DNA from: Candidatus Obscuribacterales bacterium
Lineage (GTDB): Bacteria; Cyanobacteriota; Vampirovibrionia; Obscuribacterales; Obscuribacteraceae
DNA: 64,000 nucleotides
Direction: 5' to 3'
NCBI GenBank assembly: GCA_965228855.1
Contig: CBDDIJ010000002.1
Location: 192,001 to 256,000, forward strand
Shown: in pieces, positions 1-64,000 of the stretch
How positions within the stretch are numbered: position 1 is the first letter of the stretch
Layout of the letters: the number at the start of each line of letters is the position of its first letter
Position numbers and translations under genes: made by a program
The notes under the pieces: generated by a model
Told to the model about the DNA's origin: nothing
The model's input: only the letters and a program-made list of their open reading frames with translations
Database searches by the model: none

Positions 1-345
1 TGCTTTCAAAACGCTTGCCAAGTAGAAACATCGCAAACCCTCTCCCCGTCCCAAAGAAACACATCGAAACAGTACCCTTCACAAACCGCAACAACCATCA
101 CACCTTGATCACATTTGGGCGCAGATGTATACCAATTCCGTTCAAACAGCAGCATTCACACGAAATCCAAGGCGACCCAACAAAAACAAAAACACTTACC
201 AGCGCCAACACAACAAAAACACCACCAGCGACAAACGCTGAACCGTAGTGATGTGCTTTCGTCCGACCATGCGTCTTTCCTGATGCGTGACGGTTAACTG
301 TGGAACGAAGAATCAAATCTAGAACAACGAAAGGATGATCTTCCA

Positions 346-1401
346 ATGACTCCCGAAAATCGCGCCGCTGAGATCTTCTACGATCTTCACCGACCCCTGT
401 TCGAGAGCCTTCTCCTCACTGTCAGTAGCGATGAGCAGCGCTGGGCCCACCGCATCAAAACCTTCGAGTCCGCCGGGCTTCTCGACTTTCATACGGCTTC
501 CACTCTGAAGCCCAAGCCCGTCATCGACCAGTACGTTGAAGATGAGAATGGTGAACGTATCTACGCCTTCCGCGAGAGCCAGCTCGACCAGCCCAAGTGG
601 AAGCGCTCGTTCATCCGCAAGGTGAAGGCTCCTCGCCCGTCCAAGTGGACGCGTCACCGCCTCCAGCTTCACCGTGACCAGGTCCAAGACCCCAAGTATC
701 GCGAAGACATCGCCAAGGTGCTCGCGTATAAGTGGGCAAACCATCTGGAGCCGGAAAACGTCGACGTCATGTACATGAAGCTCATGGACGTGGCGGCTCT
801 CGAGCACATTCTCGACCGTTTCCCGAGCAATCAGATCAATACGGCGAACGTCAACGACTTCCTTCTGCGCCGCTTCGCCAATGAGCTTCTCGACAAGAAC
901 GAGAAGTTCCAGGCTTTGATGGATCGCATGAAGGCCGAAATCGCTCCGATCAAAGAGCAGGTCTATGCCGAGATCCGGCAGATCACCGCTCGCATTCGGG
1001 CCGAATCCGACGCCGCTTTCGCCGCCATCATTGCCGAGTCTCAGCGTCGCGCAGACATCGCGATTGCGGAGATTCGCGCTCGGGCTGCCGCTCGGGCTGA
1101 GCAAGACGCGGCTTTCGCGGCTACGATGGTCCAGTCGGACGAAGACCCGGAGGTCGCGTTCCGTCGCACCGTCGATGCCAGCATCGCCCGTGAGAAGGAA
1201 GAGCGCAAGCGTCAGGCACGCCTCCGGCGCTCCACGCCTGGCGGCTTCACGCTCTGGCTGATGTCGCGTGCCGCTATGGTGGCAGTGCCGGTCGGTCTCG
1301 CCTTCTTCATGGAGTTCGGCGAGGGCGGAACGACGCTGGTCGAGTTCCTTACCGAGTGGTGGCATTCCTTCTATGGTCATGGGGAAGCCGAACCCGCTTG
1401 A
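346..1401 (+). CDS. hypothetical protein, helical/coiled-coil middle and C-terminal hydrophobic segment
   Basis: 351-aa ORF; AAGGA upstream; strong C/G-ending codon bias; no recognised family motif. Confidence 0.75.
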   Translation: MTPENRAAEIFYDLHRPLFESLLLTVSSDEQRWAHRIKTFESAGLLDFHTASTLKPKPVIDQYVEDENGERIYAFRESQLDQPKWKRSFIRKVKAPRPSKWTRHRLQLHRDQVQDPKYREDIAKVLAYKWANHLEPENVDVMYMKLMDVAALEHILDRFPSNQINTANVNDFLLRRFANELLDKNEKFQALMDRMKAEIAPIKEQVYAEIRQITARIRAESDAAFAAIIAESQRRADIAIAEIRARAAARAEQDAAFAATMVQSDEDPEVAFRRTVDASIAREKEERKRQARLRRSTPGGFTLWLMSRAAMVAVPVGLAFFMEFGEGGTTLVEFLTEWWHSFYGHGEAEPA

Positions 1402-1535
1402 GTAAGTAGATATAAGTAAAGCCCGGTCACAACGCAATGAGAAGCCGGCAAACGGTGTCAGAGCAGGTGCAAACCTGACCTGACACCCAACTATAGAAGG
1501 AGCACCATCTTCGCTCCTTCGAACTCAAACCCTAT

Positions 1536-1650
1536 CTACTAAATGCGATAGTCTGCACAACCGAGACAGCACAAGCATCGGCGGGAAAATGCCCCCTACT
1601 AAATGCGATAGTCTTCGTGATCGAGATACTGCAAGCATCGGCGCAAAATG
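1536..1650 (+). repeat. two imperfect 60-bp direct repeats beginning CTACTAAATGCGATAGTCT
   Basis: Copies start at 1536 and 1596; both also contain CAAGCATCGGCG. Confidence 0.85.
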
Positions 1651-1670
1651 AACCCTATTTTGACCCACCA

Positions 1671-1724
1671 TTGTCTACGGCTCGTTGCCGCTTTTCGGAA
1701 AATCCGGCATCGAGGGATAGACAA
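1671..1724. repeat. 54-bp dispersed palindromic element, copy 1
   Basis: tt-GTCTA-cggctcg-TTGCC-N16-GGCAT-cgaggga-TAGAC-aa. Confidence 0.85.
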
Positions 1725-2053
1725 ACGGCTGTTTTGGGACCCTCTCGGAAGTTGGAGAAATCTCGAAATCCTCTATAGAAGAGCAGTTTCGGTGAAAGAT
1801 AGATACTGTCTTTTATAGTAGGCAAGATTTAAAAAAAATCCGAGCACGCGGCATACCGAAATTCCCGTTTGTTCAACAGGAAATTGGTATACCGCGTGCC
1901 GGACAGACTGACTCAAATGAATTATGTATGAGGCAGAAGCCAACCAGAATTCGAAGGCGGAATTCTGGTCGGCAGTTCCTGAGGTTTTCTCAGCGGTCAG
2001 TGGTCAAACTATTGCCTTCGTTTGAACCTTAACCGTCGCAGGCGCCGAGGCGC

Positions 2054-2296
2054 TTACTTCGTGGCCGGAGCCGCGGTGTCTTCCTCGCTCTCGCTGACGG
2101 ACAGGCCGACGGTGGCGGCGAGGCTCGTCTTGCGGGTCTTCGTGCCTTCCTTCACCGTCGTGGCGAGGGTGGAGGTCACGGTGACTTCGCGGTTGGAGGC
2201 GTCGCCGAGTTCGACCAGAGCCGCGTCATCGGCGGTCTTGCGGGCATCGGCGAGGCGGGCATCACGGGTGGCGTTCTTGGTGTTGGCGTTGGACAT
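2054..2296 (-). CDS. small hypothetical protein (Ala/Thr-rich)
   Basis: 80-aa ORF with AGGAG RBS and high-GC3 codon bias. Confidence 0.65.
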   Translation of the reverse strand: MSNANTKNATRDARLADARKTADDAALVELGDASNREVTVTSTLATTVKEGTKTRKTSLAATVGLSVSESEEDTAAPATK

Positions 2297-2980
2297 GGTC
2301 CAGTTCTCCTAGTGAGTGTTCAATTTGCGGTTTGAAACAGAACGATTCCGCACTCAATCAACAGATGACGAACGCAAAACCAACAGCCTGTGCCAGTTCA
2401 ACAAACCGATGAAGGTAGGTTGCTACAGTGGCGATAGTCGAAAAGTGACTTTGGCTGGGACTTGCGGACGAAACCTGATGAGAAAGTGAGGAAGAAAGGA
2501 ACGTCCTGAACGTAAAGGTTTCAATCCCTCTATGACAAGCGACCTGAAGACAAATTACCGGCGCGAGCAAAAGCGGCAACCACAGCCGCCGCAAGCGTTT
2601 CCAAGAGGAGGCTCTTTAAGTGACATACATTAATCCGACCAGTACTGATATAGCGCCACTAGCGCAACCTGCAATATCCCTAGACGGAGTTAATCTCCGC
2701 TCGCGCTAACTCTGGCGGCACTTTTCGGCGTTTTCTGTCACCCCGGTCGCAGAAATCGCAACCGGCCGACGCGAGTGGTTTCGTTCAGTTTGAACATAAG
2801 ATTAACTGCGCGAGATTGAGTGCCAGGTCGTCCAACTCATAGGCTTAAACAGCTAATTTGCTTCAACTGTTCAAGAACTCACAAGAAATAAACACCTTCC
2901 GCTGTCACTGAGTTCTCATTTTTAACCACCTCCTTCCTTCCCAATCGGGGAGGACCAGGCTAATTCGCCCAGGAAAAGCC

Positions 2981-5041
2981 ATGTCTAGAAACACCCAGCG
3001 CCGCCCAGTGCGTCGCGCCAAATATGCCTTTTCGATGGTGAAACGCTGGCTGCCGATGCCCGATGGCACGAAGCTCGCCGCCACCATCTACCTGCCCACC
3101 GCCCACAAGGAGGGTGAGCGTTTTCCTGTACTCCTCGAACTCCTGCCCTACCGGAAAGACGACACGTTCTTCCTGATGGACTACCCGACCTATTCGTACT
3201 TCGCCAGACACGGCTACATGACCGTGAAGGTGGACATTCGAGGCACGGGTGCATCGCAAGGCGTGACGCCGCCCCGCGAATACTCGGACATCGAGCTCGA
3301 CGACGCCGTCGAAATCATTCGGCAGCTCGCCGACATGCCCGAAGCCAACGGCAACGTCGCGATGTGGGGCATCTCCTGGAGCGGTTTCAACTCCATTCAG
3401 GTTGCGATGCGTCGACCGCCTCAACTGAAGGCGATCATCGCGATGCACGCATCCGACGACCTGTACCACGACGACATCCACTACGTGGACGGTGTGCTGC
3501 ACCTCGACCCGTACCACCTGTTCATCAACCACGAACTCGGTCTGCCGCGCACCCCGCACTACAAGCTCGATGAGGACTACTTCCTCAACCGCTTCGACCA
3601 GACGCCCTGGCTGCTCACTTACCTGTCACAGCAGGAGGACGGCGACTTCTGGCGTCGCAAGTCGTTGCGCTTCCAGGGCTACGACAAAATCAACATCCCG
3701 GTTTATCTGATCGGCGGTCTCAACGACGGCTACCGGGACACGGTGATTCGCATGCTGGAAAACCTTTCCGGTCCTGTGCGCGCGGAAATCGGTCCCTGGG
3801 GTCATTCGTCGCCCGACGACGGCGTTCCCGGTCCGAACTTCGAATGGCAGGATGAAGCCATGGAATGGCTTTCGCCGTGGCTCGCGCCTGAGCGGTCCAT
3901 CGCTGAAGCCAGAAATCGCGGTTCGTCGAGGTCTGCGAACAAGCGCAGGCTGATGACTTTCGTGCGCGACGGTCATGAACCGGATCTCGACCAGACCGTT
4001 TCGCCCGGCACCTGGCGCGTGTTTGATTGGCCGGCAGCTGGTTCCAGCAAGCTGAAACTGTTTCTCGCCCCAGGCGGGAAGCTGGTCAATCGCTTCTTGA
4101 ACCATCAGGGACGAAACAGACTCGCATCCATCGACACCCATACCGCCACCGCCAGCAGTGGCACCGCCGCTGGTTGGTGGTGGGGCGAAACGACAGCGGA
4201 CATGCGCAACGACGACAGCGAATCACTCGTCTACGACAAGCTCGTGGATAAACCGATTCAAATCGTCGGTCTCCCGGAAGTGGGTCTGCGCGTTTCCAGT
4301 AAGAACGTCCGCGCCAACTGGTCGCTGCGTTTGGAAGATGTTTCGCCCACGGGAAAGGTGACGCTGGTGACAGGCGCACTGATCAACGGAGCGCATCTTA
4401 TCGAGCGACTTGGCGCGAGCGAACTCGAGCCGGGTAAAGTCTACGACCTGAGTACGAAGCTCCACTTCACCACGTGGACGTTCCAGAAGGGACATCGAAT
4501 CCGTCTGGCAGTTTCCAACGCTCAGTTCCCCATGGCGTGGCCGTCGGCAGACGTGGTTGAAACCTCCGTTCACACCGGGGGCGCAGCATCGACACTGACA
4601 CTACCGACGGTGCCCTTCGGTAGTGGTTCGCAACCCACGCTGCCGCGCGTGGCGCGCAAACGCTACAGCCCGTATGGAGAGGATGTGTGGTTGGAAGATG
4701 GAAAACCTGACAGTAAACGAGAGGTGATCCGTCGCGCAGACGGCAGCCTCTCTTTCTGCCTGGCAAGCCGTTCTGTCTATGATATTAAACGCCGTCGCTT
4801 CATTGTCGAAGGCAGCAACATCTGGACGACCAACGACAAAACTCCTGCAAAGTCGATGTACGAGGGCGAGATGCAAACCAGCATCATCACGGCTGCCCGC
4901 AAAATCGTGCTTAAGACGAACATAAAAGTAGAGTCGGACGAGAAAAACTTCACCGTCACAGTCACCCGCGAACTGCGCTGCAACGCCCGCAAAGTCCGCG
5001 CAAAAACCTGGACAAAAACAATCCCCCGCCGCCTCCACTAG
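2981..5041 (+). CDS. CocE/NonD family alpha/beta hydrolase (peptidase S15-like)
   Basis: PMPDGTKLAATIYLP, VDIRGTGASQG, nucleophile motif GISWSG, GPWGH, C-terminal RIRLAVSN domain. Confidence 0.9.
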   Translation: MSRNTQRRPVRRAKYAFSMVKRWLPMPDGTKLAATIYLPTAHKEGERFPVLLELLPYRKDDTFFLMDYPTYSYFARHGYMTVKVDIRGTGASQGVTPPREYSDIELDDAVEIIRQLADMPEANGNVAMWGISWSGFNSIQVAMRRPPQLKAIIAMHASDDLYHDDIHYVDGVLHLDPYHLFINHELGLPRTPHYKLDEDYFLNRFDQTPWLLTYLSQQEDGDFWRRKSLRFQGYDKINIPVYLIGGLNDGYRDTVIRMLENLSGPVRAEIGPWGHSSPDDGVPGPNFEWQDEAMEWLSPWLAPERSIAEARNRGSSRSANKRRLMTFVRDGHEPDLDQTVSPGTWRVFDWPAAGSSKLKLFLAPGGKLVNRFLNHQGRNRLASIDTHTATASSGTAAGWWWGETTADMRNDDSESLVYDKLVDKPIQIVGLPEVGLRVSSKNVRANWSLRLEDVSPTGKVTLVTGALINGAHLIERLGASELEPGKVYDLSTKLHFTTWTFQKGHRIRLAVSNAQFPMAWPSADVVETSVHTGGAASTLTLPTVPFGSGSQPTLPRVARKRYSPYGEDVWLEDGKPDSKREVIRRADGSLSFCLASRSVYDIKRRRFIVEGSNIWTTNDKTPAKSMYEGEMQTSIITAARKIVLKTNIKVESDEKNFTVTVTRELRCNARKVRAKTWTKTIPRRLH

Positions 5042-5188
5042 CTTCCCGCCAGTCGGTCCCTCCCCGGGACCCTCTGGTCTCCCGAATTTGCCTACTATAT
5101 GTTTACGTATCTCCGTAAGCCCGAGAATCGTTACGGTGTCGGTGTTCAGAGTCCTTCAAAACTTAAAAGAACACGAAAATTCCCAGAC

Positions 5189-5206
5189 TTGGCTACGTGG
5201 CTATGA
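5189..5206. repeat. left part of 54-bp element copy 2, split by the IS110 (remainder 6472-6507)
   Basis: Joining 5189-5206 to 6472-6507 restores tt-GGCTA-cgtggct-ATGAC-gcaatttcgaaattcc-GTCAT-cgaggga-TAGCC-aa. Confidence 0.85.
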
Positions 5207-5222
5207 GATAGTGTGTTCGCTG

Positions 5223-6188
5223 TCAACAATGAACGCTTAGATGATTGGGATTAAATGGTGTCTTTGTCCTGTAGATCGCCATCATGATGCGAAGTAGCTT
5301 GCGCATGGCGGCGCACAAGATGACTTTCCTTGGTTTGCACTTCTCTGCCAACTTTGTCGCGAATTTTTGAATGGCAGGGTTTGATCGAACTGCGCTCAGA
5401 GACGCCATGTAGAAAACTTTCCGGAGGCGCTTGCAGCCTTTCTTAGACATCTTCGGACGCCCTCGAACAGAAGTTCCAGACTCGCGCAATTCCGGAGTCA
5501 AGCCGCAGTAGCTCTCGACTTCTCTCAACGACTCGAAGGAATCCAAGCCGGAAATTTCCGTGAGAAACGTGAGTGCCGAGATCAAACCGACTCCAGGGAT
5601 GGTTTGCAGTAAGGCGAGATCGTTCTGAAATTGCGGTTCGGACTTGATCAAGAGGTCTCGAGCCTGTTCCAGCAGCAAAATCTCATTGTTGATGAATTCG
5701 ATTTGCCGCTGAAGCGAGATACTCACAGGTTCGTCGAGCCGACCGGACTCGGTACGATTCACGGTTCTGGTTCGGTCGGTTTTGAGCGCATCAATGTGAC
5801 GCTCAATGTTGCGAATCTTCCGGACCACGTCCGGGAGGGGCGTCCAGGTCTTCGGTTGAATCAGTTTGCAAAACTGTGCGATTACCTCGGCATCAATTGC
5901 GTCCGTCTTTGAACGCTTCAACAGGCTTTTGCCAAAGTTTTTGATCTGAACAGGATTGACGACGCTGACGGCAAAACCTTTGTCGCAGAAGTATTCTGCG
6001 AGTGGCTCCCAGAGCTTTCCAGTGGCCTCCATGCAAATTTGTACTTCGCTTTCGGTGTGCTGATTCAGCCACTTCTCAATTCGCCGAAATCCGCTGTCAG
6101 AGTTGTCAGCGTGCAACTTCCGCCCTCGTTCCGAGAGCAGATAGCAATCCACAGTCTCTTTAGAGATGTCTATCCCAAGTGATATCAC
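5223..6188 (-). CDS. IS110 family transposase / bridge recombinase
   Basis: RuvC-like DEDD residues (GIDISK, CMEATG, KTDAIDA), TIPGVG, and RESGTS with the catalytic Ser; GGAGG RBS. Confidence 0.95.
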   Translation of the reverse strand: MISLGIDISKETVDCYLLSERGRKLHADNSDSGFRRIEKWLNQHTESEVQICMEATGKLWEPLAEYFCDKGFAVSVVNPVQIKNFGKSLLKRSKTDAIDAEVIAQFCKLIQPKTWTPLPDVVRKIRNIERHIDALKTDRTRTVNRTESGRLDEPVSISLQRQIEFINNEILLLEQARDLLIKSEPQFQNDLALLQTIPGVGLISALTFLTEISGLDSFESLREVESYCGLTPELRESGTSVRGRPKMSKKGCKRLRKVFYMASLSAVRSNPAIQKFATKLAEKCKPRKVILCAAMRKLLRIMMAIYRTKTPFNPNHLSVHC

Positions 6189-6224
6189 GATGCGCCTCCA
6201 TTTAGACTTGCCAACCTACACAGG

Positions 6225-6440
6225 ACGCGGATAGAATCTTGTCAGGGCGAGCCTTGTACGCATGCTAAATCGTTCTAGGATTTGCATCTGATAGTGTTCA
6301 GCCTCAGAGGACAAGACAGAAACGGAAGTCCAAACCTCATAGCCTGACTTCGCGGTCATACGCATTTTCCTGGTTTCTTCCGTTTCTCTATCCTCGCGTC
6401 CTCGGATAGCCTTGCCGACAGCAGGACCTGGTGTCAATTG
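6225..6440 (-). ncRNA. predicted bridge RNA in the IS110 left end (ends approximate)
   Basis: Minus-strand order: GAAAATGCGT (6369-6360, left target), GGCTATGAG (6344-6336, right target), ACACTATC (6297-6290, left donor), CGTACAAG (6260-6253, right donor). Confidence 0.8.
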
Positions 6441-6617
6441 ATTGGGTCTGCTGTCAATCTCTAACGTACAACGCAATTTCGAAATTCCGTCATCGAGGGA
6501 TAGCCAAGAACCCACCTCTCGGATCGAATCCGTCTATCAGGTTCCGGCTTCGCGAAATTCCATAATGGCGAAGACTCTGACCAAGTTCAATTGCTACGCA
6601 ACATCCAACCCGCGATC

Positions 6618-8396
6618 TCACTTCGGGATCGAAAACCAAAACGTACTGCCCTTGCCGACTTCGCTTTCGACACCAATTGCGCCACCATGCTGTTCGACAA
6701 TCGCTTTACTAATCGCCAGTCCCAATCCAGTTCCGCTGCGGTTTTCCTCGCCCTCCGGCGCCTGCTTGAACCTGTCAAAAATAGTGCGGAGATACTCCGC
6801 CGCAATTCCACAACCCTCATCAGCGATCCTGAGAGAAACCGCCTCACCAAGCTCCTCTACAGAAACTCTCACGGTGCCGCCATCAGGAGAAAACTTGACC
6901 GCGTTTGAAACCAGATTTACCAGAACCTGAACAACCCGGTCTCCATCTACATTTAGAACCAGTGGTGTCGTCGGCGCCACCACCTTAACGTTCTTCTCGG
7001 CTGCCATCGCAGAGCACGCACCAACCGTCTGATCGAGCAGGTGCTGAACGTTTTGCTCCGACCTCCGCAACTTCATATGTCCAGATTCCAATCGATCTAT
7101 ATCCAGCAAATCGCAAATCAGCTTGACTAAGCGATCGATGCTTTTGCCCATCTGCGACAATCGTTCCCGACCCGACTGATTCAACTCGCCGTAGATTCCA
7201 TCCTCGAGAAGCTCCAGATAGTTCTGCACCGACGTGAGCGGTGTCCGCAAATCATGGCTCACCATTGAAACAAAGTCTTGCTTCATCCGCTCCAACTGCT
7301 TGCGATCGGTAATATTGTGCGCGACGCAAAAGTACGATCCATCAGTCTCTGACCAGGTTACCGACCAGAGCGTATCAACCACAGTGCCGTCCTCACGCAG
7401 CATCCTGTTCTCAAAGGACTTACTAGTCCTTTCAGAACGCGCCTGTTCAAGCTCCTTAACAGTAGCTTCACGCTCGTCAGCGACGATGTACTTAACGTAA
7501 TGCGCCCCCAGTAAGTCATCCGCATCCCTTCCGAGAAGCTCTGCCGAAGCCGGATTCACACGTTCCAGGACGCCTGACTTACTGATTGAAAAGATCATAT
7601 CCGCAGTATTGTCCACGACCGCGCGCTCGCGCATCGAAGCCAGCGTCAGCGCTTCAGCCATCTCCCTGAATGTGTGGTCGAGATGCGCAAGCTCATCATT
7701 ACCTTTAATTGGAGGACTGAGCGGCAAACCACGAGCAAGCCTAACGGTGTTATCCATGAGAACTGAGAGCCTTCCGGTCAATTCGCGAATGACTACGACA
7801 ACAACGACAAATGCGATCACCGTATTCAATACCACACCAATGAACAACCAGCTTTGAATTCGCTTTCGCTGCTCCGTCTGAACCTTCGGATAGAGCTCCT
7901 CCGCCTTGCGTTCCTCTTCTAGAATTTTGTCGAGCTCTTTGGTTAGATTTCCGAAAATTTGCTGCGCCCTGTCCTTGGTCGCGAGGATGCCTTCGTCGCG
8001 TAAAATCCGCTTCAACACTCGAAGTTGATCGGCGCCGTCGCGCATCAATTTCTGCGCACGCTCAAAGTGCTCACGAGCAGCGGGATAATCAGCCAGCGCT
8101 TTGGTTAATATGCGCTCCTCTTTTTCAATTTTCTCGCGCGCCCTGGCATCGCGCTCCGCTCGTTTCTCCTTATCCGCAGCGATGGTGAAACCGGCACCAG
8201 CTGTGGCATTATCAAGAAGAATTCTATGGACTTCGTTGACGTGCGTGATAATCGAACGCGCAATGAATTCGTTCTGGCGCTCCCGCTCGGCTTCTGCAAG
8301 AAGATTGCTGAGAACCAACACAAAGCAAAATTCAAACACCAGTGGCAGTACCACTAGAATCAGCATCTTGTGAGAAAGCTTCAGACCTTTTGCCAT
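6618..8396 (-). CDS. membrane sensor histidine kinase (2 TM, HAMP, PAS, HisKA, HATPase)
   Basis: SHDLRTPL H-box, NLVSNAVKF, DEGCGI, GTGLGLAI, GKGSTF. Confidence 0.95.
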   Translation of the reverse strand: MAKGLKLSHKMLILVVLPLVFEFCFVLVLSNLLAEAERERQNEFIARSIITHVNEVHRILLDNATAGAGFTIAADKEKRAERDARAREKIEKEERILTKALADYPAAREHFERAQKLMRDGADQLRVLKRILRDEGILATKDRAQQIFGNLTKELDKILEEERKAEELYPKVQTEQRKRIQSWLFIGVVLNTVIAFVVVVVVIRELTGRLSVLMDNTVRLARGLPLSPPIKGNDELAHLDHTFREMAEALTLASMRERAVVDNTADMIFSISKSGVLERVNPASAELLGRDADDLLGAHYVKYIVADEREATVKELEQARSERTSKSFENRMLREDGTVVDTLWSVTWSETDGSYFCVAHNITDRKQLERMKQDFVSMVSHDLRTPLTSVQNYLELLEDGIYGELNQSGRERLSQMGKSIDRLVKLICDLLDIDRLESGHMKLRRSEQNVQHLLDQTVGACSAMAAEKNVKVVAPTTPLVLNVDGDRVVQVLVNLVSNAVKFSPDGGTVRVSVEELGEAVSLRIADEGCGIAAEYLRTIFDRFKQAPEGEENRSGTGLGLAISKAIVEQHGGAIGVESEVGKGSTFWFSIPK

Positions 8397-8698
8397 ATGG
8401 TCATCTACTAAGTTATCGCGCGCGACGAAGACAACACAATCTTATACAGTGTCCAGCAATAACTCAATCAGTTTAATAGCAAAACGCCGAAACGCCGCTC
8501 AGACCAAAGCGAACAAAAGTTGTCACACCTTCGCCACAATTCCTGCTTATCGTACTCGCAAGCGGTTTAAACGCCCACAGACTCGATTTCCACTTGTCTG
8601 TTTTATAAACACTATTTACTACTTCAAGACTAAACTGATTGCAGAGCTTGCCCCTGCTCGCTCCAGGGCGTTCTCTCCTTCTTCCGGAGGATTATCTT

Positions 8699-9979
8699 AT
8701 GCTGCACACACGCGAGGTCGATAACTCAGGACCGACTGAAAGTCCTCTCAGACAAGTTGCATCGGAGGCTTACAGACCCGAATCCCGCGAAATCTTTGCT
8801 AACAAGCTTACTCAGACATCCTGCCAGAACGAACGAATGAGCGACGACGCGCTCAACACGTTTTTCAAATCAAATCTTGATACCAGCCAATTGTATAAGA
8901 CCTGCGAAAAACCGCGTGAACGGCACGCTCCGAACGAGGGACAATGTGAGAACAGAAAGGCGTTCAACAGTTTTGAGACCGGCACCGATCAATACAAAAA
9001 CACTTCCCGGCACCTCAGAGAAGCGCTCACAGCCTTGAACTCAGATAATCCGACCAAGGCGCTCAAGGAACTCGGGACCAGTAAACAATGCCTGGATACC
9101 GGCAATGAGGATATCAAAAACGGTTTAAAGCAACATGAGGGAACACGCGGCGAATGCCCAATTCAACGAGGGCTTGAGCGAGCTCAGAAAAACGATTTTG
9201 CGATTAACGCCGCGACTGAATTGATCAAGGGCGGTTGCGCAGAGGATGCGAAACACGTGATCCGTGATGCAATCAAGCGAATGAACGGTGCGACTTCAGA
9301 GGTCGATGAAGGCGTCCACAACCTGCGCGCTTCGGAAGAGTCGGCTTTCACACCGCGTAGCAATGAGTCTAGAACCCGAGGCGACGGAGACAGCTCTGAC
9401 CGCATAAGCTACCGCCCGTATGAGGGTCAGGAGAGACCGTTCATCAAGCCCGGTGAATTTGTGATCGCTCTCGTGAGTGGCTCCGCTGCAGGTCTGAGCA
9501 ACTCTGCCAACTTACTAGGACGACTTCTCGGCGGCGGAGGTTTCGGAGAAAGCTACCGAAACGACTCCCAGAGCGGCTCGCGCAACAGTTTCAATCTGAT
9601 GGATCCGCTCGGGTTGTTCAACAACTTTGACAGAACAAGCGGAAACGGACAGGGAGACGGACTTTCCAGTACACTTCAAAACCTGCTCAGACCGCCAGGC
9701 ATCCTCGGCGGCGGAAACGGAAGCTTGCTCGACTCGCTGCCGAAGCCACCCGACCCGCTCGGCGTCCTCGGTGGAGAAAACGGAAGTCTGCTCGACTCAC
9801 TGCCTAAACCGCCGGATCCACTGGGCATCCTCGGTGGTGGCGACTCCGGTTTCGGAAACCTCTTGCCCAAGAATCCACTTGAGGCTGCAACCAAACCGCT
9901 CGAACTGGCTTCTAAACCTTTGGAGCTAGCGACCAAGCCCCTAGAACCGCTGAAGAAACTGTTCAAAAAACTGTTCTAA
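8699..9979 (+). CDS. hypothetical protein with Gly/Leu/Pro-rich C-terminal repeats
   Basis: ATG 8699 after GGAGG; repeats GxLGGxNGSLLDSLPKPPDPL x2 and A(T/S)KPLE x3. Confidence 0.75.
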   Translation: MLHTREVDNSGPTESPLRQVASEAYRPESREIFANKLTQTSCQNERMSDDALNTFFKSNLDTSQLYKTCEKPRERHAPNEGQCENRKAFNSFETGTDQYKNTSRHLREALTALNSDNPTKALKELGTSKQCLDTGNEDIKNGLKQHEGTRGECPIQRGLERAQKNDFAINAATELIKGGCAEDAKHVIRDAIKRMNGATSEVDEGVHNLRASEESAFTPRSNESRTRGDGDSSDRISYRPYEGQERPFIKPGEFVIALVSGSAAGLSNSANLLGRLLGGGGFGESYRNDSQSGSRNSFNLMDPLGLFNNFDRTSGNGQGDGLSSTLQNLLRPPGILGGGNGSLLDSLPKPPDPLGVLGGENGSLLDSLPKPPDPLGILGGGDSGFGNLLPKNPLEAATKPLELASKPLELATKPLEPLKKLFKKLF

Positions 9980-10107
9980 ACACCAGAGCTTTTCCCCCGA
10001 GCACAGAAACGCATGCAGGAGTTTCGCCAACGCGAGACTCCTTCGTGTTTCTGTTCAAATTATTTGACTGAGTTTCCAAATTCGAGAAATCGGGTTTGAG
10101 AATATTT

Positions 10108-10782
10108 ATGGCAAAGGTTCTGGTGGTAGACGACGATAAACTTCTGGCGAATATGATCGCCGACTATCTGCGCGCGCAGCAGTACACGATTGAGTGCGCG
10201 TACAACGGCGCAGATGCCGAAGAATTGCTCTGCAACTATGTTTACGACGCGATTGTGATCGATTGGGGACTCCCTGAAAAGACCGGAATCGATGTCGTAA
10301 AAAAATTTCGGTTCGAAGGCGGAAACGCGCCCATCCTGATGTTGACAGGGCGGAACTCGATCGACGAGAAAGAGGTCGGTCTGGACAACGGCGCCGACGA
10401 TTATTTAACCAAACCCTTTCACATGAAGGAACTCTCCGCGCGCCTCCGTGCCCTCCTGCGAAGAGCCGCACCAACAAAGAAGTCTGAGCTGACAGCCAAA
10501 GGACTTGTCCTGGATCCGGTCGCGCACAAAGTCACCAGGGATGGTGTCGAGATCTCACTGCATCCCAAAGAATTCGCGCTTCTTGAACATCTCATGCGAA
10601 ATCCAAATCAAGTTTTCAGCGCGGAAAATTTACTCGATCGCGTATGGAAATCAGATTCGAGCGTCGGACCCGAAGGCGTGCGCGCGTCTGTAAAACGCTT
10701 GCGCAAAAAGATTGACGTCGAAGGCAAGGATTCAGTTATCGAAACCGTCTACGGCGTCGGCTACAAACTAGTCACCGACTGA
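10108..10782 (+). CDS. OmpR/PhoB family response regulator
   Basis: VLVVDDD, DWGLP, GADDYLTKPF, winged helix ending ETVYGVGY. Confidence 0.95.
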   Translation: MAKVLVVDDDKLLANMIADYLRAQQYTIECAYNGADAEELLCNYVYDAIVIDWGLPEKTGIDVVKKFRFEGGNAPILMLTGRNSIDEKEVGLDNGADDYLTKPFHMKELSARLRALLRRAAPTKKSELTAKGLVLDPVAHKVTRDGVEISLHPKEFALLEHLMRNPNQVFSAENLLDRVWKSDSSVGPEGVRASVKRLRKKIDVEGKDSVIETVYGVGYKLVTD

Positions 10783-10807
10783 CGAGCGAGAAATTTCGCC
10801 TGTTCCG

Positions 10808-10898
10808 GAAATTTCTACTAAATTCCAGTCCGAAATTTCTACTATATTCCAGCCCGAAATCCCTACTATAGTCCAGCCCGAAATCTCTACTATATTCC
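10808..10898 (+). repeat. four tandem 24-bp repeats GAAATYYCTACTAWADTCCAGYCC
   Basis: CTACTA at 10815, 10839, 10863, 10887. Confidence 0.9.
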
Positions 10899-10982
10899 CG
10901 CGTATTCGCATGCACCCGAGATCGAAACGCAGACGGCACTTTCGAGACTTCCAATCCAAACACAATAGTCCAAAACCAAGCT

Positions 10983-11036
10983 TTGGCTATGAGGGAACGA
11001 CGAAATTCGTGATTTCCGTCATTCCCTCATAGCCAA
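10983..11036. repeat. 54-bp dispersed element, copy 3
   Basis: tt-GGCTA-tgaggga-ACGAC-N16-GTCAT-tccctca-TAGCC-aa. Confidence 0.85.
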
Positions 11037-11181
11037 ACGTCCGCGAAAAATTAGCAACGCCGCCGCCTATCCTGTCATACTCAGGGTTCTCGCCATTTTA
11101 TAGATACGAAGTCATATAGTAGCAAAGTTTCGAAAGAAAGGTGGTACCAAGATTGATACCACCTTCCGGTGCGCTGTGAAC

Positions 11182-12207
11182 TTAATCATCGACGTATCGA
11201 CCAGCTCTCCGAGACCAAACGCGAGGCGCCTGAGCGAGTTTGACGAGAACCTTCGCCAGACCCAACGTGATGCGAGCCATTGCGTCGAAGTCGACTTTGT
11301 CGGGAGTGTCGTCCACGCCATGCAGGTACGGAAACCGGAAATTCGATGTATCGGTGACCATAAGTGCCGGACAGTCGAACTGCCAGAACGACCAGTGGTC
11401 GGAGCGAGCGATGTCTTTGAACCGTTCCGGAGCAGCCGCGCCTTCGGATGGAAACGCAGCCAGCTCGCGGAAGTTGCGAACCACCCTGCGAACCCAATCA
11501 CGCGACGCATAGTTCCCGATGAAACCGATGAAGTTTCCCCGCTCGGGATAGAACAGATTGAACGGGAACGGGTACTTCTGCGAGCCAATTTCGTTGGAGA
11601 AATACCCAAGCATCTCCAGCGAAATCATTCCGACCAGCTGGTCGCCACGGTCGTGACTGCGTTTTGCATGGTGGTAACTCCCCATGTTTCGCCAGTCTTC
11701 ACCGTGATATTCCTCGTTTGGAAAAGCAACGAACCGGACAGTCTTGTCCATGGGGACGTCCTTCAGGAGCGACGCAATCTCAATCAGAGCTGCGACTCCG
11801 GAGGCATTGTCATCGGCTCCTGGTGACCCGAGAACGGTGTCATAGTGGGCGCCGATGACAATAACTTCCTTGGGCTTCCGCCTTCCGGTTATTTCAGCAA
11901 CAACGATTTGCTGCGAGACGCCTTGAAAATCGAACGATTCAATCTCAACGTCAAAGTCGCGTTGAATAAACTGACTCGTGCAATACTTAGCGGACCTGCG
12001 CAGGCTATCACCGCGTTCGGCATGGCGAACACCGATGCCCAGAGCCAGTTCTTCGACGTGTTTCCGAAGACGCGCTGCCAGCTGTTTCTCAGAGGGCATG
12101 AGCGCCGGCAGCGTTTCGGAAAAACTCCTGCCGGGCATGCTCACATACCGCGCGAACACAGGGTAGAGCAGGCACCGCAGCAGCGAGCGTTTTATGTTTT
12201 TCCACAT
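11182..12207 (-). CDS. M28 family metallopeptidase
   Basis: GAHYD, GADDNASG, NEE, LEMLGY, RSDH, PYLH metal-binding motifs. Confidence 0.9.
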   Translation of the reverse strand: MWKNIKRSLLRCLLYPVFARYVSMPGRSFSETLPALMPSEKQLAARLRKHVEELALGIGVRHAERGDSLRRSAKYCTSQFIQRDFDVEIESFDFQGVSQQIVVAEITGRRKPKEVIVIGAHYDTVLGSPGADDNASGVAALIEIASLLKDVPMDKTVRFVAFPNEEYHGEDWRNMGSYHHAKRSHDRGDQLVGMISLEMLGYFSNEIGSQKYPFPFNLFYPERGNFIGFIGNYASRDWVRRVVRNFRELAAFPSEGAAAPERFKDIARSDHWSFWQFDCPALMVTDTSNFRFPYLHGVDDTPDKVDFDAMARITLGLAKVLVKLAQAPRVWSRRAGRYVDD

Positions 12208-12257
12208 GGGTTCACTCCCTTGTTGTTCTTGCCGCTGTCAAAAAACAGATGCGCTTC

Positions 12258-13352
12258 TCAGGCAGAGAACCCATGTTCCGCGAAGATCTTTTCGACCTGA
12301 ACAACGGCGTACTGACCAAGGGGCATGTCGAAGCTCACCTGCTCGAGCTGCTCACACAGAGCAATCGCGGCGGCTTTGCGCTCGGTGGGGATGAGACCGG
12401 CTTTCTCCAGGCGACGCACCGTGGCGATGTACGACGCGGTAATCGCGTGCCACTTCGCGACGCGAGTGAGGTCGAAAGTCAGCCCGTGGAAACCGTTGAT
12501 GGTCGGCGAGATAACGATGTTGCCCTCGTCTTCGGTCGGGTGCATGCCGTCGATATTGCCGCAGCTGCCACCGCAACGCAGATGCCAGAGAGTGCGCAGC
12601 CACCAGGACTTCTTCACGTGGTCATCCGGCAAGTCGAACGCGATGATCTTGTCCGGGCTCGCGCCAAGACGCATCTGCACCGGCAAGGTGGGACAGCTGC
12701 CCGCGTCGCCGATGGCGCCGTCGAACAAATGCCAGCCGCTGTACTCGACCGCGTCGATGATGCCGGGTATCGCACACGACGCATTAACCGCAGTACCGAC
12801 TGAAACCGGACCTTCGAAGCCTTCAGGCTTCTCGGCGTGCTTCCAGTTCCAGTAGGCGCCCAACTTGGTGAAGAGGACGGAGTGTCCGGTCAAGCTTGCC
12901 GCCATCGTCCAGAACCCATCGGGCCAGCTCGTCACTTCTTCGTCGATGAGCTCCTGGATGGGTTTTCCCGAGTAAACACCCTTGAGAGGCAGGGTGTGCT
13001 CGTACCGATACTTGGAGAGCAGCGCCCAGATTCGGCTCAGCCAGCCGCTCTTGGGGATGAGAAATTTTGTGAAATCGGCGCCGACCGCGAGCTCAAGAAG
13101 CTCTTGCGCGGACACGCCGTGTGCGAAGAGAGCAGCCGGTATGGAACCGCCACTCACACCGCCGATGGTGGCAAACTTGGTGAAGCCGCATTTTTCAAAC
13201 GCGACAATCGCACCAGTTGCGCCAAGAATCGCTTTCGAACCTCCCGCTCCGAAAACGACGTGATACTCGTTGGACAGGTCGCGCTGGACCTCTCCAGTGT
13301 TGGTTGTTGTGTCGTGCATGTTGATGTCTCGTACGCTAACAGTGACAATCAC
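12258..13352 (-). CDS. patatin-like phospholipase (start may be ATG 13319)
   Basis: GAGGSKA oxyanion loop, GVSGG nucleophile elbow, ASCAIPG, DGA. Confidence 0.85.
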   Translation of the reverse strand: MIVTVSVRDINMHDTTTNTGEVQRDLSNEYHVVFGAGGSKAILGATGAIVAFEKCGFTKFATIGGVSGGSIPAALFAHGVSAQELLELAVGADFTKFLIPKSGWLSRIWALLSKYRYEHTLPLKGVYSGKPIQELIDEEVTSWPDGFWTMAASLTGHSVLFTKLGAYWNWKHAEKPEGFEGPVSVGTAVNASCAIPGIIDAVEYSGWHLFDGAIGDAGSCPTLPVQMRLGASPDKIIAFDLPDDHVKKSWWLRTLWHLRCGGSCGNIDGMHPTEDEGNIVISPTINGFHGLTFDLTRVAKWHAITASYIATVRRLEKAGLIPTERKAAAIALCEQLEQVSFDMPLGQYAVVQVEKIFAEHGFSA

Positions 13353-13799
13353 CGCGCGTTAAATCGCACGCCACACCATGTGACGCGCGCTAAAGATAAG
13401 AAGGCACTTTTCTCAAGAGGAGAAGAGTTGCAAGAGGATAGAGAGGCGTTTAATTCCTCACGGATTTAGAATGAAAAGATTCGTTTCGAAGATACGGAGA
13501 GAGACTCCCAAAAGTGAATATCTAAAGCCTCTTCAATCGAAACTTGCCGCGGGACACAGTTTAGTCAGCTGCACCCTCCTGACAATCCCGCTTCTCAAAA
13601 CTACGCAATTCTGGGACACATGACATCGCCCGGTTGCCAAGCCAGTTATAATTCTCATTCAGTTTCAAATACCTAGCCTCGGTGCGCAAATGGCTAACAC
13701 CTTTTCGGGCAGGGATTTTTGGGCATCGTTTAAACCCACTGCCCAAGCGGAACAATGGACCTGTCGGAGAAACAATTACCAGCACGAGGTACAGTCGGA

Positions 13800-14840
13800 A
13801 TGAAGGTAAAAGCTGCGGTTCTTGAGAAAGCCAATGTTTTCGGGATCCAAGAAGTAGACTGTCCGGATCCGGGTCCGGATGAGGTTTTGATTAAAACCAA
13901 AGCTGTCGGAATCTGCGGTTCAGACGTCCATTATTACGTGGAAGGTCGCATCGGGCCTTACATCGTCGACAAACCGCTCATCCTCGGTCATGAAACCGGT
14001 GGGCAGGTCGCCAAGGTCGGCAAGAACGTCAAACACTTGAAGGAAGGCGATCGCGTCGCACTGGAACCGGGCGTTCCATGCGGTTGCACAGACTTCGTCA
14101 AACGTGGTCAGTACAATCTCTGCCCGAGTATCAAATTCTTCGCGACACCGCCGTATCACGGCACATTTGCCGAGTACTTCATTCACGACGCAAACTTCAC
14201 TTTCAAGCTTCCGGACAACGTCAGTTTCGAAGAAGGTGCGATGTGCGAGCCCCTCTCGGTAGGCATTCACGCCACGCGTCAGGGCTCAGTAGGTCTTGGT
14301 TCACGCGTGCTGATCACAGGCGCCGGACCGATAGGTCTGGTGAACGTTCTCTGCGCGAAAGCAGCAGGAGCAGGCATTATCGCTGTCGTTGAAACACACA
14401 AAAACCGCATCAAAATGGCGAAAGAGTGCGGCGCGACTCATGCTTTTGAAACGTTCAACCAGGAAGAAATTCTCGACCTCACCATGGACGCGACCTATGG
14501 CGAAGGTTTCGACGTTGTTATCGAATGCTCCGGAGCAGGTCCGGCAGCGCAAACCGCTGTCAAAGCCTTGAAACCGGGCGGAACGCTCGTGTTCGTCGGA
14601 TTGTTCAGCCAGCTGGAAGTGCCGATGGATCTGAACATGATCACGCAGAAAGAGCTGACGTACAAAGGCGTCTTCCGTTATCGCAACACCTATCCAACCG
14701 CGATTGATTTGATTTCGTCCGGTCGCCTGGATGTGAAACCGCTGATCACCAAACGCTTCCCCTGGCAAGAAGTGAAAGCCGCCATGGATTGCGCCCACAC
14801 CGAAGCGAGTACGCAAATCAAAGTAATGACAGAGTGGTAA
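13800..14840 (+). CDS. NAD-dependent Zn polyol (sorbitol/xylitol-type) dehydrogenase
   Basis: GICGSDVH, GHE, GDRVALEPG, FFATPP, EPLSVG, GAGPIG, GVFRY. Confidence 0.9.
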   Translation: MKVKAAVLEKANVFGIQEVDCPDPGPDEVLIKTKAVGICGSDVHYYVEGRIGPYIVDKPLILGHETGGQVAKVGKNVKHLKEGDRVALEPGVPCGCTDFVKRGQYNLCPSIKFFATPPYHGTFAEYFIHDANFTFKLPDNVSFEEGAMCEPLSVGIHATRQGSVGLGSRVLITGAGPIGLVNVLCAKAAGAGIIAVVETHKNRIKMAKECGATHAFETFNQEEILDLTMDATYGEGFDVVIECSGAGPAAQTAVKALKPGGTLVFVGLFSQLEVPMDLNMITQKELTYKGVFRYRNTYPTAIDLISSGRLDVKPLITKRFPWQEVKAAMDCAHTEASTQIKVMTEW

Positions 14841-14971
14841 CACTCCGAGGCGGTGCAAACCGCCTCATCCCCAGCTCTGCCTACTATATTCCAAAGTATC
14901 TAGTGAACACCCAAAAACCAAGACCAGGTGTGACTTCTCAGCACTTTAGCGTAGAGCGACCCAGTCAAAAT

Positions 14972-15339
14972 ACACCCGCTTGTCTACGGTGCATAGACGG
15001 AATTCGCTAAATCCGTCGCTCTAGCGTAGACAGGCGGCAATTCGATCACTCAGAAAATCCCGGAAAACGCCACCAAATCAACAAACAGAGTCCTGTCTTT
15101 TATAGTAGACAAATCTGTTCTACTATAAACCGAAGTATCTCACAAAACACCAAGAATCAGTACCGACGGCGTTTTAGAACCGCCTGCCGACTTAACTAAC
15201 ACCCGCTTGTCTACGGTGCATAGACGGAATTTGCTAAATCCGTCGCTCTGCCGTAGACAGGCGGCAATTCGATCACTCAGAAAATCCCGAAAAACGCCAC
15301 CAAATCAACAAACAGAGTCCTGTCTTTTATAGTAGACAA
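14972..15339 (+). repeat. 141-bp direct duplication (14972-15112, 15199-15339) carrying 54-bp element copies 4 (14980-15033) and 5 (15207-15260)
   Basis: Near-identical copies, each ending TTTTATAGTAGACAA. Confidence 0.95.
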
Positions 15340-15942
15340 CAGTCGCGGAGCTGCGATATTCGTGCGCGCGCGGGGAGTTTCACACATAGACCATGGCTTA
15401 TGTCATGAATATTAAGTAAGAAGCGAGCCGCGCGATAGGTTTCGCACATGCGCGCCCACACACCCGCGTGTAATAGCAAATATCACTTTCTGAATTGGCT
15501 CTCATATCAGCGCTAGATGTCAAGATCCTGTTCTAGTATTCATTGCACTCGCGCGCGTTTAGCCCAAAACACAGCAACAGTCACTGTTTCTCAATATCAC
15601 TCTGTTTCTCTACAAGCGCTGTACGTCATACGCACCACGTTGCTTTAGAACGTGCGTGCGCCTTAGGTTCAAATCACCTTCAAACATCGTTTCAGAGAAT
15701 GCCGAAAAAGTTCTAATCACAAAGCCTTTCCGGACCACGACAATGACTCTCATCTCCGCGCAAGCAGAGGTGATTCTCAACGTCCTGCAGACTCCGGGAT
15801 AACGGCGTGACCAAAAGCGAAAGAGAAGGACACACATGACCCGTGGTTCGCCCCTACAGGCGACTCGCGTTGTCTTGTTTCTTGCTCTCGGGTGGCGTGT
15901 TGCCTCCGGGATTTTTTAACAACCCAAACGTTAGGAGTCTCT

Positions 15943-16707
15943 ATGCGAAACAAGAGCGAAACCATCTGGATGCCCATCTGGGTCGAACTTCTCTCGAAGT
16001 GCAAGAAGCGCGTCTTCTTGTTCGACCTTGACGGCACCGTCTGGGACGACCTGCTGGTCGTTCTCAACGAAGCTTTCGGACCCGTCGACGCCGCCGGCGA
16101 GAAGGTCTGGAAACAGTACGACCGTGCGTTCAAGGTTCTCGGAACCATGACCAACGGCGCCCACCTCGAAGCCGAGTACCGCGACCTTCTCACCGAGAAG
16201 ACCCTCGCGGAAATCCACGACTGGCTCAAGGTCAACCACCGCCTCGTGCCCGGCATCAAGGAGTTCCTCAAGCTCCTCGCCGACAACGACACGACCGCAA
16301 TCGCGGTTTCGAACGGCGCCTACCAGATCGCGGACCTGATGCTCGCGCATCACGACGTGGTCATGCCGCGTGTCTGCAACTCGCTCGTCATGGAAGAGGG
16401 CAAGTTCGTCGCCCTCGATTTCTTCCACGATGAGCACGAGGGCATCCGCAAGGGTGATCTCGCGACCAAGGCGGCGGAGCTGGGTCACATCGTTGTCGGC
16501 TGCGCCGGCGACTCCAAGGGTGACCTCAGCCTCGCAGTCGACACCGCCAAGCTCGGCGGCATCGTCCTCGCCGTCAACAAGAACGGTCTCTCCGCTTGGT
16601 GCGAAGCCAACGAGGACCAGGTCGGTGGCCCGAACGGCTGGCTCCACGTCATGGATTACGTGGACGCCATCCCGGTCGTCGCCGCACGTCTCGGCAGTCT
16701 GAGCTAG
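15943..16707 (+). CDS. HAD-IB family hydrolase (phosphoserine-phosphatase-like)
   Basis: FDLDGT, VSNG, K, GDSKGD; AGGAG RBS. Confidence 0.85.
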   Translation: MRNKSETIWMPIWVELLSKCKKRVFLFDLDGTVWDDLLVVLNEAFGPVDAAGEKVWKQYDRAFKVLGTMTNGAHLEAEYRDLLTEKTLAEIHDWLKVNHRLVPGIKEFLKLLADNDTTAIAVSNGAYQIADLMLAHHDVVMPRVCNSLVMEEGKFVALDFFHDEHEGIRKGDLATKAAELGHIVVGCAGDSKGDLSLAVDTAKLGGIVLAVNKNGLSAWCEANEDQVGGPNGWLHVMDYVDAIPVVAARLGSLS

Positions 16708-16910
16708 TGGAACAGTCGTAGTGAGGCAGGCGCTCGAGTGAACTCGTAGCGTCTGTCTTCGCGCGTCTTCACTCAGCAACAACTGTTTCACTACGCACCG
16801 CAGGCGGTGCTCTCGGTCGAGAGCATCGCTTGCAGCTTTTTTCTAACCCGCCAGGTGCATGACGCCCGCGAGCGCGTGTGCCGGCACAAAACCTGAAAAG
16901 GACTTAGATT

Positions 16911-18281
16911 ATGGCAAAAGCTTCCACTGCCGCTACCGCGGCTCTCGTCTCTGCCCCGGCTCTCCGTCGCTGGGATGTCACCGGCAAAATGAAGTGCGAG
17001 TGCGTCGAGCACAGCCTTCCCTCGGAGCTGCCCGCTGACCGCGTGCATCTCGAGTTCATCTGCAACGGCGTTTGCGGTTCGGACAACCACATGTTCTGCA
17101 CCGGCGCCGTGCACAGCGGTCACAAGGGTCCGCATCAGCCCCTCACCCTCGGCCACGAACTGGTCGGTCGCGTCAAGGCGATCGGCAAGGACGTCACGAC
17201 CCTGAAGGTCGGCGACATCGTCGCGGTCGAGCCGGGTCTGCCCTGCGGCGAATGCCCGAACTGCAAGAAGGGTCGCTATCACTGCTGCCCGAAGACGCTC
17301 TACATGGGCACGCCTCCGCAGAACGGTGGTCTCGCCGATGAGTTCCACTGGCCGGCGACCTGGTGCCACCTGCTGCCGGCTTCGCTGGCTGCAGACCCGG
17401 TCCTCGCCAGCCTCGCCGAACCGCTGGCTGCCTGCCGGCAGTCGTGGGAACTGCGCAACAAGATGGTCGTCGACCGCGAGGACGACGAGTGGACGGTGGT
17501 GACCGGCTCCGGCGCCATGGCGCTCGGTGTCGTCGCCATCATCAAGGCGATGAACCCGAACGAGAAGGTGGCGGTCGTGGCGCGCAACGCCAAGGCTCTC
17601 GCCTTCGCCAAGGAGTTCGGCGCCGACGCCACGTTCGAGCTCTCCGCCATCAATCCGAAGGCCATCGCCGATGGTCTCGCGGAGGAACTCGGCGAGCTGT
17701 TCAAGACGGACCACTTCGACAACGACGAGACGCTCGACGCCTCGTTCGCCGACAGCCCGGTTCGTCTGGCCGCTGCCCGTGCCGCTCGCGAGGCGGTGCG
17801 CGTGCAGCGTGACCGTGGTTCGCACATGGACGAAATCCAGTCCATCATCCGCACGGCTGCGTTCGGCGCTGCCGTGAAGGCGCAGATCGAAGAGAACAAG
17901 GCGGTGTTCGGCGCCGTCCAGAAGCTGGCGAGCGGTTTCGTCAGCAGCCTCTTCGAGTGCACCGGCGATGAGCGTCTCCTCGAGACGATCATCGAATCGC
18001 GCTGCATGCTCGCCAACGGCACCATCATCGGTCTGGGCTGCCACTACGGTGTCAGCTTCGACGTGGCGATGCTCCGTCGTTTCGAGCTGTCCTTCCAGCC
18101 GGTGCGTCGCTCCTGCAATCAGTTCCCCGCCACGATCAAGCTGCTCGAAGAGAAGCCGGACCTGTTCCGGAAGCTCGTCGGCGGCACGATCAAGTTCGAA
18201 GACTTCGGCGGTCTGATGACGGGCGACAAGAAGGAAACGTCGACGGGCACGGGTGGTCCGAAGACGGTCGTCGTGAAGTAA
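16911..18281 (+). CDS. divergent Zn-binding alcohol/polyol dehydrogenase with a large internal insertion
   Basis: GVCGSD, GHE, AVEPG, C-x2-C-x2-C-x7-C, AEPLA; Rossmann loop altered to GSGAMA. Confidence 0.8.
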   Translation: MAKASTAATAALVSAPALRRWDVTGKMKCECVEHSLPSELPADRVHLEFICNGVCGSDNHMFCTGAVHSGHKGPHQPLTLGHELVGRVKAIGKDVTTLKVGDIVAVEPGLPCGECPNCKKGRYHCCPKTLYMGTPPQNGGLADEFHWPATWCHLLPASLAADPVLASLAEPLAACRQSWELRNKMVVDREDDEWTVVTGSGAMALGVVAIIKAMNPNEKVAVVARNAKALAFAKEFGADATFELSAINPKAIADGLAEELGELFKTDHFDNDETLDASFADSPVRLAAARAAREAVRVQRDRGSHMDEIQSIIRTAAFGAAVKAQIEENKAVFGAVQKLASGFVSSLFECTGDERLLETIIESRCMLANGTIIGLGCHYGVSFDVAMLRRFELSFQPVRRSCNQFPATIKLLEEKPDLFRKLVGGTIKFEDFGGLMTGDKKETSTGTGGPKTVVVK

Positions 18282-18426
18282 CGGAACGGCGCAAGCTGTT
18301 TCGCACCCAAAGCCGGGTGGAATCGGGGTTCGCAAGACCTCGACTTCCACCCGGCACCGCTGTTGGTGGCAGCAGTTGGGAAACCTACTGCAGTCACTTT
18401 GGTCTGTCAGAAGAAGGAAAGTTGCA

Positions 18427-18681
18427 TTGAGCAATCGGACTCGTAACCGCAAGCCCCGCTTCCCGCGCATCGACACGCTGCTGCTGGCGAAGTACGGCAT
18501 CATCCAGCCCACCCGCCTTGCGGAGGGGATGACCGTGATGACGCCGCTCGACAAGCTGACCAGCGAAGACCGCGAGGACCTGCTCGAATTCGCGCAGTTC
18601 CTCATGGCGCCGGAACGCGAACATGACCTCGATTTCCTCGAGGACGAACGCGCCGCGGAAACGGTGCACGACGAGCCGTAA
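18427..18681 (+). CDS. small hypothetical protein
   Basis: TTG start after AAGGA; high-GC3 codons; in gene run. Confidence 0.55.
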   Translation: MSNRTRNRKPRFPRIDTLLLAKYGIIQPTRLAEGMTVMTPLDKLTSEDREDLLEFAQFLMAPEREHDLDFLEDERAAETVHDEP

Positions 18682-18781
18682 TCGGACGACCGCGGCGGCG
18701 GAGGAAGTGAGAGACCTTCCTGCGCCGCCGCATGGCGTCCGGCTATTAACTTCCACAACTCGAAAATTCGAGGAGGTTTTT

Positions 18782-19045
18782 ATGAACAACCAACGCAGAA
18801 CCGCCGACACCGCCCATGGAAGCCCGAACTTCCATCAGCCGGTCGTCAACATCCCCTCGCCGGACGGCAAGGGCACCACTCTGGCACGCATGATCTTCCG
18901 CGAGCGTCCCGTCGTCGACGAGATGCTCCAGAAGGTCCACCCGTCGAAGGTTTACTTCGATGCGTTCTACATCGTCGAGACGCTGCGCGGTCCAGCCGCC
19001 ATGCTCATCTCGTCGACCATCGTCGACACGGCCGTTCGTCACTAA
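18782..19045 (+). CDS. small hypothetical protein
   Basis: ATG after GAGGAGG; high-GC3 codons. Confidence 0.65.
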   Translation: MNNQRRTADTAHGSPNFHQPVVNIPSPDGKGTTLARMIFRERPVVDEMLQKVHPSKVYFDAFYIVETLRGPAAMLISSTIVDTAVRH

Positions 19046-19121
19046 CGGCCCTCAGCACAGAGTCCCTGGACTCCCAGTGCGGAGCTATATATCTCATTAA
19101 CTCAGCAAAGGAGTTCAGCTC

Positions 19122-19358
19122 ATGGCTAAGAACCGCATGCATCAGGTTTCGACCAAGCCGAAGAAAAACAAAAACCACTGCGGCACCATCACGGTGGAAG
19201 ACCAGCTCCGCATGGCGCGAGCCGGACGCCGCGACGCCGAAATCGCCAGCGGTCACAATCGCGCGGCGGGCACCGGCATTCACGGCGGCGACAAGGAAGC
19301 GCGCAAGCGCAAGGAGCGCCGCCAGTCCAAGGCAGACCTGCGCAAGGACAGCTATTAA
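19122..19358 (+). CDS. small basic hypothetical protein
   Basis: AAGGAG RBS; 78 aa Lys/Arg-rich. Confidence 0.65.
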   Translation: MAKNRMHQVSTKPKKNKNHCGTITVEDQLRMARAGRRDAEIASGHNRAAGTGIHGGDKEARKRKERRQSKADLRKDSY

Positions 19359-19386
19359 CCAGAAGTTCCCGAAGGAGGGAACCGCT

Positions 19387-20397
19387 ATGTTTACGACACT
19401 CATCTCGAAAGTCCGGGCCAATGCCAGAAAACGGCGTCTCACCAATCGCAGGTGGGCGCGCAAAACTCTGGTGATTGGTCCGGCTCAACCGGTTGATGGT
19501 GACTCCGTTGCCTGCACGGCTGCCGTCCTCGCCCATCTTCGCAAGAAGGGAGTCGAGGCCTACACGCTTCCGACGCTTGCAATGTACAGCCAAATCGATT
19601 GGATTATCACTCGCGACGACATCCATCCCGCCTGTCGCGCTGCGATGAACGGCAACCTGACGACCGCCAACCTGCAAGCTGCGTACGACGCGATGCTAGC
19701 GGAATGGCGGCCGGACGAGGTTGTGCTCGTGGATGGACACATCCCGGGCTTCGACCTTCGCGGCGTCAAACAGTACATGATCGACCACCACATCCGTGAG
19801 GGAGTCGGTGAAGTCGATGACAAGGCAGCCTTCATAAAGCTGGCTCCGTCGGTTGGTTGTTTGCTCGTCGAGTACTTCGGCATCTACGAGCCGATTCTCG
19901 CGGTCAGCATCCTGACCGACACGTTCTGGTTCCGCCAGAATCTCCCGGCACAGGCGGTCAAGACCATGGCTGTCCTCGTGGAGAACGGGCTCACCGACCA
20001 GCTCTTGTCGATTTACCAGAAGCGCCTCATGGTGCACAAGGATTCAAACATCCTCGTTGCCATGCGCAAGTCCGACATGCGCTTCGCTCTGAATGGAGAG
20101 GCCGCGTTCGTTGTTCTCGACGAAACCGACCCCGAAATTCATCGCGGCGTCATGGGCGAACTCGGCTACTTCTGCCACCACATGTGTGTTGTTCGTGGTG
20201 ACGGCTACGTGTCGTTTCGCACCACGGACGATATCATCGACCTGCGTCCCCTGGCGACCCGTTACGGTCGCGGCGGTCATGCGAAACAGGCTGCCGGACA
20301 GGTAGACCCGCATGATGAAGCCGCACTCAGCCGGTTGTTCGAGGACTTCGTCAAAACTGTGGAACCGGCAGAGGCAAAGGCTTCGGCTGGCAGATAA
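19387..20397 (+). CDS. DHH family phosphoesterase (NrnA-like)
   Basis: PVDGDS, VLVD, IDHH, ILTDT, GRGGH. Confidence 0.85.
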   Translation: MFTTLISKVRANARKRRLTNRRWARKTLVIGPAQPVDGDSVACTAAVLAHLRKKGVEAYTLPTLAMYSQIDWIITRDDIHPACRAAMNGNLTTANLQAAYDAMLAEWRPDEVVLVDGHIPGFDLRGVKQYMIDHHIREGVGEVDDKAAFIKLAPSVGCLLVEYFGIYEPILAVSILTDTFWFRQNLPAQAVKTMAVLVENGLTDQLLSIYQKRLMVHKDSNILVAMRKSDMRFALNGEAAFVVLDETDPEIHRGVMGELGYFCHHMCVVRGDGYVSFRTTDDIIDLRPLATRYGRGGHAKQAAGQVDPHDEAALSRLFEDFVKTVEPAEAKASAGR

Positions 20398-20635
20398 GAG
20401 GAACGGCGACATGCACGACGAAGTGCACAAGGCTGGTGATAGCAATCACTTGCCTGTCGGGAGCGAGATGCGATTCGCTGCCCGGCTGAGAAGACGCGAA
20501 GAAACCGGCTAACCATGCCGCTCTCTTCCGCCTTCTCATTCAAAGAACCTCTACTATATGCCATACTACGACTGACGTCTCGGTACCCTTGTGGTTTGGG
20601 CTTCGCCAGACACATCGGCTCTTTCTAGACCCTGC

Positions 20636-20689
20636 GTGTCTATCTGACGATGCCGGATTTCTGAAAATTCGTCATCCTCAGATAGCCAA
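20636..20689. repeat. 54-bp dispersed element, copy 6
   Basis: GTCTA-tctgacg-ATGCC-N16-GTCAT-cctcaga-TAGCC. Confidence 0.85.
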
Positions 20690-20841
20690 CCTAAAGCTCT
20701 CGCCTGGCGAATGCTTCAGCACGTCTCAGGATCCTGTAGAAACGGCCAGCGTGGTTTCTCATCGGAGAGTGAGCCTGCCAGCGACTCAAATCGCAGAATG
20801 CATTCCCACATTTGTCTGTAGCAGAAACCGAAACGACTTCC

Positions 20842-20895
20842 CCGTCAATGAGGGAGCGACGGAATTTGCTGAATCAGTCGCTCTGAGATTGACAG
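20842..20895. repeat. 54-bp dispersed element, copy 7 (half copy follows at 20915-20945)
   Basis: GTCAA-tgaggga-GCGAC-N16-GTCGC-tctgaga-TTGAC. Confidence 0.8.
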
Positions 20896-21747
20896 GGCTC
20901 AAGCTAGACCCGGTCAGTCAATGAGGCAGCGACGGAATTCGCTGCTAACTCCAGGGCAGTCGTTCGGATGCATGCAAAACCGGCCAGCCCTCTTCCGAGA
21001 CACTCATGCACTCATGTCTCATTTACGTCATGAGATAGTAGCAATGGGCATAGAATATAAATCCTGCAAAGGCCACGGTGACCATCTTCCAGAGCAGGTT
21101 TATTCAGTTTTATGACGTCGATTAGACTTCCACCAGCCATCCGTCCATTGATTCACCACTTATAAATCACATATCAAATTTATAGATATTGGACAGTGCA
21201 ACACGTTTGCTTACTAACTGAAAAGCAATCGCCATCAACCTTTCCTAGCAAACGAGCTTTTGGTTAAGCAAATTTCCATTGTCACCCACTTGGAAGTGTG
21301 CGGCCGTGTCAGCCTGTGACGCACGAGATCGGCTTGACAAGCCATTTTTGGGAACGATACCAGCCCAAAATATCAATTAAATCTGCTCCGTTACAGCTCG
21401 TGCAGGACATCCGGTAGTCAAAGTCCCGGACATCGGCAACAGTATTCACTCTCCGCTCTTTTGATGAACATTATCGCTAGCACATCATTACAACTATAGG
21501 TACGAAACCGCTTGCCGTAACCAGCAACTGTTGCCCTAATGCCTTGCTTGAAACCGTCGTTAGCCCATATCAATAACGTTCACCTGGAGCGACCGCAACG
21601 ACTCGCGAGGCGACGTCAACGCGACAAAAGACGAGAACTGAAATTTGGCGGGTTGGAAATTGAATGAGGCAAGCGATCTAGTTCTTGCTCTTTAATTGAC
21701 GGTCTCCCTCCGAGTCCTGCCTTTCATGGTGCGGTTGCGCCGCAATC

Positions 21748-21801
21748 TTGTCTATCCTGGAATGACGCATTTCGCCGAATTCGTCTATGCACGATAGACA
21801 A
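21748..21801. repeat. 54-bp dispersed element, copy 8
   Basis: tt-GTCTA-tcctgga-ATGAC-N16-GTCTA-tgcacga-TAGAC-aa. Confidence 0.85.
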
Positions 21802-21845
21802 AAAGGCGTCAACGCATTTTCAAAAAACCACAAACCATCACCACA

Positions 21846-22013
21846 CGCCGATCAGGGACCCTAGGCACTACGATACTGTCTAGTAGCGATGGGCAGACCC
21901 TCGCCAGACGCCGATCAGGGAGCCTAGACACTACGATACTGTCTAGTAGTGATTGGCAGACCCTCGCCAGATGCCGATCAGAGAGACTTAGCATCACGAC
22001 ACTGCAAGTAGCC
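21846..22013 (+). repeat. about 2.6 tandem copies of a 63-bp unit containing TCTAGTAG
   Basis: Units start at 21846, 21909, 21972 (YGCCGATCAG...). Confidence 0.85.
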
Positions 22014-22568
22014 AGTTTAGCGGAGCTTAAGAAAGCTATCGCGCGTACGCTAACTCTAAACTTTTCATCATGTCGTAGAAGAGAGCAGGACTGTTTTAGC
22101 TCTAAAACTAAAACTAGTCCTGGAAACAATGAGTCTGGCAAGTACCTGAGCGTTATTTAGACAAGTTCTTATAGCTTGTCTACGCCTTGTCAAAGCGGCG
22201 ATGTTTTCTATATGGTCAAAGCATACTTGTTTCTTGACAACCAACTCGGGAATTAAAACAACAACCCCCGTTTCCACAAGTAAGACACTTAGTTTTGGCA
22301 GTTCCAGTTCGCATCCGTGCGTTCTGTTGGTCATCGGGATTCAGCATCTGCATCGCTTGCGGCTGATGAGTTCCTAACTGCTCGTTGGTAGTCGCTTCGG
22401 CGGCTCGAATGTGTTCAAGGCGTTTCAAGCAAAAGCAAATTAGCTCCACGAGATGGTTGTCTCCGTGGATGACTTAGCTTGCGCTTGAGGTCGTCGAGGG
22501 CACTCTTTCTAACCGGTTCGCAAAGCATTCCGCCTAGCGAATCTAACTCTAGACAGGAGTTTACGACC

Positions 22569-23804
22569 ATGGCAAATCGCAACATCAACACCTCCGGCAT
22601 TCCGCAGCTCACCCCCGCGCAGCTCCGGAAGATCATCGCCCTCGAGAACGCCTACACCGCCGAGGTGAAGGCCAACCCGATGGTTTGGCTGCCCAACAAG
22701 GACATCGTCACGCTCGACCAGTCCGTCGCGCCCGACTTCGGGTTCTCCGGCTTCGTGCGTCACTCGGACCTCGGCGACATCGACTTCAGCGAGCTGAGCG
22801 TCGACGAGCTCGAGAGCTTCACCAAGCGCAGCCGTCGTTCGGCCAAGGGCGGCAAGGGCAAGGGCAAGGGCGGCAGCGGCGGCGGTCAGCAGGGTGCTCC
22901 CTCGGCCGCTGTCGCGGAGCAGGTGGTCGGTTCGTACTTCAAGGGCATGCAGCCCGCGGCGAACACCGGCAACCTGATTCTGGGCGAGCAGAACGCGCTG
23001 TTCGGCTCGAAGCAGAAGGCCATCACCTACCGCGACGCCTGGCGCCACATCGTCGAGCCGCACCACATCATGTTCTGGTCCGAGGTCTCGGCCGAGTTCC
23101 TCCAGGAAATCGGTCAGGCGTACGGCCACGGCTACTGGTGCAGCAAGGCGAACACCCGCGACCAGGCGGTCGGCATCACGGCTCACCCGCGTCTGAAGAA
23201 GATCGCCGGCCCGTTCTCGTACGACCGCGTCGCGTCGGTTCAGGGCATCCCTGACCTGCGTCCGGCGTTCGTCGTCATCTTCGAGGACCTCTGGTCGGGC
23301 GTCATCATCAAGGCGATGGTGAACCACCTGAAGTCGATGCGCGGCGGTCCGAAGCTGACCTCGCCGGTCCGCTACCAGCAGTGCGTGGAAATCGTGAAGG
23401 CGCACGGCGTCTCCACCAGCGGCGTCAAGCCGGCGCTGAAGAACCAGCAGACCCGCAACATCTGGCGCAACAAGGTGTTCGGCCGCGGGTTCACCGACCA
23501 CGGCACCACGACCGTGACCATGCCGCTGTGCATCCTGCCGGACGCCGAGCGCAAGCTCGATCTGCAGGAGCGCATCAAGCGCGGCATCACCGTGATGGCC
23601 GGCGACTGGAACTGCCTGCTCGGGCAGGTCACCGACGTCGACCCGCTGATCCAGGCCGGCTACCTGCTCATCGATCCGACGGGCAACGTCCCGACGCACT
23701 CGATGGGCAGCCGCCTCGACGGTTTCTTCGCCGAGAAGGGCAACTTCGAAGCGTGTGACGCCGACGTCGCGGACGGTCCGGACGAAGTCGACGGCGACCA
23801 GTAA
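22569..23804 (+). CDS. endonuclease/exonuclease/phosphatase (EEP) family protein
   Basis: WSEV, VNHLKS, AGDWN, SRLDGFF motifs; CAGGAG RBS. Confidence 0.7.
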   Translation: MANRNINTSGIPQLTPAQLRKIIALENAYTAEVKANPMVWLPNKDIVTLDQSVAPDFGFSGFVRHSDLGDIDFSELSVDELESFTKRSRRSAKGGKGKGKGGSGGGQQGAPSAAVAEQVVGSYFKGMQPAANTGNLILGEQNALFGSKQKAITYRDAWRHIVEPHHIMFWSEVSAEFLQEIGQAYGHGYWCSKANTRDQAVGITAHPRLKKIAGPFSYDRVASVQGIPDLRPAFVVIFEDLWSGVIIKAMVNHLKSMRGGPKLTSPVRYQQCVEIVKAHGVSTSGVKPALKNQQTRNIWRNKVFGRGFTDHGTTTVTMPLCILPDAERKLDLQERIKRGITVMAGDWNCLLGQVTDVDPLIQAGYLLIDPTGNVPTHSMGSRLDGFFAEKGNFEACDADVADGPDEVDGDQ

Positions 23805-23996
23805 GTCGCTGTTCCGGCAAGGGGAGTCGGTTTAACGACCGGCTCTCCTTGTCGTTCGTATCAGAGTAAACGCGTTCACCGGGTGGTGGACGCGTTCTTC
23901 GCCAGCACCCTGCTGGCTGGGGCGAGCTTCGGCTCACTCCATGTTTTCTCGAGAACCGCTCCAGTAAACAATCTGGAATCAATTCAAAGGAGAATT

Positions 23997-24533
23997 ATGG
24001 CTACTGCAATTTGTTTCCGTCCTGACACCAATGGCTGGGAATTCGACGGTCAGTGCTTCTTCAACGCGACCAAGACGTTCAACCGCAACAACCGCCTCTA
24101 CGCCCAGAGCAAGGAGAGCGGCTTCGCGCTGAACATCTGGCGTGCCGAGGAGCGCAAGGGACGCAAGTTCCTGAGCGACCGCGGTCTGGGTGAACTCATC
24201 GGGTTCTGCCTCGGCCATGGAATCAGCTGGGTTTCGTTCAAGGGATGCACTGTCTCGGTCAACTACCTGACCAAGGCGCTCGCATTCAAGGCGAAGCACG
24301 GCTGGTTCGTCGACTTCCTCGTCAAGGTCGAGGACCACGAGTTCGACCCCAACGTTCCCACGCCCGGCGGCAGCTGGGGTGAGGGCAAGCGTCTCCTCGC
24401 GGAAGCGGCGGAGAAGTCCAAGTACGCGACTCTGTGCCGGGCGGCTTGCCGTCTGGACGAAGCCGCGGACGTCGACGCCGAAATCGAATCGATGAAGGCG
24501 CGTGCCAAGGAGCTGATGTACTCGAAGCGCTGA
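23997..24533 (+). CDS. hypothetical protein
   Basis: ATG after AAAGGAG; high-GC3 codons. Confidence 0.75.
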   Translation: MATAICFRPDTNGWEFDGQCFFNATKTFNRNNRLYAQSKESGFALNIWRAEERKGRKFLSDRGLGELIGFCLGHGISWVSFKGCTVSVNYLTKALAFKAKHGWFVDFLVKVEDHEFDPNVPTPGGSWGEGKRLLAEAAEKSKYATLCRAACRLDEAADVDAEIESMKARAKELMYSKR

Positions 24534-24620
24534 GCTTCGCGTCATCGGCTGTCCTGTGTTTCTAAACGCCGGGGAGCTCTGCTTCCCGGCAATTCTCTAA
24601 CGTCAAAAGTGAGGAACATT

Positions 24621-26528
24621 ATGAATCGCAAGAAGAACCCCAACATCAAGCTCAACGTCCCGGGCATGCAGCACATCAGCTGCGGCGCTGGTCACGAGGC
24701 GCACATCGACGTCGTCGGTGCCGGCTCGGAGAACTACCAGTGCCCCGACGTCGACACGCTGGTCAAGCGCAGCCTCGAGAAGAGCAAGCTCGCCCAGCCC
24801 AAGACCACCATCGGCAAGGTCTCGAAGCGCCGCACCAGCCGCAAGGCTGCCGGCACCGAGAAGGCCGCCAAGGATGCCGGCGTGCAGTCGTTGCTGCCGC
24901 AGGCGGTGACTCCGGTCGCCATCATCCCGCGCCTGCCGGACGAGCCCGCCGACCGGCTCTACAAGACCCTGCTGCTCGGCGCGACCGGTCTGCAGGACAA
25001 CATGGTCAGCCGCCAGCTCGACGGCATCGTCTACGACGTCTTCGGCGCGGACATCGGCACCCTGAACTGGGCGTCGAACAACATGCCGGAGCAGTACCGC
25101 AAGGGCGCGACGAGCCTGCAGAAGCAGTACGACACCATCGTGCCGCGCTTCAAGCAGGCTCTGCTGCAGCTTCTGCGTGAGCTGGCCAAGCGCAACCCCA
25201 ACGTGCCGCAGTCGCAGTTGCTGAAGCACGCCGTCGACTCGCTCCTCGAGCAGCTCGGCGGTTTCCGCTTCATCAGCAAGGTCTACACCGACTCGTTCGG
25301 TCAGTACCGTGACGGCGTCTACGCGTCGGAACTGATGGCCATCAACTTCTTCTACAACCAGGCGGCGGCGCTTTTCAAGCGCGTCGACCCCGATGCGCCG
25401 GAGAAGAAGCCCGAGGGTCTCGAGTCCATCGTCTACCAGGTCGGCGACAAGTACCTCGCGCGGTTCACCAGCATGTCGCTGGCGACCATCCCGGGTTCGA
25501 AGGGCCCCATCGGCATCCACGCGCTGCAGATGCCCTTCGATTTCCAGGACATCCTCGCGATCATGCTGCCGCTCCTGGCGCACGAGTTCCGGCACAACCT
25601 CTTCGCCGACGTGAAGGGCTTGGACGACGAAATGCGGGCGGATCTCGCGAACTGCCTGAAGGCCGATCACAAGGCCGGCGTCTTCAAGTTCAAGTCGGAA
25701 GAGATGATGCTCGGCAAGCAGAAGGTGTCGACCATCGACCTCATGGTCAAGCTGATGGTGGACTCCATCGGTGAGATCGACGCCGACATCGCGGGTGGCG
25801 TGCTCTTCACGGGCACGGCGTACCTCTACAACATGATGCTGTCGTTCCCCGCCATGCTGGTCCGCGGCACCCCGCTGGCCAAGGCGAAGAAGCTGCTGCG
25901 CACCGAGTCGTACTTCAAGCTCGTCAAGCAGCAGGATGGCAGCCATGCGCTCCAGTTCGAGCCGCATCCGCCGGATTACATCCGTGCGCACATCGTGGCC
26001 GCCGGTCTCGATGAAATCGGCTTCAAGGCCGAAGCGGACGAATGCCGCCGCCTCGCTGACCTCGCGGTCGGCACTCCGTTGCCCACGCACATCACGTGGA
26101 ACGACGGTGGCGGTGACGAGCACGAGGACGAGGGTGAGGGCACGTCCGAGAAGTCGGACATCGTCATCGCCTTCACCGTCGAGGACATCAAGGCTGTCGC
26201 TCCCACGGTGGCTCGCGCCATCATCCGGAGCAAGCTGAAGAGCCTCGGCGGTCGCAGCACCTACGAGATGATCGACTGGAACGCGGCTCGCGAGGCCAAG
26301 GTCCAGAAGCTCACGGACATCCTGGTCGCCGGCAAGTCCGACGTGCCGGACGACATGGGCTCGGTGTACGCGACCTACGTGGGCGCGGCGGCGACGCTGG
26401 CCTACTGGCAGTTGCTGCACAAGGAGACGGATCCGAACGCGGATGCGTCTGCAATCGCGCGCGCGGTCAACGCCAACGCGATGAAGATGATCCACGAGCT
26501 CGAGGCGAAGGCTAGCAAGACCGCCTAA
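24621..26528 (+). CDS. hypothetical protein, putative zincin metalloprotease
   Basis: AHEFRH (HExxH), downstream EIDAD, and PHPP..IR; GAGGA RBS. Confidence 0.7.
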   Translation: MNRKKNPNIKLNVPGMQHISCGAGHEAHIDVVGAGSENYQCPDVDTLVKRSLEKSKLAQPKTTIGKVSKRRTSRKAAGTEKAAKDAGVQSLLPQAVTPVAIIPRLPDEPADRLYKTLLLGATGLQDNMVSRQLDGIVYDVFGADIGTLNWASNNMPEQYRKGATSLQKQYDTIVPRFKQALLQLLRELAKRNPNVPQSQLLKHAVDSLLEQLGGFRFISKVYTDSFGQYRDGVYASELMAINFFYNQAAALFKRVDPDAPEKKPEGLESIVYQVGDKYLARFTSMSLATIPGSKGPIGIHALQMPFDFQDILAIMLPLLAHEFRHNLFADVKGLDDEMRADLANCLKADHKAGVFKFKSEEMMLGKQKVSTIDLMVKLMVDSIGEIDADIAGGVLFTGTAYLYNMMLSFPAMLVRGTPLAKAKKLLRTESYFKLVKQQDGSHALQFEPHPPDYIRAHIVAAGLDEIGFKAEADECRRLADLAVGTPLPTHITWNDGGGDEHEDEGEGTSEKSDIVIAFTVEDIKAVAPTVARAIIRSKLKSLGGRSTYEMIDWNAAREAKVQKLTDILVAGKSDVPDDMGSVYATYVGAAATLAYWQLLHKETDPNADASAIARAVNANAMKMIHELEAKASKTA

Positions 26529-26743
26529 CCAAGCGGCTCGAAGTGGCGCGAGTCACTTCGAGCTGTGAGGAGTACTGAGGCGAAGCGGTTGAGTTAGCTC
26601 AACCGGAGCCGGGCGACAGGTCTACCAAGACCTGCCGCCTTGGCTTTTTTAAAACTTGCTACTAGCACATACAGTATCTTCTCCTTCCATAGAACCAGTC
26701 CCCGGGCGGCATTCCGTCGGTCGAGACGGACAGCTGGTGATCA

Positions 26744-26797
26744 GCGTCTACGAGGCGTTGACGCATTTTCAAAAAGTCGTCTATCAGTGATAGACAG
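26744..26797. repeat. 54-bp dispersed element, copy 9
   Basis: GTCTA-cgaggcg-TTGAC-N16-GTCTA-tcagtga-TAGAC. Confidence 0.8.
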
Positions 26798-26874
26798 TTT
26801 GAGTTTGAGAATCTGCACGCTAGCCGCAATTAATTAAAGGTTTGTTCCAGTGTCCCAAGCAGAGTATTGGCATT

Positions 26875-27030
26875 GCGTTGCAAATCAGATTGCAGGTTTC
26901 AAGCCAACAGCTGCAAACCAATTTGCAGTCACTCAAATTTTGACGCGAAACCCGCCGTTCCTGGTCTCCTGACCGGGGCGTTGCAAATCAGATTGCTAAA
27001 TCCACACCAAAAGCTGCAAACCAATTTGCG
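26875..27030. repeat. two copies of a paired 16-bp palindrome TGCAAAY-N2-RWTTGCA
   Basis: Palindromes at 26879, 26912, 26982, 27015; 33-bp spacing within each pair. Confidence 0.75.
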
Positions 27031-27061
27031 AGCAAGATTGAGAGAGCGCGACGGACGATGC

Positions 27062-27115
27062 TTGTCTACGAGAGAATGACGGAATTCGCCAAATCCGTCG
27101 CTCTCTCGTAGACAC
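27062..27115. repeat. 54-bp dispersed element, copy 10
   Basis: tt-GTCTA-cgagaga-ATGAC-N16-GTCGC-tctctcg-TAGAC. Confidence 0.85.
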
Positions 27116-27125
27116 CGCATACGAG

Positions 27126-27285
27126 CGGCAAGCACAAGCGACCCAAAATCCGCTCAAGGCAAAGCATTACGGACACCATATATACGCTCTCATATAGTAG
27201 TAATTCTTGTCGGCAAGTACAAGCGGCCCAAAATCCTTTCAAGGCAAGGCATTACGGACAACACTTATACGCTCTCATATAGTAG
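27126..27285 (+). repeat. two ~75-bp direct repeats (period ~85 bp), each ending CTCTCATATAGTAG
   Basis: 27126-27200 and 27210-27285. Confidence 0.85.
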
Positions 27286-27364
27286 CCAGAGTTGGAAAAG
27301 TGACAGGCACAGGCACGCGATGAGATTTCACCGCGCGCCTGCATCTGTCTAGTGTTCAGTCAGT

Positions 27365-28171
27365 TCACGCGGGAACGACCTGCGCCTCGACCTGCGAGAC
27401 GAGGAATTCCTGCGCGCGCTTGCGAGCCTGCTGGAAGGCGCCGCCGGCGATCGAGAGGGCGAGGTTGCGAACCTGAGCGGGTTCGTCGACGCCCATGCGC
27501 TTCACGACCTCGCCGCCGAAGTCGGAGTAGGCGCTGCCGAGGGAGCGCTCGAAGGCCGCCCATTCGTTCTTCAGGCGCTCGGGCATGTTCGGGTCCTGGA
27601 CGCCGGCGGTGCGCGCCAGGAAGTCGTCGAAGCTGAGTTCGGCGCTGTAGCCCTTCACCGCTTCCTGGAACCAGTGGAGGCCACCGGTGATGTTCTGCAG
27701 GAAGGCACCATGCGCGGTGGCGAGGGCGAAGATGACGTTCTGCCCGCCGACCACGACGATGGCGTCCGGCGAGGAGGAATCGAACTGAGCCTCGAACTGC
27801 GAGACCAGGAATTCCTGCGCCCGGCTGCGAGCCTGACGGAAGGCGCCGCCGGCGATCGAGAGCGCGAGGTTGCGCACCTGAGCCGGTTCGTCGACGCCCA
27901 TGCGCTTCACGACCTCGCCACCGAATTCGGTGTAGGCGTTGCGCAGGGTCTTGGCGAAGGCCGACCATTCGTTCTTCAGGCGCTCGGGCATGTTGGAGTC
28001 GTCGACGATGAGCGCGTTGCGCGAGTTGAACTCGTCGTCGAAGCTCATCTCGGCGCTGTAGCCCTTGACCGCTTCCTGGAACCAGTGAAACATGCCGGTG
28101 ACGTTCTGCAGGAAGGCACCGTGGGCGGTGGCGATGGCGACGGTGTTCTGCTGAGCGATTTCGAGGTTCAT
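27365..28171 (-). CDS. hypothetical protein made of two near-identical ~125-aa domains
   Basis: ATAHGAFLQN...WFQEAVKGYSAE...MPERLKNEW...AQEFLVSQ occurs twice. Confidence 0.85.
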   Translation of the reverse strand: MNLEIAQQNTVAIATAHGAFLQNVTGMFHWFQEAVKGYSAEMSFDDEFNSRNALIVDDSNMPERLKNEWSAFAKTLRNAYTEFGGEVVKRMGVDEPAQVRNLALSIAGGAFRQARSRAQEFLVSQFEAQFDSSSPDAIVVVGGQNVIFALATAHGAFLQNITGGLHWFQEAVKGYSAELSFDDFLARTAGVQDPNMPERLKNEWAAFERSLGSAYSDFGGEVVKRMGVDEPAQVRNLALSIAGGAFQQARKRAQEFLVSQVEAQVVPA

Positions 28172-28374
28172 AGAAGTACCTTTCAAAGAGTTTCGTGGAG
28201 GATGCGCCGTCATTGACGAGCGCGTTGAAAGTCCCTGTCGGACAGGGCGGATTCGTCGGTTCAAGCCGACGAACATTGTCCGCCCTGTCCCTGAGCGCTG
28301 AGGGATGATCCTCGAGAGCCTGTTGCCAGGCTGTGTTGTGCATCGAGCGCAGGCTGTTTCCAACCTGAGACCGA

Positions 28375-30429
28375 TTACTCCTCGTTTTCGGCCAGGTGCT
28401 TGGCGTAGTCCGCGGAGGTCCAGAGCTTGTAGCCGCCGAGACCGTCGAGCTCGAGCACCGTGTCGTGATGGTGCACGAGAGTCGGCCGGTGACCCACGCT
28501 CATGAAGCTCGTGCCGTTCTTGCGCAGGAGCTTGTACACCATCGCCTCGTTCTTGACGTCGAGGGCGCTGGTGGCTTCGTCCAGAATCGCGACCTTGGGC
28601 TTGAAGACGACCAGACGCGCAAGCGCCAGCCGCTGCTGCTCACCGGGCGAGAAGATGTCCTGCCAGTTGAGTTCGGCATCGAACACTTCCGCGTCGCTGA
28701 TGGTCTGCCCGTCGACGCCGCGCATCTTGGAGAGCGCTTCGCGAACGTTCGAGACCACGTTCGGCAGATTCACCAACTGAAGAATCGACTTCAGCTCCTC
28801 GACCGAGACCTGGGTCTCGACGTTCGGATAGGTGATCTGCTCACGCAGCGAGCCCAGCGTCATGTAGGGCTTCTGCGAGAGGAACAGCATGTTGTTGATC
28901 CCCTTGCGCTGCTCCGGACGCGTCACGGTACCGCGACCATTGGTCCACAGACCGGCGTTGACACGCAGGAGGGACGACTTGCCGCAGCCGGACGGACCGA
29001 CGATGAGCAGCGAACCGCCCTCCGGAACCTCGAAGCTGAGGTCGGTGGCGAAGGTGCGAGCACCATCGGGAGTGCGGAGCGTAACCTTGTCGAACTTGAC
29101 GTTGTCACCGAACTGGGTGACGATGCGCTCCTCGGATTCATCGACGACCGGCTTTTCGAGCGCCTCGACGAAGGTGCCGATACGGTTGACGTTGGCCGCG
29201 AACTTGGCGATCGAGGTGAACTCAGAGATGATCACTTCGAGCGAGCTCAGCACCATGCGGAAGGCGAAGGTCGCCTTCGTGATGGCGCCGACGTCGATCT
29301 CGCCGCGGAAGTAGAGCGGAGCGAGGAAGAGCGACGGGACGATGATCACCACGTAGTCGAAGCCGGTGGTGAAGAAGCCCAGGTTACGCGACGAACCGAT
29401 CAGGCGGCGGTAGTTGGTATACAGCGAAGCGAAGCGCCCCTTCGACTGCTCGAGCTCCTTGGTCTCACCGCCGTAGAAAGCGATGGACTCGGTGTTCTCG
29501 CGCGTGCGGGTGAGGCTGAAGCGGAAGTTCGCTTCGTAGCGCAGCTGGAGACCGTTGAGGGACGCCAGCTTGCGACCGAGCCACCAGGTGATGCCCGTGC
29601 CGACGAGCGAGTAGCCGATGACGACCCAGGTGAGGTCCTTGCTCATGCCCCAGAGTTCGCCCGAGAACGCGACCAGCGTGATGAGCGCGCCGAGGATGGT
29701 GAGCAGGAGCGCCAGAGCGGCGTCGCAGAAGTTGCGGACGTCTTCGTGAACGCGTTCGTCCGGGTTGTCGATGTCGGCGCGGCCGTTGATGTAGTAGTAC
29801 GCGCGAGTCGACGCGGAGAAGTACTTCTCGGCGAGGTGGAAGGTCAGCCAGCGACGCCAGTGAGCGCCGAGGACTGCGCGCACCCAGCGGTTCGTGCCGA
29901 CGATCGGAATCGCGACGATGAACACGAGGGCGTAGGCATAGAGCCACTTCCAGTATTCGACTTCGTTCTTGCTGTTGAGCGCGGTCGTGAACATCTGCGA
30001 GACGTTACCGATGACCACGTTCATCACGTTGACGACGACGATGAAGCCGAGAACGATGATGAGCAGCGACCAGCCGGTGAAGCGAGCCGAGCTCTTGTTC
30101 ATGGTCTCGGCAGGCGGCGAGTCGAGCCCCCATTTCTTGCCGAAGTACCACGCGCCGAAGGCGGAGACGAGGATGGCGACGACGCCGTGCACCCAGTAGG
30201 TATTGACGGCGGCGAGCATGGCGGGAGCATCGATCGAACCCATCCAGCCGAGAACAGTCGCCTTACCGAAAGCGACCGCGACGTTGAGCCCGAACACGGT
30301 CGCGATGCAGATCGCGAGCGCAGCCAGACCCCAGAACCAGTTCCACTTGAAGTTGCCGAGCCAGTACGGCTGGCCGACGAGGCGAAGACGGCGGAGGAAG
30401 GTACCCCCACCAAGACCGTTTTCTACCAT
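28375..30429 (-). CDS. fused ABC transporter permease/ATPase, ABC-D/SbmA-BacA/YddA type
   Basis: DNPDER, EANFRFSL (EAA-like), Walker A GPSGCGKSS, SPGEQQR, LDEATSALD, SVGHR. Confidence 0.93.
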   Translation of the reverse strand: MVENGLGGGTFLRRLRLVGQPYWLGNFKWNWFWGLAALAICIATVFGLNVAVAFGKATVLGWMGSIDAPAMLAAVNTYWVHGVVAILVSAFGAWYFGKKWGLDSPPAETMNKSSARFTGWSLLIIVLGFIVVVNVMNVVIGNVSQMFTTALNSKNEVEYWKWLYAYALVFIVAIPIVGTNRWVRAVLGAHWRRWLTFHLAEKYFSASTRAYYYINGRADIDNPDERVHEDVRNFCDAALALLLTILGALITLVAFSGELWGMSKDLTWVVIGYSLVGTGITWWLGRKLASLNGLQLRYEANFRFSLTRTRENTESIAFYGGETKELEQSKGRFASLYTNYRRLIGSSRNLGFFTTGFDYVVIIVPSLFLAPLYFRGEIDVGAITKATFAFRMVLSSLEVIISEFTSIAKFAANVNRIGTFVEALEKPVVDESEERIVTQFGDNVKFDKVTLRTPDGARTFATDLSFEVPEGGSLLIVGPSGCGKSSLLRVNAGLWTNGRGTVTRPEQRKGINNMLFLSQKPYMTLGSLREQITYPNVETQVSVEELKSILQLVNLPNVVSNVREALSKMRGVDGQTISDAEVFDAELNWQDIFSPGEQQRLALARLVVFKPKVAILDEATSALDVKNEAMVYKLLRKNGTSFMSVGHRPTLVHHHDTVLELDGLGGYKLWTSADYAKHLAENEE

Positions 30430-30960
30430 GATGAACCCCTTTCACGGGTTGAGAGAAAGTTTGAACGTGCCGAAGGCACATCCGTGCAAGCTCAATCAGC
30501 ATGTGAAGCTGAACAAAAGGCGCCGAGTTGTTGTAGAAGTGTTTTTTTCTCGGTAAATCGACTTCTCGCTGAAGCAGGTGAGCTGTTGACAACTCACCTT
30601 ATCTCCGCGCCTGTAGGGGATCAAAGCTAATAAGGTATGTAAACTCAGTTAAGCATTATTACGAACATCTTCAAGAGCCAACAGAATGGAGCTTTTGATA
30701 TCGAAACCTCTTTTGGGCCGAAACCGTTTCCGCCAATTCGATAACATTAAACGCGTCAAGAGACGCAAAAAACTCCGTCGCGAGGCTAGCGATAAGCGGT
30801 TCGGTCCAGCGCGTTTTTGTGACGTTTTAGGGTTCGCGCGAGCTTGGTGTTTAATCAAGCTAGTGATATCAGGTGATGTCTCACACCACATCTAGTGGCG
30901 CGCTGCCAGAGTCTTTACAGATGTGTGCGGATCGTCGTGACACGGCGGTCTAGAGTCGGT

Positions 30961-31014
30961 TCGTCAATGAGACAGCGACGGAATCCGCTAAATCCGTCGC
31001 TCTGGGATTGACAG
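30961..31014. repeat. 54-bp dispersed element, copy 11
   Basis: GTCAA-tgagaca-GCGAC-N16-GTCGC-tctggga-TTGAC. Confidence 0.8.
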
Positions 31015-31212
31015 GCGGGAGCTAGAGTCGGTTCGAATGAGACAGCGACGGACTGTTTTACTATCTTTTATGGTAGTCGTTCAAAAAGGGGCAAATTCGC
31101 AGAATGTGAGGTCTGCGAATCTGCTGTTTGTCAGTGTCGACGAGCTGTTCCAGACAGCGAGCGCCACCAATCCGGCGATACCAGATTTGGTGACACTCGC
31201 TGTTGAAACCGC

Positions 31213-31869
31213 TTACGCCCTCGCCGGCAGACCGAGCTTGGCGCGAATCTGATCGGTCGTCAGACGCGGGCGCGAGTTGTCCGTGGAGAGCGCCGTGCGC
31301 ACGAGCGTACGCTTGGTGATGCGCACGACCTCGACGATGTGCCCGGTGCGCCCCTGGCGGATGAGGTTGGCGGGAAGCTGCTCGCCGTACCGGTTGCGGT
31401 CACGGTTACGGCGGCGGCGGGGCTTGGACGAGCCGTCCTCGGCGTGAATGTCACGCTTGCGGGACTCGTGCGTGCTCGTCACCGGCTTCGCCCTGAAGGC
31501 GAGGCGGGAGGAGCGCTCGCGCGAATACTCCTCGAGCCCATCGACGATCGCCTGCTCCGCGGCGCGCTTCTCGTTGCGCGCGCGGATGCGGTACTCGATG
31601 TCGTTCTCGCCGCGCAGAGCCTCGCGCCGCTTGCGGTTGCCAGCGTCGCCGCCGAAGCGCCCGTGCACGCGACGGAAGAGCACCGTCTCGAAGCCGAGGA
31701 AGCTCGTGATGCGACCGCACGCCTGGAAGCGGTTCGGGTTGACGGTGTCGAGCGAGATCACGTCCATCGAGGACTCCTTGTTGTCGTTGTCGAAGAACAG
31801 CGCGGCGAGGACACCGTCATCCATCGAACGGATGGCGGCGGCAGTCAGCGCGAGGGAGCGATTGGTCAT
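31213..31869 (-). CDS. Arg-rich hypothetical protein (paralog of the adjacent gene)
   Basis: GGAGG RBS; shares FRRVHGRFGGDxGNRKRR...RNEKRA with 32015-32611. Confidence 0.8.
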   Translation of the reverse strand: MTNRSLALTAAAIRSMDDGVLAALFFDNDNKESSMDVISLDTVNPNRFQACGRITSFLGFETVLFRRVHGRFGGDAGNRKRREALRGENDIEYRIRARNEKRAAEQAIVDGLEEYSRERSSRLAFRAKPVTSTHESRKRDIHAEDGSSKPRRRRNRDRNRYGEQLPANLIRQGRTGHIVEVVRITKRTLVRTALSTDNSRPRLTTDQIRAKLGLPARA

Positions 31870-32014
31870 TCAGAAACCTCCAAAAGGAGTTGATGAAAAC
31901 ACTTCTGTCGACCGCAGTCGAGCAGAAGCAGCGAGTTGCCATTCGAAGAGACGCCACCAGATTTGGTGGCGTCTCTTTAGTGTCGACCGAGGTCGACTTA
32001 GTCAGCTCGTCCGA

Positions 32015-32611
32015 TTACTCGGCGAGCGCGCGCTTCGGCAGCCGGAGCGTGCCGCGCACGTGGTCGACCGAGACGGTCGGGCGGGTGACCACGCCGGCGA
32101 GAGCCGCCTTGGTGATGCTGCGCCGCTTGACGCGGATCACCTCGACGACGTGCCCGGTGCGGCTGGCGCGGACCATGTTGTCCGGCAGCTTCTCGTCGGC
32201 GCGCGACTCGTGCGTGCTCGACCGGGGCTTGGCGGCGGCGCGGCTGAGGCGGTACTCCTCGACCCCGTCGACGATGGCGTGCAGACCGGCGCGCTTCTCG
32301 TTGCGCGTGCGGATGCGGTGCTCGACGTCGTTGTCGAACCGCTCGTAGACGCGGCGCTTGCGGTTGCCGGTGTCACCACCGAAACGCCCGTGCACGCGCC
32401 GGAAGCCGCTGCCGCGACCGTTGGCGAAGAAGCGGTCGTTGTGGTTGAACATCTCGGCGCCCTCCATCGCGTCGACCAGGTCCGCGAAGACCGGCTCGTA
32501 GTCGACCTCGTCGGAGTCCAGCAGGTGCGAGGGCATCGTGCCGGGGATGAAGTTGACGCCGGTGGCGAAGACGGAGGTCGAGGCGAGGGAAGCGATGTTC
32601 TTGTAGGTCAT
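32015..32611 (-). CDS. Arg-rich hypothetical protein (paralog of the adjacent gene)
   Basis: GGAG RBS before ATG 32611; conserved blocks shared with 31213-31869. Confidence 0.8.
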   Translation of the reverse strand: MTYKNIASLASTSVFATGVNFIPGTMPSHLLDSDEVDYEPVFADLVDAMEGAEMFNHNDRFFANGRGSGFRRVHGRFGGDTGNRKRRVYERFDNDVEHRIRTRNEKRAGLHAIVDGVEEYRLSRAAAKPRSSTHESRADEKLPDNMVRASRTGHVVEVIRVKRRSITKAALAGVVTRPTVSVDHVRGTLRLPKRALAE

Positions 32612-33118
32612 TGGCAATCTCCAATTGCTCGATTAGTCGATACGTTTCCGCCGCAAGCGAAAACGCACATAACAGAGTCAGCGCCGAAAGGACAAAGCGC
32701 TGAGCGACATCGTTGACGGCGGCGATAGCCATCGGCAAGACGTCTGACACATGACACCGAAAGTGGTGGCAAGTGAGGGTTGGATGAGGAGAAGAGTTTA
32801 CTGGGTCTTGGGTTTTCCTTCTTCAAAGTTGAAAGATAGATAGCTACTCGAAGCTAACGGTTACTAATAAGACGGAGCAAATAGTTAAAAGCTTAAGGTT
32901 TCAGAGATTTAGAAGAGAGTTAAAACTGTTGATATTGCTAGAAACCCAAACAGACTGACATCGCCATCGATTAACGGACCACCTTTCGGACCACACGCTT
33001 CAAAAACGGTGTCGCTTGGATCATGCGTATATTCACGTATTCGGAAACATCGAATACGATTAGCGCAGTTTAACAAACGGCCCATTTTAGCGAGAAGAGC
33101 ACGTCTAAGAGAACGAAG

Positions 33119-33172
33119 CTGTCTATGAGAGAATGCCGAATTTTCAGGAATCCGTCATAGTGGCGTAGCCAA
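33119..33172. repeat. 54-bp dispersed element, copy 12
   Basis: GTCTA-tgagaga-ATGCC-N16-GTCAT-agtggcg-TAGCC. Confidence 0.85.
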
Positions 33173-33707
33173 GGAGAGTCGCCGGGAAGAACGTAGGCCC
33201 ATGAGGCTCTCCCCAACAAGGCTTTCGGGCCGGAACTCTACGAAAGAATATAGTAGCAAGATTCGTCAGGACGCTAGCTTCGCTAGCTGAGAGATCGTTC
33301 AGTTTGAGCTTTATATACCAAGAACTCATAAATCCGTTTCGGCTCTAAACCTTGAATCTAAAAGCTCCGCAGCTATGGAGCGTTTGAACCTGAGTCTTAG
33401 AGCCTGTTCACGCTTAGGTACATATCATTTACCGCGCCTGAAATTGATCACTTGGAAACAGTAGCTTTCGGTGTTCACTTTTCTGTTTCCGTTTTCTGAC
33501 CGTCTGATTTGACCTAACCCGCCCAGTTCGAGCCGCGTTCGTTCGCACACCATCGGTGTAGCGAGCTATGTGCCGCCTCGTCATCCAACGGCGAACAGTC
33601 TCGAACGGTTTGTAACTCGAAGTCGGCTGTTTAGCGACTTCGAACTTCAACGCTCGTATGCCGACGCGCAATGCGCCGGCTGTGTAGCTCTATCTTCAGG
33701 AGACACC

Positions 33708-34478
33708 ATGAAGAAACTCAAAATCGGTGTGTATGGAGGCAAGTTCGACCCCATTCACATCGGTCACCTGATTTGCGCGGAATGGACTCGCGAGCGCTTC
33801 GAGCTCGACAAGGTCCTCTTCGTCACCAGCGCCAACCCGCCCCACAAGAAGACCGGCGTGTTGGACGCGAACTTCCGGCATGAGATGGTCAAGGCGGCCG
33901 TCGCACCGAACTGCTACTTCGAGGCTTGCGACATCGAGCTCAAACGCACCGGCGCCTCGTACACGGTCGACACCATCAAGGAGCTCGCGCTTCGCTACGG
34001 CGGGGATGCCGAGCTGTTCCTGATGATCAGCGCCGAGTATCTCGAGCCCCAGAATCCGTGGCGGATCGACAAGTGGCATGGCGCCGAGGAAATCTTCAAG
34101 ATCGCCACCATCCTCGTCTTCCCGCGCGACGTCAACGGACTCGCCCAGATCGAGGAGTGGAAGAAGGCCATCCCACAGGCTCGGATCGAAGCGCTGATGG
34201 CGCCCAGTCCGCCCGTCTCCAGCTCGCTCATCCGCGAACGCCTCTCCAAGGGTCTGTCGGTCTGGTACATGGTGACCGCCGAAGTCTGGCGCATCATCCG
34301 CGATCGCAAGCACTACATGGACCCGGCCGTTCCCGCTCAACGCGTGAGCTGCAAGGTCTACGTCGACCCGGCGCCGGCTGCGCAAGCCGACAGCGGAAAA
34401 CGTTTTTCGTGGCGCAAACCGAGCACCTGGTGGGGCGCATTCTTGCGCGCCGCTGAAAACTACCAGGGCGGTTTCTAG
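33708..34478 (+). CDS. nadD: nicotinate-nucleotide adenylyltransferase
   Basis: GGKFDPIHIGH, NPPHK, SYTVDT, VSSSLIR; CAGGAG RBS. Confidence 0.92.
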   Translation: MKKLKIGVYGGKFDPIHIGHLICAEWTRERFELDKVLFVTSANPPHKKTGVLDANFRHEMVKAAVAPNCYFEACDIELKRTGASYTVDTIKELALRYGGDAELFLMISAEYLEPQNPWRIDKWHGAEEIFKIATILVFPRDVNGLAQIEEWKKAIPQARIEALMAPSPPVSSSLIRERLSKGLSVWYMVTAEVWRIIRDRKHYMDPAVPAQRVSCKVYVDPAPAAQADSGKRFSWRKPSTWWGAFLRAAENYQGGF

Positions 34479-34610
34479 CCGTAAAAGCTTGAAGTTTGAA
34501 ACAGCATCGACGCGCCACCGTCTGCGGTGCACGCTGATGCGCACGTTCTCAGGATCTTTTCCACAACCTTCCGGCGACGCAGACCTTCGCCGGTTAACGG
34601 AGAACTAAAC

Positions 34611-36134
34611 ATGCAGCTGTTAGACAGACTCGACCTCTGGTCTCGCAAACGCCGCCTCCAGAAGAAGCGTGAGGCGATGATTCGCGAGTACTACGCCAAG
34701 ATGTTCATTCTCGGTGGTATGGTGACATCCACCGACACGTACAAGCGCACCATGGGCGCGGCTTTCCGGAGCTTCGCCCTGGACTACTCCGCCTACCACC
34801 TCACCTTCCGCCGCGGCTTGTCCGAGGCCGGCGCCGGCGACCAGCTCATCATGGCCGGTCACGAGGACATGCTCAACCAGTGGTTCAACCGCCCGCTGGT
34901 CAAGCAGGACATCCGCATCGCTCAGGACTGGGCTGACTGGGACGCCAATGTCAAAGCGTTCCCGCACGAGATGTGGGAGCGCGAGATCAGCAAGGCGCCC
35001 GGTCTGAGCCCGGTGTTCTATCTGGACGTCGACGTCTGGGGTTTCCCGGGCGGTCAGTCGTTCCTGAAGAACGTCCCCGCCCTGAGCTTCGAAGGAGTCG
35101 GCGGCGTGATCTCGTTCCTGGAGCCGGCGATGTGCCGCTACTTCGCGCCGGTGATCCAGGCGACCAAGGCTCGCTTGATGAGCCAGGTCACGGAAGCCGA
35201 AGCCGAGTTCGGACTGCGCGCCGCGGTCAACGAACTCGCCAACATTGCCCTGCTGCGCGCCCGCTTCGTCGGCTCGGGCGGCAAGGGTCAGCTCACCTCC
35301 AATGACACGGCGGTGTTCATGTTCCCTGAGCTCTTCAGGGACATCGGCACCATCGGTCACGAGGGCATGAGCTCCAACCAGTCGCTCAAGCGCTCGCTCG
35401 CCGAATGCGAGCTCGAGATGATGAATCTCGCGCTCGACCACGTGCCGGATTCGAAACTGCTGTGCGACCTGGTCGACGCCGAGACCATCGGCTTGATCAA
35501 TGCCATCAAGGCGCTCAAGGCCCATCCGGATGCCACCAAGGCCGGTATCAGGGTCGACTCGGGCGACATCGCCGCGCAGTGCGTCGACTATCGCTTCGCC
35601 ATGCGCGAAGCCCAGATCGCGCCCGACCGCGTGATCGTCTACGAGGACGAGGTCTCGCCCGAAACCATCGTCAAGGTCCGCAACCACTACGTCGCGAAGA
35701 CCGGCGAGGAGCCCACGCTCCTCTTCCCCGGCGCCGGCGGCTACTGGTGGAAGGCTGTGCTCCGTGACACCGTCTCGGCTGCGTTCAAGCGCAGCTGGAC
35801 GAAAGACCAGCCCAACATCAAGTTCTCGAACTCCGAGGGCAAGGAGAGCATCCCGGGCATCATCCGCGTCTACGGTCGCGGCGACACGATGTACGTGGCG
35901 CACGTCACCGACAAGGTCGATGGCGAGCCGCTCTACAAGAAGCTGGTCAGCAAGGGACGGATCGTCTACCGCGAGACCCCGCAAGTGCAAGCCGCTCGCG
36001 CCAACGCGACCTGGGGCAAGTACAGCAGGGTCGAGTTCTCGCCGACCATCCAGGGCTACATCAGCACGTATCGCGAGAAGCGCGCCGCGGAGCGTGCTGC
36101 TGCGCGAGCCGCACTCGAAAGCGGTCGTCCGTAA
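34611..36134 (+). CDS. pncB: nicotinate phosphoribosyltransferase-like protein (divergent)
   Basis: TDTYKRTM, EFGLR, TSN, GTIGH, GIRVDSGD; position in NAD cluster. Confidence 0.75.
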   Translation: MQLLDRLDLWSRKRRLQKKREAMIREYYAKMFILGGMVTSTDTYKRTMGAAFRSFALDYSAYHLTFRRGLSEAGAGDQLIMAGHEDMLNQWFNRPLVKQDIRIAQDWADWDANVKAFPHEMWEREISKAPGLSPVFYLDVDVWGFPGGQSFLKNVPALSFEGVGGVISFLEPAMCRYFAPVIQATKARLMSQVTEAEAEFGLRAAVNELANIALLRARFVGSGGKGQLTSNDTAVFMFPELFRDIGTIGHEGMSSNQSLKRSLAECELEMMNLALDHVPDSKLLCDLVDAETIGLINAIKALKAHPDATKAGIRVDSGDIAAQCVDYRFAMREAQIAPDRVIVYEDEVSPETIVKVRNHYVAKTGEEPTLLFPGAGGYWWKAVLRDTVSAAFKRSWTKDQPNIKFSNSEGKESIPGIIRVYGRGDTMYVAHVTDKVDGEPLYKKLVSKGRIVYRETPQVQAARANATWGKYSRVEFSPTIQGYISTYREKRAAERAAARAALESGRP

Positions 36135-36292
36135 TTTTCGAGCAGCACCGTATATGACACCAGAAGCGAAGCGGCGACAGCCGGTTTCAGATCGAAACAG
36201 CGCGAGCGGTTTCGTTCCAGAACCTGGCTGTTAGCCGATTCGTGATGGTTCCGGTGACTGTTTCAATCACCCTCCTACAGGAGATTTCGAAT

Positions 36293-37414
36293 ATGAACCT
36301 CGGAAAACCGATTTTGTTTGCGACGCGCGAGTACGAGTATCTGAAGGCTCAGATGCTCAAGTCGCGGCGTTTCCTCGATGGACAGCTGGCGCGTTCGGTG
36401 GCGAAAGACGGCTCGTCGGCACTCGCTCACGTGCCTTTCGCCGACGGTGAAGATTATCATCGCCGGCTCACCGACGTCGTCGACCGCGAGGTGATCGTCG
36501 TCGGTGGCACCACCAACAACGACTCCACCATGGAGTTGCTGGACATCGGCACGGCGCTCGTCATGGAAGGCGCAGCGCGGCTCAAGCTGGTCGTCCCGTA
36601 CTTCGGTTACTCGACGATGGAGCGAGCGATCCTGCCGGGCGAATTCGTCAAGGCCAAGATCCGCGCGATGCAGATTTCCGGCATCCCGCGCGGCGCCATG
36701 GCGAACTGGGTCTACCTCTTCGACCTGCACTCGGAAGGCATCCCGCACTACTTCGAGAACGGCGTGATCACGCGTCACATCTACGGCAAGTCGCTCGTCA
36801 TCGATGCGGTCAAGAACGCCGCCATCGCCTGGCAGAAGGACAACGGTCTCGAACTTCACGGCTCGACCTGTGACGGCGATGCGACCAAGCTGCGCGTCAC
36901 GACGCTCGACTGCCACGCCCCCAACGTCGATGACGTCCTCAAGGGCGGCAAGGTCTTCGGGCTGGCCGACTTCACGGTCGCCTCGACCGACGCCGGGCGC
37001 GCCAAGTGGGTCGAGTCGCTCTGCCGCGACATGATCAAGCTCAGGCTGCCCGTGCACCCGGCCTTCATCATCAAGCGCCGCATCTCGGGCACGGACACGG
37101 TCGTCGCCGACATCTCCGCCGACGTACAGGGCAAACTCGTCGTCATCTACGACGACATGATTCGCACCGGCGGCTCGGCGATCTCGGCTGCCAAAGCCTA
37201 TCTCGCTCGCGGCGCCGTCGCCGTGATTCTGATCGCCACGCACGGCGTTCTGCCCGGCGAGTCGAAGAAGAAGCTCAAGGACAGCGGCGTTTTCGAGAGG
37301 GTGATCGTCACCGACTCGCACCCCAACGCCGTCGCCCTGGCGGATGATTTCCTCACCGTCATCCCGACCGGTTCTTTGCTGGTCGATCACGTCCTCGGTC
37401 CGAAGAAGCGCTGA
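36293..37414 (+). CDS. prs: ribose-phosphate pyrophosphokinase-like protein, copy 1
   Basis: FADGE, PYFGYS, DLH, IIKRR, YDDMIRTGGS, ATHG. Confidence 0.85.
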   Translation: MNLGKPILFATREYEYLKAQMLKSRRFLDGQLARSVAKDGSSALAHVPFADGEDYHRRLTDVVDREVIVVGGTTNNDSTMELLDIGTALVMEGAARLKLVVPYFGYSTMERAILPGEFVKAKIRAMQISGIPRGAMANWVYLFDLHSEGIPHYFENGVITRHIYGKSLVIDAVKNAAIAWQKDNGLELHGSTCDGDATKLRVTTLDCHAPNVDDVLKGGKVFGLADFTVASTDAGRAKWVESLCRDMIKLRLPVHPAFIIKRRISGTDTVVADISADVQGKLVVIYDDMIRTGGSAISAAKAYLARGAVAVILIATHGVLPGESKKKLKDSGVFERVIVTDSHPNAVALADDFLTVIPTGSLLVDHVLGPKKR

Positions 37415-37552
37415 GAGCGCGCTTTTTCCGGACAGAATCGCTGCAGGCGGTTTCGGTTTAAACCGCTCATACGCGACTGCAGATACCGCGCCATTCGCGT
37501 GGAACCTGCAGAGGACCTGTCTCTTAACCAGATAAAGATAAGGAGAAATTCC

Positions 37553-40414
37553 ATGACCCAACGTACCAAACGAAGTAAGTTCGGCTTGGTGCGCATCGCT
37601 CTGGGCAGCCACGCGGTCGAAGTCACCAACTGTGACAAGAACGCGGACCACATCATCAGCATGATGCAGCGCGCCGCCGGCGTGAACGCCAACTTCCTGG
37701 TTCTCAACGAACTGGGCGTGACGGCGTACACCTGTGCCAACCACTTCCGCTCGGAAGTGCTGCGCGAAGGCGCCCTCAAGGCGATCGACAAAGTTCGACT
37801 TGCTTCCAAGAAAGTGTTCAAGGGCGTGACGCTGATCGGCGCGCCCATCGAACTCGACGGCGAGCTCTACAACTGCGCCGTCGTGATTCAGAACGGTCGC
37901 ATCCTCGGCGTGGTGCCGAAGACGTACCTGCCCAACACGGGCGAATTCCACGAGAAGCTCTGGTTCAGCCGCGGTGATGTTCTGCGTCGACGCACGGTGA
38001 AACTGTGCGGTCTCGACGTTCCCATCGGCGTCGACCTGCTGTTCGAAGCAGACGACTTCCCGGGCCTCGTGTTCGGCGTCGAAGTCTGCGAGGACGGCTG
38101 GGCGGTCATCCCGCCGCACCGGCTCCAGGCACTCGGCGGCGCGACCGTGCTCTTCAACCTGTCGGCGAGCAACGAACTCGTCGCCAAGGACGAGTATCGG
38201 CGCAGCATGATCCAGGCGCACTCGGCTCAGGCTCAGGCGATCTACGCTTACGCCTCTGCCGGCGAAGGCGAGTCGACCACCGACATCGTCTATGGCGGTC
38301 AGCTGCTGCTCGGCGAACTGGGCGGCATCCAGACCGAAGCCGAGCCGCTCGCCGACAACGACAGCCAGCCCTTCCGCTACGCCGACGTTGACGTTCAGCA
38401 CGTCACGCACGAGCGCATGCGCGACTCGACCTTCGAAGATTGCCGGCGCGCCTTCGCGTCGATGATCGATTTCCGGCGCGTGAAGTTCTCGCTCAACGCG
38501 GGCGACTTGCCGGAGAAACTGGCGCGCAACGTCGACGCCTATCCCTTCGTCCCGCAAGACCCGGCCACGCTCAACAAGCGCTGCCGCCAGGTGATCAAGA
38601 TCCAGGTGCGTGCGCTCCGCACGCGCCTGCTGTACCTGGCGAAACTGCGCGGCGGTCTCGAGAAGATGGTCGCAGACCTGGTCGCGAGCGGCAAGCCGCT
38701 GTTTGTGGTTGGTATCAGCGGCGGTGTCGACTCGACCGAGTGCTTGCTCGTCGCGCTGAAAACGCTCGATGAGCTCGGCATCCCCAGAAGTCTGCTTCAC
38801 TGCTTCACCATGCCCGGCTTCGGCACCACCAGCCGAACCTACAACAACGCCATCAAGCTCATGCAGCTCGCCGGCGTCACGTTGAAGGAAGTCGACATCA
38901 AGGCGCGCTGCCTGCTCGCCTGGCAGACGGAACACAAGACGCCGTTCGGGATCAACCTGGACGGGCTTGCGATGGACGCGTTCATTGACAAGCTCAAGGA
39001 ACTGCCGGCCGGTTCCAACGACCTCGACTTCGAGAACGAGCAGGCGCGCCAGCGCACGCACATCCTCATGAACAACGGCTTCGTGCTCGGCACGGGCACG
39101 CTCACCGAGCTCGCCTCGGGGTGGTGCACGTACAACGCGGACCACATGAGCATGTACTCGGTCAACCCGGGTGTGGCGAAGACGCTGATCGCGTTCCTCA
39201 TCCGCTGGTACGCCGAGCACGAGACCACGGGCGAACTGCAAGCGGTTTTGAACGACATCGCCGCGACTGCCGAATCGCCCGAACTGCTGCCGGTCGGCAA
39301 GGACGGACAGCAGAACCAGAAGTCCAACGATTCGCTCGGACCGAAGGACTTGCGCGACTTCTTCCTGTACCACTGGGTGCGGTGGGGGACGCGTCCGAGC
39401 AAAATCCTGTACCTCGCCACCAACGCGAAGTTCAAGCAGGACTACGCACTGAGCGGCGTTCTCGCCACTCTGCGCCAGTTCATCTGGCGTTTCATCACGC
39501 AACGCTACAAGCACTCCTGCCAGCCCGATGGCGTGAAGCTCGGCTCCGTGAGCCTGAATCCGCGTTACGACTGCCACTATCCTTCGGATACGGCGCCGGA
39601 CGCCTACAAGGCGGAGCTCGAGGAGTATGTCGGCCAGAAGCCGGCTGAAATCAACTGGCAGGAACCGCAACCCAAAGGACCGCAAATGAAAGCAAAACCG
39701 AAGGTGCTCCGGGCACTTCTCCGCGTCGACCTGAAGGACGACTTCATGCCGTGGGGTTCGCTGCCGGTCAAGGGCGGCGATGAGATCGTCAGCGTCGCCA
39801 ATGCGCTCTCGCGCAGCGGACAATACGACCTCGTCGTCGACATCGAAGACGATCACCCGAAGAACCACAAGTCGTTCGCCTCGCAGCACAAGGGCAAGAA
39901 GCCGTTCACCGACTTCGTCACCCTGTACGGCGTCAAGCAGCAGCTGTGGACCGACCACTGCGTCAACGGCACGGACGGCGCCAAGTTCCACAAGGACCTG
40001 GACCGCTCGATGGTGTCGAAGACGATCCAGAAGGGTCAGGACGCGCGCGTCGACAGCTACTCCGGCTTCTACGACAACGGTCGCACGGCGGCGCCGCGCT
40101 TCCGCAAGAAGTACAACTTCCTCGGCCGCTCGACCGGGCTCGCCGAGTATCTGCGCGCCGAAGCGGAAGCCCGCGGCTGCGACGAGATCCAGATCGACGT
40201 CATCGGTCTGGCGCTCCGCTACTGCGTCTCCTTCACCGCCAAGGACGGTCGCGGCGAGACCTACAAGGGCAAGCAGTTCGGTGTTCGCGTGGTCGAAGAC
40301 GGCGTCCGCGCCATCATCTTCAACGACGGCGAATACGAGCAGGAGCTCGAGGACCTGCGCGCGCTCGGCATCGAGGTGATCCACAGCAGCCAGGTGCTGC
40401 CGAAGGTCGCCTGA
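37553..40414 (+). CDS. nadE: glutamine-dependent NAD synthetase fused to nicotinamidase (NadE-PncA), copy 1
   Basis: Nitrilase E-K-C (NELG, PKTYLPN, VCED), GISGGVDST, C-terminal isochorismatase domain (DDFMP, DDHP, WTDHC, KGQD, DSYSGF, YCV). Confidence 0.88.
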   Translation: MTQRTKRSKFGLVRIALGSHAVEVTNCDKNADHIISMMQRAAGVNANFLVLNELGVTAYTCANHFRSEVLREGALKAIDKVRLASKKVFKGVTLIGAPIELDGELYNCAVVIQNGRILGVVPKTYLPNTGEFHEKLWFSRGDVLRRRTVKLCGLDVPIGVDLLFEADDFPGLVFGVEVCEDGWAVIPPHRLQALGGATVLFNLSASNELVAKDEYRRSMIQAHSAQAQAIYAYASAGEGESTTDIVYGGQLLLGELGGIQTEAEPLADNDSQPFRYADVDVQHVTHERMRDSTFEDCRRAFASMIDFRRVKFSLNAGDLPEKLARNVDAYPFVPQDPATLNKRCRQVIKIQVRALRTRLLYLAKLRGGLEKMVADLVASGKPLFVVGISGGVDSTECLLVALKTLDELGIPRSLLHCFTMPGFGTTSRTYNNAIKLMQLAGVTLKEVDIKARCLLAWQTEHKTPFGINLDGLAMDAFIDKLKELPAGSNDLDFENEQARQRTHILMNNGFVLGTGTLTELASGWCTYNADHMSMYSVNPGVAKTLIAFLIRWYAEHETTGELQAVLNDIAATAESPELLPVGKDGQQNQKSNDSLGPKDLRDFFLYHWVRWGTRPSKILYLATNAKFKQDYALSGVLATLRQFIWRFITQRYKHSCQPDGVKLGSVSLNPRYDCHYPSDTAPDAYKAELEEYVGQKPAEINWQEPQPKGPQMKAKPKVLRALLRVDLKDDFMPWGSLPVKGGDEIVSVANALSRSGQYDLVVDIEDDHPKNHKSFASQHKGKKPFTDFVTLYGVKQQLWTDHCVNGTDGAKFHKDLDRSMVSKTIQKGQDARVDSYSGFYDNGRTAAPRFRKKYNFLGRSTGLAEYLRAEAEARGCDEIQIDVIGLALRYCVSFTAKDGRGETYKGKQFGVRVVEDGVRAIIFNDGEYEQELEDLRALGIEVIHSSQVLPKVA

Positions 40415-40468
40415 GCATCGCGAAACTGAATCACGGTCTCTGACCGGGGTTTAAACAAGAGATTAATG

Positions 40469-40503
40469 GGGGCGCACCGCACCGGATGTGGTGCGCCCCT
40501 TTC
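40469..40503 (+). terminator. GC-rich hairpin after the NAD cluster
   Basis: GGGGCGCACCGCA-ccgga-TGTGGTGCGCCCC followed by TTT. Confidence 0.6.
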
Positions 40504-40559
40504 TCGAACGATTGCGTTTGAGTTCTAGAGTTTTAACCACAAACAAAAACGGGATCGCA

Positions 40560-41300
40560 ATGACAAAACGTAAATGGGCATGGACAGCCACGATTGCGGC
40601 TGCCCTCATCGCTGTCGCCGGAGTATGCTGGTCGATTTTCGGCGTTCACGAAATCTCGATGTCGCAAGCCGACATCCAGACGAAGATCGACGAAAAGATG
40701 CCGGCGTCGCAGAAAGGCGTCACCATCTCCAACGCGAAGATCGATCTTTCGGGCGACAAGCTCGGACTGACGTTCAACGCGGCGACCACCAAGTTCAACA
40801 CCGAATACCGCATGAACACCGCCACGCGCGGGACTCTGCGGTACGACCACTCCAGGGGCGCCTTCTACTTCGTGCCCGAGGAATTGAAGGTTTCCGACAT
40901 CCAGGCCAATGGCGCGAGCGTCGCTGAGAAGGTCGGCGGCTTCATCGACAAATGGGTCGACTCGAAGAAGATTCAGGACAACAAGTCCGAACTGGCGGCC
41001 AAAGCCGAAGCAGTCGCCCAGGGTCTCGTCCAGAAGTCTGCGGCGGCCGTGCTCGACCACGTTCCCGTCTACAAACTCAAGGATGACTTCAAGGGCTACG
41101 TCGTCCGCGCCGTGCTGAGCGACGTGGAGATCAAGGACGGTCAGGTCATCGCTCACCTGTCCCTCTGGCAGCTGACGAAAACGGTGCTTTTCTTCGCCGT
41201 CGCATTCGTTGCCGCCATCGGATTCATGATCGCGCTGGCCGCAAACCCCGAATGGGGCATTCCGCTCATGCTGCTCGGCAGCATCGGCGACATCTCGTAA
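40560..41300 (+). CDS. membrane-anchored protein, DUF1439-like (tentative)
   Basis: N- and C-terminal hydrophobic helices; SQADIQTKIDEKMP and PVYKL recall DUF1439 proteins. Confidence 0.65.
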   Translation: MTKRKWAWTATIAAALIAVAGVCWSIFGVHEISMSQADIQTKIDEKMPASQKGVTISNAKIDLSGDKLGLTFNAATTKFNTEYRMNTATRGTLRYDHSRGAFYFVPEELKVSDIQANGASVAEKVGGFIDKWVDSKKIQDNKSELAAKAEAVAQGLVQKSAAAVLDHVPVYKLKDDFKGYVVRAVLSDVEIKDGQVIAHLSLWQLTKTVLFFAVAFVAAIGFMIALAANPEWGIPLMLLGSIGDIS

Positions 41301-41321
41301 CTCAAGTCGGAAGAGGCTTCC

Positions 41322-41702
41322 ATGACTCACGCAGCACAATCCACCTTTCCTCGTCGCGGCGAAATCCGGTCTTTCCAGGATGCGTCCGAGGTTCGCTTCG
41401 GCGTCGTCATCTCCGACGATGCGCGCAACGAAAAGGCGAACGACGTCCTGCTCGTTCCGCTCAAGTCGACCGCGCAGTCGCCTCAGAGCGCGTCGCTCCC
41501 GACTCCCGGTCAGCCGCTCATCCCAAGCGCTCTTTCCGGTCTGTCCAGTGACTGCCGCGCGACCTGCGCCGACATCACTCGCGTCGAGAAGAGCGACCTC
41601 CTCGATGGTCCGGTCGGCACTCTGCCCGAGGTCCACCTGATGCAGATCGTGCGCGCCATCCGGGCAGCAATCGGCGACGCCCTCGTGCACCCCGTGCACT
41701 GA
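41322..41702 (+). CDS. PemK/MazF-like endoribonuclease fold protein
   Basis: PRRGEI, RFGVVISDDARN, VLLVPL, GL..D....DITRVEKSDL...VGTL. Confidence 0.75.
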   Translation: MTHAAQSTFPRRGEIRSFQDASEVRFGVVISDDARNEKANDVLLVPLKSTAQSPQSASLPTPGQPLIPSALSGLSSDCRATCADITRVEKSDLLDGPVGTLPEVHLMQIVRAIRAAIGDALVHPVH

Positions 41703-41892
41703 GAAATCGCGGACGCTCCCGTACGCCCCGTGCACTGAGAAATTGCGGACGCGCTCTCGCGCCCCCCCGTGCACTGATAAATTGCGGACGCGCTCTCGCG
41801 CCCCCCGTGCACTGAGAAATCGCGGACGCTCTCGTACGCCCCGTGCACCGAGAAATTGCGGACGCTCTCGCGCCCCCCGGTGCATTGAGATC
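41690..41892 (+). repeat. about 5.5 tandem 36-39-bp repeats CCCCGTGCACTGAGAAATYGCGGACGC...
   Basis: The first unit overlaps the stop codon of the PemK-like gene; no unique spacers. Confidence 0.9.
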
Positions 41893-41959
41893 GCCGCGCG
41901 CTCAGGCTCGAGCCTGAGCGCAACTGATCGTTTCCACCAATAACAATAAGGAACCAATC

Positions 41960-42616
41960 ATGTTGTTCAAAGTCGATACGCTTTTTGGTCACGTCATCGA
42001 AGAAACAGCCGATGGAGCGGTTTACCGCGACGACGGCAGCAAAGTCGATGGCAACAATCTGCGCCCGTGCTTCGGGTGCAAAGCCAAGTGCCAGCCGGGC
42101 GAACACGACCCGTGCATCGCCGGTCTTCCGAACACCTTGAACGCATGCTGCGGTCACGGGCTCGAGGCCAATCCGGTGAGCGGCAGTCAACCCGGCTACG
42201 TCGGTCTCACCGACGGTCGCATCATCCGGTTCGCCGGCAACCTCGGCGGAGAGCGCATCAAAGCCGCAGTTGCTGCTGCGTGTGCCGACCAAGCGCTGCC
42301 GGAAGGATTCCAGGTCACCGAGACGGCATGGTGGGGCGGTCTGAGTCAGGACCAGGTCAACCTGGTTCATGCCAAGATCCCGCTCTACATCGCCAAGCTG
42401 GTGAAGGCCGTCTCGGGCGTAACACCGAACGCCTTTCTGAACGGCGAGGCGCCGTGGTGGGTTGAGTTGAGTGACGAACAGAAGGACCAGATCTGGGACC
42501 TGCTGAGCGCCAACCACAGCCAGTTTGTGAAACTCATTCTGGAGGCCGGTCCCGACGCCGACGCCCCGGATATGGATTTCAAGGAAACGCCGACTGCGAC
42601 AGCCACGGCAGGCTGA
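41960..42616 (+). CDS. hypothetical protein with a Cys/His-rich N-terminal motif
   Basis: RPCFGC...HDPCIAGLP...NACCGHG; AAGGA RBS. Confidence 0.75.
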   Translation: MLFKVDTLFGHVIEETADGAVYRDDGSKVDGNNLRPCFGCKAKCQPGEHDPCIAGLPNTLNACCGHGLEANPVSGSQPGYVGLTDGRIIRFAGNLGGERIKAAVAAACADQALPEGFQVTETAWWGGLSQDQVNLVHAKIPLYIAKLVKAVSGVTPNAFLNGEAPWWVELSDEQKDQIWDLLSANHSQFVKLILEAGPDADAPDMDFKETPTATATAG

Positions 42617-42639
42617 GCCAGCCGAGCTAGCTTCAACGA

Positions 42640-42670
42640 GAGTCGCCGGATGCTTTTCCGGCGACTCTTC
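42640..42670 (+). terminator. hairpin downstream of 41960-42616
   Basis: GAGTCGCCGGA-tgcttt-TCCGGCGACTC. Confidence 0.55.
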
Positions 42671-42819
42671 CTGAACAGACCGTCTACTATCTGTTGTCAT
42701 ACAGTCGACGATAAAAAAAAATCGCGACTACGTCGCCCATCAAGCCCGCAATCTCAAGTGATGCCCCTCTAGACCGCAATCTCAATCTCGAGTAATGCAC
42801 CGTCAAGCCGCACCGTTTG

Positions 42820-43270
42820 AAAAAGTGGGAAAAACAAATCACTTTTCGCCCAAAACTGATCGATTTTTGCCACATTTCCTTTTCCGAATCGAAAATCGGT
42901 GGAGCCAGACCGAATCGGCGGAAGCAAACGGAATCCGCGGAGCCGACCGGAATCGGCGGAGCTGAAACTGAGTCCGCGGAGACTGCAATCTCAAAAAGTG
43001 GCAAAAACAGATCACTTTTCGCCCAAAACTGATCGATTTTTGCCACATTTCCTTTTCCGAATCGAAAATCGGTGGAGCCAGACCGAATCGGCGGAAGCAA
43101 ACGGAATCCGCGGAGCCGACCGGAATCGGCGGAGCTGAAACTGAGTCCGCGGAGACTGCAATCTCAAAAAGTGTGGCAAAAACAGATCACTTTTCGCCCA
43201 AAACTGATCGATTTTTGCCACATTTCCTTTTCCGAATCGAAAATCCGCGGAGCTAGACCGAATCGGCGGA
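42820..43270 (+). repeat. about 2.6 tandem copies of a ~173-bp unit
   Basis: ATCACTTTTCGCCCAAAACTGATCGATTTTTGCCACATTTCC... occurs three times. Confidence 0.95.
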
Positions 43271-43348
43271 GCAGCAGCGGAAGCGCCCCAAAAGGGGGAA
43301 GGAGAGCGCGAATCAATCGCAAACTCTCCTCCCCTCAATCACTGTGGC

Positions 43349-43564
43349 TTATTCCCAGGTGTGTGGTTTGATGCACATGCACGACCACAGCTTGCGCTGG
43401 CAACCGCTGCAAAAACGATCGTACGAAGGTTCACAGGTGGTGCAAACATCCTCGTACTTCATACCGGACTTCAATTCACCACTGCAGGTAGGGCAACACT
43501 TCTTCTGGTTGTCGGCAGGGGAAGCGCTTTTAGGGTTCAAATTGGTGTTGTTGGATGCGGCCAT
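43349..43564 (-). CDS. Cys-rich microprotein (71 aa), putative Zn binder
   Basis: GAGGTG RBS; CCPTC, CTTC, CSGC, CMC. Confidence 0.6.
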   Translation of the reverse strand: MAASNNTNLNPKSASPADNQKKCCPTCSGELKSGMKYEDVCTTCEPSYDRFCSGCQRKLWSCMCIKPHTWE

Positions 43565-43974
43565 AGTCACCTCACGTTTACTTAAAATCTGCTTGAAATC
43601 GGCTGCAGAAGAGGTTTTCCAAAAACACACAACGACCGTCACTACGAATCCGAATCACAAGGACGCTCGCCGAAACACCCACCAGACATAGTACACAACC
43701 GGTTTCACGCGAAACACGATCGTTGCTGATACTCGGGCGTATGCTTGAGTGTTTAGAGATTTGAGAAGAAAAAATGCAATCAATTACTGCAACAGGTTAA
43801 ACGAACGACTCTAATACCATCAATATCAAAAGCCTGGATAACAATTGTCAGTAGCCAATTCACGCCCTAATTTGGTTAGCACGGCTAACGCAACCCGCTC
43901 CAGAAGCCACTTGACATTCACTCCTGACAAGCTCGACGAAAGCTGCGAAACAAGACGGCTCCGCAGGTGCAAAG

Positions 43975-44157
43975 GGCCCAACGAAAGCTGCATCACCTAG
44001 AACGGCTCGGCAGCTGCAACGGCCCAACGAAAGCTGCATCACCTAGAACGGCTCGGCAGCTGCAACGGCCCAACGAAAGCTGCATCACCTAGAACGGCTC
44101 GGCAGCTGCAACGGCCCAACGAAAGCTGCATCACCTAGAACGGCTCGGCAGCTGCAG
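43975..44157 (+). repeat. four essentially identical tandem 46-bp repeats with degenerate flanking copies
   Basis: GGCCCAACGAAAGCTGCATCACCTAGAACGGCTCGGCAGCTGCAAC at 43975, 44021, 44067, 44113. Confidence 0.95.
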
Positions 44158-44357
44158 CAGCTACAGCGGCCTCATCTGCATCACAAAGAACGGTCCGGCA
44201 GGTGCTGCACAGGCTCCGGCAGGTGCGAATCGGAAAAACCGATTCCATAGCCCTCAAGAAAAACAGCGGAATGGGGAATAAACCCACTCCGCTGCTCGAC
44301 ACGTTCTCAAAATCCGAAAGGCGAAATCTCCTTCTTCCCGGGAGAAACTCGCAAATT

Positions 44358-47300
44358 CTAGCGATACGCTGCCACTCTTGGGGCGAGGTACTGCTGGAAC
44401 GGTTCCTGGCTGCCGGACAAGTGCATCAGGATCGCCGAGGTCTTCATCATTCGGCTGCTTAGCTTGGCGCACTCGGGATGCGACGACGCGAAGATCGAAC
44501 GCAACGAGCTTACCGACTGAACAGCGGAGTGAACCGAGAACTCGGAAGTAAAGGCGCCGACACCATCGGCAGTGGCAACCTCATTCACATCGCGATGCAT
44601 GATCGACTCCATCGGATTGACGGCAGAATAGCTGCCCGCGCGGCGAGCACAGACAGTGGCATGGCGGCCAGGCGCGAGCGATACAGATTGCGAACCGAAG
44701 TTCACTCTGACACCTGCCCGTTTCACGTCGTGCATATCATACACCGAAGTTCCGTGACCCCCTGCCACGACGAGAACAACGGCACCCCGCGCGATTGAAA
44801 CGCGTGCGTCAGGCGTCTCGACTACCATGTCTTTCGAGGCAACGATCAGCGCTCTTCCAGACTTCAACGAATGGCTCTCGCCAACAGCTTTAGCGCCTGG
44901 GAGGTTATCGGAAATCAATTCGATCGCATTAACCTGAGCAACTTCCTCACCACCAGGAGCCAAGCGAAGGTCCGCACCTACAGCCGTTCCAGAGCCAGCG
45001 GTGGCATTCATCGTTTCAGTTGTTAAAACAATTGATGAGTTCGCGACAGCTCCGGCGAACGAGTCTAGAGGCGACAGCAGCGCCGTATTTGTCGGCTGGC
45101 TGGTTTGAGAGGTCTTAAACTGCTGGCTAGTTTGATAAGCCTGGTTGTCTAGATAGCCTTCCGCTGTCACCGACGGAACGCTCATGGTTTGGCCCCCTTC
45201 GGACGCAACAGCACTTTCAGAACTCAATGAAGGCGATTGAATCGACGCTAACGACACAGCAGCCGCGCCTCGGCTCGGCGGATCGGCTATCACCGTTACA
45301 CCACCATCAAGGATGATCTTCTTACTCGCAACGTCCGACGAGCCATTGTTGAATATGACCGCTTTGTTGATTGCCACGATGTTGGAAATAGCGCCATTAG
45401 CGATAATTCCATTATCCGGTCCCCAGAAGATCTCGCCTTTGCCTTGTATGTCAGTGTTGACATTCGCTGGCTGCGTTCCCGCAATCGGCTTCCTTGGCAA
45501 GGCGCCTATCGCGATGGTGACGTCGTCACCTTTGCCTGCTGTTTCAATAATCGAACTCGCGCCCAGTTGGATGTCGCCGGTATCTACTTGCGTGTTCTGC
45601 AGAAGGATTCCGCCATTGGTCGCAAGCAAATGCGCCGCGGAAACAACGGAAAGCCTGCTGTTGGCACCACCGGTGATGACTGAGATATCTCCATCGTCGA
45701 CAATAACATCATTGAGGATTACGCTGCCAGAGGCAGTCAGACTGGCTCCATCAACGGCATCGCTGGCCTGAACCGTAAGCGTCGCCGTTCCAACACTGGC
45801 GAGGTTAACCTTGCTGTTGGTGTGGAATTCCAGAGAGTCCGTATCGACCGAAATCGGCTTTTTACCAATCGCTCCGGTGTCGGAGTTAAACACGATCGAG
45901 TCTGCAGTGACAACCACGCCCTTAGAGCCGACAATGGCCCCCTTCAGTCCGGCATTGAGCGACAAATCCGCTGCCTGCACCGCGCTGGAGGAAGCGATGG
46001 TTATGCCGCCACCATTATTGGTGACAGTTATTCCGTCGCCCAACAACATGCCTTGCACACCATTCTTGGGTGCCTTGCTCGAGCCAAGCGTGAATGCCTT
46101 TTTGGAGTTGGAAGTCAGATTGATCGATCCATCTATTCCCGTTCCAATGCCGCTGGCATCAAGATCTCCTATGATCGCGAGCGTTCCACCTTTGGGGGCT
46201 GTTGAACCGGCCTTGAATGTGTAAGAAGCCCCGTTTGCGTTGCCAGTTCCATTTACACTGGCATCGGTTGTCGAAGCGAGAACTGAGAGGTTGCCACCGG
46301 TTTCAAAATCGATCTGACCTCCCGCTGCGTTAACGCCCGTTCCGCCAGCCGCGGAGACATCGAAGAAAACAGACCCTTTCTTAGCTTTCGGAACAGCTCC
46401 CAGGTAAGTAGCGGTTTGATCGTTTGTAAAGTATGAAACCGACCCGCCATCACCTGTAGTGGCATCAGCATTCAACACAAAGGGATTATCGACAGTGGTG
46501 TTTACCAGGACAGAATTACCGCTTACGTCAATTTGTCCACCATTGCCGGAGCCGTCGACATTGGCGACAATTCCACTAATTGCGCGCAGGTCGATAGTTC
46601 CGAATCCCGAAACTAAATCGATTGAGTGCGCAGAGAGATCTCCGCCTACCGTCAAAACGTCGGTGGCCGAGCCAAGCGTCTGAATCTCAATGGACCTGTT
46701 TCCAGCATCAATGCTGCTTACGGTGATGGAGCCGGCGCTCAAAGGACCATTCGAGATCGAACCGCTGATGGCGCTTCCGTCTTGATACACCAGAGTGCCA
46801 ACGATAAGCGGCTGAGCCGCTCTGACTACCACTCCTCCATCGACAGCCGCAGCGCCGTTGGTATCAATCGCCCCGACGACTACGCCACCTTGCCCGATGA
46901 TCTGCACATCGCCGCTAACTCCTACAGCTCCTGTAGTCGAGACACTTCCAAGACTTACGGTACCGTCGCTTGCAGTTCCGGCGGACGCTGCGGCCACCAG
47001 AGAGCCACCATTTGCACCGGAACTCGTCAGGTTGATCGTCACGTTGCCGAGGTCGATGTTTCCACCCGTCGTAGACACACCGGTCACGGTGTTCGGTCCG
47101 ACCACACGCACCTGACCCATCGTCCCAGGTGTTGAATCGAATCCGGCCAACAACGTGAGCGAACCAGCATCACCAGCGGCGCTCAGGTCGATCAAGGTCG
47201 CGCCCGTGCTAGTGATGTTTCCACTTGCAATGATGGCGAGACTCTGCCCGGTGAAGATCAAGTTGGCGGGCAGAACAACATCGCCACTGGTATTGATGAT

Positions 47301-50300
47301 GTTGTAGAAGTTCGTGTTGACGATCTTAGGATTACCGATGAAGCTCGAAACAGGCAGTTCAGTATAGGTGTACGTGGTGATGCGAACCTGATTATTGCCA
47401 ATGTAGGTAGAACCCGCTTGCAGCGTGATACTGGAGGTGGGCGTAGAAATGGCAGTGAGATCAACGTTTCCGTTAAATGTCTGAGATCCAGACAAGCTGA
47501 TATTCACATCAGAGCCGATTTGCGTTTCCACTGTAGAAGTAAACGTACCGCCGGCACCGCTCAGGGCGAGACTTCCACCAGCGAGCGAATGCAAGTTGAT
47601 GACACCACCATTGGTGTTACCGGAATTGATGTATGACGCCGTGTCGATATCGAGAAGCGTCGTTCCGGTTATCGTACCTGAGTTCGTCACGCTTTGAGCT
47701 ACGATGCTGGTCGACGGGCTCGTAATCGTTCCACTGTTCACGACATCGCCGGTCGCTCCGGCATCGATATCGATGCTCGTACTTCCGTTAACGACGGCGC
47801 CGGAATCGACGGTGACGTCTCCGCCGCTTATCGAGATAATACCGCCCGTGGCATTGGCAGAAGCCGTATACGATTCCGCCTCAATTGTCAAAGATGTGGA
47901 CCCGGACAGGGTCGCGCTGTTGGAGACGGTCTGCCCAGTGATTGACGTCACAGGACCACTGACCGCTCCTTGAAGAAGCACATCACCAGTGGCTCCAGCA
48001 TCTATATCGAGACTAACCGTTGCGGTGATGGAGCCAGTGTTTGTCACCGTGACGTCGCTGCTGTTGATGGTCACGCCACCGCCATTAGTGGCACCCGTCG
48101 TGATAAACGTTGGAGTGTTAATCTCGAGCGTGGACGAGCCGGTTAGCGTCGAATTGTTCGTAACGGTTTGCCCGGCTACTGTCGTGACAGGGCTGTTGAC
48201 CGCTCCCTGGAGCAAAACCAATCCAGTCGTTCCGCCATCGATATCGACACTTGTGGTTCCCGTGACACCCGCAACCGTGATGTTCCCGCCGTTAATCGAA
48301 ACCACACCACCAGTAGTGAGACCAGTATTCGTGAAAGATGCCGCTGCATCGATAGTTAAGGCGGTCGAACCACTTATCGTAACCGAGCTGGTGATGGTTT
48401 GACCGGCAATGGTTACAGTCGGCGCGCTTAATGCTCCTTGCAGAAAAACGTCTCCGGTTTCCGCGTCGATATCTATCAGGGAAGAGGTCGTTAACGCCCC
48501 AGTGTTTGTGACCGTTACATCCCCCCCACCAATCGTACCAAGACGAACCAAGGAGAAATTGCCCACGAGGGTGACGTCATTAGCACCCGTTCCGACCGAC
48601 AGATTGCCTCCGCCTGTCACCACAATTTCGGCGACTCCGCCAGTTCCGCCGCCAGTACTGGATGCCGACACGTCGAATCCGCTACTGGTCAAATTTCGAC
48701 CGTACAGCTCAACGATGCCACCGTTGTGTGACGCCGCTGTTGCCGTCCCGGCGTTTGCAGACAGAACAACCGTGTTAGCGATCACCAGGTCACCCGTCAA
48801 TGCAACTAACCGCAGATTCCCGCCGTTCCCTTCAGTCGCGCTCACGGAGCCAATTGCAGCTACGTTTAAACCGCCGGAGCCATCCGCTTGAATATCGATC
48901 GTTCCACCGTTACCAGAAGTCGTTCCAGCCGACACCAGAATGCTGGTGATGGCATTGCTTCCAGTCGCAGCACCGATATCGAGCGTTTCATTACTGCCAG
49001 TGCGGACAGTCACAGAACCGCCATCGCCTACCGCCAGGGCGCTTACGTCCACGTTTAAAGCGCGAACAGCACCTCCCGAAATGAGTTCTACATCGCCACC
49101 ACGGACGGTGAGATTCTGGACGAAAATATCTCCAGCCGCTAAGGCTCCGCCACGAAAATCACCGGATGTGACGCCCGCCGTCGCGGTGGAGAGAACCACT
49201 CCCGAGTTAGGCGTAGAGTTGTTGAATGAAATCAGGCCAGTGCCAGCAGCCCCAGTCAAGCCGAAACTGATGTCCGCAACGATACCGTCAGTATCACTTC
49301 CGGCAACCATAATAATGTTGCCGTTTGCGCCCGTGCCATTTCCACTTGCATTAACAGTTGCATTGTTCTGAATGTAGATATTGCCGCTGTCCTTTCCGGC
49401 CGCATCGAACGCGACGAGCGTGATGTCACCGCCAGCACCGTTGGCGGCGTTGCTGTTTGTTCTTACTTCATTGAAACCGTTCAGCGCAAGGTTCAGGTCA
49501 CCACCTGTTGTGGTAGCACCAGTTATCGTGACGTTAGTTCCGGACTGGGTAAATGTAGCGCCGGCTATCATCGTGATATTACCGCCGTCTCCGATATTGG
49601 AAGCCGCAGAGAACACGGTTCCGAAATTCCTCGAATATATGTCGCCTCCTGCGACGACAAGTATTCCCCCTGGGGCGGTTATATCCTGAGCGAGATCACC
49701 GAACTCACCACCATAGAGAATCGTGGCAGTCGCGCCTTGCCCGACCGTAATCTCATCTATAAAAGCGAGTCCATTCGTAATCGCTCCACCTCTGAAGGTA
49801 CCCGACGTGATGGACTGCGTATTCTTAGAGATCACCACGTTTCCGAGTGGCTGGGCGGTCGCGGCATAGAAGTTTCCGGTCCCTACCGTACTTGCTCCCG
49901 TCGTATCAAAAACGCCTCGAATTCCGATACCATAAAATCCGTTATTCTGACCCGCGATGAACGAGATGTCGCCGTTAGAGCCAGTGCCGTTACCGCCTGT
50001 TGTAATAACGGTGTCTTCGAAATCCGTTGCAACATATCCACCACCGATATTACTTCCCCGATACGCAATGAACGTGACATCGCCACCCGATCCGTTGGCA
50101 GCGGAACTCGAGGTATCAACGATTCCGAGCGAATTTCCAACCCCAGGGTCGTCGTTATCGAGGTAAATAAAACCACCAATAGCGGAAGCGCCCGTTATAG
50201 TTATGTTATTAGCGTCCTGCGTGAAGTTCGCACCAGCAATCACAAAGACATTACCGCCATCTCCGCTTGCGCTCGAAGTGTCGATGTCGGTCTGCGTCGG

Positions 50301-52496
50301 TGCTCCTCCGGAGATGTTTCTACCGGCAACAATTGTTACGCCACCGCCTGTAGTGACATAACTTCCCGCCAACTCCAGATCCGTCTGCGCCGTGATCGTG
50401 ATCGTGCCATCGGCATCGATGTCTGAAACACTTGCAAACGCCGCTGATTGCACCAGTGCGTTAGCTCCGGCAAAAACCGTTCCAGTGACATTAACATCCT
50501 GTGCGTTCGGCGTTGTCGTTCCTGGAGCAAATGAACCTTGAACGATAGCGCCCGTCGTGTCGTTTATCAAAACAGGACCATTCACCACGACAGGTTGGAA
50601 GCTGCTTATCAGCACATTGCCGGTCCCATCATTTGTGCCGACACCCTGCGTATCAACATCTGCAACGGTCACACCGCCGCCACCAATGATGGTGACATTG
50701 CCATTATTGCCACCGGCACCGCCGAGGGCCGAGATTGTTGCCGAATCCAGATCTATATTGCCGGAATTGGCACTGCTGCCTGCGAAAGCTACGATAGTGA
50801 TATCACCGGCATTGGTAGTTCCATCTGAAATGAAATCCAGCAAAAGTCCGTCACCGTTGATAGATCCGCCACCGGCCGAAGCCCCGCTTATAGAATTGTT
50901 CGCACCAGCGCTTGTCCAATTAGAGCCGGCCACCAGCGTAATGGTTCCACCGGCCCCACTGTCGTTATGGGTATCAATCGTCGCATCCAGATCGAAGTTG
51001 ATATCGCCACGCGCCAGAATCGCGACCGGACCGCCACCGGTAGTGATGTCGTTCATCAAGGTAAAATTGCCGGTCGACTTGAACGTCGGATCTCCACTCG
51101 CCTGCATGCTGTTGACGATCAAGTTCTCAGTGTCAGCAAGCACGCTAGCCGTTCCCGCACGCCCCGTTATCGCACCGGTGAGCTCGCCGACATTCACATT
51201 CAGAGCGCCATCGCCAGAATAAAGATTCAGATCCTTAGACAACCAATCGCCACCGGTCAGAGTCGTATTAGCCTTGGCTGTATTGTTGATATCGCCAACG
51301 GTAATCGCACCATTCAGCGCCTGAATAGAGCCGCCCGCATTGTTTACAACAATTGAACCAGTGGCATCGTACGCACCGGCAGTAATACCAATATTGTTCT
51401 GAGCAGAAATTGTTCCACTATTCGAAAGCGTCGCTGTTTCAATCGAAACGTCTCTGGCCGCCGATATTGAAGCGACTGAGTGATTTCCGCTAAGGTTTGA
51501 AACCGTTTTAGCCGACAGAGTCAGGTTGCCCGAACTCGAGATTTCACCTTTATTGACCAGACTGTCGTCGGCTCGCAGCTTCAGATCGACCGACGACTGC
51601 AAATTGTCGTATTCGGGAAACATCGATGAATCGGTCACCGACGAAATCAAACCGCCCGCGTTATTTGTGAGATTGCGCACCGCGATGGACGCTTTGTCTG
51701 CACCAGGCTTGTTGGAAAGCGCGTAGATAGCGCCATTGTTTACGAGGTCACCCTTGAGGTTGAAGTCAGAGCGATTGCTGAAGTTTCCGACCACCTTAAT
51801 GGCTTCCGGAATCACGAGTCCGGAAACGTTCATACTGCTGCCATTCGTAAGCGAATCGAGTGAAAGCTGCCCGCCTGAGGCTCTTCCGGAATTGTCGAGT
51901 TGCAGCGTCTGCCCGTCGCCACCGAGAACTTGAATAATCGATGCGTATTCCGCTGCTGTTACGCGCGAACCGGCTGAAAATGTTTTCTCACCATTGCCAA
52001 CGCTTAAAGTGACGCTATCCGCGCTGCCAAACAGTTCCTGTCCAAGCTGGATGCTTCGTTCGTTGGAACCAAAATTTAATTCGACCGCAGCGTTTACGTT
52101 CCGGACTTTGCCGGTTTCCGTTATCTGCCAGGTTTTCGACTCGTTGCGTCGAGTGATGTTTGCGTCACGATTAACATGACCGCCACCGCGAACTCGAATC
52201 ATCGGCGCGAGATTGTCTTGAGGAGCGGTAATTGGAAGTATCGGCTGAGGAAGTGTGATACTCGGGTTAGAGCGCACTCGATTTTCCAATCGCTCAGCTC
52301 TGTTTTGAAGCCGCTCCGCGCGATTCTCCAATCGCAACTGGCGGAGAGCCGACCGGTCAATATCCATTCCAGCCAGTCTGTCAGCGCGATTTGCATACGC
52401 CGGTCCAATTGAGAGAAGGAACGAAAGAGAAACACATGGAGTCACAAAAGAGCTCCAAGTAAGGTTTTCGAATGTTTTGTCAGGCTTACCGTTCAT
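44358..52496 (-). CDS. very large secreted beta-helical adhesin/haemagglutinin-like protein
   Basis: 2712 aa, signal-peptide-like N-terminus (PAYA), G/T/N/S-rich repeats such as GxGGxITxxAG. Confidence 0.8.
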   Translation of the reverse strand: MNGKPDKTFENLTWSSFVTPCVSLSFLLSIGPAYANRADRLAGMDIDRSALRQLRLENRAERLQNRAERLENRVRSNPSITLPQPILPITAPQDNLAPMIRVRGGGHVNRDANITRRNESKTWQITETGKVRNVNAAVELNFGSNERSIQLGQELFGSADSVTLSVGNGEKTFSAGSRVTAAEYASIIQVLGGDGQTLQLDNSGRASGGQLSLDSLTNGSSMNVSGLVIPEAIKVVGNFSNRSDFNLKGDLVNNGAIYALSNKPGADKASIAVRNLTNNAGGLISSVTDSSMFPEYDNLQSSVDLKLRADDSLVNKGEISSSGNLTLSAKTVSNLSGNHSVASISAARDVSIETATLSNSGTISAQNNIGITAGAYDATGSIVVNNAGGSIQALNGAITVGDINNTAKANTTLTGGDWLSKDLNLYSGDGALNVNVGELTGAITGRAGTASVLADTENLIVNSMQASGDPTFKSTGNFTLMNDITTGGGPVAILARGDINFDLDATIDTHNDSGAGGTITLVAGSNWTSAGANNSISGASAGGGSINGDGLLLDFISDGTTNAGDITIVAFAGSSANSGNIDLDSATISALGGAGGNNGNVTIIGGGGVTVADVDTQGVGTNDGTGNVLISSFQPVVVNGPVLINDTTGAIVQGSFAPGTTTPNAQDVNVTGTVFAGANALVQSAAFASVSDIDADGTITITAQTDLELAGSYVTTGGGVTIVAGRNISGGAPTQTDIDTSSASGDGGNVFVIAGANFTQDANNITITGASAIGGFIYLDNDDPGVGNSLGIVDTSSSAANGSGGDVTFIAYRGSNIGGGYVATDFEDTVITTGGNGTGSNGDISFIAGQNNGFYGIGIRGVFDTTGASTVGTGNFYAATAQPLGNVVISKNTQSITSGTFRGGAITNGLAFIDEITVGQGATATILYGGEFGDLAQDITAPGGILVVAGGDIYSRNFGTVFSAASNIGDGGNITMIAGATFTQSGTNVTITGATTTGGDLNLALNGFNEVRTNSNAANGAGGDITLVAFDAAGKDSGNIYIQNNATVNASGNGTGANGNIIMVAGSDTDGIVADISFGLTGAAGTGLISFNNSTPNSGVVLSTATAGVTSGDFRGGALAAGDIFVQNLTVRGGDVELISGGAVRALNVDVSALAVGDGGSVTVRTGSNETLDIGAATGSNAITSILVSAGTTSGNGGTIDIQADGSGGLNVAAIGSVSATEGNGGNLRLVALTGDLVIANTVVLSANAGTATAASHNGGIVELYGRNLTSSGFDVSASSTGGGTGGVAEIVVTGGGNLSVGTGANDVTLVGNFSLVRLGTIGGGDVTVTNTGALTTSSLIDIDAETGDVFLQGALSAPTVTIAGQTITSSVTISGSTALTIDAAASFTNTGLTTGGVVSINGGNITVAGVTGTTSVDIDGGTTGLVLLQGAVNSPVTTVAGQTVTNNSTLTGSSTLEINTPTFITTGATNGGGVTINSSDVTVTNTGSITATVSLDIDAGATGDVLLQGAVSGPVTSITGQTVSNSATLSGSTSLTIEAESYTASANATGGIISISGGDVTVDSGAVVNGSTSIDIDAGATGDVVNSGTITSPSTSIVAQSVTNSGTITGTTLLDIDTASYINSGNTNGGVINLHSLAGGSLALSGAGGTFTSTVETQIGSDVNISLSGSQTFNGNVDLTAISTPTSSITLQAGSTYIGNNQVRITTYTYTELPVSSFIGNPKIVNTNFYNIINTSGDVVLPANLIFTGQSLAIIASGNITSTGATLIDLSAAGDAGSLTLLAGFDSTPGTMGQVRVVGPNTVTGVSTTGGNIDLGNVTINLTSSGANGGSLVAAASAGTASDGTVSLGSVSTTGAVGVSGDVQIIGQGGVVVGAIDTNGAAAVDGGVVVRAAQPLIVGTLVYQDGSAISGSISNGPLSAGSITVSSIDAGNRSIEIQTLGSATDVLTVGGDLSAHSIDLVSGFGTIDLRAISGIVANVDGSGNGGQIDVSGNSVLVNTTVDNPFVLNADATTGDGGSVSYFTNDQTATYLGAVPKAKKGSVFFDVSAAGGTGVNAAGGQIDFETGGNLSVLASTTDASVNGTGNANGASYTFKAGSTAPKGGTLAIIGDLDASGIGTGIDGSINLTSNSKKAFTLGSSKAPKNGVQGMLLGDGITVTNNGGGITIASSSAVQAADLSLNAGLKGAIVGSKGVVVTADSIVFNSDTGAIGKKPISVDTDSLEFHTNSKVNLASVGTATLTVQASDAVDGASLTASGSVILNDVIVDDGDISVITGGANSRLSVVSAAHLLATNGGILLQNTQVDTGDIQLGASSIIETAGKGDDVTIAIGALPRKPIAGTQPANVNTDIQGKGEIFWGPDNGIIANGAISNIVAINKAVIFNNGSSDVASKKIILDGGVTVIADPPSRGAAAVSLASIQSPSLSSESAVASEGGQTMSVPSVTAEGYLDNQAYQTSQQFKTSQTSQPTNTALLSPLDSFAGAVANSSIVLTTETMNATAGSGTAVGADLRLAPGGEEVAQVNAIELISDNLPGAKAVGESHSLKSGRALIVASKDMVVETPDARVSIARGAVVLVVAGGHGTSVYDMHDVKRAGVRVNFGSQSVSLAPGRHATVCARRAGSYSAVNPMESIMHRDVNEVATADGVGAFTSEFSVHSAVQSVSSLRSIFASSHPECAKLSSRMMKTSAILMHLSGSQEPFQQYLAPRVAAYR

Positions 52497-52820
52497 ATTC
52501 GTCTTTCTCCATTTAGTTACCGAGCCGCTTGAGCGTCACCGAAAGCTTCCTGCAAGCATTCGCAAACTACCCAACCCTTGTGTGCAAGCCATTCTTGCAA
52601 GCGCAACGAAACGAAAACGCGCCAAGAACCCGAGTGAGAGCTGGCTCGCACAGCCACAAAGCCTACCACTTATTGACACGAATTTCGTCACCCTTTGGAA
52701 TGACCTTAGCGCTGGACGAAACTCACTCTTGGAAATCCCGCAGCGGCTGTCAATAGAGCCATCAGGATTTACATAAGAAGATGTTATACAATTCTTTTCT
52801 CCTTATAAAAGGCGCCTGTC

Positions 52821-53897
52821 ATGCCGGACAAAAAACCAATTTTGTTTTCCACCGCCAGCTACGAATACCTGAAGAAGGCGATGATGGCGGGCGACCGGTT
52901 CGTCGACGGCTTGATCGCGCGCGGACAATCGAAAGACGGGCCGGTTTACGAAGACAAACCTTTCCCGGACGGCGAACGCTATCACCGCATCATGACCGAG
53001 GTCGCGGACCATGAAGTCATACTTCTCGGTGGCACAATCGACGATCGAGAAACAATGGAACTTCTGGATCTGGGGCAGGCGATTGTTGAGAAAGGCGCGC
53101 TGAGTCTGCTTTTGCTTGTTCCCTACTTCGGATATTCAACGATGGAACGCCAGGTGCTGCCGGGCGAAGTTGTAAAAGCGAAGAATCGCGCCAGACTGAT
53201 CTCGGCGATACCGCCGGCAGCATTCAGAAATCGGATTTTGCTCCTCGATTTGCACTCGGAAGGAATTCCTCACTACTTCGAAAACAGCCTTGTCGCCTAC
53301 CATCTGTACGCTCGCGACCTGATCATCGACGCCATTGTCGACGTTGTAAAAGAATGGCAGTCATCGGCACTGGTAGCGTCCGCGGTGGCAGACGGCAAAG
53401 GTTCTAAACCCTATGAGCGAGGCGGACGGTCCGACGAGAACTGGCTGGACGACGCCCACTTCACCCTTGCATCCACGGACGCGGGTCGGGCTAAATGGGT
53501 AGAATCACTCGCTCAAGACATGTCTGCACGCGGCATCCCCGTACACCCTGCGTTTATCATCAAACGCCGCACCTCCGGGGCTGAAACAGAAGTCGCCGAC
53601 ATCTCCGCAGACGTCGACGGAAAGTTTGTAATCATTTACGACGACATGGTGCGCACCGGCGGAAGCGCAATCAAGGCAGCCAAAGCCTATTTGAATAAAG
53701 GTGCCAGGGCAATCGCGTTGGTTTGCACCCACGGCGTCTTGCCAAAGGATTCGAAACAGCGCTTGAAAGACTCAGGCTGTTTCTTCAAAATCGTAGTCAC
53801 CGACAGCCATCCCCGGGCGGTCGAACTGGAAGATGACTTCGTAAAAGTCGTGTCAATCGCCAGCCTGCTCGAAGAAAGCATCTTCAACCATCATTGA
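52821..53897 (+). CDS. prs: ribose-phosphate pyrophosphokinase-like protein, copy 2
   Basis: FPDGE, PYFGYSTMER, DLHSEG, DDMVRTGGS; clear paralog of 36293-37414. Confidence 0.85.
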   Translation: MPDKKPILFSTASYEYLKKAMMAGDRFVDGLIARGQSKDGPVYEDKPFPDGERYHRIMTEVADHEVILLGGTIDDRETMELLDLGQAIVEKGALSLLLLVPYFGYSTMERQVLPGEVVKAKNRARLISAIPPAAFRNRILLLDLHSEGIPHYFENSLVAYHLYARDLIIDAIVDVVKEWQSSALVASAVADGKGSKPYERGGRSDENWLDDAHFTLASTDAGRAKWVESLAQDMSARGIPVHPAFIIKRRTSGAETEVADISADVDGKFVIIYDDMVRTGGSAIKAAKAYLNKGARAIALVCTHGVLPKDSKQRLKDSGCFFKIVVTDSHPRAVELEDDFVKVVSIASLLEESIFNHH

Positions 53898-53954
53898 AGA
53901 GACATCAGAAAACTGATCGTATGATATGTTCATAACAAAATTAGAAGGCAACTT

Positions 53955-56864
53955 ATGAAATCGGTGTCGTTGAAAAACAAACTTAAAAATCACGGATTTG
54001 TTCGCGTTGCAACAGCGACTCCGAAGCTCAAGGTCGGCAATGTGACCTACAACTGTGCCGAAATTATCGAGCTCCTGAAGCAGGCGGAAAATGAGCGCGC
54101 CGCTGTGGTTTTCTTTCCCGAGCTATCATTGACCGGCTACACATGCGCAGACCTCTTCCACAACTTTGAGCTTTTGCAAGGTGCGCTTGATGGGTTGGAA
54201 ACCGTCCGAGCGGCCACCCTCAACGATTTCTCCGGTATCGCGTTTGTAGGCGTGCCGCTTCTCATAGACAACCTTGTATTCAACTGCGCTGTGGCGCTCA
54301 GCAATGGGAAAATTCTTGGTGCTGTTCCGAAAAGCTATCTGCCAAACGCAGGGGAGTTCTATGAGTGGCGCTGGTTCTCACCGGCAGAGTGCTCGGTAAA
54401 TGACTCGATTTTGCTGGGTAGTGAAACAGTTCCGTTCGGAACCGACATTTTGTTCTCCGCAGACAACTTTCCCGGGCTGGTGATCGGGCTTGACGTGTGC
54501 GAGGACGGTTGGGCAGTCGACCCTCCGTCGTTGAAGCATGCCATCATGGGCGCCACCATTATCGGAAATCTGTCAGCAAGTCCAGAGTGGGTGAGCAAGC
54601 AAGAATACAGAAGAACTCTGTTCACGATGCGCTCAGCGACACTGCTTTCGGCATACGCCTACACTTCGTCCGGCGTTCATGAATCCACTTCCGACCTGGT
54701 GTTCAGCGGACATCAGTTAATTTGCGAAAACGGCTCTCTTATCGCTCAGTGCAAACCCTTCTCCAGAGACTCAAAGTTGACTGTCGCCGACATCGACATC
54801 GAACGACTCCTGGCGGATCGAATGAGAATCAAAAACTTCGCCGACGCCAGACGACGAACGAAAGAACGACTCAAGTATCGCAAAGCTCCATTCAAAGCCA
54901 ATTTTGTGGAAGAGCCTTCAACCTTGATGCGCAAAGTCGATCCGCGTCCATTTGTGCCGAGAGATTCATTCGCGTTGAACGAACGTTGCGATGATATCTT
55001 CAACATCCAGGTAGCCGGGCTGGCGAAGCGGCTTGAGCAGCTCGGCAAAAATCCAAGCATCGTGCTCGGAATTTCCGGTGGTTTGGATTCGACTCTTGCA
55101 GTTCTCGTCGCATGCAGAACAATGGACCTGCTCGGACTGGACCGCACTAACATCCGCGGATTTACAATGCCGGGATTTGGTACGACGGAGCGCACAAAGA
55201 ACAATGCTCTGGCGCTCATGAAGGAGCTTGGAATCAAGGTCGAGCCAGTTGCCGACATCAGAGCCGCATGCCTGGAAGAGATGCGGCAGATGAAACATTC
55301 TCCGTTTGCGCAAATAAATATTGATGAGATTTACAGCCAAGCCGCAAAGAAAGTAGAGAAATCCAAAGAGTTCACGATCGACGCTATCCAAACGGCGGCA
55401 CAAGAACTCTTTTCCGATGCTTTGAGTAATCTTCCTGCAAACAGTCAGGACCTGGTTTTTGAAAACATTCAGGCCCGAATGCGCACGAAGATATTGATGG
55501 ACTCCGGATTCGTACTTGGCACCGGAGACCTCTCAGAGCTCGCCCTGGGCTGGTGTACGTACAACGCCGACCACATGAGCATGTATAACGTCAACTCCGG
55601 AGTCCCGAAAACTCTTGTACGTTTTCTCGTAAAGTGGGCCGCAGAGCACCTCTTCGAAGGAGAGACCAGACGCATTCTTATCGATATTTTCGATACTGAG
55701 ATTTCTCCGGAGCTCCTGCCTGCAGGCAAGGACGGCACCATTGCTCAAAAAACCGAAAGCTTGATCGGTCCATACGAACTTCACGATTTCTTTTTGTACA
55801 ACATGCTGCGCTTCGGTTTCAGTCCAGAAAAAATTCTATTTCTGGCGAAACATGCAAAATTTCAGGGAGAGTACGACGAGAGCGAAACTCGCGTATGGCT
55901 CAAAATTTTCATTCAGCGCTTCTTCCGAAATCAGTTCAAGCGCAACTGTTTACCCGACGGTCCCAAGGTCGGCTCTATCTGCCTTTCGCCGCGAGGTGAC
56001 TGGAGAATGCCGAGCGATGCCGATGAAACGCTCTGGTTACGTTGGGCTGAAAAAGATACTCTACCAATCGGTGCGAGTGAGACGAATACGCCGTTCAGCT
56101 CCCGTTCCACAACATCCAACTCGAATGGCAAAGGGTCGAAGAAACTCTTAAGAGTATTGCTACGCATTGATGAGCAGAATGACTTCATGCCCGGGGGGGC
56201 GCTCGCCGTCGCTGATGGCGACCAGATCGTAGACGTCTCCAACAGACTTGCCCTGAGCGGTTATTATGATCTAGTCGTGGATAGCATGGACGATCATCCT
56301 GTGGACCACGGATCATTTGCATCTCAGCATGACGGCAAGAAACCGCTGACAGACCGAGTTTCACTACACGGCATCGATCAGCAGCTCTGGCCGGACCATT
56401 GCGTCTCCGGAACACAAGGCGCTGAATTTCATCCGAAACTAGACCGCTCAATGGTCGCCATGACCGTCAAAAAGGGACAGGACAAGCGTGTCGACAGCTA
56501 CAGCGCATTCTATGACAACGGTCGCCACGCCAACGTAGGCAACAAGAAGCAAAACCAGTTCCTGGGACAATCCACTGGATTGGCTGATTATCTGCGACAG
56601 TGCGCCGAAGAGCGCAAAGCAACTGCAATCCAAATCGACATCGTCGGTCTGGCTCTTCCCTTCTGCGTGACATACAGCGCGAAGGATGCACGAGAGGAAA
56701 TGTATAAAGGCAGACCATTTGATGTGCGCGTAATTGCCGACGGCGTCAAGGCTATCGAACTGCAAGACGGCGATTTTGAGCGGTCGCTAGCGGACCTGAA
56801 AAAATCAGATATTGAAATTATCACAAGCAAAGACGTACTTGCCGAGCTCACAGCGAAACGCTGA
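53955..56864 (+). CDS. nadE: glutamine-dependent NAD synthetase fused to nicotinamidase (NadE-PncA), copy 2
   Basis: FPEL, PKSYLPN, VCED, GISGGLDST, ENIQAR, GTGDLSE, LSPRGDWRMPSD; PncA IDEQNDF, WPDHC, DSYSAF, FCV. Confidence 0.92.
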   Translation: MKSVSLKNKLKNHGFVRVATATPKLKVGNVTYNCAEIIELLKQAENERAAVVFFPELSLTGYTCADLFHNFELLQGALDGLETVRAATLNDFSGIAFVGVPLLIDNLVFNCAVALSNGKILGAVPKSYLPNAGEFYEWRWFSPAECSVNDSILLGSETVPFGTDILFSADNFPGLVIGLDVCEDGWAVDPPSLKHAIMGATIIGNLSASPEWVSKQEYRRTLFTMRSATLLSAYAYTSSGVHESTSDLVFSGHQLICENGSLIAQCKPFSRDSKLTVADIDIERLLADRMRIKNFADARRRTKERLKYRKAPFKANFVEEPSTLMRKVDPRPFVPRDSFALNERCDDIFNIQVAGLAKRLEQLGKNPSIVLGISGGLDSTLAVLVACRTMDLLGLDRTNIRGFTMPGFGTTERTKNNALALMKELGIKVEPVADIRAACLEEMRQMKHSPFAQINIDEIYSQAAKKVEKSKEFTIDAIQTAAQELFSDALSNLPANSQDLVFENIQARMRTKILMDSGFVLGTGDLSELALGWCTYNADHMSMYNVNSGVPKTLVRFLVKWAAEHLFEGETRRILIDIFDTEISPELLPAGKDGTIAQKTESLIGPYELHDFFLYNMLRFGFSPEKILFLAKHAKFQGEYDESETRVWLKIFIQRFFRNQFKRNCLPDGPKVGSICLSPRGDWRMPSDADETLWLRWAEKDTLPIGASETNTPFSSRSTTSNSNGKGSKKLLRVLLRIDEQNDFMPGGALAVADGDQIVDVSNRLALSGYYDLVVDSMDDHPVDHGSFASQHDGKKPLTDRVSLHGIDQQLWPDHCVSGTQGAEFHPKLDRSMVAMTVKKGQDKRVDSYSAFYDNGRHANVGNKKQNQFLGQSTGLADYLRQCAEERKATAIQIDIVGLALPFCVTYSAKDAREEMYKGRPFDVRVIADGVKAIELQDGDFERSLADLKKSDIEIITSKDVLAELTAKR

Positions 56865-57387
56865 AAGCCTTACTCTCAATATCAATGCGTGCAATCGCGC
56901 CAGGCAACTATTCACCTTAAATGTGGTGGGATTACGATGTGGCGTTTTCCTGATAGAGTTTGGCGCCTCATCCAAAAGACGCACGGAGACGGAGTTACAA
57001 GCAGGAATGGCAAGCGTTTTGCGCCCTTACCAAATATTCGACGAACGTTGATCGAGTGCCTAACAACGGAATAGGTTGTTGCCATCATCCATAACTCATC
57101 TCGAGTCGCGAACAAAACAAACCTTCAAGTCCCGCACAATAACCAGTTCAAAGCAAACTCCCAGCACTGAAGGTGTCGCCATGTCAGTCGCCCTGCGAAC
57201 ACTTACGCCACCGCTGACAGTGCTGCATTAATCGGCCCACAAAGCCGTTCAACATAAAGGAAGCGCATGCTTTCCTCCCTCCTAATCGACTGGTCCTTCA
57301 GTCGTTTTACATAAACGGCTTCGAGCCGCGGCAGGGGTTCAGCCCCTATCTTGTTGTTTCCCAACTCGTTTCAAACTGGAGACGTCA

Positions 57388-57612
57388 ATGAAGAACTGCA
57401 TCCGTTGCCGCAAAGAGATCCCCGCCGAGCGCGTGGAGGCCCTGCCGGAAACCGAGCTGTGCATCAAGTGCAGCGAGGCGGTGGGCGGCGATTTCATCCT
57501 GGTAGCGCACAACGAGCGCACCAGCAAACCGGGCAGCATGAAGCACAACTACGGCGGCGTGTCCGTCAAGTTGGTGCGTCGGCACATCGCCCCGCTGCCT
57601 CCCGAGAACTAA
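57388..57612 (+). CDS. TraR/DksA-type C4 zinc-finger small protein
   Basis: CIRCRKEIPAERVEALPETELCIKC; GGAG RBS. Confidence 0.8.
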   Translation: MKNCIRCRKEIPAERVEALPETELCIKCSEAVGGDFILVAHNERTSKPGSMKHNYGGVSVKLVRRHIAPLPPEN

Positions 57613-57780
57613 ACAGTGCTCGGGCGGTGGCGCCCTGTTTTCGCAAAGTCGCCAGGCGAGCAGCACGCCTGGCGACTTTGCACCCAGCCCATTTGCTACT
57701 ATCTAATATCGTGCTCGTCAAGTCCCCAATGACTTGTCCGTAGAGGCTTTGCGAGACTTCCCTCTCCTAACGAATCCAAT

Positions 57781-57834
57781 TTGTCTATCGTACGATGCCG
57801 GAATTTCGAAATTCCGGCATTCCAGGATAGACAA
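57781..57834. repeat. 54-bp dispersed element, copy 13
   Basis: tt-GTCTA-tcgtacg-ATGCC-ggaatttcgaaattcc-GGCAT-tccagga-TAGAC-aa. Confidence 0.9.
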
Positions 57835-57977
57835 AATCGTCCTTTCAAAAACACGAATTTCCAGTATCCCTCTGGCAAAGCCTCTTTCGAAGCCACGTCG
57901 ATATTAGGTTCTATAGTAGCAAAATGGGGGAAAGACGGAGGCGAAAAGTCGCCTCCGTCCGTTTCAGTCGTCGCTAA

Positions 57978-58487
57978 TCAGCGCCGGCCGCCGTGGTCAC
58001 GACCGTCGTGCCCGCCGCGTCCGCCATGATCGCGACCGTGGTCGAGACCACCGCGCCCCGGAAAGCCACGGTCCGGCTGGCGATGCGGCGGGTCGCGGAA
58101 GACCGGAGGACGATGCACCGGAGGCTGGCGGAGTACCGGGCCGCGGTACACCGGATGGTTGCGCCAGTAAGGGTCATAGCTGCGGTAGTGCCCGTCGTGA
58201 CGATGCCAGCCGCGATTGGGAAACCAACCGCGATCGCACCAGACACGCGACCCGCCAGACCAGTAGAAGTACAACCCGACGGAGTTGTCCCTGTAGTAGT
58301 ACCGGGCGCCGTCGTACCAGTAGTCGATGTCGACCACCACGGAGGTGCCCTGATCCACGACAATCGCGTCGCTGCCATAGACCGGAGCAGATGGGTAACC
58401 GTCGTAGGCGTAGTAGGTACCCGCACAACCGGACAGAAGCGAGACCAGGAGGGCGCCTGCGCCGAGAGTCAAAAGTGTTCTCTTCAT
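57978..58487 (-). CDS. putative lipoprotein, Tyr/Trp-rich with a Gly/His/Arg tail
   Basis: Signal peptide with lipobox LLSGC. Confidence 0.75.
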   Translation of the reverse strand: MKRTLLTLGAGALLVSLLSGCAGTYYAYDGYPSAPVYGSDAIVVDQGTSVVVDIDYWYDGARYYYRDNSVGLYFYWSGGSRVWCDRGWFPNRGWHRHDGHYRSYDPYWRNHPVYRGPVLRQPPVHRPPVFRDPPHRQPDRGFPGRGGLDHGRDHGGRGGHDGRDHGGRR

Positions 58488-59132
58488 ACGTTCGTGATTC
58501 CTTTTGATTCAAAACCTTGAACCGAGGTCGATTGCAGATTCCGCTGATCTGCAGTCGATGATTTCTGAAGTAACTTCAGTTCTTGCGACAGCGGTATCGC
58601 AAGAACATCATGTTCGGCTAATCACAGCAGAGCAGAACCGAGACGACCCGCAGAAGCCAAATCGCGAGCTCTTCCTTACGGGTCAATCGAGGCACTCGAA
58701 ACCGATGCTGCTCCACCGGACCATGACTGGCCGGCAATGAAGCTAAAAAACTAACCTGAAGCTGTTTACGAAATTAAAACCAATGCAGCGCTTCAAGATG
58801 ACAAGAAGTCATGTGTACTTTGGATATTATTGACCGCCAAAATAAAAAGCAAGCTGGAAACACTAAACCTGTTTGATTCTTTCCAGCTCTCAAACCGTAT
58901 TTGCCTGCAGGCGGCTGGCTTCAGGTCTGAAACAGACCGCTAGCGTAGCTCGCAGCGGCTCACCGCCCAGCGTTACACTCACCTGGGCGGCGAACTAGAA
59001 ATGGTGTCGAAGGCATATAAAGACTGCTAGATGACCGATAAGACCAAAGGTGTATTTATCTCCTCATAATTAGGGTATGTAAAATTCGAATCCTCGGCTC
59101 AATTTTTCTGGCGGTGGGCGAGGGAGGAAAAG

Positions 59133-62100
59133 CTGAGTAGCGATAATACAGACAAGAAAAAAACCGGTGCAGCTTCCAACGAAGGGAAAGACGCATCGGG
59201 TCTGTCGTTCTCTATTCCTCCAGACGACTTGATTTTCGGAGAAGGCGAAGAGAAGGCAGATGTCTCGATTAAGCCTATAACGCCCAAAGAGGACCGCAGC
59301 GGCGCGGGTTGGAGCTACAAGCGCGACGCTTCGGAACCGCCGGTTTCCGGCTCATCCTCCGGTCCGGCTCCTGTTCCGGTACCTCCGCCGGCACTCTTCG
59401 GAGGACCAACTCCACCTCAAGACGCTGCCCAGTCGCCCAGACGCAGCGCAACAAATTTGCCGGGAGCCGGAGCACCACCACCGCCCCCTCCGCCACCCAG
59501 CTTCAACTGGGCAGCACCAACTGCGACACCATCACCGTCGCCGGATAAGACAGCGACCAGCGGCTTAGGAGGTTTAAACCTTCCAGACTTAGAGAACGAT
59601 CTTCCCGCTCTGGCTGGCGAACCTCCAGCATTTCTGGCGACACCACCGTCCTTCGGACTCAGCACTCCCGCCACCACAGATGGTGCACCTCCCGGATTTG
59701 GCGAGCCACCAAGTTTCGGAGCCACGACATCCGACAGTTCCTCCGATCCTGCTCAAGCCAGGACGCCGCTGTCGAAACGGCCACCAGCCAGAGGTCGAAT
59801 TCATTCCGATATCCATATCAATGAGCACCACCTTGAGCAGCCCGCTGCGCCTTCGAGCGATGCCGGTCTATCCCCATTCGCCCCCCAGACTTCCCCTGGT
59901 GGGCCTTCGCCCTTCGCTCCCTCCGCTCCAGCTCAATTAACGCCAGGACCCGCGCAATCACCGTTCGCACCTCCTGCGAGCTCCGAGCCGGCCGCTGTTT
60001 CACCTGTGACCGCGCCGCCGGCAGCGACACCTGCCCCACCACAACCACCGCCGCCAGCAGCCCCAGCACTATCATCGCCACCGGAACCAGCACTACCGCC
60101 GCCACCGGCACCGCCGGTACCACCACCAATTCCCCCGTCAGTCTCTTCGCAGCCGCTGCCACCGCCAATTCCTCCGCCTCCGGAACCTAAAGCTCCGGTG
60201 AAGCAGGAACAACGCCCCCGCACCGAGCAAAAGCCTCCAGCGCAACCCCAGCAGCGCCCACAGCTCTCATCGCAACAAAGACCGACCACCTCGCCGCGCA
60301 GTCAAATCGACGACAAGGCACTTCCAAAGCCGAAGGCGTTTGGGCAAATAATGCCCACCTCCAAGAAAGGTCCTGACCAGCCTCTGCGTCCTTCTGACCC
60401 TGGTCGGCATTCGCCTCCGCAGCCGGGACCAGGGAAAAACATTTTCACCGTTATCGGAGAAAACGACACGGTTTCACCGCCTGAACCAAAGCGCGTTCCG
60501 TTCCCGGACGACAGCATCATGCCCGGAAGTGGAATGCAAGCAGAACCACCGAACTGGCAGAATTCTCAGAGCAGCGGCACATACCGCAGCGGCATCACAC
60601 CTGAATCTCCGAGCGCTCCTCAAACGGGCTTCGACAACCTTCCGACAGACGATTGGAAGTTAGACGACTTAGATCAGAGGAGCGAACCGACCGGAACATC
60701 AAGCTCCCCGCAATCGCCCTTCGCACCACCGGAAGTGGCACAAAGCTCTCCGTTTGCCCCGGAGACGGGAAGCGGAGAAGAGAGAAGAACAGTCATTCCA
60801 TTCCCTGACGAATCTGCCGTTTTCATGCCCCCGCAAGGAGCCGCACCACTTGGCACACCAGGCAGCGCGACCGGTTTCGGAGAAGAGCAGGATTCGAATT
60901 TTGGATATTCGCAGTCGGGTTCGGATTATGCACAGCCGGATTTCGGCGATGCTCAGCGTGATCAAAGTTCCCCTGACTCTGAGTTTTCCGAACCAGGTTT
61001 TGAACAAGAGCCCGCTCCAACAGCGGCAGAACAAGAGAACACTGGAAACAAAGGCGTACCGAACAGCAAACAATTCAGAGAAGCATGCCTCGCTTCGAGT
61101 ACCGCAGACTCAGCCATGGCGAACGACAATTTCAAGGTCGCCATGCCTCTGTACAAGAAGGCGCACAAGCAGTTCAAAAAGGCCGATGCCACAGACTCGC
61201 AAGAGTTCGGAAATTGCCTGCATAAACTTGCGGACTGCTACTACCACACTGAAGAATACGAAGAAGCCCTCGCGCATTACGAAGAGTTCATTGAGTGGTC
61301 TAAACATCGCAGCACACAGCCTGACGTCTTAACGGTTGTAGTTAATTTGAAACGCGCCCGCACCTTCCAAAAACTTGACCGCGTAGATGACTGCGATCGC
61401 GCGTTTCACGAGACGGTAACAATGGCAAACAGAGCACTGCCTGTTTCCCACCCATTATTCACCGTTGTTTACAACAGCTACATCAGCATGCTCAAATTCT
61501 CCGGAAATGCAGCCGACAAGCTGACACAGGTCGAGGAACAGTTCGCAGAACGGATGATGACGTCATCACGGACGGTGGCAATTCCTGAAGACTTACAAGA
61601 AGAACTGAGCGCCTGGACAGACCTTGAAAAGGCTGATCAAGACAGACTTGAACGCAATCGACAATTGAAACTATCGCGCCATATGTTTCAAAATGAGCGG
61701 TCTCGGCCAGGTCAAATGGTTCACAGCATAACAGGCTCCGGTGCGTTCAAAACTATCGTCATAGTGGTCGTTTCGCTACTTCTGATCGGCAGTATCTCCG
61801 TGATGGGATTCGGTGCCTACATGCTGCTCGATCAATCGGGCGACAAAGCCGCAGAATCAAAAGACCTGGCAGATCCGGCACTAGGAGCCTACGTCGGCAA
61901 AGTTTATAAATCAGCGGACGGATTAAAAACGCTGACAATTAAGAAGGATGGAACTGCAACATTTGTTTTTGGAAACGATTCCGCCACCTTCGCCGCCGCT
62001 GCCGGCGCCCCCAAAGAGGGCATTGCAGAAGATCTGCGGAAGATGATGTTCGGCAAAAACAATTACATCGTCGAGGAAGTTCAAAAGGGTTTCCGCGACA

Positions 62101-62663
62101 AAGATGGCACCATTCTCTACGCGGAAGATTCAAAAAACCTGCGAATCACAACCGACATGCAGAATATCGCCGATCTCGCCAACTATTATTATTCGAGGCA
62201 CCAATCTCAATATCCGAAAAAACGCAAAGACTTCAGCGAAATGGGTCCTGACGTAAAGTGGGAAAACCCGCTCGGGCAGTCAATTAAACCAATCATCAAG
62301 GCGCATGAGTTTGAGAAATATGATGGTGATGTTGCGTTCTCCGAGAATCTAGACAAGTATCGCAAAGGTAAGAAAATCTTCGAACAGGACGGCAAAACAG
62401 GCGCACCGCCCGGGCTCATAGAATGCCTGAGCATCGTGCCTTTCGACGAATACCACACCGAAGACGGTGTTTCATTCATGGTGCGCGCGTACGATTCGAA
62501 CGGCAAATTCCTGACGTCCAGCATTCCGGGCGAAGTGTTCGTTATCTGCCAACGCAACGGCGTCAAACATACCGTGGTCAAAGCAGAAGATATCAAATCC
62601 CCCGTCAAGGACAGCAGCAAAACCACAGCCTATTTCAAGTTGATGTCCGGAAGTAAGAACTAG
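59133..62663 (+). CDS. Pro-rich, TPR-like, single-pass membrane protein (start uncertain: CTG 59133 or TTG 59229)
   Basis: Long Pro-rich N-terminus, TPR-like helices (LHKLADCYY...YEEALAHYE), one TM segment. Confidence 0.8.
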   Translation: MSSDNTDKKKTGAASNEGKDASGLSFSIPPDDLIFGEGEEKADVSIKPITPKEDRSGAGWSYKRDASEPPVSGSSSGPAPVPVPPPALFGGPTPPQDAAQSPRRSATNLPGAGAPPPPPPPPSFNWAAPTATPSPSPDKTATSGLGGLNLPDLENDLPALAGEPPAFLATPPSFGLSTPATTDGAPPGFGEPPSFGATTSDSSSDPAQARTPLSKRPPARGRIHSDIHINEHHLEQPAAPSSDAGLSPFAPQTSPGGPSPFAPSAPAQLTPGPAQSPFAPPASSEPAAVSPVTAPPAATPAPPQPPPPAAPALSSPPEPALPPPPAPPVPPPIPPSVSSQPLPPPIPPPPEPKAPVKQEQRPRTEQKPPAQPQQRPQLSSQQRPTTSPRSQIDDKALPKPKAFGQIMPTSKKGPDQPLRPSDPGRHSPPQPGPGKNIFTVIGENDTVSPPEPKRVPFPDDSIMPGSGMQAEPPNWQNSQSSGTYRSGITPESPSAPQTGFDNLPTDDWKLDDLDQRSEPTGTSSSPQSPFAPPEVAQSSPFAPETGSGEERRTVIPFPDESAVFMPPQGAAPLGTPGSATGFGEEQDSNFGYSQSGSDYAQPDFGDAQRDQSSPDSEFSEPGFEQEPAPTAAEQENTGNKGVPNSKQFREACLASSTADSAMANDNFKVAMPLYKKAHKQFKKADATDSQEFGNCLHKLADCYYHTEEYEEALAHYEEFIEWSKHRSTQPDVLTVVVNLKRARTFQKLDRVDDCDRAFHETVTMANRALPVSHPLFTVVYNSYISMLKFSGNAADKLTQVEEQFAERMMTSSRTVAIPEDLQEELSAWTDLEKADQDRLERNRQLKLSRHMFQNERSRPGQMVHSITGSGAFKTIVIVVVSLLLIGSISVMGFGAYMLLDQSGDKAAESKDLADPALGAYVGKVYKSADGLKTLTIKKDGTATFVFGNDSATFAAAAGAPKEGIAEDLRKMMFGKNNYIVEEVQKGFRDKDGTILYAEDSKNLRITTDMQNIADLANYYYSRHQSQYPKKRKDFSEMGPDVKWENPLGQSIKPIIKAHEFEKYDGDVAFSENLDKYRKGKKIFEQDGKTGAPPGLIECLSIVPFDEYHTEDGVSFMVRAYDSNGKFLTSSIPGEVFVICQRNGVKHTVVKAEDIKSPVKDSSKTTAYFKLMSGSKN

Positions 62664-62782
62664 AACCGGGAGCACTTTTGCCTACGCCACAATGCCGACC
62701 TGACCATTCCTACTATACTCGACAGGACTTACAACTAGACAGGACGAGGGTTTCGGGCTTTTCGCTCGCACTGGGAGCACTT

Positions 62783-62836
62783 TTGTCTACGCCACAATGC
62801 CGGATTTCGGCAAAAGCGTCATTGCCACGTAGCCAA
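62783..62836. repeat. 54-bp dispersed element, copy 14
   Basis: tt-GTCTA-cgccaca-ATGCC-N16-GTCAT-tgccacg-TAGCC-aa; half copy at ~62678. Confidence 0.85.
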
Positions 62837-62985
62837 ACCGAAAGTTTTCTGAGATTCACGCGACGAGAATCGGCGCAAACCCTGGAGGCATCGACCTCTA
62901 CAAAACACCTCAGATACGGACTTTTATAGTAGACAATGTGGGGAGAGGCGACGGGGAAAACGCTTGTTTCCCCGTCGCGTAGAAC

Positions 62986-63738
62986 TCAGACAGTGCGCAG
63001 ACTTTCGTACACCAGGTAGATACCTTTGAGCGTGAGCTCGCTGTCGATCACGTTTACCAGCTTGCGGCGGCGTCCGGCGTTGACGAGCGGGACCACGAGT
63101 TTGCCATCGCCGCCGGTGGCGACAACGACAGTATCATTTCCGAGCTCCCGGCGAGCTTGTTCGGCATACGCGCGGGCGATGCCCACGGTAGCCAGAAGAA
63201 CGCCGTTATCCATGCAACTGGGCGTGTCCTTGCCCAGAGCGACGGTGGACGGAGTCGTGCTCGCAGCGTGGTCGAGCAGGGCGCAGCTTCTCGCGAGCGT
63301 ATCGCGAGTGTGTTTGAGACCTAGAGTAAAAAGCGCGCCCTTGAACTTGCCGTCACGATCGACAGCCGTCAGGGTGATCGCGGTTCCCAAACCGATTACG
63401 GCCACCGGTTTGCCACAGGCGTGAAGTTTCACGGCGGCGGCGGCAGCAGACACAAGGTCAGCGCCGAGTTCGGCATTGGCTTCGAAGACATTCTGCGAAA
63501 CTGCATCGACAACGAACAGCTTGCGCCCGGCTGCCTGACAGAACTTGGTCACGGCATCGGTCACCGACGGTGCTACCGAGGCAAGCACTACCGGCAAGTT
63601 AGAGCGCAACAAAGCGCTTCTGGTCTTGCTTTTGGCGTGCCTTGTCAAATAGCTCCACTGTTCCAAAACAACGCCGTCTTCGATGACGGCGCATTTGACG
63701 CGTGTGTTGCCGGCGTCAACGGCGAGGATTTTTGACAT
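62986..63738 (-). CDS. coaX: type III pantothenate kinase
   Basis: AVDAGNTRVK, ASVAP, LGAD, LGTAIT, VATGGDG, LTLKG. Confidence 0.88.
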   Translation of the reverse strand: MSKILAVDAGNTRVKCAVIEDGVVLEQWSYLTRHAKSKTRSALLRSNLPVVLASVAPSVTDAVTKFCQAAGRKLFVVDAVSQNVFEANAELGADLVSAAAAAVKLHACGKPVAVIGLGTAITLTAVDRDGKFKGALFTLGLKHTRDTLARSCALLDHAASTTPSTVALGKDTPSCMDNGVLLATVGIARAYAEQARRELGNDTVVVATGGDGKLVVPLVNAGRRRKLVNVIDSELTLKGIYLVYESLRTV

Positions 63739-63889
63739 ATAGTCACTCCCGAACGGCGGGGCGACCGAGATCCCGAGATTGAACCAGTCAATCGTCGAGC
63801 ATCGTCGGCGCCCCGCCTACTTGAATTGGAAGAGATACACGCGACACCACAAGTGGTGCCACCTTCACCCTCGACCGTCAGTCGAAGGT

Positions 63890-64000
63890 TTACTTCGAGT
63901 CGCTGCCGGTCTTGCCTTCGTCTTCACGAATGCGCCGCTCGATCTCCGCACGGGCTTCAGCCGGCGTGCGCTTTTGGCGCTTCGGCGCCGACGGAGTGGC
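63890..64000 (-). CDS. 3' end of a CDS running off the window
   Basis: Open frame ATPSAPKRQKRTPAEARAEIERRIREDEGKTGSDSK* with high-GC3 codons. Confidence 0.5.
   Translation of the reverse strand, partial: ATPSAPKRQKRTPAEARAEIERRIREDEGKTGSDSK

Follow-up and report, generated by a model that had tools for sequence, protein, structure and literature searches.

A dispersed double-dyad repeat in helical phase with an older terminator-adjacent motif, and its likely PLD-HTH nuclease partner, in Candidatus Obscuribacterales

The window, a 64,000-nucleotide stretch of the genome of a Candidatus Obscuribacterales bacterium (G000), contains a series of sites built from a 54-bp core, formed of two 5-N7-5 dyads lying 33 bp apart, and a flanking arm. 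The arm had been described in a sequence-only reading as an octamer, which proves to be part of a 17–19-bp dyad with the pattern YTACTA-N7-T(A/C)GTA. At the left end, a left arm (1596–1614) with a tandem duplicate (1536–1554; both + strand) is followed by a family A core at 1671–1724, which has arms at 102 and 124 bp. Its right arm (1803–1821, − strand) has an orthologous place in sister species, where a lone dyad stands beside the same terminator hairpin. The next core, centred on 5216 and with a left arm at 124 bp (5092–5110, + strand), is split by an IS110-family element (5206–6470, − strand; transposase 5223–6188) that sits between core positions 17 and 18, the first 17 bp being found at 5189–5205 and the remaining 37 bp at 6471–6507. 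Four tandem arms with a 24-bp period (10815–10905, + strand; innermost 10887–10905) precede the core at 10983–11036, whose arms are at 123 and 113 bp. The right arm of this core (11104–11122, − strand) lies beside the terminator of an M28 peptidase gene and is kept without a core in genomes G005 and G006.

Two complete arm-core-arm units then follow, as had been proposed. The first (14881–15108) consists of an arm at 14881–14899, a core at 14980–15033 and an arm at 15090–15108, and differs in other strains by +93 nt or −260 nt. The second (15120–15335; arm 15120–15138, core 15207–15260, arm 15317–15335) is 97% identical to the first over the core and right side and has a different left side. 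An arm-linker-core unit at 20551–20689 (+ strand; arm 20551–20569, core 20636–20689, 112 bp), the linker of which has a distant relative at C2:1018833, is followed by an armless core of the TGTCAAT subfamily (20842–20895), which belongs to the 73-bp tandem type and is accompanied by part of a second copy. On the − strand, the site at 21748–21949 has its core at 21748–21801, an arm at 21868–21886 (112 bp) and a duplicated arm at 21931–21949 that is missing from another strain. Two copies of a further repeat, family C (26875–27033, + strand), are nested between two family A cores. One of these belongs to a unit on the + strand (26659–26797) with an arm just after a terminator (26659–26677) and a core at 26744–26797, again at 112 bp; the other belongs to a − strand site (27062–27285) with a core at 27062–27115, an arm at 27182–27200 (112 bp) and a duplicated arm at 27267–27285. 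A second TGTCAAT-subfamily core is found at 30961–31014, and a core at 33119–33172 has its right arm at 33238–33256 (111 bp; 33119–33256, − strand). An arm at 42684–42702 is followed by three family B copies (42821, 42994 and 43169; 42684–43225, + strand). The unit at 57696–57919 (arm 57696–57714, core 57781–57834, arm 57901–57919) is symmetric, as had been noted, with both arms at 112 bp, and the last unit (62710–62932; arm 62710–62728, core 62783–62836, arm 62914–62932) has its arms at 100 and 123 bp. No Rfam match reaches the gathering score in the window.

A symmetric core profile detects 210 cores in the genome, of which 178 are on contig C2, 24 on C3 and 8 on C5, against a null of 0, the reversed genome giving no match even at 0 bits. 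All 210 are intergenic, and no plasmid relative was found beyond two chance 30-mers. Arms are present on 244 of the 420 core sides, with 62 cores having both arms, 120 one and 28 none. The octamer or its complement, with 0–2 mismatches, is present at 18 of the 18 places where the sequence-only reading put it, and the core-arm distances given there agree with a recount, the outlier at 5092 being the arm of the IS110-split core. The octamer is also tied to the core genome-wide, as 207 of 292 exact octamers lie 60–180 bp from a core centre with the same facing. The spacing distribution is not flat: the three distance classes seen in the window are borne out across the genome (at 101, 112–114 and 122–126 bp), where they are joined by a fourth at 133–137 bp. 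None of the 236 arms at 95–140 bp falls in the 12 gap positions between the classes, which were picked after the histogram was seen, against 61.6 expected if uniform. The helical steps of ~11 bp that had been put forward correspond to a best period of 11.25–11.5 bp (R = 0.81), and the arms of non-tandem cores (n = 148) give R = 0.80.

The linkers had been called unrelated, which is not entirely so: AA/TT recurs in them with a 10.5-bp period, and clear homology is found in 21 of 27,781 distant pairs. Nothing in the core itself indicates that a hairpin has been selected for, its left-right symmetry being no better than chance, or worse, at inner positions 18–23 and modestly above chance elsewhere. 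That the core acts as a hairpin or as RNA was rejected on this lack of covariation, so the protein reading the repeat probably does so in double-stranded DNA. The quantised spacing, the phased A/T tracts and the missing hairpin covariation are all consistent with the earlier suggestion that proteins would bind in helical phase on bent DNA. With its two dyads the core has the make-up of a double operator, and it is specific to this lineage. Phasing is special to one subfamily, since 19 of 23 TGTCAAT cores are armless and the other repeat families (B–D) are without phased arms.

The arm has a wider distribution than the core. Across 83 genomes the dyad with N7 spacing matches 1190 times, against 240 for N8. 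Arms are positioned just past intrinsic terminators, 6–17 nt beyond the hairpin, and are kept at orthologous terminators in sister species that have no core; five congeners have arms without the core, and a lone dyad is found between terminators in sister species. The core-bearing genomes are ~95% identical and thus close kin, which makes family A nearly a single event. The arm dyad is family-wide, terminator-adjacent and older than the core. The composite 220-bp site that had been proposed does exist, in the 62 two-arm cores, but it joins two things of different age.

The TATAGT hexamer is strongly conserved among the arms of G000. This favours a reading, extremely unlikely overall, in which the arms are outward promoters with TATAGT as the −10 box, driven by a core-bound activator and sending antisense RNA into the terminators; an activator acting from 100–135 bp upstream is plausible on bent DNA. 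The promoter pair suggested earlier did not hold up, however, as no −35 signal accompanies the hexamer (2.83, the same as the 2.83 of shuffled sequence) and most arms (222 of 311) face gene 3′ ends. Convergent cores outnumber divergent ones by 91 to 16, against a background of 77 to 107. Moreover, sister species keep TACTA and not the hexamer, sister genera keep TACTA-N7-T(A/C)GTA without the TATA, and the back-to-back and stacked arms that are present serve no gene.

As a short palindrome that recurs within one large domain, here around oriC, the arm resembles the sites of the matS/MatP and maoS/MaoP macrodomain systems and the RacA sites and parS, which are likewise short palindromes repeated within a domain. 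In three other genera, 72/73, 15/15 and 17/17 arm matches (in G041, G060 and G012) lie around dnaA, the dyad being limited to 0.65–1.4 Mb about this gene. The arms show a clear polarity relative to dnaA in G012 and a weak one in G000 (45:26 to the left, 13:14 to the right). Chromosomal ParB was not found in the four relatives searched, and in G000 ParB is encoded only on C4; one parS-like site, with 2 mismatches to the consensus, was found, and the parS cluster and chromosomal ParB of a ParABS system were not. No binder of the arm was found. Two candidates were tried and both fail on co-occurrence: a pair of Xer-like proteins, and the PLD-HTH protein described below, which is rejected because arms are enriched in G060, G031, G089, G091 and G096 without a full-length gene for it. 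A palindrome, AACCGATATCGGTT, considered as marker of the complementary domain, was rejected as a locally clustered repeat.

With 174 of the 210 cores in the origin-proximal domain, and orthologous cores persisting between G000 and its relative G007, it is conceivable, if quite unlikely, that the whole composite is a host-selected origin-domain organising site, at which a host arm protein and a (co-opted) core protein loop or wrap the DNA and copying is incidental. The confinement and polarity of the arm, its enrichment without a full-length PLD-HTH gene and the failure to find chromosomal ParB in four relatives all speak for this. They fit the arm and not the core, as the congeners with arms alone demonstrate. 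The earlier idea of a chromosome-organising site accordingly survives for the arm, by its clustering around dnaA, and not for the core. Unlike matS and maoS sites, the arm is tied to terminators, and its slots are where repeats, PLD-HTH genes and accessory genes come to land. The contents of these slots turn over between strains, other repeats fill the same slots, and insertions of IS110 into cores are tolerated. All seven IS110 copies sit in a core, and the four copies of one type occupy the same position, between 17 and 18.

A recombination site with arm sites had also been considered, and 5-N7-5 dyads do suit tyrosine recombinases. In such a reading, which takes lambda attP or cer as its model, crossovers would take place in the 7-bp spacers, with accessory proteins wrapped on the linkers; the lone dyad between terminators in sister species and two conserved Xer-like genes in the same domain agree with it. 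It is nonetheless very unlikely, and has largely failed. The left and right arm spacers of the 62 two-arm units share 2.27 of 7 positions, against 2.19 ± 0.11 by chance, no inverted blocks occur in 320 kb with 75 cores, and the copied units contain the whole arm. In the Xer-like pair the catalytic residues (Arg, Lys and His) have been lost, and no copy of the pair was found in G041, G060, G091 and G096, this co-occurrence test covering that pair and leaving out 15 other integrase matches. Resolvase (PF00239) has no match in the genome, with a control of 12/14.

The best candidate for a partner of the core is encoded 88 kb outside the window, at C2:103074–103847, where cores lie ~170 bp upstream and also downstream of the gene. 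Its product is a 257-residue predicted PLD-family nuclease with an intact HKD motif, fused to an XRE helix-turn-helix. The fusion is represented by at least 345 sequence clusters; no family model for a PLD-CxxC-HTH fusion was found, the names in use being only ‘hypothetical’ or ‘HTH protein’. The H, K, D, S and N of the motif are invariant in 27 sequences, the structural model (pLDDT 91) resembles Nuc, NucT and Zucchini, and synonymous codon changes predominate over others (25:5 and 57:14). Two relatives, P0004 and P0006, stand at 75% and 56%, respectively.

G000 has five PLD-HTH genes, all on C2 between 67 and 1043 kb, and four of them are beside their own repeat family. The families number 210 (A), 17 (B), 46 (C) and 10 (D) copies, with nulls of 0. 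Family B, a 57-bp repeat, is found upstream of the paralogue at C2:67368, and family C flanks that at C2:1042618. Families B, C and D keep less strictly to the origin region than the cores do, with shares of 11/17, 24/46 and 5/10. The PLD-HTH clade that adjoins family A cores (support 100/100) was found only in the two core-rich genomes of 83; it is also core-flanked in two metagenome contigs. A metagenome scan returned only two close loci, both from this lineage. The TGTCAAT-type gene occupies two different sites in G007 and L178, neither of which is occupied in G000, where cores of this type are present and their gene is absent. Genome G006 has one core and no close PLD-HTH gene. Dispersed double-dyad repeats are also found beside PLD-HTH relatives in other genera. 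Genus g45 has a double dyad of another kind: searched as a pattern with a 15-bp spacer built without G092, it has 4–5 copies in all three genomes with one PLD-HTH clade and none in the two without it. A further pattern matches only its two seed genomes (4 and 3 copies; 0 in 81 others) and so shows dispersal and provides no independent test. A strong inward arm is found on only 5 of 48 PLD-HTH gene flanks (control 1). By association and analogy, it is likely that the PLD-HTH protein binds the core and likely, too, that it copies the repeat.

The copied units extend from the outer edge of an arm through the linker, mostly to the far end of the core, and occur as tandem duplicates and as copies at distant arms. 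As only 62 of the 210 cores have both arms, the unit of copying is arm-linker-core and not the symmetric 220 bp. In 66 pairs of tandem copies, identity is down at the background level further out than −12 relative to the arm; this fixed end is fuzzy, with ~50% identity over −10 to −1 and no sharp cut site. Junctions are imprecise, with short microhomologies, and there is no excess of target-site duplications of 2–9 bp at five offsets around the core. Elements differ between strains, and 26 of 36 core-bearing intergenic regions are broken between G000 and G007, compared with 16 of 123 others.

Taken together, the core is a repeat flanking a predicted PLD-HTH nuclease gene, and it is somewhat probable that the nuclease binds the core and copies it into an older, terminator-adjacent, origin-proximal motif. 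Two HTH dimers would sit on the two core dyads, as does C.Csp231I on an operator that is likewise 54 bp long and identically spaced. Through the bend of the 55–90-bp linker, the protein on the core would then reach the arm, which would work in helical phase only. The HKD site may nick near the outer edge of the arm through a phosphohistidine intermediate, as in BfiI chemistry, to free a 3′-OH, from which displacement synthesis and strand transfer would give tandem copies or insertion of the unit at another arm. If only in-phase units were copied, linker length would stay quantised while linker sequence drifts. The symmetric 220-bp form could represent opposite units that share one core, or loss of the gene between two cores.

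REP/BIME repeats are reportedly targets of IS110-family elements. REP-RAYT systems comprise an enzyme gene flanked by its cognate repeat (the REPtron) with paralogue-specific repeat families, and the repeats, whose abundance follows the gene, are intergenic, downstream, often convergent and organised in tandem mosaic arrays (PMC2817692, PMC8266576, PMC3733652). Here, too, the gene is flanked by cognate repeats whose abundance follows it, and the cores are intergenic, downstream of genes, in tandem arrays and an IS110 target. A mode of action like that of REP-RAYT is likely, although the chemistry is unrelated. No Y1/HUH gene was found, PF01797 having no match in the genome (95% complete; the control matched 6 of 14 genomes), and its place is taken by a PLD nuclease with an XRE-HTH. 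The repeat is a 50–57-bp double dyad without hairpin covariation; the GTAG/CGTC tag at the hairpin foot is not found, GTAG pointing outward at the core ends. Unlike REP sequences, the copies dock at a separate terminator-adjacent dyad, phase-locked and in one chromosome domain. MITEs and other non-autonomous IS derivatives are also short non-coding units copied to new sites, but the present units show no target-site duplication, their linker is not conserved, and of their two ends one is fixed and the other variable.

The protein has the single HxK(x4)D(x6)GSxN motif and fold of Nuc, NucT, Zucchini, BfiI and the Mokosh PLD. The chemistry known for such nucleases runs through a covalent phosphohistidine, with a 3′ leaving group (PMC2853115). 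In the literature searched, none of them is reported to spread repeats or to carry out transposition. The operators of C.Csp231I and C.EcoO109I are formed of two 5-bp inverted repeats 33 bp apart centre to centre, ~54 bp in all, with an A/T-rich spacer whose length matters and sequence does not (PMC4321490). The present system shares with these the XRE-HTH and two dyads at fixed spacing. It differs in that controller operators are one per system, at the promoter of a C-R-M operon, in contrast to 210 dispersed copies that also lie on both sides of a lone gene, and in its 7-bp inner spacer and an HTH fused behind a nuclease.

This geometry lends itself to another reading, rather unlikely, in which the cores are operators of a PLD-HTH regulator or stress/defence nuclease and were spread not by PLD strand transfer but by host repair, through gene conversion and microhomology duplication where DNA breaks or forks stall close to the bound protein. 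The HTH is most similar to C-proteins and HipB and the PLD domain to Mokosh defence proteins, and the microhomologies at the imprecise junctions, together with half-site exchange seen in orthologous cores, point the same way. A regulon would look different, however, as cores are also downstream of the gene and 194 of the 210 are in non-divergent regions, and ordinary repair leaves the arm-fixed end and the phase-locked spacing unexplained.

Copying by the PLD-HTH nuclease would provide a new route for the spread of selfish DNA in bacteria. It would also be an independent example for studying the spread of REP-like repeats, still an unsettled matter, with a fixed arm end and phase dependence as its predictions. 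A phosphohistidine mobiliser would add a transposase class with a compact 257-residue protein and natural specificity variants. The arm dyad, meanwhile, points to a new means of origin marking in bacteria that yielded no chromosomal ParB when searched. Should the copier be something other than the nuclease, a pairing of repeat and protein and a domain motif would still stand, neither of them described before. A literature search, with most subscription papers and supplements outside its scope, returned no description of the repeat or PLD-HTH system. The fuller proposition has about an even chance: a new class of mobile DNA, in which a PLD phosphohistidine nuclease-XRE-HTH acts as transposase and copies its own double-stranded double-dyad repeat, sometimes with its own gene, into a host motif of a ParB-less origin domain, with phase as the replication rule and the motif as an undescribed origin-domain system. 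The transposase chemistries known to date are DDE, HUH, tyrosine, serine, DEDD, Cas1 and reverse transcriptase. Four reverse transcriptases are encoded in the genome, and the one at C2:944579 adjoins cores, as do many other genes.

The 54-bp core is a dispersed double-dyad repeat whose symmetric profile matches 210 sites in the 8.2-Mb genome (six contigs) and none in the reversed genome. Every octamer listed by the sequence-only reading is found in the sequence, and each belongs to an arm, a dyad of the form TACTA-N7-T(A/C)GTA that flanks the core across a linker and is borne by 244 of the 420 core sides. The distance classes counted by hand in the window are recovered genome-wide, with peaks at 101, 112/114 and 122/124 bp from core centre to outer arm edge, and a further peak lies at 133–137 bp. 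The 12 gap positions between peaks, which were picked post hoc, hold none of 236 arms against 61.6 expected. The best period is 11.25–11.5 bp, with the same behaviour in non-tandem cores, and AA/TT recurs with a 10.5-bp period in the linkers. The core is built of two dyads, one per half, of the form G(T/G)C(T/A)(A)-N7-..G(A/C)C, which lie 33 bp apart around an A/T-rich centre. Stem-like covariation of the halves was not found, their symmetry being at or below chance at positions 18–23 and modestly above it elsewhere.

All cores are intergenic. By the gene calls of our own simple predictor, 91 lie between convergent, 103 between co-directional and 16 between divergent genes, against 77, 174 and 107 for long intergenic regions in the same stretch. 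The outward-facing promoters suggested earlier are the least probable explanation, and a very improbable one. The first 1.15 Mb of contig C2, on which the window occupies 192001-256000, contains 174 of the 210 cores together with the sole dnaA (C2:792762), dnaN, rnpA, yidC, topA and the GC-skew switch. This origin region (C2:1-1150000) also has a GC3 of 0.63–0.82 (about 0.55 in the rest of the chromosome), a coding density of 0.75–0.81 (about 0.88 elsewhere) and few tRNAs; about 21 tRNA genes cluster at C3:724518-727973, with a smaller cluster at C3:1529761-1530653. Contig C4, whose GC ranges from 29% to 66%, and C2:1-60000, at 66% GC, may be either foreign or misassembled.

The arm dyad predates the core and is a marker of the origin region. 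The gene order of the window is common to four related genomes (G001, G002, G005 and G006), all without a core there, and in the five intergenic regions inspected the dyad is kept beside the same terminators, often as a single dyad flanked by two hairpins; homology stops at the dyad. In the studied genome, 67% of the 210 outermost arms (33% when shuffled) have a hairpin with a folding energy of −15 kcal/mol or lower immediately on their outer side, which mostly ends 6–17 nt ahead of the arm. In 83 genomes of the family, 1190 matches to the N7 pattern compare with 240 to a version with an N8 spacer (73 against 5 in G041, 46 against 1 in G091), the excess being absent in several of them. Clustering was assessed in three further genera with contiguous genomes, where matches again follow terminators: 72 of 73 fall within 2.41–3.06 Mb in G041 (dnaA at 2.83), 15 of 15 within 1.66–3.03 Mb in G060 (dnaA at 2.58) and 17 of 17 within 0.15–1.18 Mb in G012 (dnaA at 0.58), with opposite orientation on either side of dnaA in the last. 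An origin-domain motif is well supported, resembling matS and maoS in distribution only.

Searches for ParB in G001, G041, G060 and G012 found none, and the only match in the studied genome is on C4. The search for a protein that binds the arm likewise found none: two candidates, the PLD-HTH family described below and a degenerate pair of Xer-like proteins, do not co-occur with the dyad. The Xer-like tyrosine-recombinase paralogues (C2:369829-370710 and 923144-924055) no longer carry the catalytic Arg, Lys and His, yet are 85–93% conserved across the genus; other genera have intact relatives. G001 carries its own repeat of roughly 110 bp adjoining arms in either orientation (seven loci: L017, L019, L020, L050, L051, L052 and L054), with no match in the studied genome and no partner gene identified.

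The core, by comparison, is young and copied. Its strict pattern occurs at 116 sites in the studied genome, 97 in the relative G007, one in G006 and none in 28 other relatives. A scan of GTDB contigs places the core pattern in 47 stretches, of which 43 belong to one Obscuribacterales MAG, one to another and three to a single contig, 87–92% like the studied genome, of an Acidobacteria-labelled MAG in which that contig is probably misbinned. No inverted block interrupts the collinearity of the studied genome with G007 over 320 kb and 75 cores, which speaks against a recombination site, an improbable reading. Of 36 intergenic regions with cores, 26 contain an alignment break, compared with 16 of the other 123 (13 of the 62 that are long); at these breaks the DNA from terminator to core is duplicated or wholly replaced. 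Contigs of other strains differ from elements of the window by +93, −77 and −260 nt. In 66 pairs, tandem copies start at most about 10 nt outside the arm, with identity of about 0.5 over −10 to −1 and background beyond −12; their far ends vary, often lying just past the core. Distant linkers are homologous in 21 of 27,781 pairs, spanning the arm through the whole core in eight pairs inspected in full and a ninth in part. No target-site duplication was found at cores. Spread of the repeats by host repair is an unlikely account of these copies, and an architecture selected by the host is somewhat less likely again.

In G007, one such break holds an ORF flanked by an array of six and an array of four cores of the TGTCAAT subfamily, at a place where the studied genome has a single core. 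The product of the ORF combines a PLD domain of the form HxK(x4)D(x6)GSxN with a CxxC and an XRE HTH at the C-terminus (hence PLD-HTH); the AlphaFold model (pLDDT 91) matches PLD3, NucT, Zucchini and Nuc, and its HTH part C-proteins and HipB. Five homologues occur in the studied genome, each of them on C2 (67–1043 kb). Cores lie on both sides of the closest (C2:103074, 54%), three others adjoin their own 54–57-bp dispersed repeats (families B, C and D, with 17, two of them weak, 46 and 10 copies; null 0), of which B and C are present in the window, and in the fifth the HKD motif has been lost. Among the 83 genomes, only the studied one and G007 were found to carry the clade flanked by cores (support 100/100). 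The core-gene-core layout of this clade recurs in two metagenome contigs, one with a TGTCAAT-type gene at a site other than G007's, where the studied genome has gene-less cores. Substitutions in the gene are mostly synonymous. About 26 of the 83 genomes carry full-length members of the PLD-HTH family (1–10 copies each), and among 13 candidates scored per genome none was found in 200 others of the phylum; such members form 345 clusters at E <= 1e-30. Several other members are adjoined by double-dyad palindromes. One such pattern in genus g45 (dyads 32 bp apart) has 4–5 copies in all three genomes with a given gene clade, including G092, which was not among its seeds, and none in two without; several copies lie 67–170 bp from arm-like dyads. 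The repeat-gene pairing is well supported.

The system is larger than the sequence-only reading could see. Its geometry, the difference in age between arm and core, the unit that is copied and the pairing of gene with repeat are shown. For its chemistry we infer a testable route, which we consider probable: PLD-HTH bound at the core would reach the arm over the bent linker, nick outside it, and rejoin the DNA once displacement synthesis was done. If the repeat spreads in this way, the arm end should stay fixed and the far end vary, copies should arise both in tandem and at a distance, the target should not be duplicated, and selection should act only on phase. C.Csp231I places two dimers on two 5-N5-5 operators 18 bp apart on bent 54-bp DNA, the length and not the sequence of the spacer being important (PMC4321490), and BfiI is described as forming a phosphohistidine and releasing the 3' end (PMC2853115). 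Against the route, phased arms are absent from families B–D and the TGTCAAT subfamily, a strong arm is present in only 5 of 48 PLD-HTH gene flanks, neither the single core of G006 nor the TGTCAAT cores of the studied genome have a close cognate gene, and the evidence for the core family is drawn from near-kin genomes. REPtrons have cognate REPs flanking RAYT genes and REP numbers that track the gene (PMC2817692, PMC8266576, PMC3733652). The element works similarly, its gene being flanked by a cognate repeat, but falls outside the class, as it lacks a Y1 enzyme and a hairpin under selection. No published description of the PLD-HTH repeat system or arm motif was found in an incomplete coverage of the literature, and the system is real and apparently undescribed.

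Other repeats were also seen. Genomes of genus g34 carry one or two copies of a 19-bp palindrome, TTACTACACGTGAGTAGTA, and variants, with 8-bp spacing; a separate family (consensus near TC(C/G)TAAACCGATATCGGTTTA(C/G)GA) is locally clustered, often in short arrays, at C5:1.11-1.21 Mb and C3:0.8-1.6 Mb. Within the window, a response-regulator gene (10108-10782) has the opposite orientation to that seen in G002, G005 and G006, one end lying near four stacked arms at 10815-10905. Further intergenic tandem repeats lie at 41642-41914 (36–39-bp units) and 43926-44201 (46-bp units). PRPP-synthetase and glutamine-dependent NAD-synthetase genes form paralogous pairs at 36245-40414 and 52821-56864, the second NAD synthetase bearing an isochorismatase-family domain. 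A lone 389-residue reverse transcriptase (L046:6459-7625, at C2:944.5 kb) is directly followed by arm-core units. Two IS110 types each insert in cores at their own fixed position (4/4 and 3/3 copies), with copies at 5206-6470 of the window and C2:774.7, 858.6 and 1120.8 kb. Their proteins are 52% alike and their ends similar, with different target positions in one repeat, and they form a natural pair in which to compare bridge-RNA targeting loops.

Follow-up and report, generated by a model that had tools for sequence, protein, structure and literature searches.

A 54-bp repeat and its larger unit

We have studied a repeated element in the genome G000, from an uncultured non-photosynthetic relative of cyanobacteria belonging to the Obscuribacterales. 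The window, i.e., the whole stretch of 64,000 nucleotides that was analyzed, contains 14 copies at the starts given by the initial annotation, of which 13 are intact 54-mers and one is split by an IS110 element. The 54-mer comprises two 17-bp dyad boxes (GKC-N11-GMC) placed 33 bp apart. It had been taken to be the element as such; this holds for the core, but the core is embedded in a larger unit that also includes arms and phased TAGTAG boxes.

Full units are found at 10887..11122 (box 10887-10905, core 10983-11036, box 11104-11122; core-to-box distances 90 and 80 bp), at 57696..57919 (box 57696-57714, core 57781-57834, box 57901-57919; 79 and 79 bp) and at 62710..62932 (box 62710-62728, core 62783-62836, box 62914-62932; 67 and 90 bp). 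At 1671..1724 there is a type-A core with a TAGTAG box on its right at 91 bp (1803-1821) and a weaker one on its left at 69 bp (1596-1614). Type-A cores with a box on one side lie at 20551..20689 (box 20551-20569, core 20636-20689), 21748..21886 (core 21748-21801, box 21868-21886), 26659..26797 (box 26659-26677, core 26744-26797) and 27062..27200 (core 27062-27115, box 27182-27200), all at a distance of 79 bp, and at 33119..33256 (core 33119-33172, box 33238-33256), where the distance is 78 bp. A tandem pair of type-A cores (14980-15033 and 15207-15260) occupies 14881..15335, with boxes at 14881-14899, 15090-15108, 15120-15138 and 15317-15335. Type-B cores are located at 20842..20895 and 30961..31014. 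This type, of which the first is an example, has GTCAA outer and GCGAC inner half-sites and no TAGTAG box, and elsewhere in the genome it forms 73-bp tandem arrays. The interrupted core (5189..6507) is divided into 5189-5206 and 6472-6507 by an IS110 element on the minus strand (5207..6471, transposase 5223-6188) that is inserted in the inner GAC half-site; a TAGTAG box starts at 5092, 91 bp to the left. All seven IS110 copies in G000, including this one, are inserted in the 54-bp repeat.

A profile constructed from the 13 intact window copies gave 210 copies genome-wide, and a base-shuffled G000 gave no match above 14 bits, the lower profile threshold. Only 3 of the 210 lie inside called genes (genes were called by a hexamer-scored ORF finder, for which strand errors are possible in places). 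The fixed geometry reported for the 54-mers applies in the window and to cores in general; genome-wide there are, however, two length variants (+1 and −2) among 25 orphan half-sites, plus one further shortened copy. An entire box-arm-core-arm-box unit is common to C2:1120498 and C5:1318272, within unrelated flanks. In 26 orthologous pairs the cores differ by 4.8% compared with 8.0% for the flanks. We rejected a MITE of a DDE transposon, as no target-site duplication was seen: direct repeats of 2-9 bp are not in excess at the 210 core ends or at the unit ends of 58 two-armed copies. No clean empty-versus-filled site was found for the core, the 54-bp element has no match in Rfam at gathering thresholds, and the element pattern had no match in viral contigs.

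The N7 spacers had been described as variable and often noncomplementary. This must be revised: they conform to the pattern YSNNNSR in the profile, and their complementarity is slightly above that of permuted partners (3.41 compared with 2.86 ± 0.12 pairs of 7), being complete in 8 of 180 distinct type-A cores. Over the whole core, the arms form 17.7 of 27 possible pairs, compared with 16.6 when partners are permuted.

Concentration around the origin and phasing to the TAGTAG box

The cores are concentrated around the origin, with 174 of the 210 falling within about 1 Mb (13% of the genome) spanning dnaA. Most lie behind the 3′ ends of genes, beyond the terminators, at a median of 167 bp from the stop codon. 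The share of gaps that contain a core is highest between convergent genes (51 of 86) and lower between tandem (64 of 328) and divergent genes (11 of 127). Most are 68, 79, 91 or 102 bp from a TAGTAG box, distances that indicate helical phasing. The box itself is found family-wide behind terminators, and at 40 TAGTAG sites in congeners no conserved core was found 79 or 91 bp away. Inspection by eye, with a sigma-70 −10 element and DnaA trios in mind, showed no −35 consensus, and congeners do not conserve the first T of the box. Genes adjoining 3′-facing arms have a higher GC3 (median 0.77 compared with 0.60).

Could this be an ordinary REP/BIME family that has lost its RAYT and works as a hairpin at mRNA 3′ ends? 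The extragenic location, the enrichment in convergent gaps and the tandem arrays are as such a family would have, and IS110 targeting is known for REPs according to one report (PMC11208160). Yet pairing within the core scarcely exceeds that of permuted partners, the cores lie beyond the terminators, Rfam offers no match, and the RAYT/Y1 transposase model PF01797 has no match in either G000 or its sister species G007. This explanation would also leave unexplained the association with the gene described below, and we regard it as highly unlikely. REP hairpins have a conserved 5′ GTAG-type tetranucleotide; no GTAG invariant at the stem foot is present in the core profile. The earlier preference for two tandem dyad protein-binding sites over an RNA hairpin or classical REP is supported by the weak arm pairing, the lack of a Y1 transposase in G000 and G007, and an XRE-HTH partner gene.

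Gene order across the elements

The initial annotation went on to suggest that the elements recall tyrosine-recombinase sites, at which blocks of one to six genes could be shuffled in an integron-like system. The block size does not hold, since the interval 33119-57781 contains 12 called genes, and genome-wide the blocks between cores are mixed-strand segments of 0-30 genes. Gene order was compared with that of G007, which is 95% identical to G000 (genome completeness 91% and 95%, respectively), and of G002, a congener without the element. The comparison with G007 covered 480 kb and found the two genomes colinear. Conserved synteny across the elements had been named beforehand as grounds against the cassette idea, and the outcome went that way. 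The flanks of 48 of 52 G000 core clusters could be mapped in G007, and all 48 still have a core there, which indicates that movement is rare at 5% divergence. The backbone gene order of G002 is largely that of G000 without any element, and congeners have no core at slots that are occupied in G000. Whether synteny breakpoints fall at the elements had been put forward as a check; gene adjacency between G000 and G002 is kept at 6 of 10 element-bearing gaps compared with 28 of 33 large element-free gaps, which is not a significant difference (p = 0.18). Contigs from strains run through several elements with the order unchanged. In contigs of four sequencing runs the joints at the repeats are all short-sided and therefore carry no information on this point. 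The two cores on either side of an arm-less segment resemble each other no more than randomly paired cores do, and no linkage was seen between arm states at segment ends (p = 0.15).

Nor did the enzymes in the genome favor recombination. The integron integrase model TIGR02249 gave at best 149 bits against a cut-off of 265 among the 11 longer of 17 PF00589 matches. The dense region contains two Xer-like genes, which were rejected as partners: their catalytic residues are altered (R to K, H to Q) and the lysine hairpin is missing, they are present in all seven congeners, among them genomes that have no element, and TGATAC-type sites accompany their intact relatives. Tyrosine-recombinase core sites have a 7-7-7-like box geometry that the present boxes resemble, and 5 of 6 genes in the dense region that are relocated in G000 relative to G002 or G005 adjoin a core, as do a few genes found only in G007. 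Set against the conserved gene order, the dissimilar flanking cores and the element-independent Xer-like genes, these points leave shufflable cassettes a very improbable account. Integron attC sites are polar, have GTTRRRY ends and lie behind co-oriented single genes. The present elements are like attC arrays in being many imperfect palindromes of about 55 bp between genes, targeted by IS110-family elements; unlike them, they have no IntI and no strand polarity, and they separate multi-gene blocks in both orientations whose order is conserved. Neither core polarity nor leading-strand bias was stable, and a GTT end motif is absent from the core profile.

A PLD-HTH gene bracketed by cores, and its relatives

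About 88 kb to the left of the window start lies a candidate partner gene (C2:103074-103847 of G000, equivalent to L098:17075-17848, plus strand), with one core about 170 bp upstream and another 37 bp past its stop codon. Of the 778 genes called in the dense region, 6 are bracketed by cores at a distance of 250 bp or less. The gene encodes a protein of 257 amino acids in which an HKD (PLD-type) nuclease domain is fused, after a CxxC linker, to a C-terminal HipB-like XRE-HTH. The HxKxxxxD and GSxN motifs and the PLD fold are present, with a match to PF13091 that falls below the cut-off. Across 72 homologues with a mean column identity of 31%, conservation of H107, K109, D114 and GSxN is 90% or higher. 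The structure model matches Nuc, NucT and Zucchini, with TrmBL2 also among the fold matches, and the C terminus matches HipB and restriction-modification controller (C) proteins. All PADLOC matches were partial and at the level of domains (MkoB/MkoC, control proteins). The family is diverse, with at least 261 clusters at 50% identity (E up to 1e-30), and no homologue was found in 72,556 plasmid records.

A co-occurring recombinase, RAYT or DNA-binding gene had been proposed as a further check; neither an integrase nor a RAYT emerged, but the PLD-HTH subfamily did. It forms a 100/100 clade restricted to G000 and G007 among 107 genomes, and the core pattern has 207 matches in G000, 189 in G007, 2 in G006 and none in 101 genomes. 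The exception is G006, where two cores occur and the best PLD-HTH homologue is 35% identical (in an assembly of 740 contigs).

G000 contains five PLD-HTH paralogues, several of the paralogues occurring in just one of G000 and G007. Four of the five have no adjoining core and are flanked by other repeats; the paralogue at C2:918k has lost its HKD motif. One G007 paralogue (54% identical) is located between 4 and 6 type-B cores, where the same slot in G000 has one core and no gene, and at two further slots there is a PLD-HTH gene in G000 and cores in G007. Over the orthologous stretch, this one genome pair has 37 type-B cores in G007 and 6 in G000.

We also examined homologous genes in other lineages, using a double-box score that was designed after examples had been seen. 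A score of at least 22 was obtained at 12 of 30 homologous loci (10 of 28 excluding our own two), compared with 1 of 40 control genes; at a score of at least 24 the numbers were 8 of 30 and 0 of 40. The other 18 of the 28 loci scored below 22. The palindromes have the same geometry, with boxes 31-34 bp apart, and a sequence different from the G000 core. Four patterns, drawn from gene-adjacent copies, were tested in their own lineages; all four are dispersed and lineage-specific, and a reversed-pattern control gave none. The G013 palindrome has 65 copies, that of G010 has 13, that of G041 has 5, and in one genus (5 genomes) there are 1-5 copies. Three proteins of this last genus form a 100/100 clade and share the same QQT[IV]SxLE helix.

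A probable partnership of repeat and enzyme

Core copies bracket the PLD-HTH gene, and relatives pair versions of the gene with their own same-shaped repeats; the enzyme thus likely binds and spreads the repeats. Our best reading is a partnership like that of REP and RAYT with a different enzyme, a PLD nuclease reading double-stranded operators. On the basis of these sequence comparisons, we put at about 0.6 the probability that the protein binds the boxes of this lineage-specific repeat and spreads it, as a RAYT does REPs. Dimers of the HipB/C-protein-like HTH would read each box as double-stranded DNA, and two single-HKD domains would form one nuclease site, cutting via a covalent His-DNA intermediate, with BfiI and Nuc as models. 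For the PLD nuclease BfiI, a covalent intermediate and DNA transesterification have been described (PMC2475615; PMC2853115). By repair or strand transfer the core, on occasion together with its arms or with the gene, would be copied into slots that lie behind terminators; the TAGTAG box, which is older, likely marks the target there or stabilizes it. Movement today would be slow, with tandem arrays growing and shrinking and IS110 elements parasitizing the core.

According to one account of REPIN-RAYT systems (bioRxiv 10.1101/2021.07.10.451892), hundreds of short extragenic palindromes occur per genome, the enzyme gene is flanked by its own repeat, and repeat and enzyme are lineage-specific, duplicate slowly, are absent from plasmids and are targeted by IS110. 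The present system is like that account in each of these respects, with its 210 extragenic copies. It differs in that the enzyme is an HKD/PLD nuclease with an XRE-HTH instead of an HUH Y1 transposase, the repeat resembles two double-stranded operators with weak hairpin pairing, and the cores cluster in the origin domain and keep phase with a box on the terminator side. The RAYT, moreover, is single-copy, at a fixed locus and vertically inherited, whereas a genome has several PLD-HTH paralogues, and sister species differ in them. The single HKD, the GSxN motif and the fold are those of Nuc, NucT, Zucchini and BfiI; the C-terminal HTH after the CxxC linker is not, and in the literature we did not find those enzymes described with dispersed cognate repeats. 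HipB and C-protein operators are paired dyads near their own gene. The XRE-HTH is of the same kind, with paired dyad operators near the PLD-HTH gene itself; unlike those operators, the boxes are also present just past the stop codon and in tandem arrays, and there are some 200 occurrences, most of them at the 3′ ends of genes.

Alternatively, the gene and the two cores that flank it might form a selfish homing-type cassette, solo cores being footprints left, like solo LTRs, when the gene is lost by core-core recombination. The slots that differ between G000 and G007 and the numerous, diverse paralogues fit this scheme. It would need about 200 cycles of insertion and loss with one gene left, however; the arms at the G007 slot differ from those in G000, so that simple excision is not indicated; and a gene-less full unit has been copied between distant loci, while plasmids have no homologue. 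We judge the homing cassette improbable.

The protein might also bind the boxes without moving them, as a regulator or chromatin protein whose PLD fold serves as a ligand domain or a scaffold, TrmBL2 being an example. In that case the sites would give the origin domain its organization or insulation, for instance by acting as barriers behind highly transcribed genes. The origin-proximal concentration in both G000 and G041, the lower divergence of the cores, the helical phasing, the GC3 of adjoining genes and the fold match to TrmBL2 are in keeping with this, and neither a chromosomal ParB nor parS was found in G000. Against it, the catalytic residues are conserved in divergent homologues, copy number varies from 1-5 to 210 between lineages with lineage-specific sequences, congeners lack cores at the same slots, and paralogues come and go between sister species. 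We consider pure binding unlikely, if less so than the cassette.

To our knowledge, outside REP/RAYT the mode of multiplication of most bacterial dispersed repeats is unknown. If the partnership of repeat and enzyme is correct, loci with a palindrome present a readable code, each HTH variant lying beside its own pair of 15-19-bp boxes at fixed spacing, and one 257-amino acid protein with a 54-bp oligonucleotide makes binding, cutting and spreading testable. More tentatively, and with considerable doubt, PLD-HTH proteins could be site-specific DNA strand transferases of a new class, in which phosphohistidine chemistry, in BfiI known just as a side reaction, copies a double-operator repeat into TAGTAG-marked terminator slots, the hundreds of protein-bound sites giving the origin megabase its own architecture. 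Should they move DNA, PLD chemistry would join the known transposase chemistries, and the proteins would offer a small nuclease scaffold that nature itself has retargeted.

The origin concentration and helical phasing pose a separate question on chromosome organization in the Obscuribacterales. No link to TAGTAG was found for the G013 palindrome. The five G041 copies all lie within 0.4 Mb of the G041 dnaA, and TAGTAG occurs at 41-69 nt in three of the four solo copies, with TAGTAA in the fourth.

Copies of the 54-bp core

All fourteen start positions assigned to a 54-bp element in the initial annotation were borne out (14/14), with 13 copies intact and one split by an IS110 element. Using a position-weight profile we found 210 copies in the 8.2-Mb assembly of the genome that holds the window (G000), and zero in the base-shuffled genome. 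The consensus of this core is TT-G[T/G]C-W-A-YSNNNSR-NN-G[A/C]C-RVWWTT-N4 plus its mirror image, i.e., two 17-bp dyads lying 33 bp apart, centre to centre. The N7 spacers are variable, as had been stated, but they are not free, being constrained to YSNNNSR.

The element makes a poor hairpin. It forms 17.7 of 27 pairs, compared with 16.6 when partners are permuted, and its spacers have a small real excess of complementarity (3.41 of 7, against 2.86 ± 0.12 on permutation). Such poor pairing, together with a search for a Y1 transposase that found none, makes it very improbable that these are plain REPs. One property is common to the two: all seven IS110 copies in G000, of two types, are inserted in a GAC half-site of the element, and IS110 elements likewise insert in REPs (PMC11208160; bioRxiv 10.64898/2026.03.19.712850). 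Rfam gave zero matches for the element.

The cores are concentrated around the origin. The region C2:77 kb-1.125 Mb, 13% of the assembly, contains 174 of the 210, and spans dnaA (C2:793 kb) and the GC-skew switch. Relative to the rest of the chromosome, C2:77000-1125000 has higher GC and GC3 and lower coding density, with longer gaps between genes and few genes for tRNA. Nearly all copies are intergenic, the exceptions being 3 of 210 genome-wide that fall inside ORFs by our own gene calls; on these calls elements occupy 51/86 convergent, 64/328 tandem and 11/127 divergent gaps. Elsewhere, 21 tRNA genes form an array on one strand in <3.5 kb (C3:724518-727973). No chromosomal ParB was found in G000 (8.2 Mb, 95% complete), the single PF02195 match lying in a long ORF on contig C4, and the parS motif had no good match.

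A loose core pattern was applied to 107 genomes of the order. It matched 207 times in G000, 189 times in the sister species G007, twice in the congener G006 and not at all in 101 genomes; three further genomes had 1-2 unlike-looking matches each. All 25 metagenome loci found with the element map to G000, at 74-96% identity, and the viral contigs searched had none. A contig labelled as an Acidobacteria MAG (L042, L043) carries the element and is 84-96% identical to G000:C2:562-567 kb; probably this is Obscuribacterales DNA placed in the wrong bin.

TAGTAG boxes and gene order

In sequence read away from the core, TATAGTAG is ~95-fold enriched. A box of the form WWAC[G/T]-N8-TAGTAG occupies 237 of the 370 sides of 185 type-A cores, 177 of which have at least one. 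The 25 type-B cores (GTCAA outer and GCGAC inner half-sites), which form 73-bp arrays, have a box on 3/50 sides. Core-box distances peak at 68, 79, 91 and 102 bp, with 231 of the 233 distances of 60-110 bp inside four windows that make up 19/51 positions and were chosen after the histogram was seen. The sole common feature of the arms between core and box is phased AAA and TTT tracts, and the box is placed just past terminator-like hairpins.

The congener G002 has no cores, and there the box gave 18 matches at the expected offset compared with 0-5 at others (455 kb). Judged by such sequence comparison, the TAGTAG box predates the core, because it occurs in congeners without the core. Little or no box-offset peak was seen in 4.3 Mb of G000 examined beyond the origin region. 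In genome G012, 8/10 box matches lie ≤0.45 Mb from dnaA; the reversed-pattern control exceeds this count, so clustering alone is noted. The ~120-bp repeat of congener G001 (L024:12788-12913) has two copies adjoining TAGTAG boxes, and G006 has its own 49-bp double-box palindrome (L033:7530-7578).

The loci C2:1120498 and C5:1318272, whose flanks are unrelated, have an entire box-arm-core-arm-box unit in common. At one site between two terminators, G000 has a different repeat and a sister population has the unit. Orthologous cores diverge by 4.8% per site and their flanks by 8.0% (26 pairs; 32/52 flanks alignable without gaps).

The proposal that the elements delimit shufflable cassettes is contradicted by synteny. 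Of 480 kb compared, 458 kb of G007 aligns with G000 at 94.7% with order unchanged, and another 400 kb is also colinear. Both flanks of 48/52 core clusters could be mapped in G007, which keeps the core at 48/48, the differences being mostly in tandem copy number. Backbone order is preserved in G002 over the contigs fetched, and contigs from four other sequencing runs traverse several cores in order. Gene adjacency in G002 is retained in 6/10 element-bearing vs 28/33 large element-free gaps (p = 0.18). Cores bordering arm-less segments were no more similar than random pairs, and neither target-site duplication nor an integron integrase was found. Five of six dense-region genes located elsewhere in G002/G005 do adjoin a core in G000, some of them perhaps paralogues; attC-like shuffling of gene blocks is nevertheless highly unlikely.

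A PLD-HTH gene beside the repeat

Loci differing between G000 and G007 led us to a family of proteins of 250-310 aa, with a PLD (HKD) domain N-terminal and an XRE-HTH C-terminal (Pfam matches below cut-off). G000 has five paralogues, all within C2:67-1043 kb. The gene at C2:103074-103847 is bracketed by a core ~170 bp upstream and another 37 bp past its stop codon, an arrangement shared by 6/778 genes in the dense region. In G007 this gene has an orthologue and also a paralogue of 54% identity, the latter flanked by 4 and 6 type-B cores where the G000 slot has one core and no gene; type-B cores over the matching stretch number 37 in G007 and 6 in G000. That cores are footprints left by a homing cassette seems improbable. 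The protein of C2:103074-103847 and those of the G007 orthologue and paralogue make up a 100/100 clade limited, among the 107 genomes, to the element-rich G000 and G007. The other four G000 paralogues have flanking repeats of different kinds, and one has lost the HKD motif. A second repeat family, of period ~102 bp, lies between two cores at window 26871-27035; it forms 9 clusters in G000, one directly upstream of the paralogue at C2:1043 kb.

Homologues occur in 41/107 genomes of the order (some matches being PLD parts of longer proteins), in 0/300 other genomes of the phylum and in zero plasmid records; 261 clusters match at E up to 1e-30. Across 72 members, the HKD and GSxN motifs and a CxxC linker show ≥90% conservation. 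The predicted structure (pLDDT 84.7) matches the folds of PLD3, NucT, Zucchini, Nuc and TrmBL2; matches to the HTH are HipB, C-proteins and phage repressors. Sequence look-ups returned nothing resembling element or protein, and the literature searched (mainly freely accessible main texts) held no account of these repeats or a PLD-HTH repeat partner.

We consider it very probable that gene and repeat are partners, and from the sequences we put at about 0.6 the probability that the PLD-HTH enzyme spreads the repeat. A protein that binds only, in an architectural or regulatory role, is a less likely explanation. For spreading by the enzyme, HTH dimers would bind two boxes on one helix face, and single-HKD domains would pair into one active site, as in BfiI (PMC2853115). 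DNA would be cut via a covalent intermediate, resolvable by a DNA hydroxyl (PMC2475615), and the core copied by repair or transfer into slots behind terminators; origin confinement would follow from the location of boxes and genes. The system would work like REPIN-RAYT (bioRxiv 10.1101/2021.07.10.451892), yet it is not a member, having several mobile PLD-HTH paralogues and neither HUH enzyme nor hairpin signature.

The pairing in relatives, and other genes

At 30 PLD-HTH homologous loci, sequences were scored generically for a pair of dyad boxes flanking an A/T-rich centre. The score reached ≥22 at 12/30 (10/28 without the G000/G007 pair) compared with 1/40 random genes, and ≥24 at 8/30 compared with 0/40. 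Centre-to-centre spacing of the boxes is 31-34 bp, with several palindromes beginning 7-115 bp past the stop codon. The four checked for dispersal were all multi-copy and lineage-specific (reversed-pattern control 0). That of G013 has 65 copies, some forming 70-72-bp arrays (1/5 genomes), with no TAGTAG link found; that of G010 has 13 copies (1/107 genomes); that of G041 has 5 copies, all ≤0.4 Mb from dnaA (1/5 genomes), 3/4 solo copies lying 41-69 nt from TAGTAG. A TACC box pair has 1-5 copies in 5/107 genomes, all of one genus, whose three sampled PLD-HTH proteins form one clade with a recognition helix in common. This recurrence is consistent with gene-repeat co-evolution; kinship also gives shared traits.

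Two Xer-like tyrosine recombinase genes lie in the origin region, at G000:C2:369775-370713 (L084:5776-6714) and G000:C2:923144-924055 (L082:6145-7056), the second 83-84% identical across the genus. Both proteins lack the lysine hairpin and have R-to-K and H-to-Q substitutions at catalytic residues; both genes are kept throughout the genus and occur in some further genera too. Intact relatives have a TnpI-like core and direct-repeat sites; the altered pair are possibly domesticated DNA-binding proteins.

Within the window, the minus-strand ORF at 44358-52496 (2712 aa) has zero Pfam matches. Two paralogous NAD-synthesis-like gene sets (33708-40414 and 52821-56864) encode a PRPP synthetase-like protein and an NAD synthase/nitrilase/isochorismatase fusion. 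In G001 the set corresponding to 52821-56864 is inverted.

Follow-up and report, generated by a model that had tools for sequence, protein, structure and literature searches.

The element and its insertion site

The window, that is the whole 64,000-nucleotide stretch of DNA that was analysed, contains an intact insertion sequence, here termed IS-A, which interrupts a 54-bp palindromic repeat of its Obscuribacterales host genome (Table 1). Its extent is given by a contig from an independent run (X9) in which position 5205 is joined to 6471; exactly 1265 bases are skipped and one letter fits either side, so the empty window site exists as DNA. Removal of the IS had been claimed to restore the repeat, and when 5206-6470 are taken out the rebuilt copy scores 60.9 bits, where intact copies have a median of 59.1 and a minimum of 34.3. 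Insertion leaves no flanking duplication except for one shared T (5/5 empty alleles). The long left end of 282 bp, which holds the predicted RNA, and the right end of just 17 bp place IS-A in the IS110 group; the IS1111 group was considered and rejected because it needs a long downstream non-coding region.

If the ends were joined into a circle, the predicted junction would carry TTGACA-17 bp-TACGTT, a putative promoter, and TTGAC is found at the same place in relatives. A promoter scan of the integrated element returned one plus-strand site only, at chance level, as is expected if the promoter arises at the circle junction. No head-to-tail circle joint was seen in the contigs of the four runs (4/4), contigs being prone to drop rare forms.

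Table 1. Features of IS-A, its relatives and the host repeat (window positions unless another sequence is named)
Feature	Position	Strand	Remarks
IS-A (IS110-group element)	5206..6470	-	1265 bp; empty allele in run X9
Left flank GAAATTGCGT	6480-6471	-
Element start TGTACG	at 6470	-
Element end ACACTATCT	5214-5206	-	left donor + CT core
Right flank CATAGCC	5205-5199	-
Right end of IS-A	5206..5226	-	TTGACA (-35, 5226-5221) + left donor/CT core
Left tip of IS-A	6463..6470	-	right donor + -10-like TACGTT (6468-6463)
Interrupted host repeat, first 37 bp	6471..6507	-	ends in left target + GT core (6479-6471)
Interrupted host repeat, last 17 bp	5189..5205	-	begins with right target CATAGCC
IS-A recombinase, 321 aa, DEDD/Ser	5223..6188	-	profile and structure matches, residue alignment
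GGAGG ahead of recombinase ORF	6199-6195	-
Predicted bridge RNA	6225..6457	-	ends inferred from predicted junction promoter and conserved scaffold
Target-binding arm	6307..6395	-	outer stem 6395-6377 / 6328-6307; relatives' alignment
Left target guide (LTG) AAAATGCGT	6360..6368 (6369/6368-6360)	-	holds the target's GT core
Right target guide (RTG)	6334..6344	-	6344-6336: 7 nt + AG core pair, plus handshake GT
Left donor guide (LDG)	6289..6297	-	6297-6290: 8 nt, then A as in IS621
Right donor guide (RDG) CGTACAAG	6251..6260	-	6260-6253 + handshake GC
Window copies of the repeat	1671, 10982, 14980, 15207, 20636, 20842, 21748, 26744, 27062, 30961, 33119, 57781, 62783
Composite repeat zone	G000 C2:77,000-1,200,000
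IS-B copies L076, L077, L079	G000 C2 about 774.7-776.0, 858.6-859.8, 1120.8-1122.0 kb
AT-core relatives	L054, L056, L058, L060-L062, L064-L066, L068, L069, L072-L074		MEGTG in place of MEATG at the position of IS621 Ala61

The recombinase

The IS-A protein comprises the domains PF01548 (E=3.6e-27) and PF02371 (E=1.5e-23), and its matches in the PDB are IS621 (E=4.6e-50) and ISCro4 (E=8.3e-47) only. The residues D7, E54, D96, D99 and S237 align with D11, E60, D102, D105 and S241 of IS621, and in the same alignment the core-sensing A55, G57 and N78 are equal to A61, G63 and N84. Identification of the element as an IS110 recombinase with a left-end bridge RNA layout, which the earlier note had put forward, is upheld by these domains and the IS621 match together with guide covariation and compensatory changes in the outer stem.

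The predicted bridge RNA

All motifs named in the earlier note were recovered at their minus-strand places, and the guides follow the order LTG-RTG-LDG-RDG that it had given. Single guide matches of at least 8 bases each occurred in 85, 17, 7 and 6 of 3000 dinucleotide shuffles of the left end, and all four jointly in 0/3000. The claim that the RTG is an exact complement of CTCATAGCC holds for the product junction and fails for the empty target, which has GT there; the element itself supplies, as its end, the CT of CTCATAGCC, so that exactness is confined to the product. [quoted passage not shown]

A search of positions 4900-6900 against Rfam gave no match at E<=5. When the left end is folded as a single sequence (z=-1.94) part of each guide is paired, and keeping all guides open costs 4.1 kcal/mol. 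The relatives give a different result from this single fold. A scaffold pattern search yielded 30 loci, 13 of them metagenome stretches and 17 located in family genomes (11 of the 104), and 20 of these 30, one or two per type, were used for a consensus alignment, in which all guides are unpaired between stems. Guides lying in open loops had been expected, and the expectation is borne out by the consensus of 20 relatives and not by the single-sequence fold. Two-sided changes occur at 8/25 pairs of the consensus fold and at 7/9 pairs of the inner helix of the target arm, and stem covariation amounts to 0.220 as against 0.143 in shuffled and 0.07-0.11 in slid controls; small inner hairpins are absent from the consensus. 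The predicted RNA would accordingly be described as having the IS621-type layout, with the guides in the order LTG-RTG-LDG-RDG in two putative loops closed by conserved stems.

Copies, the sibling IS-B and the choice of site

The genome under study (G000) holds four copies of IS-A with 1-3 differences, and a sister genome (G193) holds one. The earlier note had named the host repeat as target and proposed that further copies be mapped, and all of them lie in it: insertion is after base 37 of the 54-bp repeat in 5/5 cases, and the related IS-B-type elements directly follow base 6 of that repeat in 4/4 cases (three in G000, and the relative L055), two of the nine sites having been scored on the opposite strand, where they read one base higher. 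With the element removed, each of the nine sites rebuilds a full-scoring repeat. IS-B has 1256 bp, three copies in G000, the same two ends as IS-A and 52% amino acid identity to it; it has a CT core and the same donor, the target guides differ, and these guides fit its own sites and not those of IS-A. In L055 the guides have changed further and again match their own site.

IS-A picks a rare subtype of the repeat: the right target GTCATAGC follows the cut at 5/5 of its sites, and among 420 oriented intact repeats 21 contain it. Copies of IS-A differ in the LTG, with AAAAAGCGT present in three G000 copies, AAAATGCGT in the window copy, and AAATTGCGT in the G193 copy as well as in the runs X6 and X9. 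At position 5, guide and flank have the same base in 4/5 copies, and in one of them (L080, G000 C5:860952-862216) the target has A at base 5, matching its guide; the G193 allele of this site and the tandem neighbour have T there. An empty copy of the repeat, copy 8 (21773-21759, minus strand), had been proposed as a candidate target. It matches at 8/9 left and 4/7 right positions (12/16 in total) and is outscored by 28/420 oriented repeat halves, and right-hand matches number 6-7/7 at each of the five occupied sites; copy 8 is rejected as the best empty site and ranks as a weak candidate. The 'new target specificity' that the earlier note ascribed to the element is real but usual in this family, in which IS621 and ISPpu10 target REPs and ISEc21/ISMch6 show natural retargeting.

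Across the IS-A clade, the target guides covary with the insertion sites. The comparison comprised 25 distinct guide/flank pairs, one locus having no left end and four repeating a pair, and its rows are relatives and not independent. LTG positions 1-8 agree with the flank at 160/200 positions (permutation mean 69.6; 0/20000 as high), and the RTG agrees at 87/126 over 18 pairs (permutation mean 48.3; 0/20000), the RTG having been anchored on AG in a register that is backed by 17/18 matches at the first two right-target bases. Reducing the data to a single row for each guide type gives 66/80 (0/20000) for the LTG and 38/49 (7/20000) for the RTG. The LTG positions of L064 and L066 were set by hand, and poor fits are seen in L059 (LTG 4/9) and L064 (RTG 0/7). 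The RTG of L064 and its right target are shifted by two bases relative to each other, as would follow from a gain of two bases at the right junction.

Guide pairing explains occupancy in part, as three empty sites match the window guide at 15/16 positions and one occupied site scores 12/16. It may be asked, then, whether the site is set mainly by the DNA structure of the palindrome or by a bound host protein, with the RNA match being secondary. Such a reading could appeal to the well-matched sites that remain empty, to the location of 9/9 IS-A and IS-B-type sites inside the palindrome, and to ISPpu10, which requires a target stem-loop besides pairing (10.64898/2026.03.19.712850). It is nonetheless improbable, since the two siblings use different boxes of one palindrome in keeping with their guides, and 12 of 21 scored clade loci lie outside the 54-bp repeat with guides that still match the flanks; for these reasons structure cannot replace the guides, and it may be an added gate.

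Unlike cores in target and donor

The empty alleles of all five IS-A sites have a GT core (5/5). They were found for the window site in the X9 contig, for the three other G000 sites in G193, and for the G193 site in G000, where the allele has 93.9% identity over 2719 bp. The right junctions of IS-A end in CT, again in 5/5 cases, and target and donor therefore share only T9. Recombination between unlike cores is proven at the DNA level for IS-A and is spread through its clade. LTG base 8 equals target base 8 at 25/25 clade sites (A 12, C 8, G 5), and at the 18 sites with both ends the left/right cores are AT/CT (7), CT/CT (6) and GT/CT (5), so that 12/18 have unlike cores; the right-end pattern demanded CT, and 7/25 sites are without a called right end. 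LDG base 8, read independently of that pattern, is C in 29/30 loci, and the AAG columns of the RDG are invariant in the RNA alignment. Empty sites prove only the IS-A alleles, and the AT cores rest on guide matches. IS-A lacks a matched core paired by all four guides, and it is for this reason filed as an IS621-like variant.

The published model places the same core on both partners (PMC11208160, PMC13626964, 10.1101/2025.05.14.653916), and it could be argued that the cores of IS-A also match during recombination, a CT in the target having changed later or the circle having taken GT from the left flank. This is very improbable indeed given GT in every empty allele and CT at every right junction, and given an LDG with C at base 8 and an RDG ending in AG, yet an LTG with G.

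The sequence of the top strand is kept at 9/10 IS-A junctions. At the right junction of L080 the target's C stands at donor position 7, possibly as the trace of a partly repaired heteroduplex, a single case noticed after the fact.

Outside the clade, the element L010 (genome G202; 40% amino acid identity) combines a TT target core with a CT donor and a 9/9 guide match, and its donor is close to that of IS621. Among 18 distant relatives, 7 gave a plausible core call, and all of these are matched, six being CT/CT (IS621 included) and one AT/AT, with two of the calls doubtful; the core script resolved the IS621 control in this set correctly, made no call at the other 11 of the 18 and made none at most of 17 outgroup loci. 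One distant relative, L108 (G423), has a possible matched AT/AT core on a doubtful call.

Residue 61 and the breadth of core tolerance

Ala61 of IS621 is the stated reason why, at base 8, C or G is preferred to A or T (PMC11208158). In the IS-A clade, Gly is found at this position in 9/9 distinct AT-core guide pairs with a readable protein, and Ala or Ser in 8/8 such pairs with a CT or GT core. In the protein tree, built without L056 (169 aa aligned) and the loci that lack a readable protein, IS-A and IS-B are sisters (100/99) within a supported group (97/96) that otherwise consists of AT elements with an uncertain inner branching order. Because IS-A and IS-B are placed among AT elements, the association of Gly61 with AT cores counts as one or two events and no statistic is attached to it.

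It is conceivable that unlike cores reflect a general and overlooked tolerance of IS621-type recombinases, such that an NT target and a CT donor need a change of LTG base 8 only and IS-A is ordinary. We would give this a little under an even chance. IS621 cuts the top strands 3' of T9, and its products already have mismatches beside the core, at positions 6-7 (PMC11208158, PMC13626964); 15 of 117 IS621 off-target sites are without CT (PMC11208160); L010, from a separate lineage, has unlike cores and keeps Ala at position 61 despite T8; and IS-A retains the residues corresponding to A61, G63 and N84. The engineered tests in the accessible part of PMC11208160 altered all four core-reading guide bases together, with no LTG-only design among them, and this, along with the off-targets lacking CT, is why the tolerance may be general. 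On the other side, IS621 strongly prefers guide pairing to both core strands (PMC11208160), and CT and GT cores are reported to be orthogonal in IS621, cross-reaction being abolished (10.64898/2026.04.29.721476). The matched cores of the 7 callable distant relatives, two of them doubtful, and the Gly at position 61 of AT-core members also speak against it.

A proposed mechanism

IS-A, as an intact element inserted after base 37 with a GT target and a CT end, very probably moves by an IS621-like circle and a left-end bridge RNA in which the LTG alone reads the first core base. In a first step its ends would join, creating the junction promoter and the donor ACACTAT-CT-TGTAC. To judge from covariation, the LTG would then pair with target bases 1-9, G8 included, and the RTG with T9 and seven right-hand bases, its G lying opposite G8 (the scheme for RTG and target is that of PMC11208158). 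By homology, cleavage of the two top strands 3' of T9 and their exchange would fall to the D7/E54/D96/D99-S237 sites. Before exchange, on this analysis, the G of the RTG would face target G8; afterwards it would gain a pair with donor C8, so that position 8 would act as an additional handshake within the target loop. In the donor loop that pair would be lost, and the handshake GC of the RDG, which is complementary to positions 7 and 6 of the target, would form two new pairs with C7 and G6. IS621 has been given the same extra base by engineering in order to promote exchange (PMC11208158). Resolution of the bottom strands would leave three mismatches, at positions 6-8, as against the usual two, and replication or repair would remove them; the outcome would be a left GT and a right CT, the end junctions that are observed.

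A broader proposal can be made for the clade, tentatively and with somewhat poorer prospects of being right than wrong: that the core has been cut to a single T; that with a fixed CT donor efficient insertion at AT, CT or GT is set by the LTG alone; that a third handshake forms at position 8; that Ala61-to-Gly serves AT; that IS621 lacks this ability; and that two members occupy two boxes of an undescribed, origin-centred and helically phased site.

Relation to known elements

Published sources are cited here for what their accessible portions state. IS621 of E. coli (PMC11208160, PMC11208158, PMC13626964; PDB 8WT6) resembles IS-A in its domains and catalytic residues, with about 34% identity, in its left-end RNA and junction promoter (both predicted in IS-A), in guide order and 8-nt LDG followed by A, in a donor that differs at two of 14 bases, and in insertion into an intergenic palindromic repeat, the host repeats being different. 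In contrast to IS621, which has CT on both partners, IS-A joins a GT target to a CT donor; it has a natural RTG of 7 nt instead of 4 (longer RTGs are known in orthologues), a contiguous RDG, and handshakes GT/GC instead of AT/GT. ISCro4/IS622 (PDB 9T56; 10.1101/2025.05.14.653916) shares the fold family and the bridge RNA logic with IS-A; its design rules, unlike IS-A, demand identical cores in both partners. ISPpu10 of Pseudomonas putida (10.64898/2026.03.19.712850) is likewise a bridge-RNA element whose sites are restricted to an intergenic palindromic repeat, with an RTG less tolerant than the LTG as in IS-A, but its target is a classical REP and its core is CT on both sides.

ISEc21 and ISMch6 (PMC11187229) are similar to IS-A in their upstream non-coding RNA (predicted in IS-A), the lack of duplication and natural retargeting through guide changes. 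They belong to another branch of the family (345-385 aa), their cores are not analysed in the accessible part of that source, and two retargeted siblings on one repeat in one genome, as described here, set IS-A apart from them. The IS1111-attC group (ISKpn4, ISPst6; PMC11187229) also uses a many-copy boxed palindromic target that is maybe a recombination or protein-binding site; these elements differ from IS-A in having a downstream RNA and subterminal repeats.

Repeat targeting, long RTGs, duplication-free insertion and natural retargeting are already published. Where the accessible literature has non-CT cores, they are matched pairs built into both partners by engineering. No native mode with unlike cores in target and donor was found reported in the literature covered, which extended to papers open without subscription, and the accessible portions of 10.64898/2026.08.14.744561 and 10.1101/2025.10.25.684509 yielded nothing on cores.

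Bridge recombinases are under development as programmable editors, whose design is taken to be limited by the need for a matched CT (or GT) core, and orthologues with relaxed constraints have been called for (PMC13396178). The joining of unlike cores by IS-A would loosen that limit, and the natural GT/CT and AT/CT insertions offer a testable recipe for a wider target space, namely a change of LTG base 8 alone and Ala61Gly. Core orthogonality, on which 10.64898/2026.04.29.721476 relies, may, by the same token, fail in some orthologues, and pipelines that define cores as repeated dinucleotides may overlook unlike-core elements. IS-A and IS-B, with one donor and two target loops, constitute a ready-made natural control for reprogramming.

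The host repeat

The 54-bp repeat consists of four G-K-C/G-M-C boxes with 7-bp spacers, has TTGTCTAY...RTAGACAA in its consensus, and is present in G000 in 210 intact copies by weight matrix (0 in the shuffled genome). C2 holds 178/210, of which 174 are in its first 1.2 Mb, in a zone that surrounds dnaA (793 kb) and the switch in GC skew. The repeat is mostly intergenic (134/178 C2 copies outside long ORFs, by a crude call), is often found in tandem arrays, and is present in 2/104 family genomes; hairpin covariation within it is modest. A companion motif, ATAGTAG, lies 66-68, 75-82, 85-93 or 98-103 bp from the end of the repeat (202 oriented units); these distances, of about 67, 78, 89 and 101 bp, are phased at 11 bp. 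G193 is enriched in the companion motif, and four further genomes of this genus are not.

Being intergenic, palindromic, abundant, lineage-restricted and clustered in tandem, the repeat has the traits of REP/REPIN elements. The RAYT transposase family (PF01797) was considered as its source and rejected, as it was not found in G000, which is 95% complete, and was found in 6/14 controls. Among 247 ORFs adjoining repeats no recurring mobiliser family was found besides the IS110s. Integron attC sites have the outer boxes RYYYAAC and GTTRRRY; the repeat consensus differs from these and the repeat lacks the attC core consensus, so attC was likewise set aside. The repeat looks like an element that behaves as REP/BIME sequences do and yet resembles a phased protein-binding or recombination site. 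No description of it was found in the literature covered, that is papers open without subscription.

Two tyrosine recombinase genes lie in the repeat-rich region, at G000 C2:370183-370671 (L088) and C2:923495-923977 (L089); both are candidates for a link to the repeat, and L088 is about 1.4 kb from a copy. Over G000 C2:1-600,000, the window included, GC content falls from 59% to 55%, compared with 50-51% elsewhere. In a check on whether copies of the repeat border strain-variable segments, window positions 1-39000 were without a counterpart in G193 (91% complete) except for the IS. Positions 10805-10900 of the window contain tandem 24-bp units, each with the companion motif, beside a 54-bp repeat, and further tandem arrays are located at 41642-41914 (36-38-bp units), 42820-43340 (173-bp units with internal inverted arms) and 43926-44201 (46-bp units).
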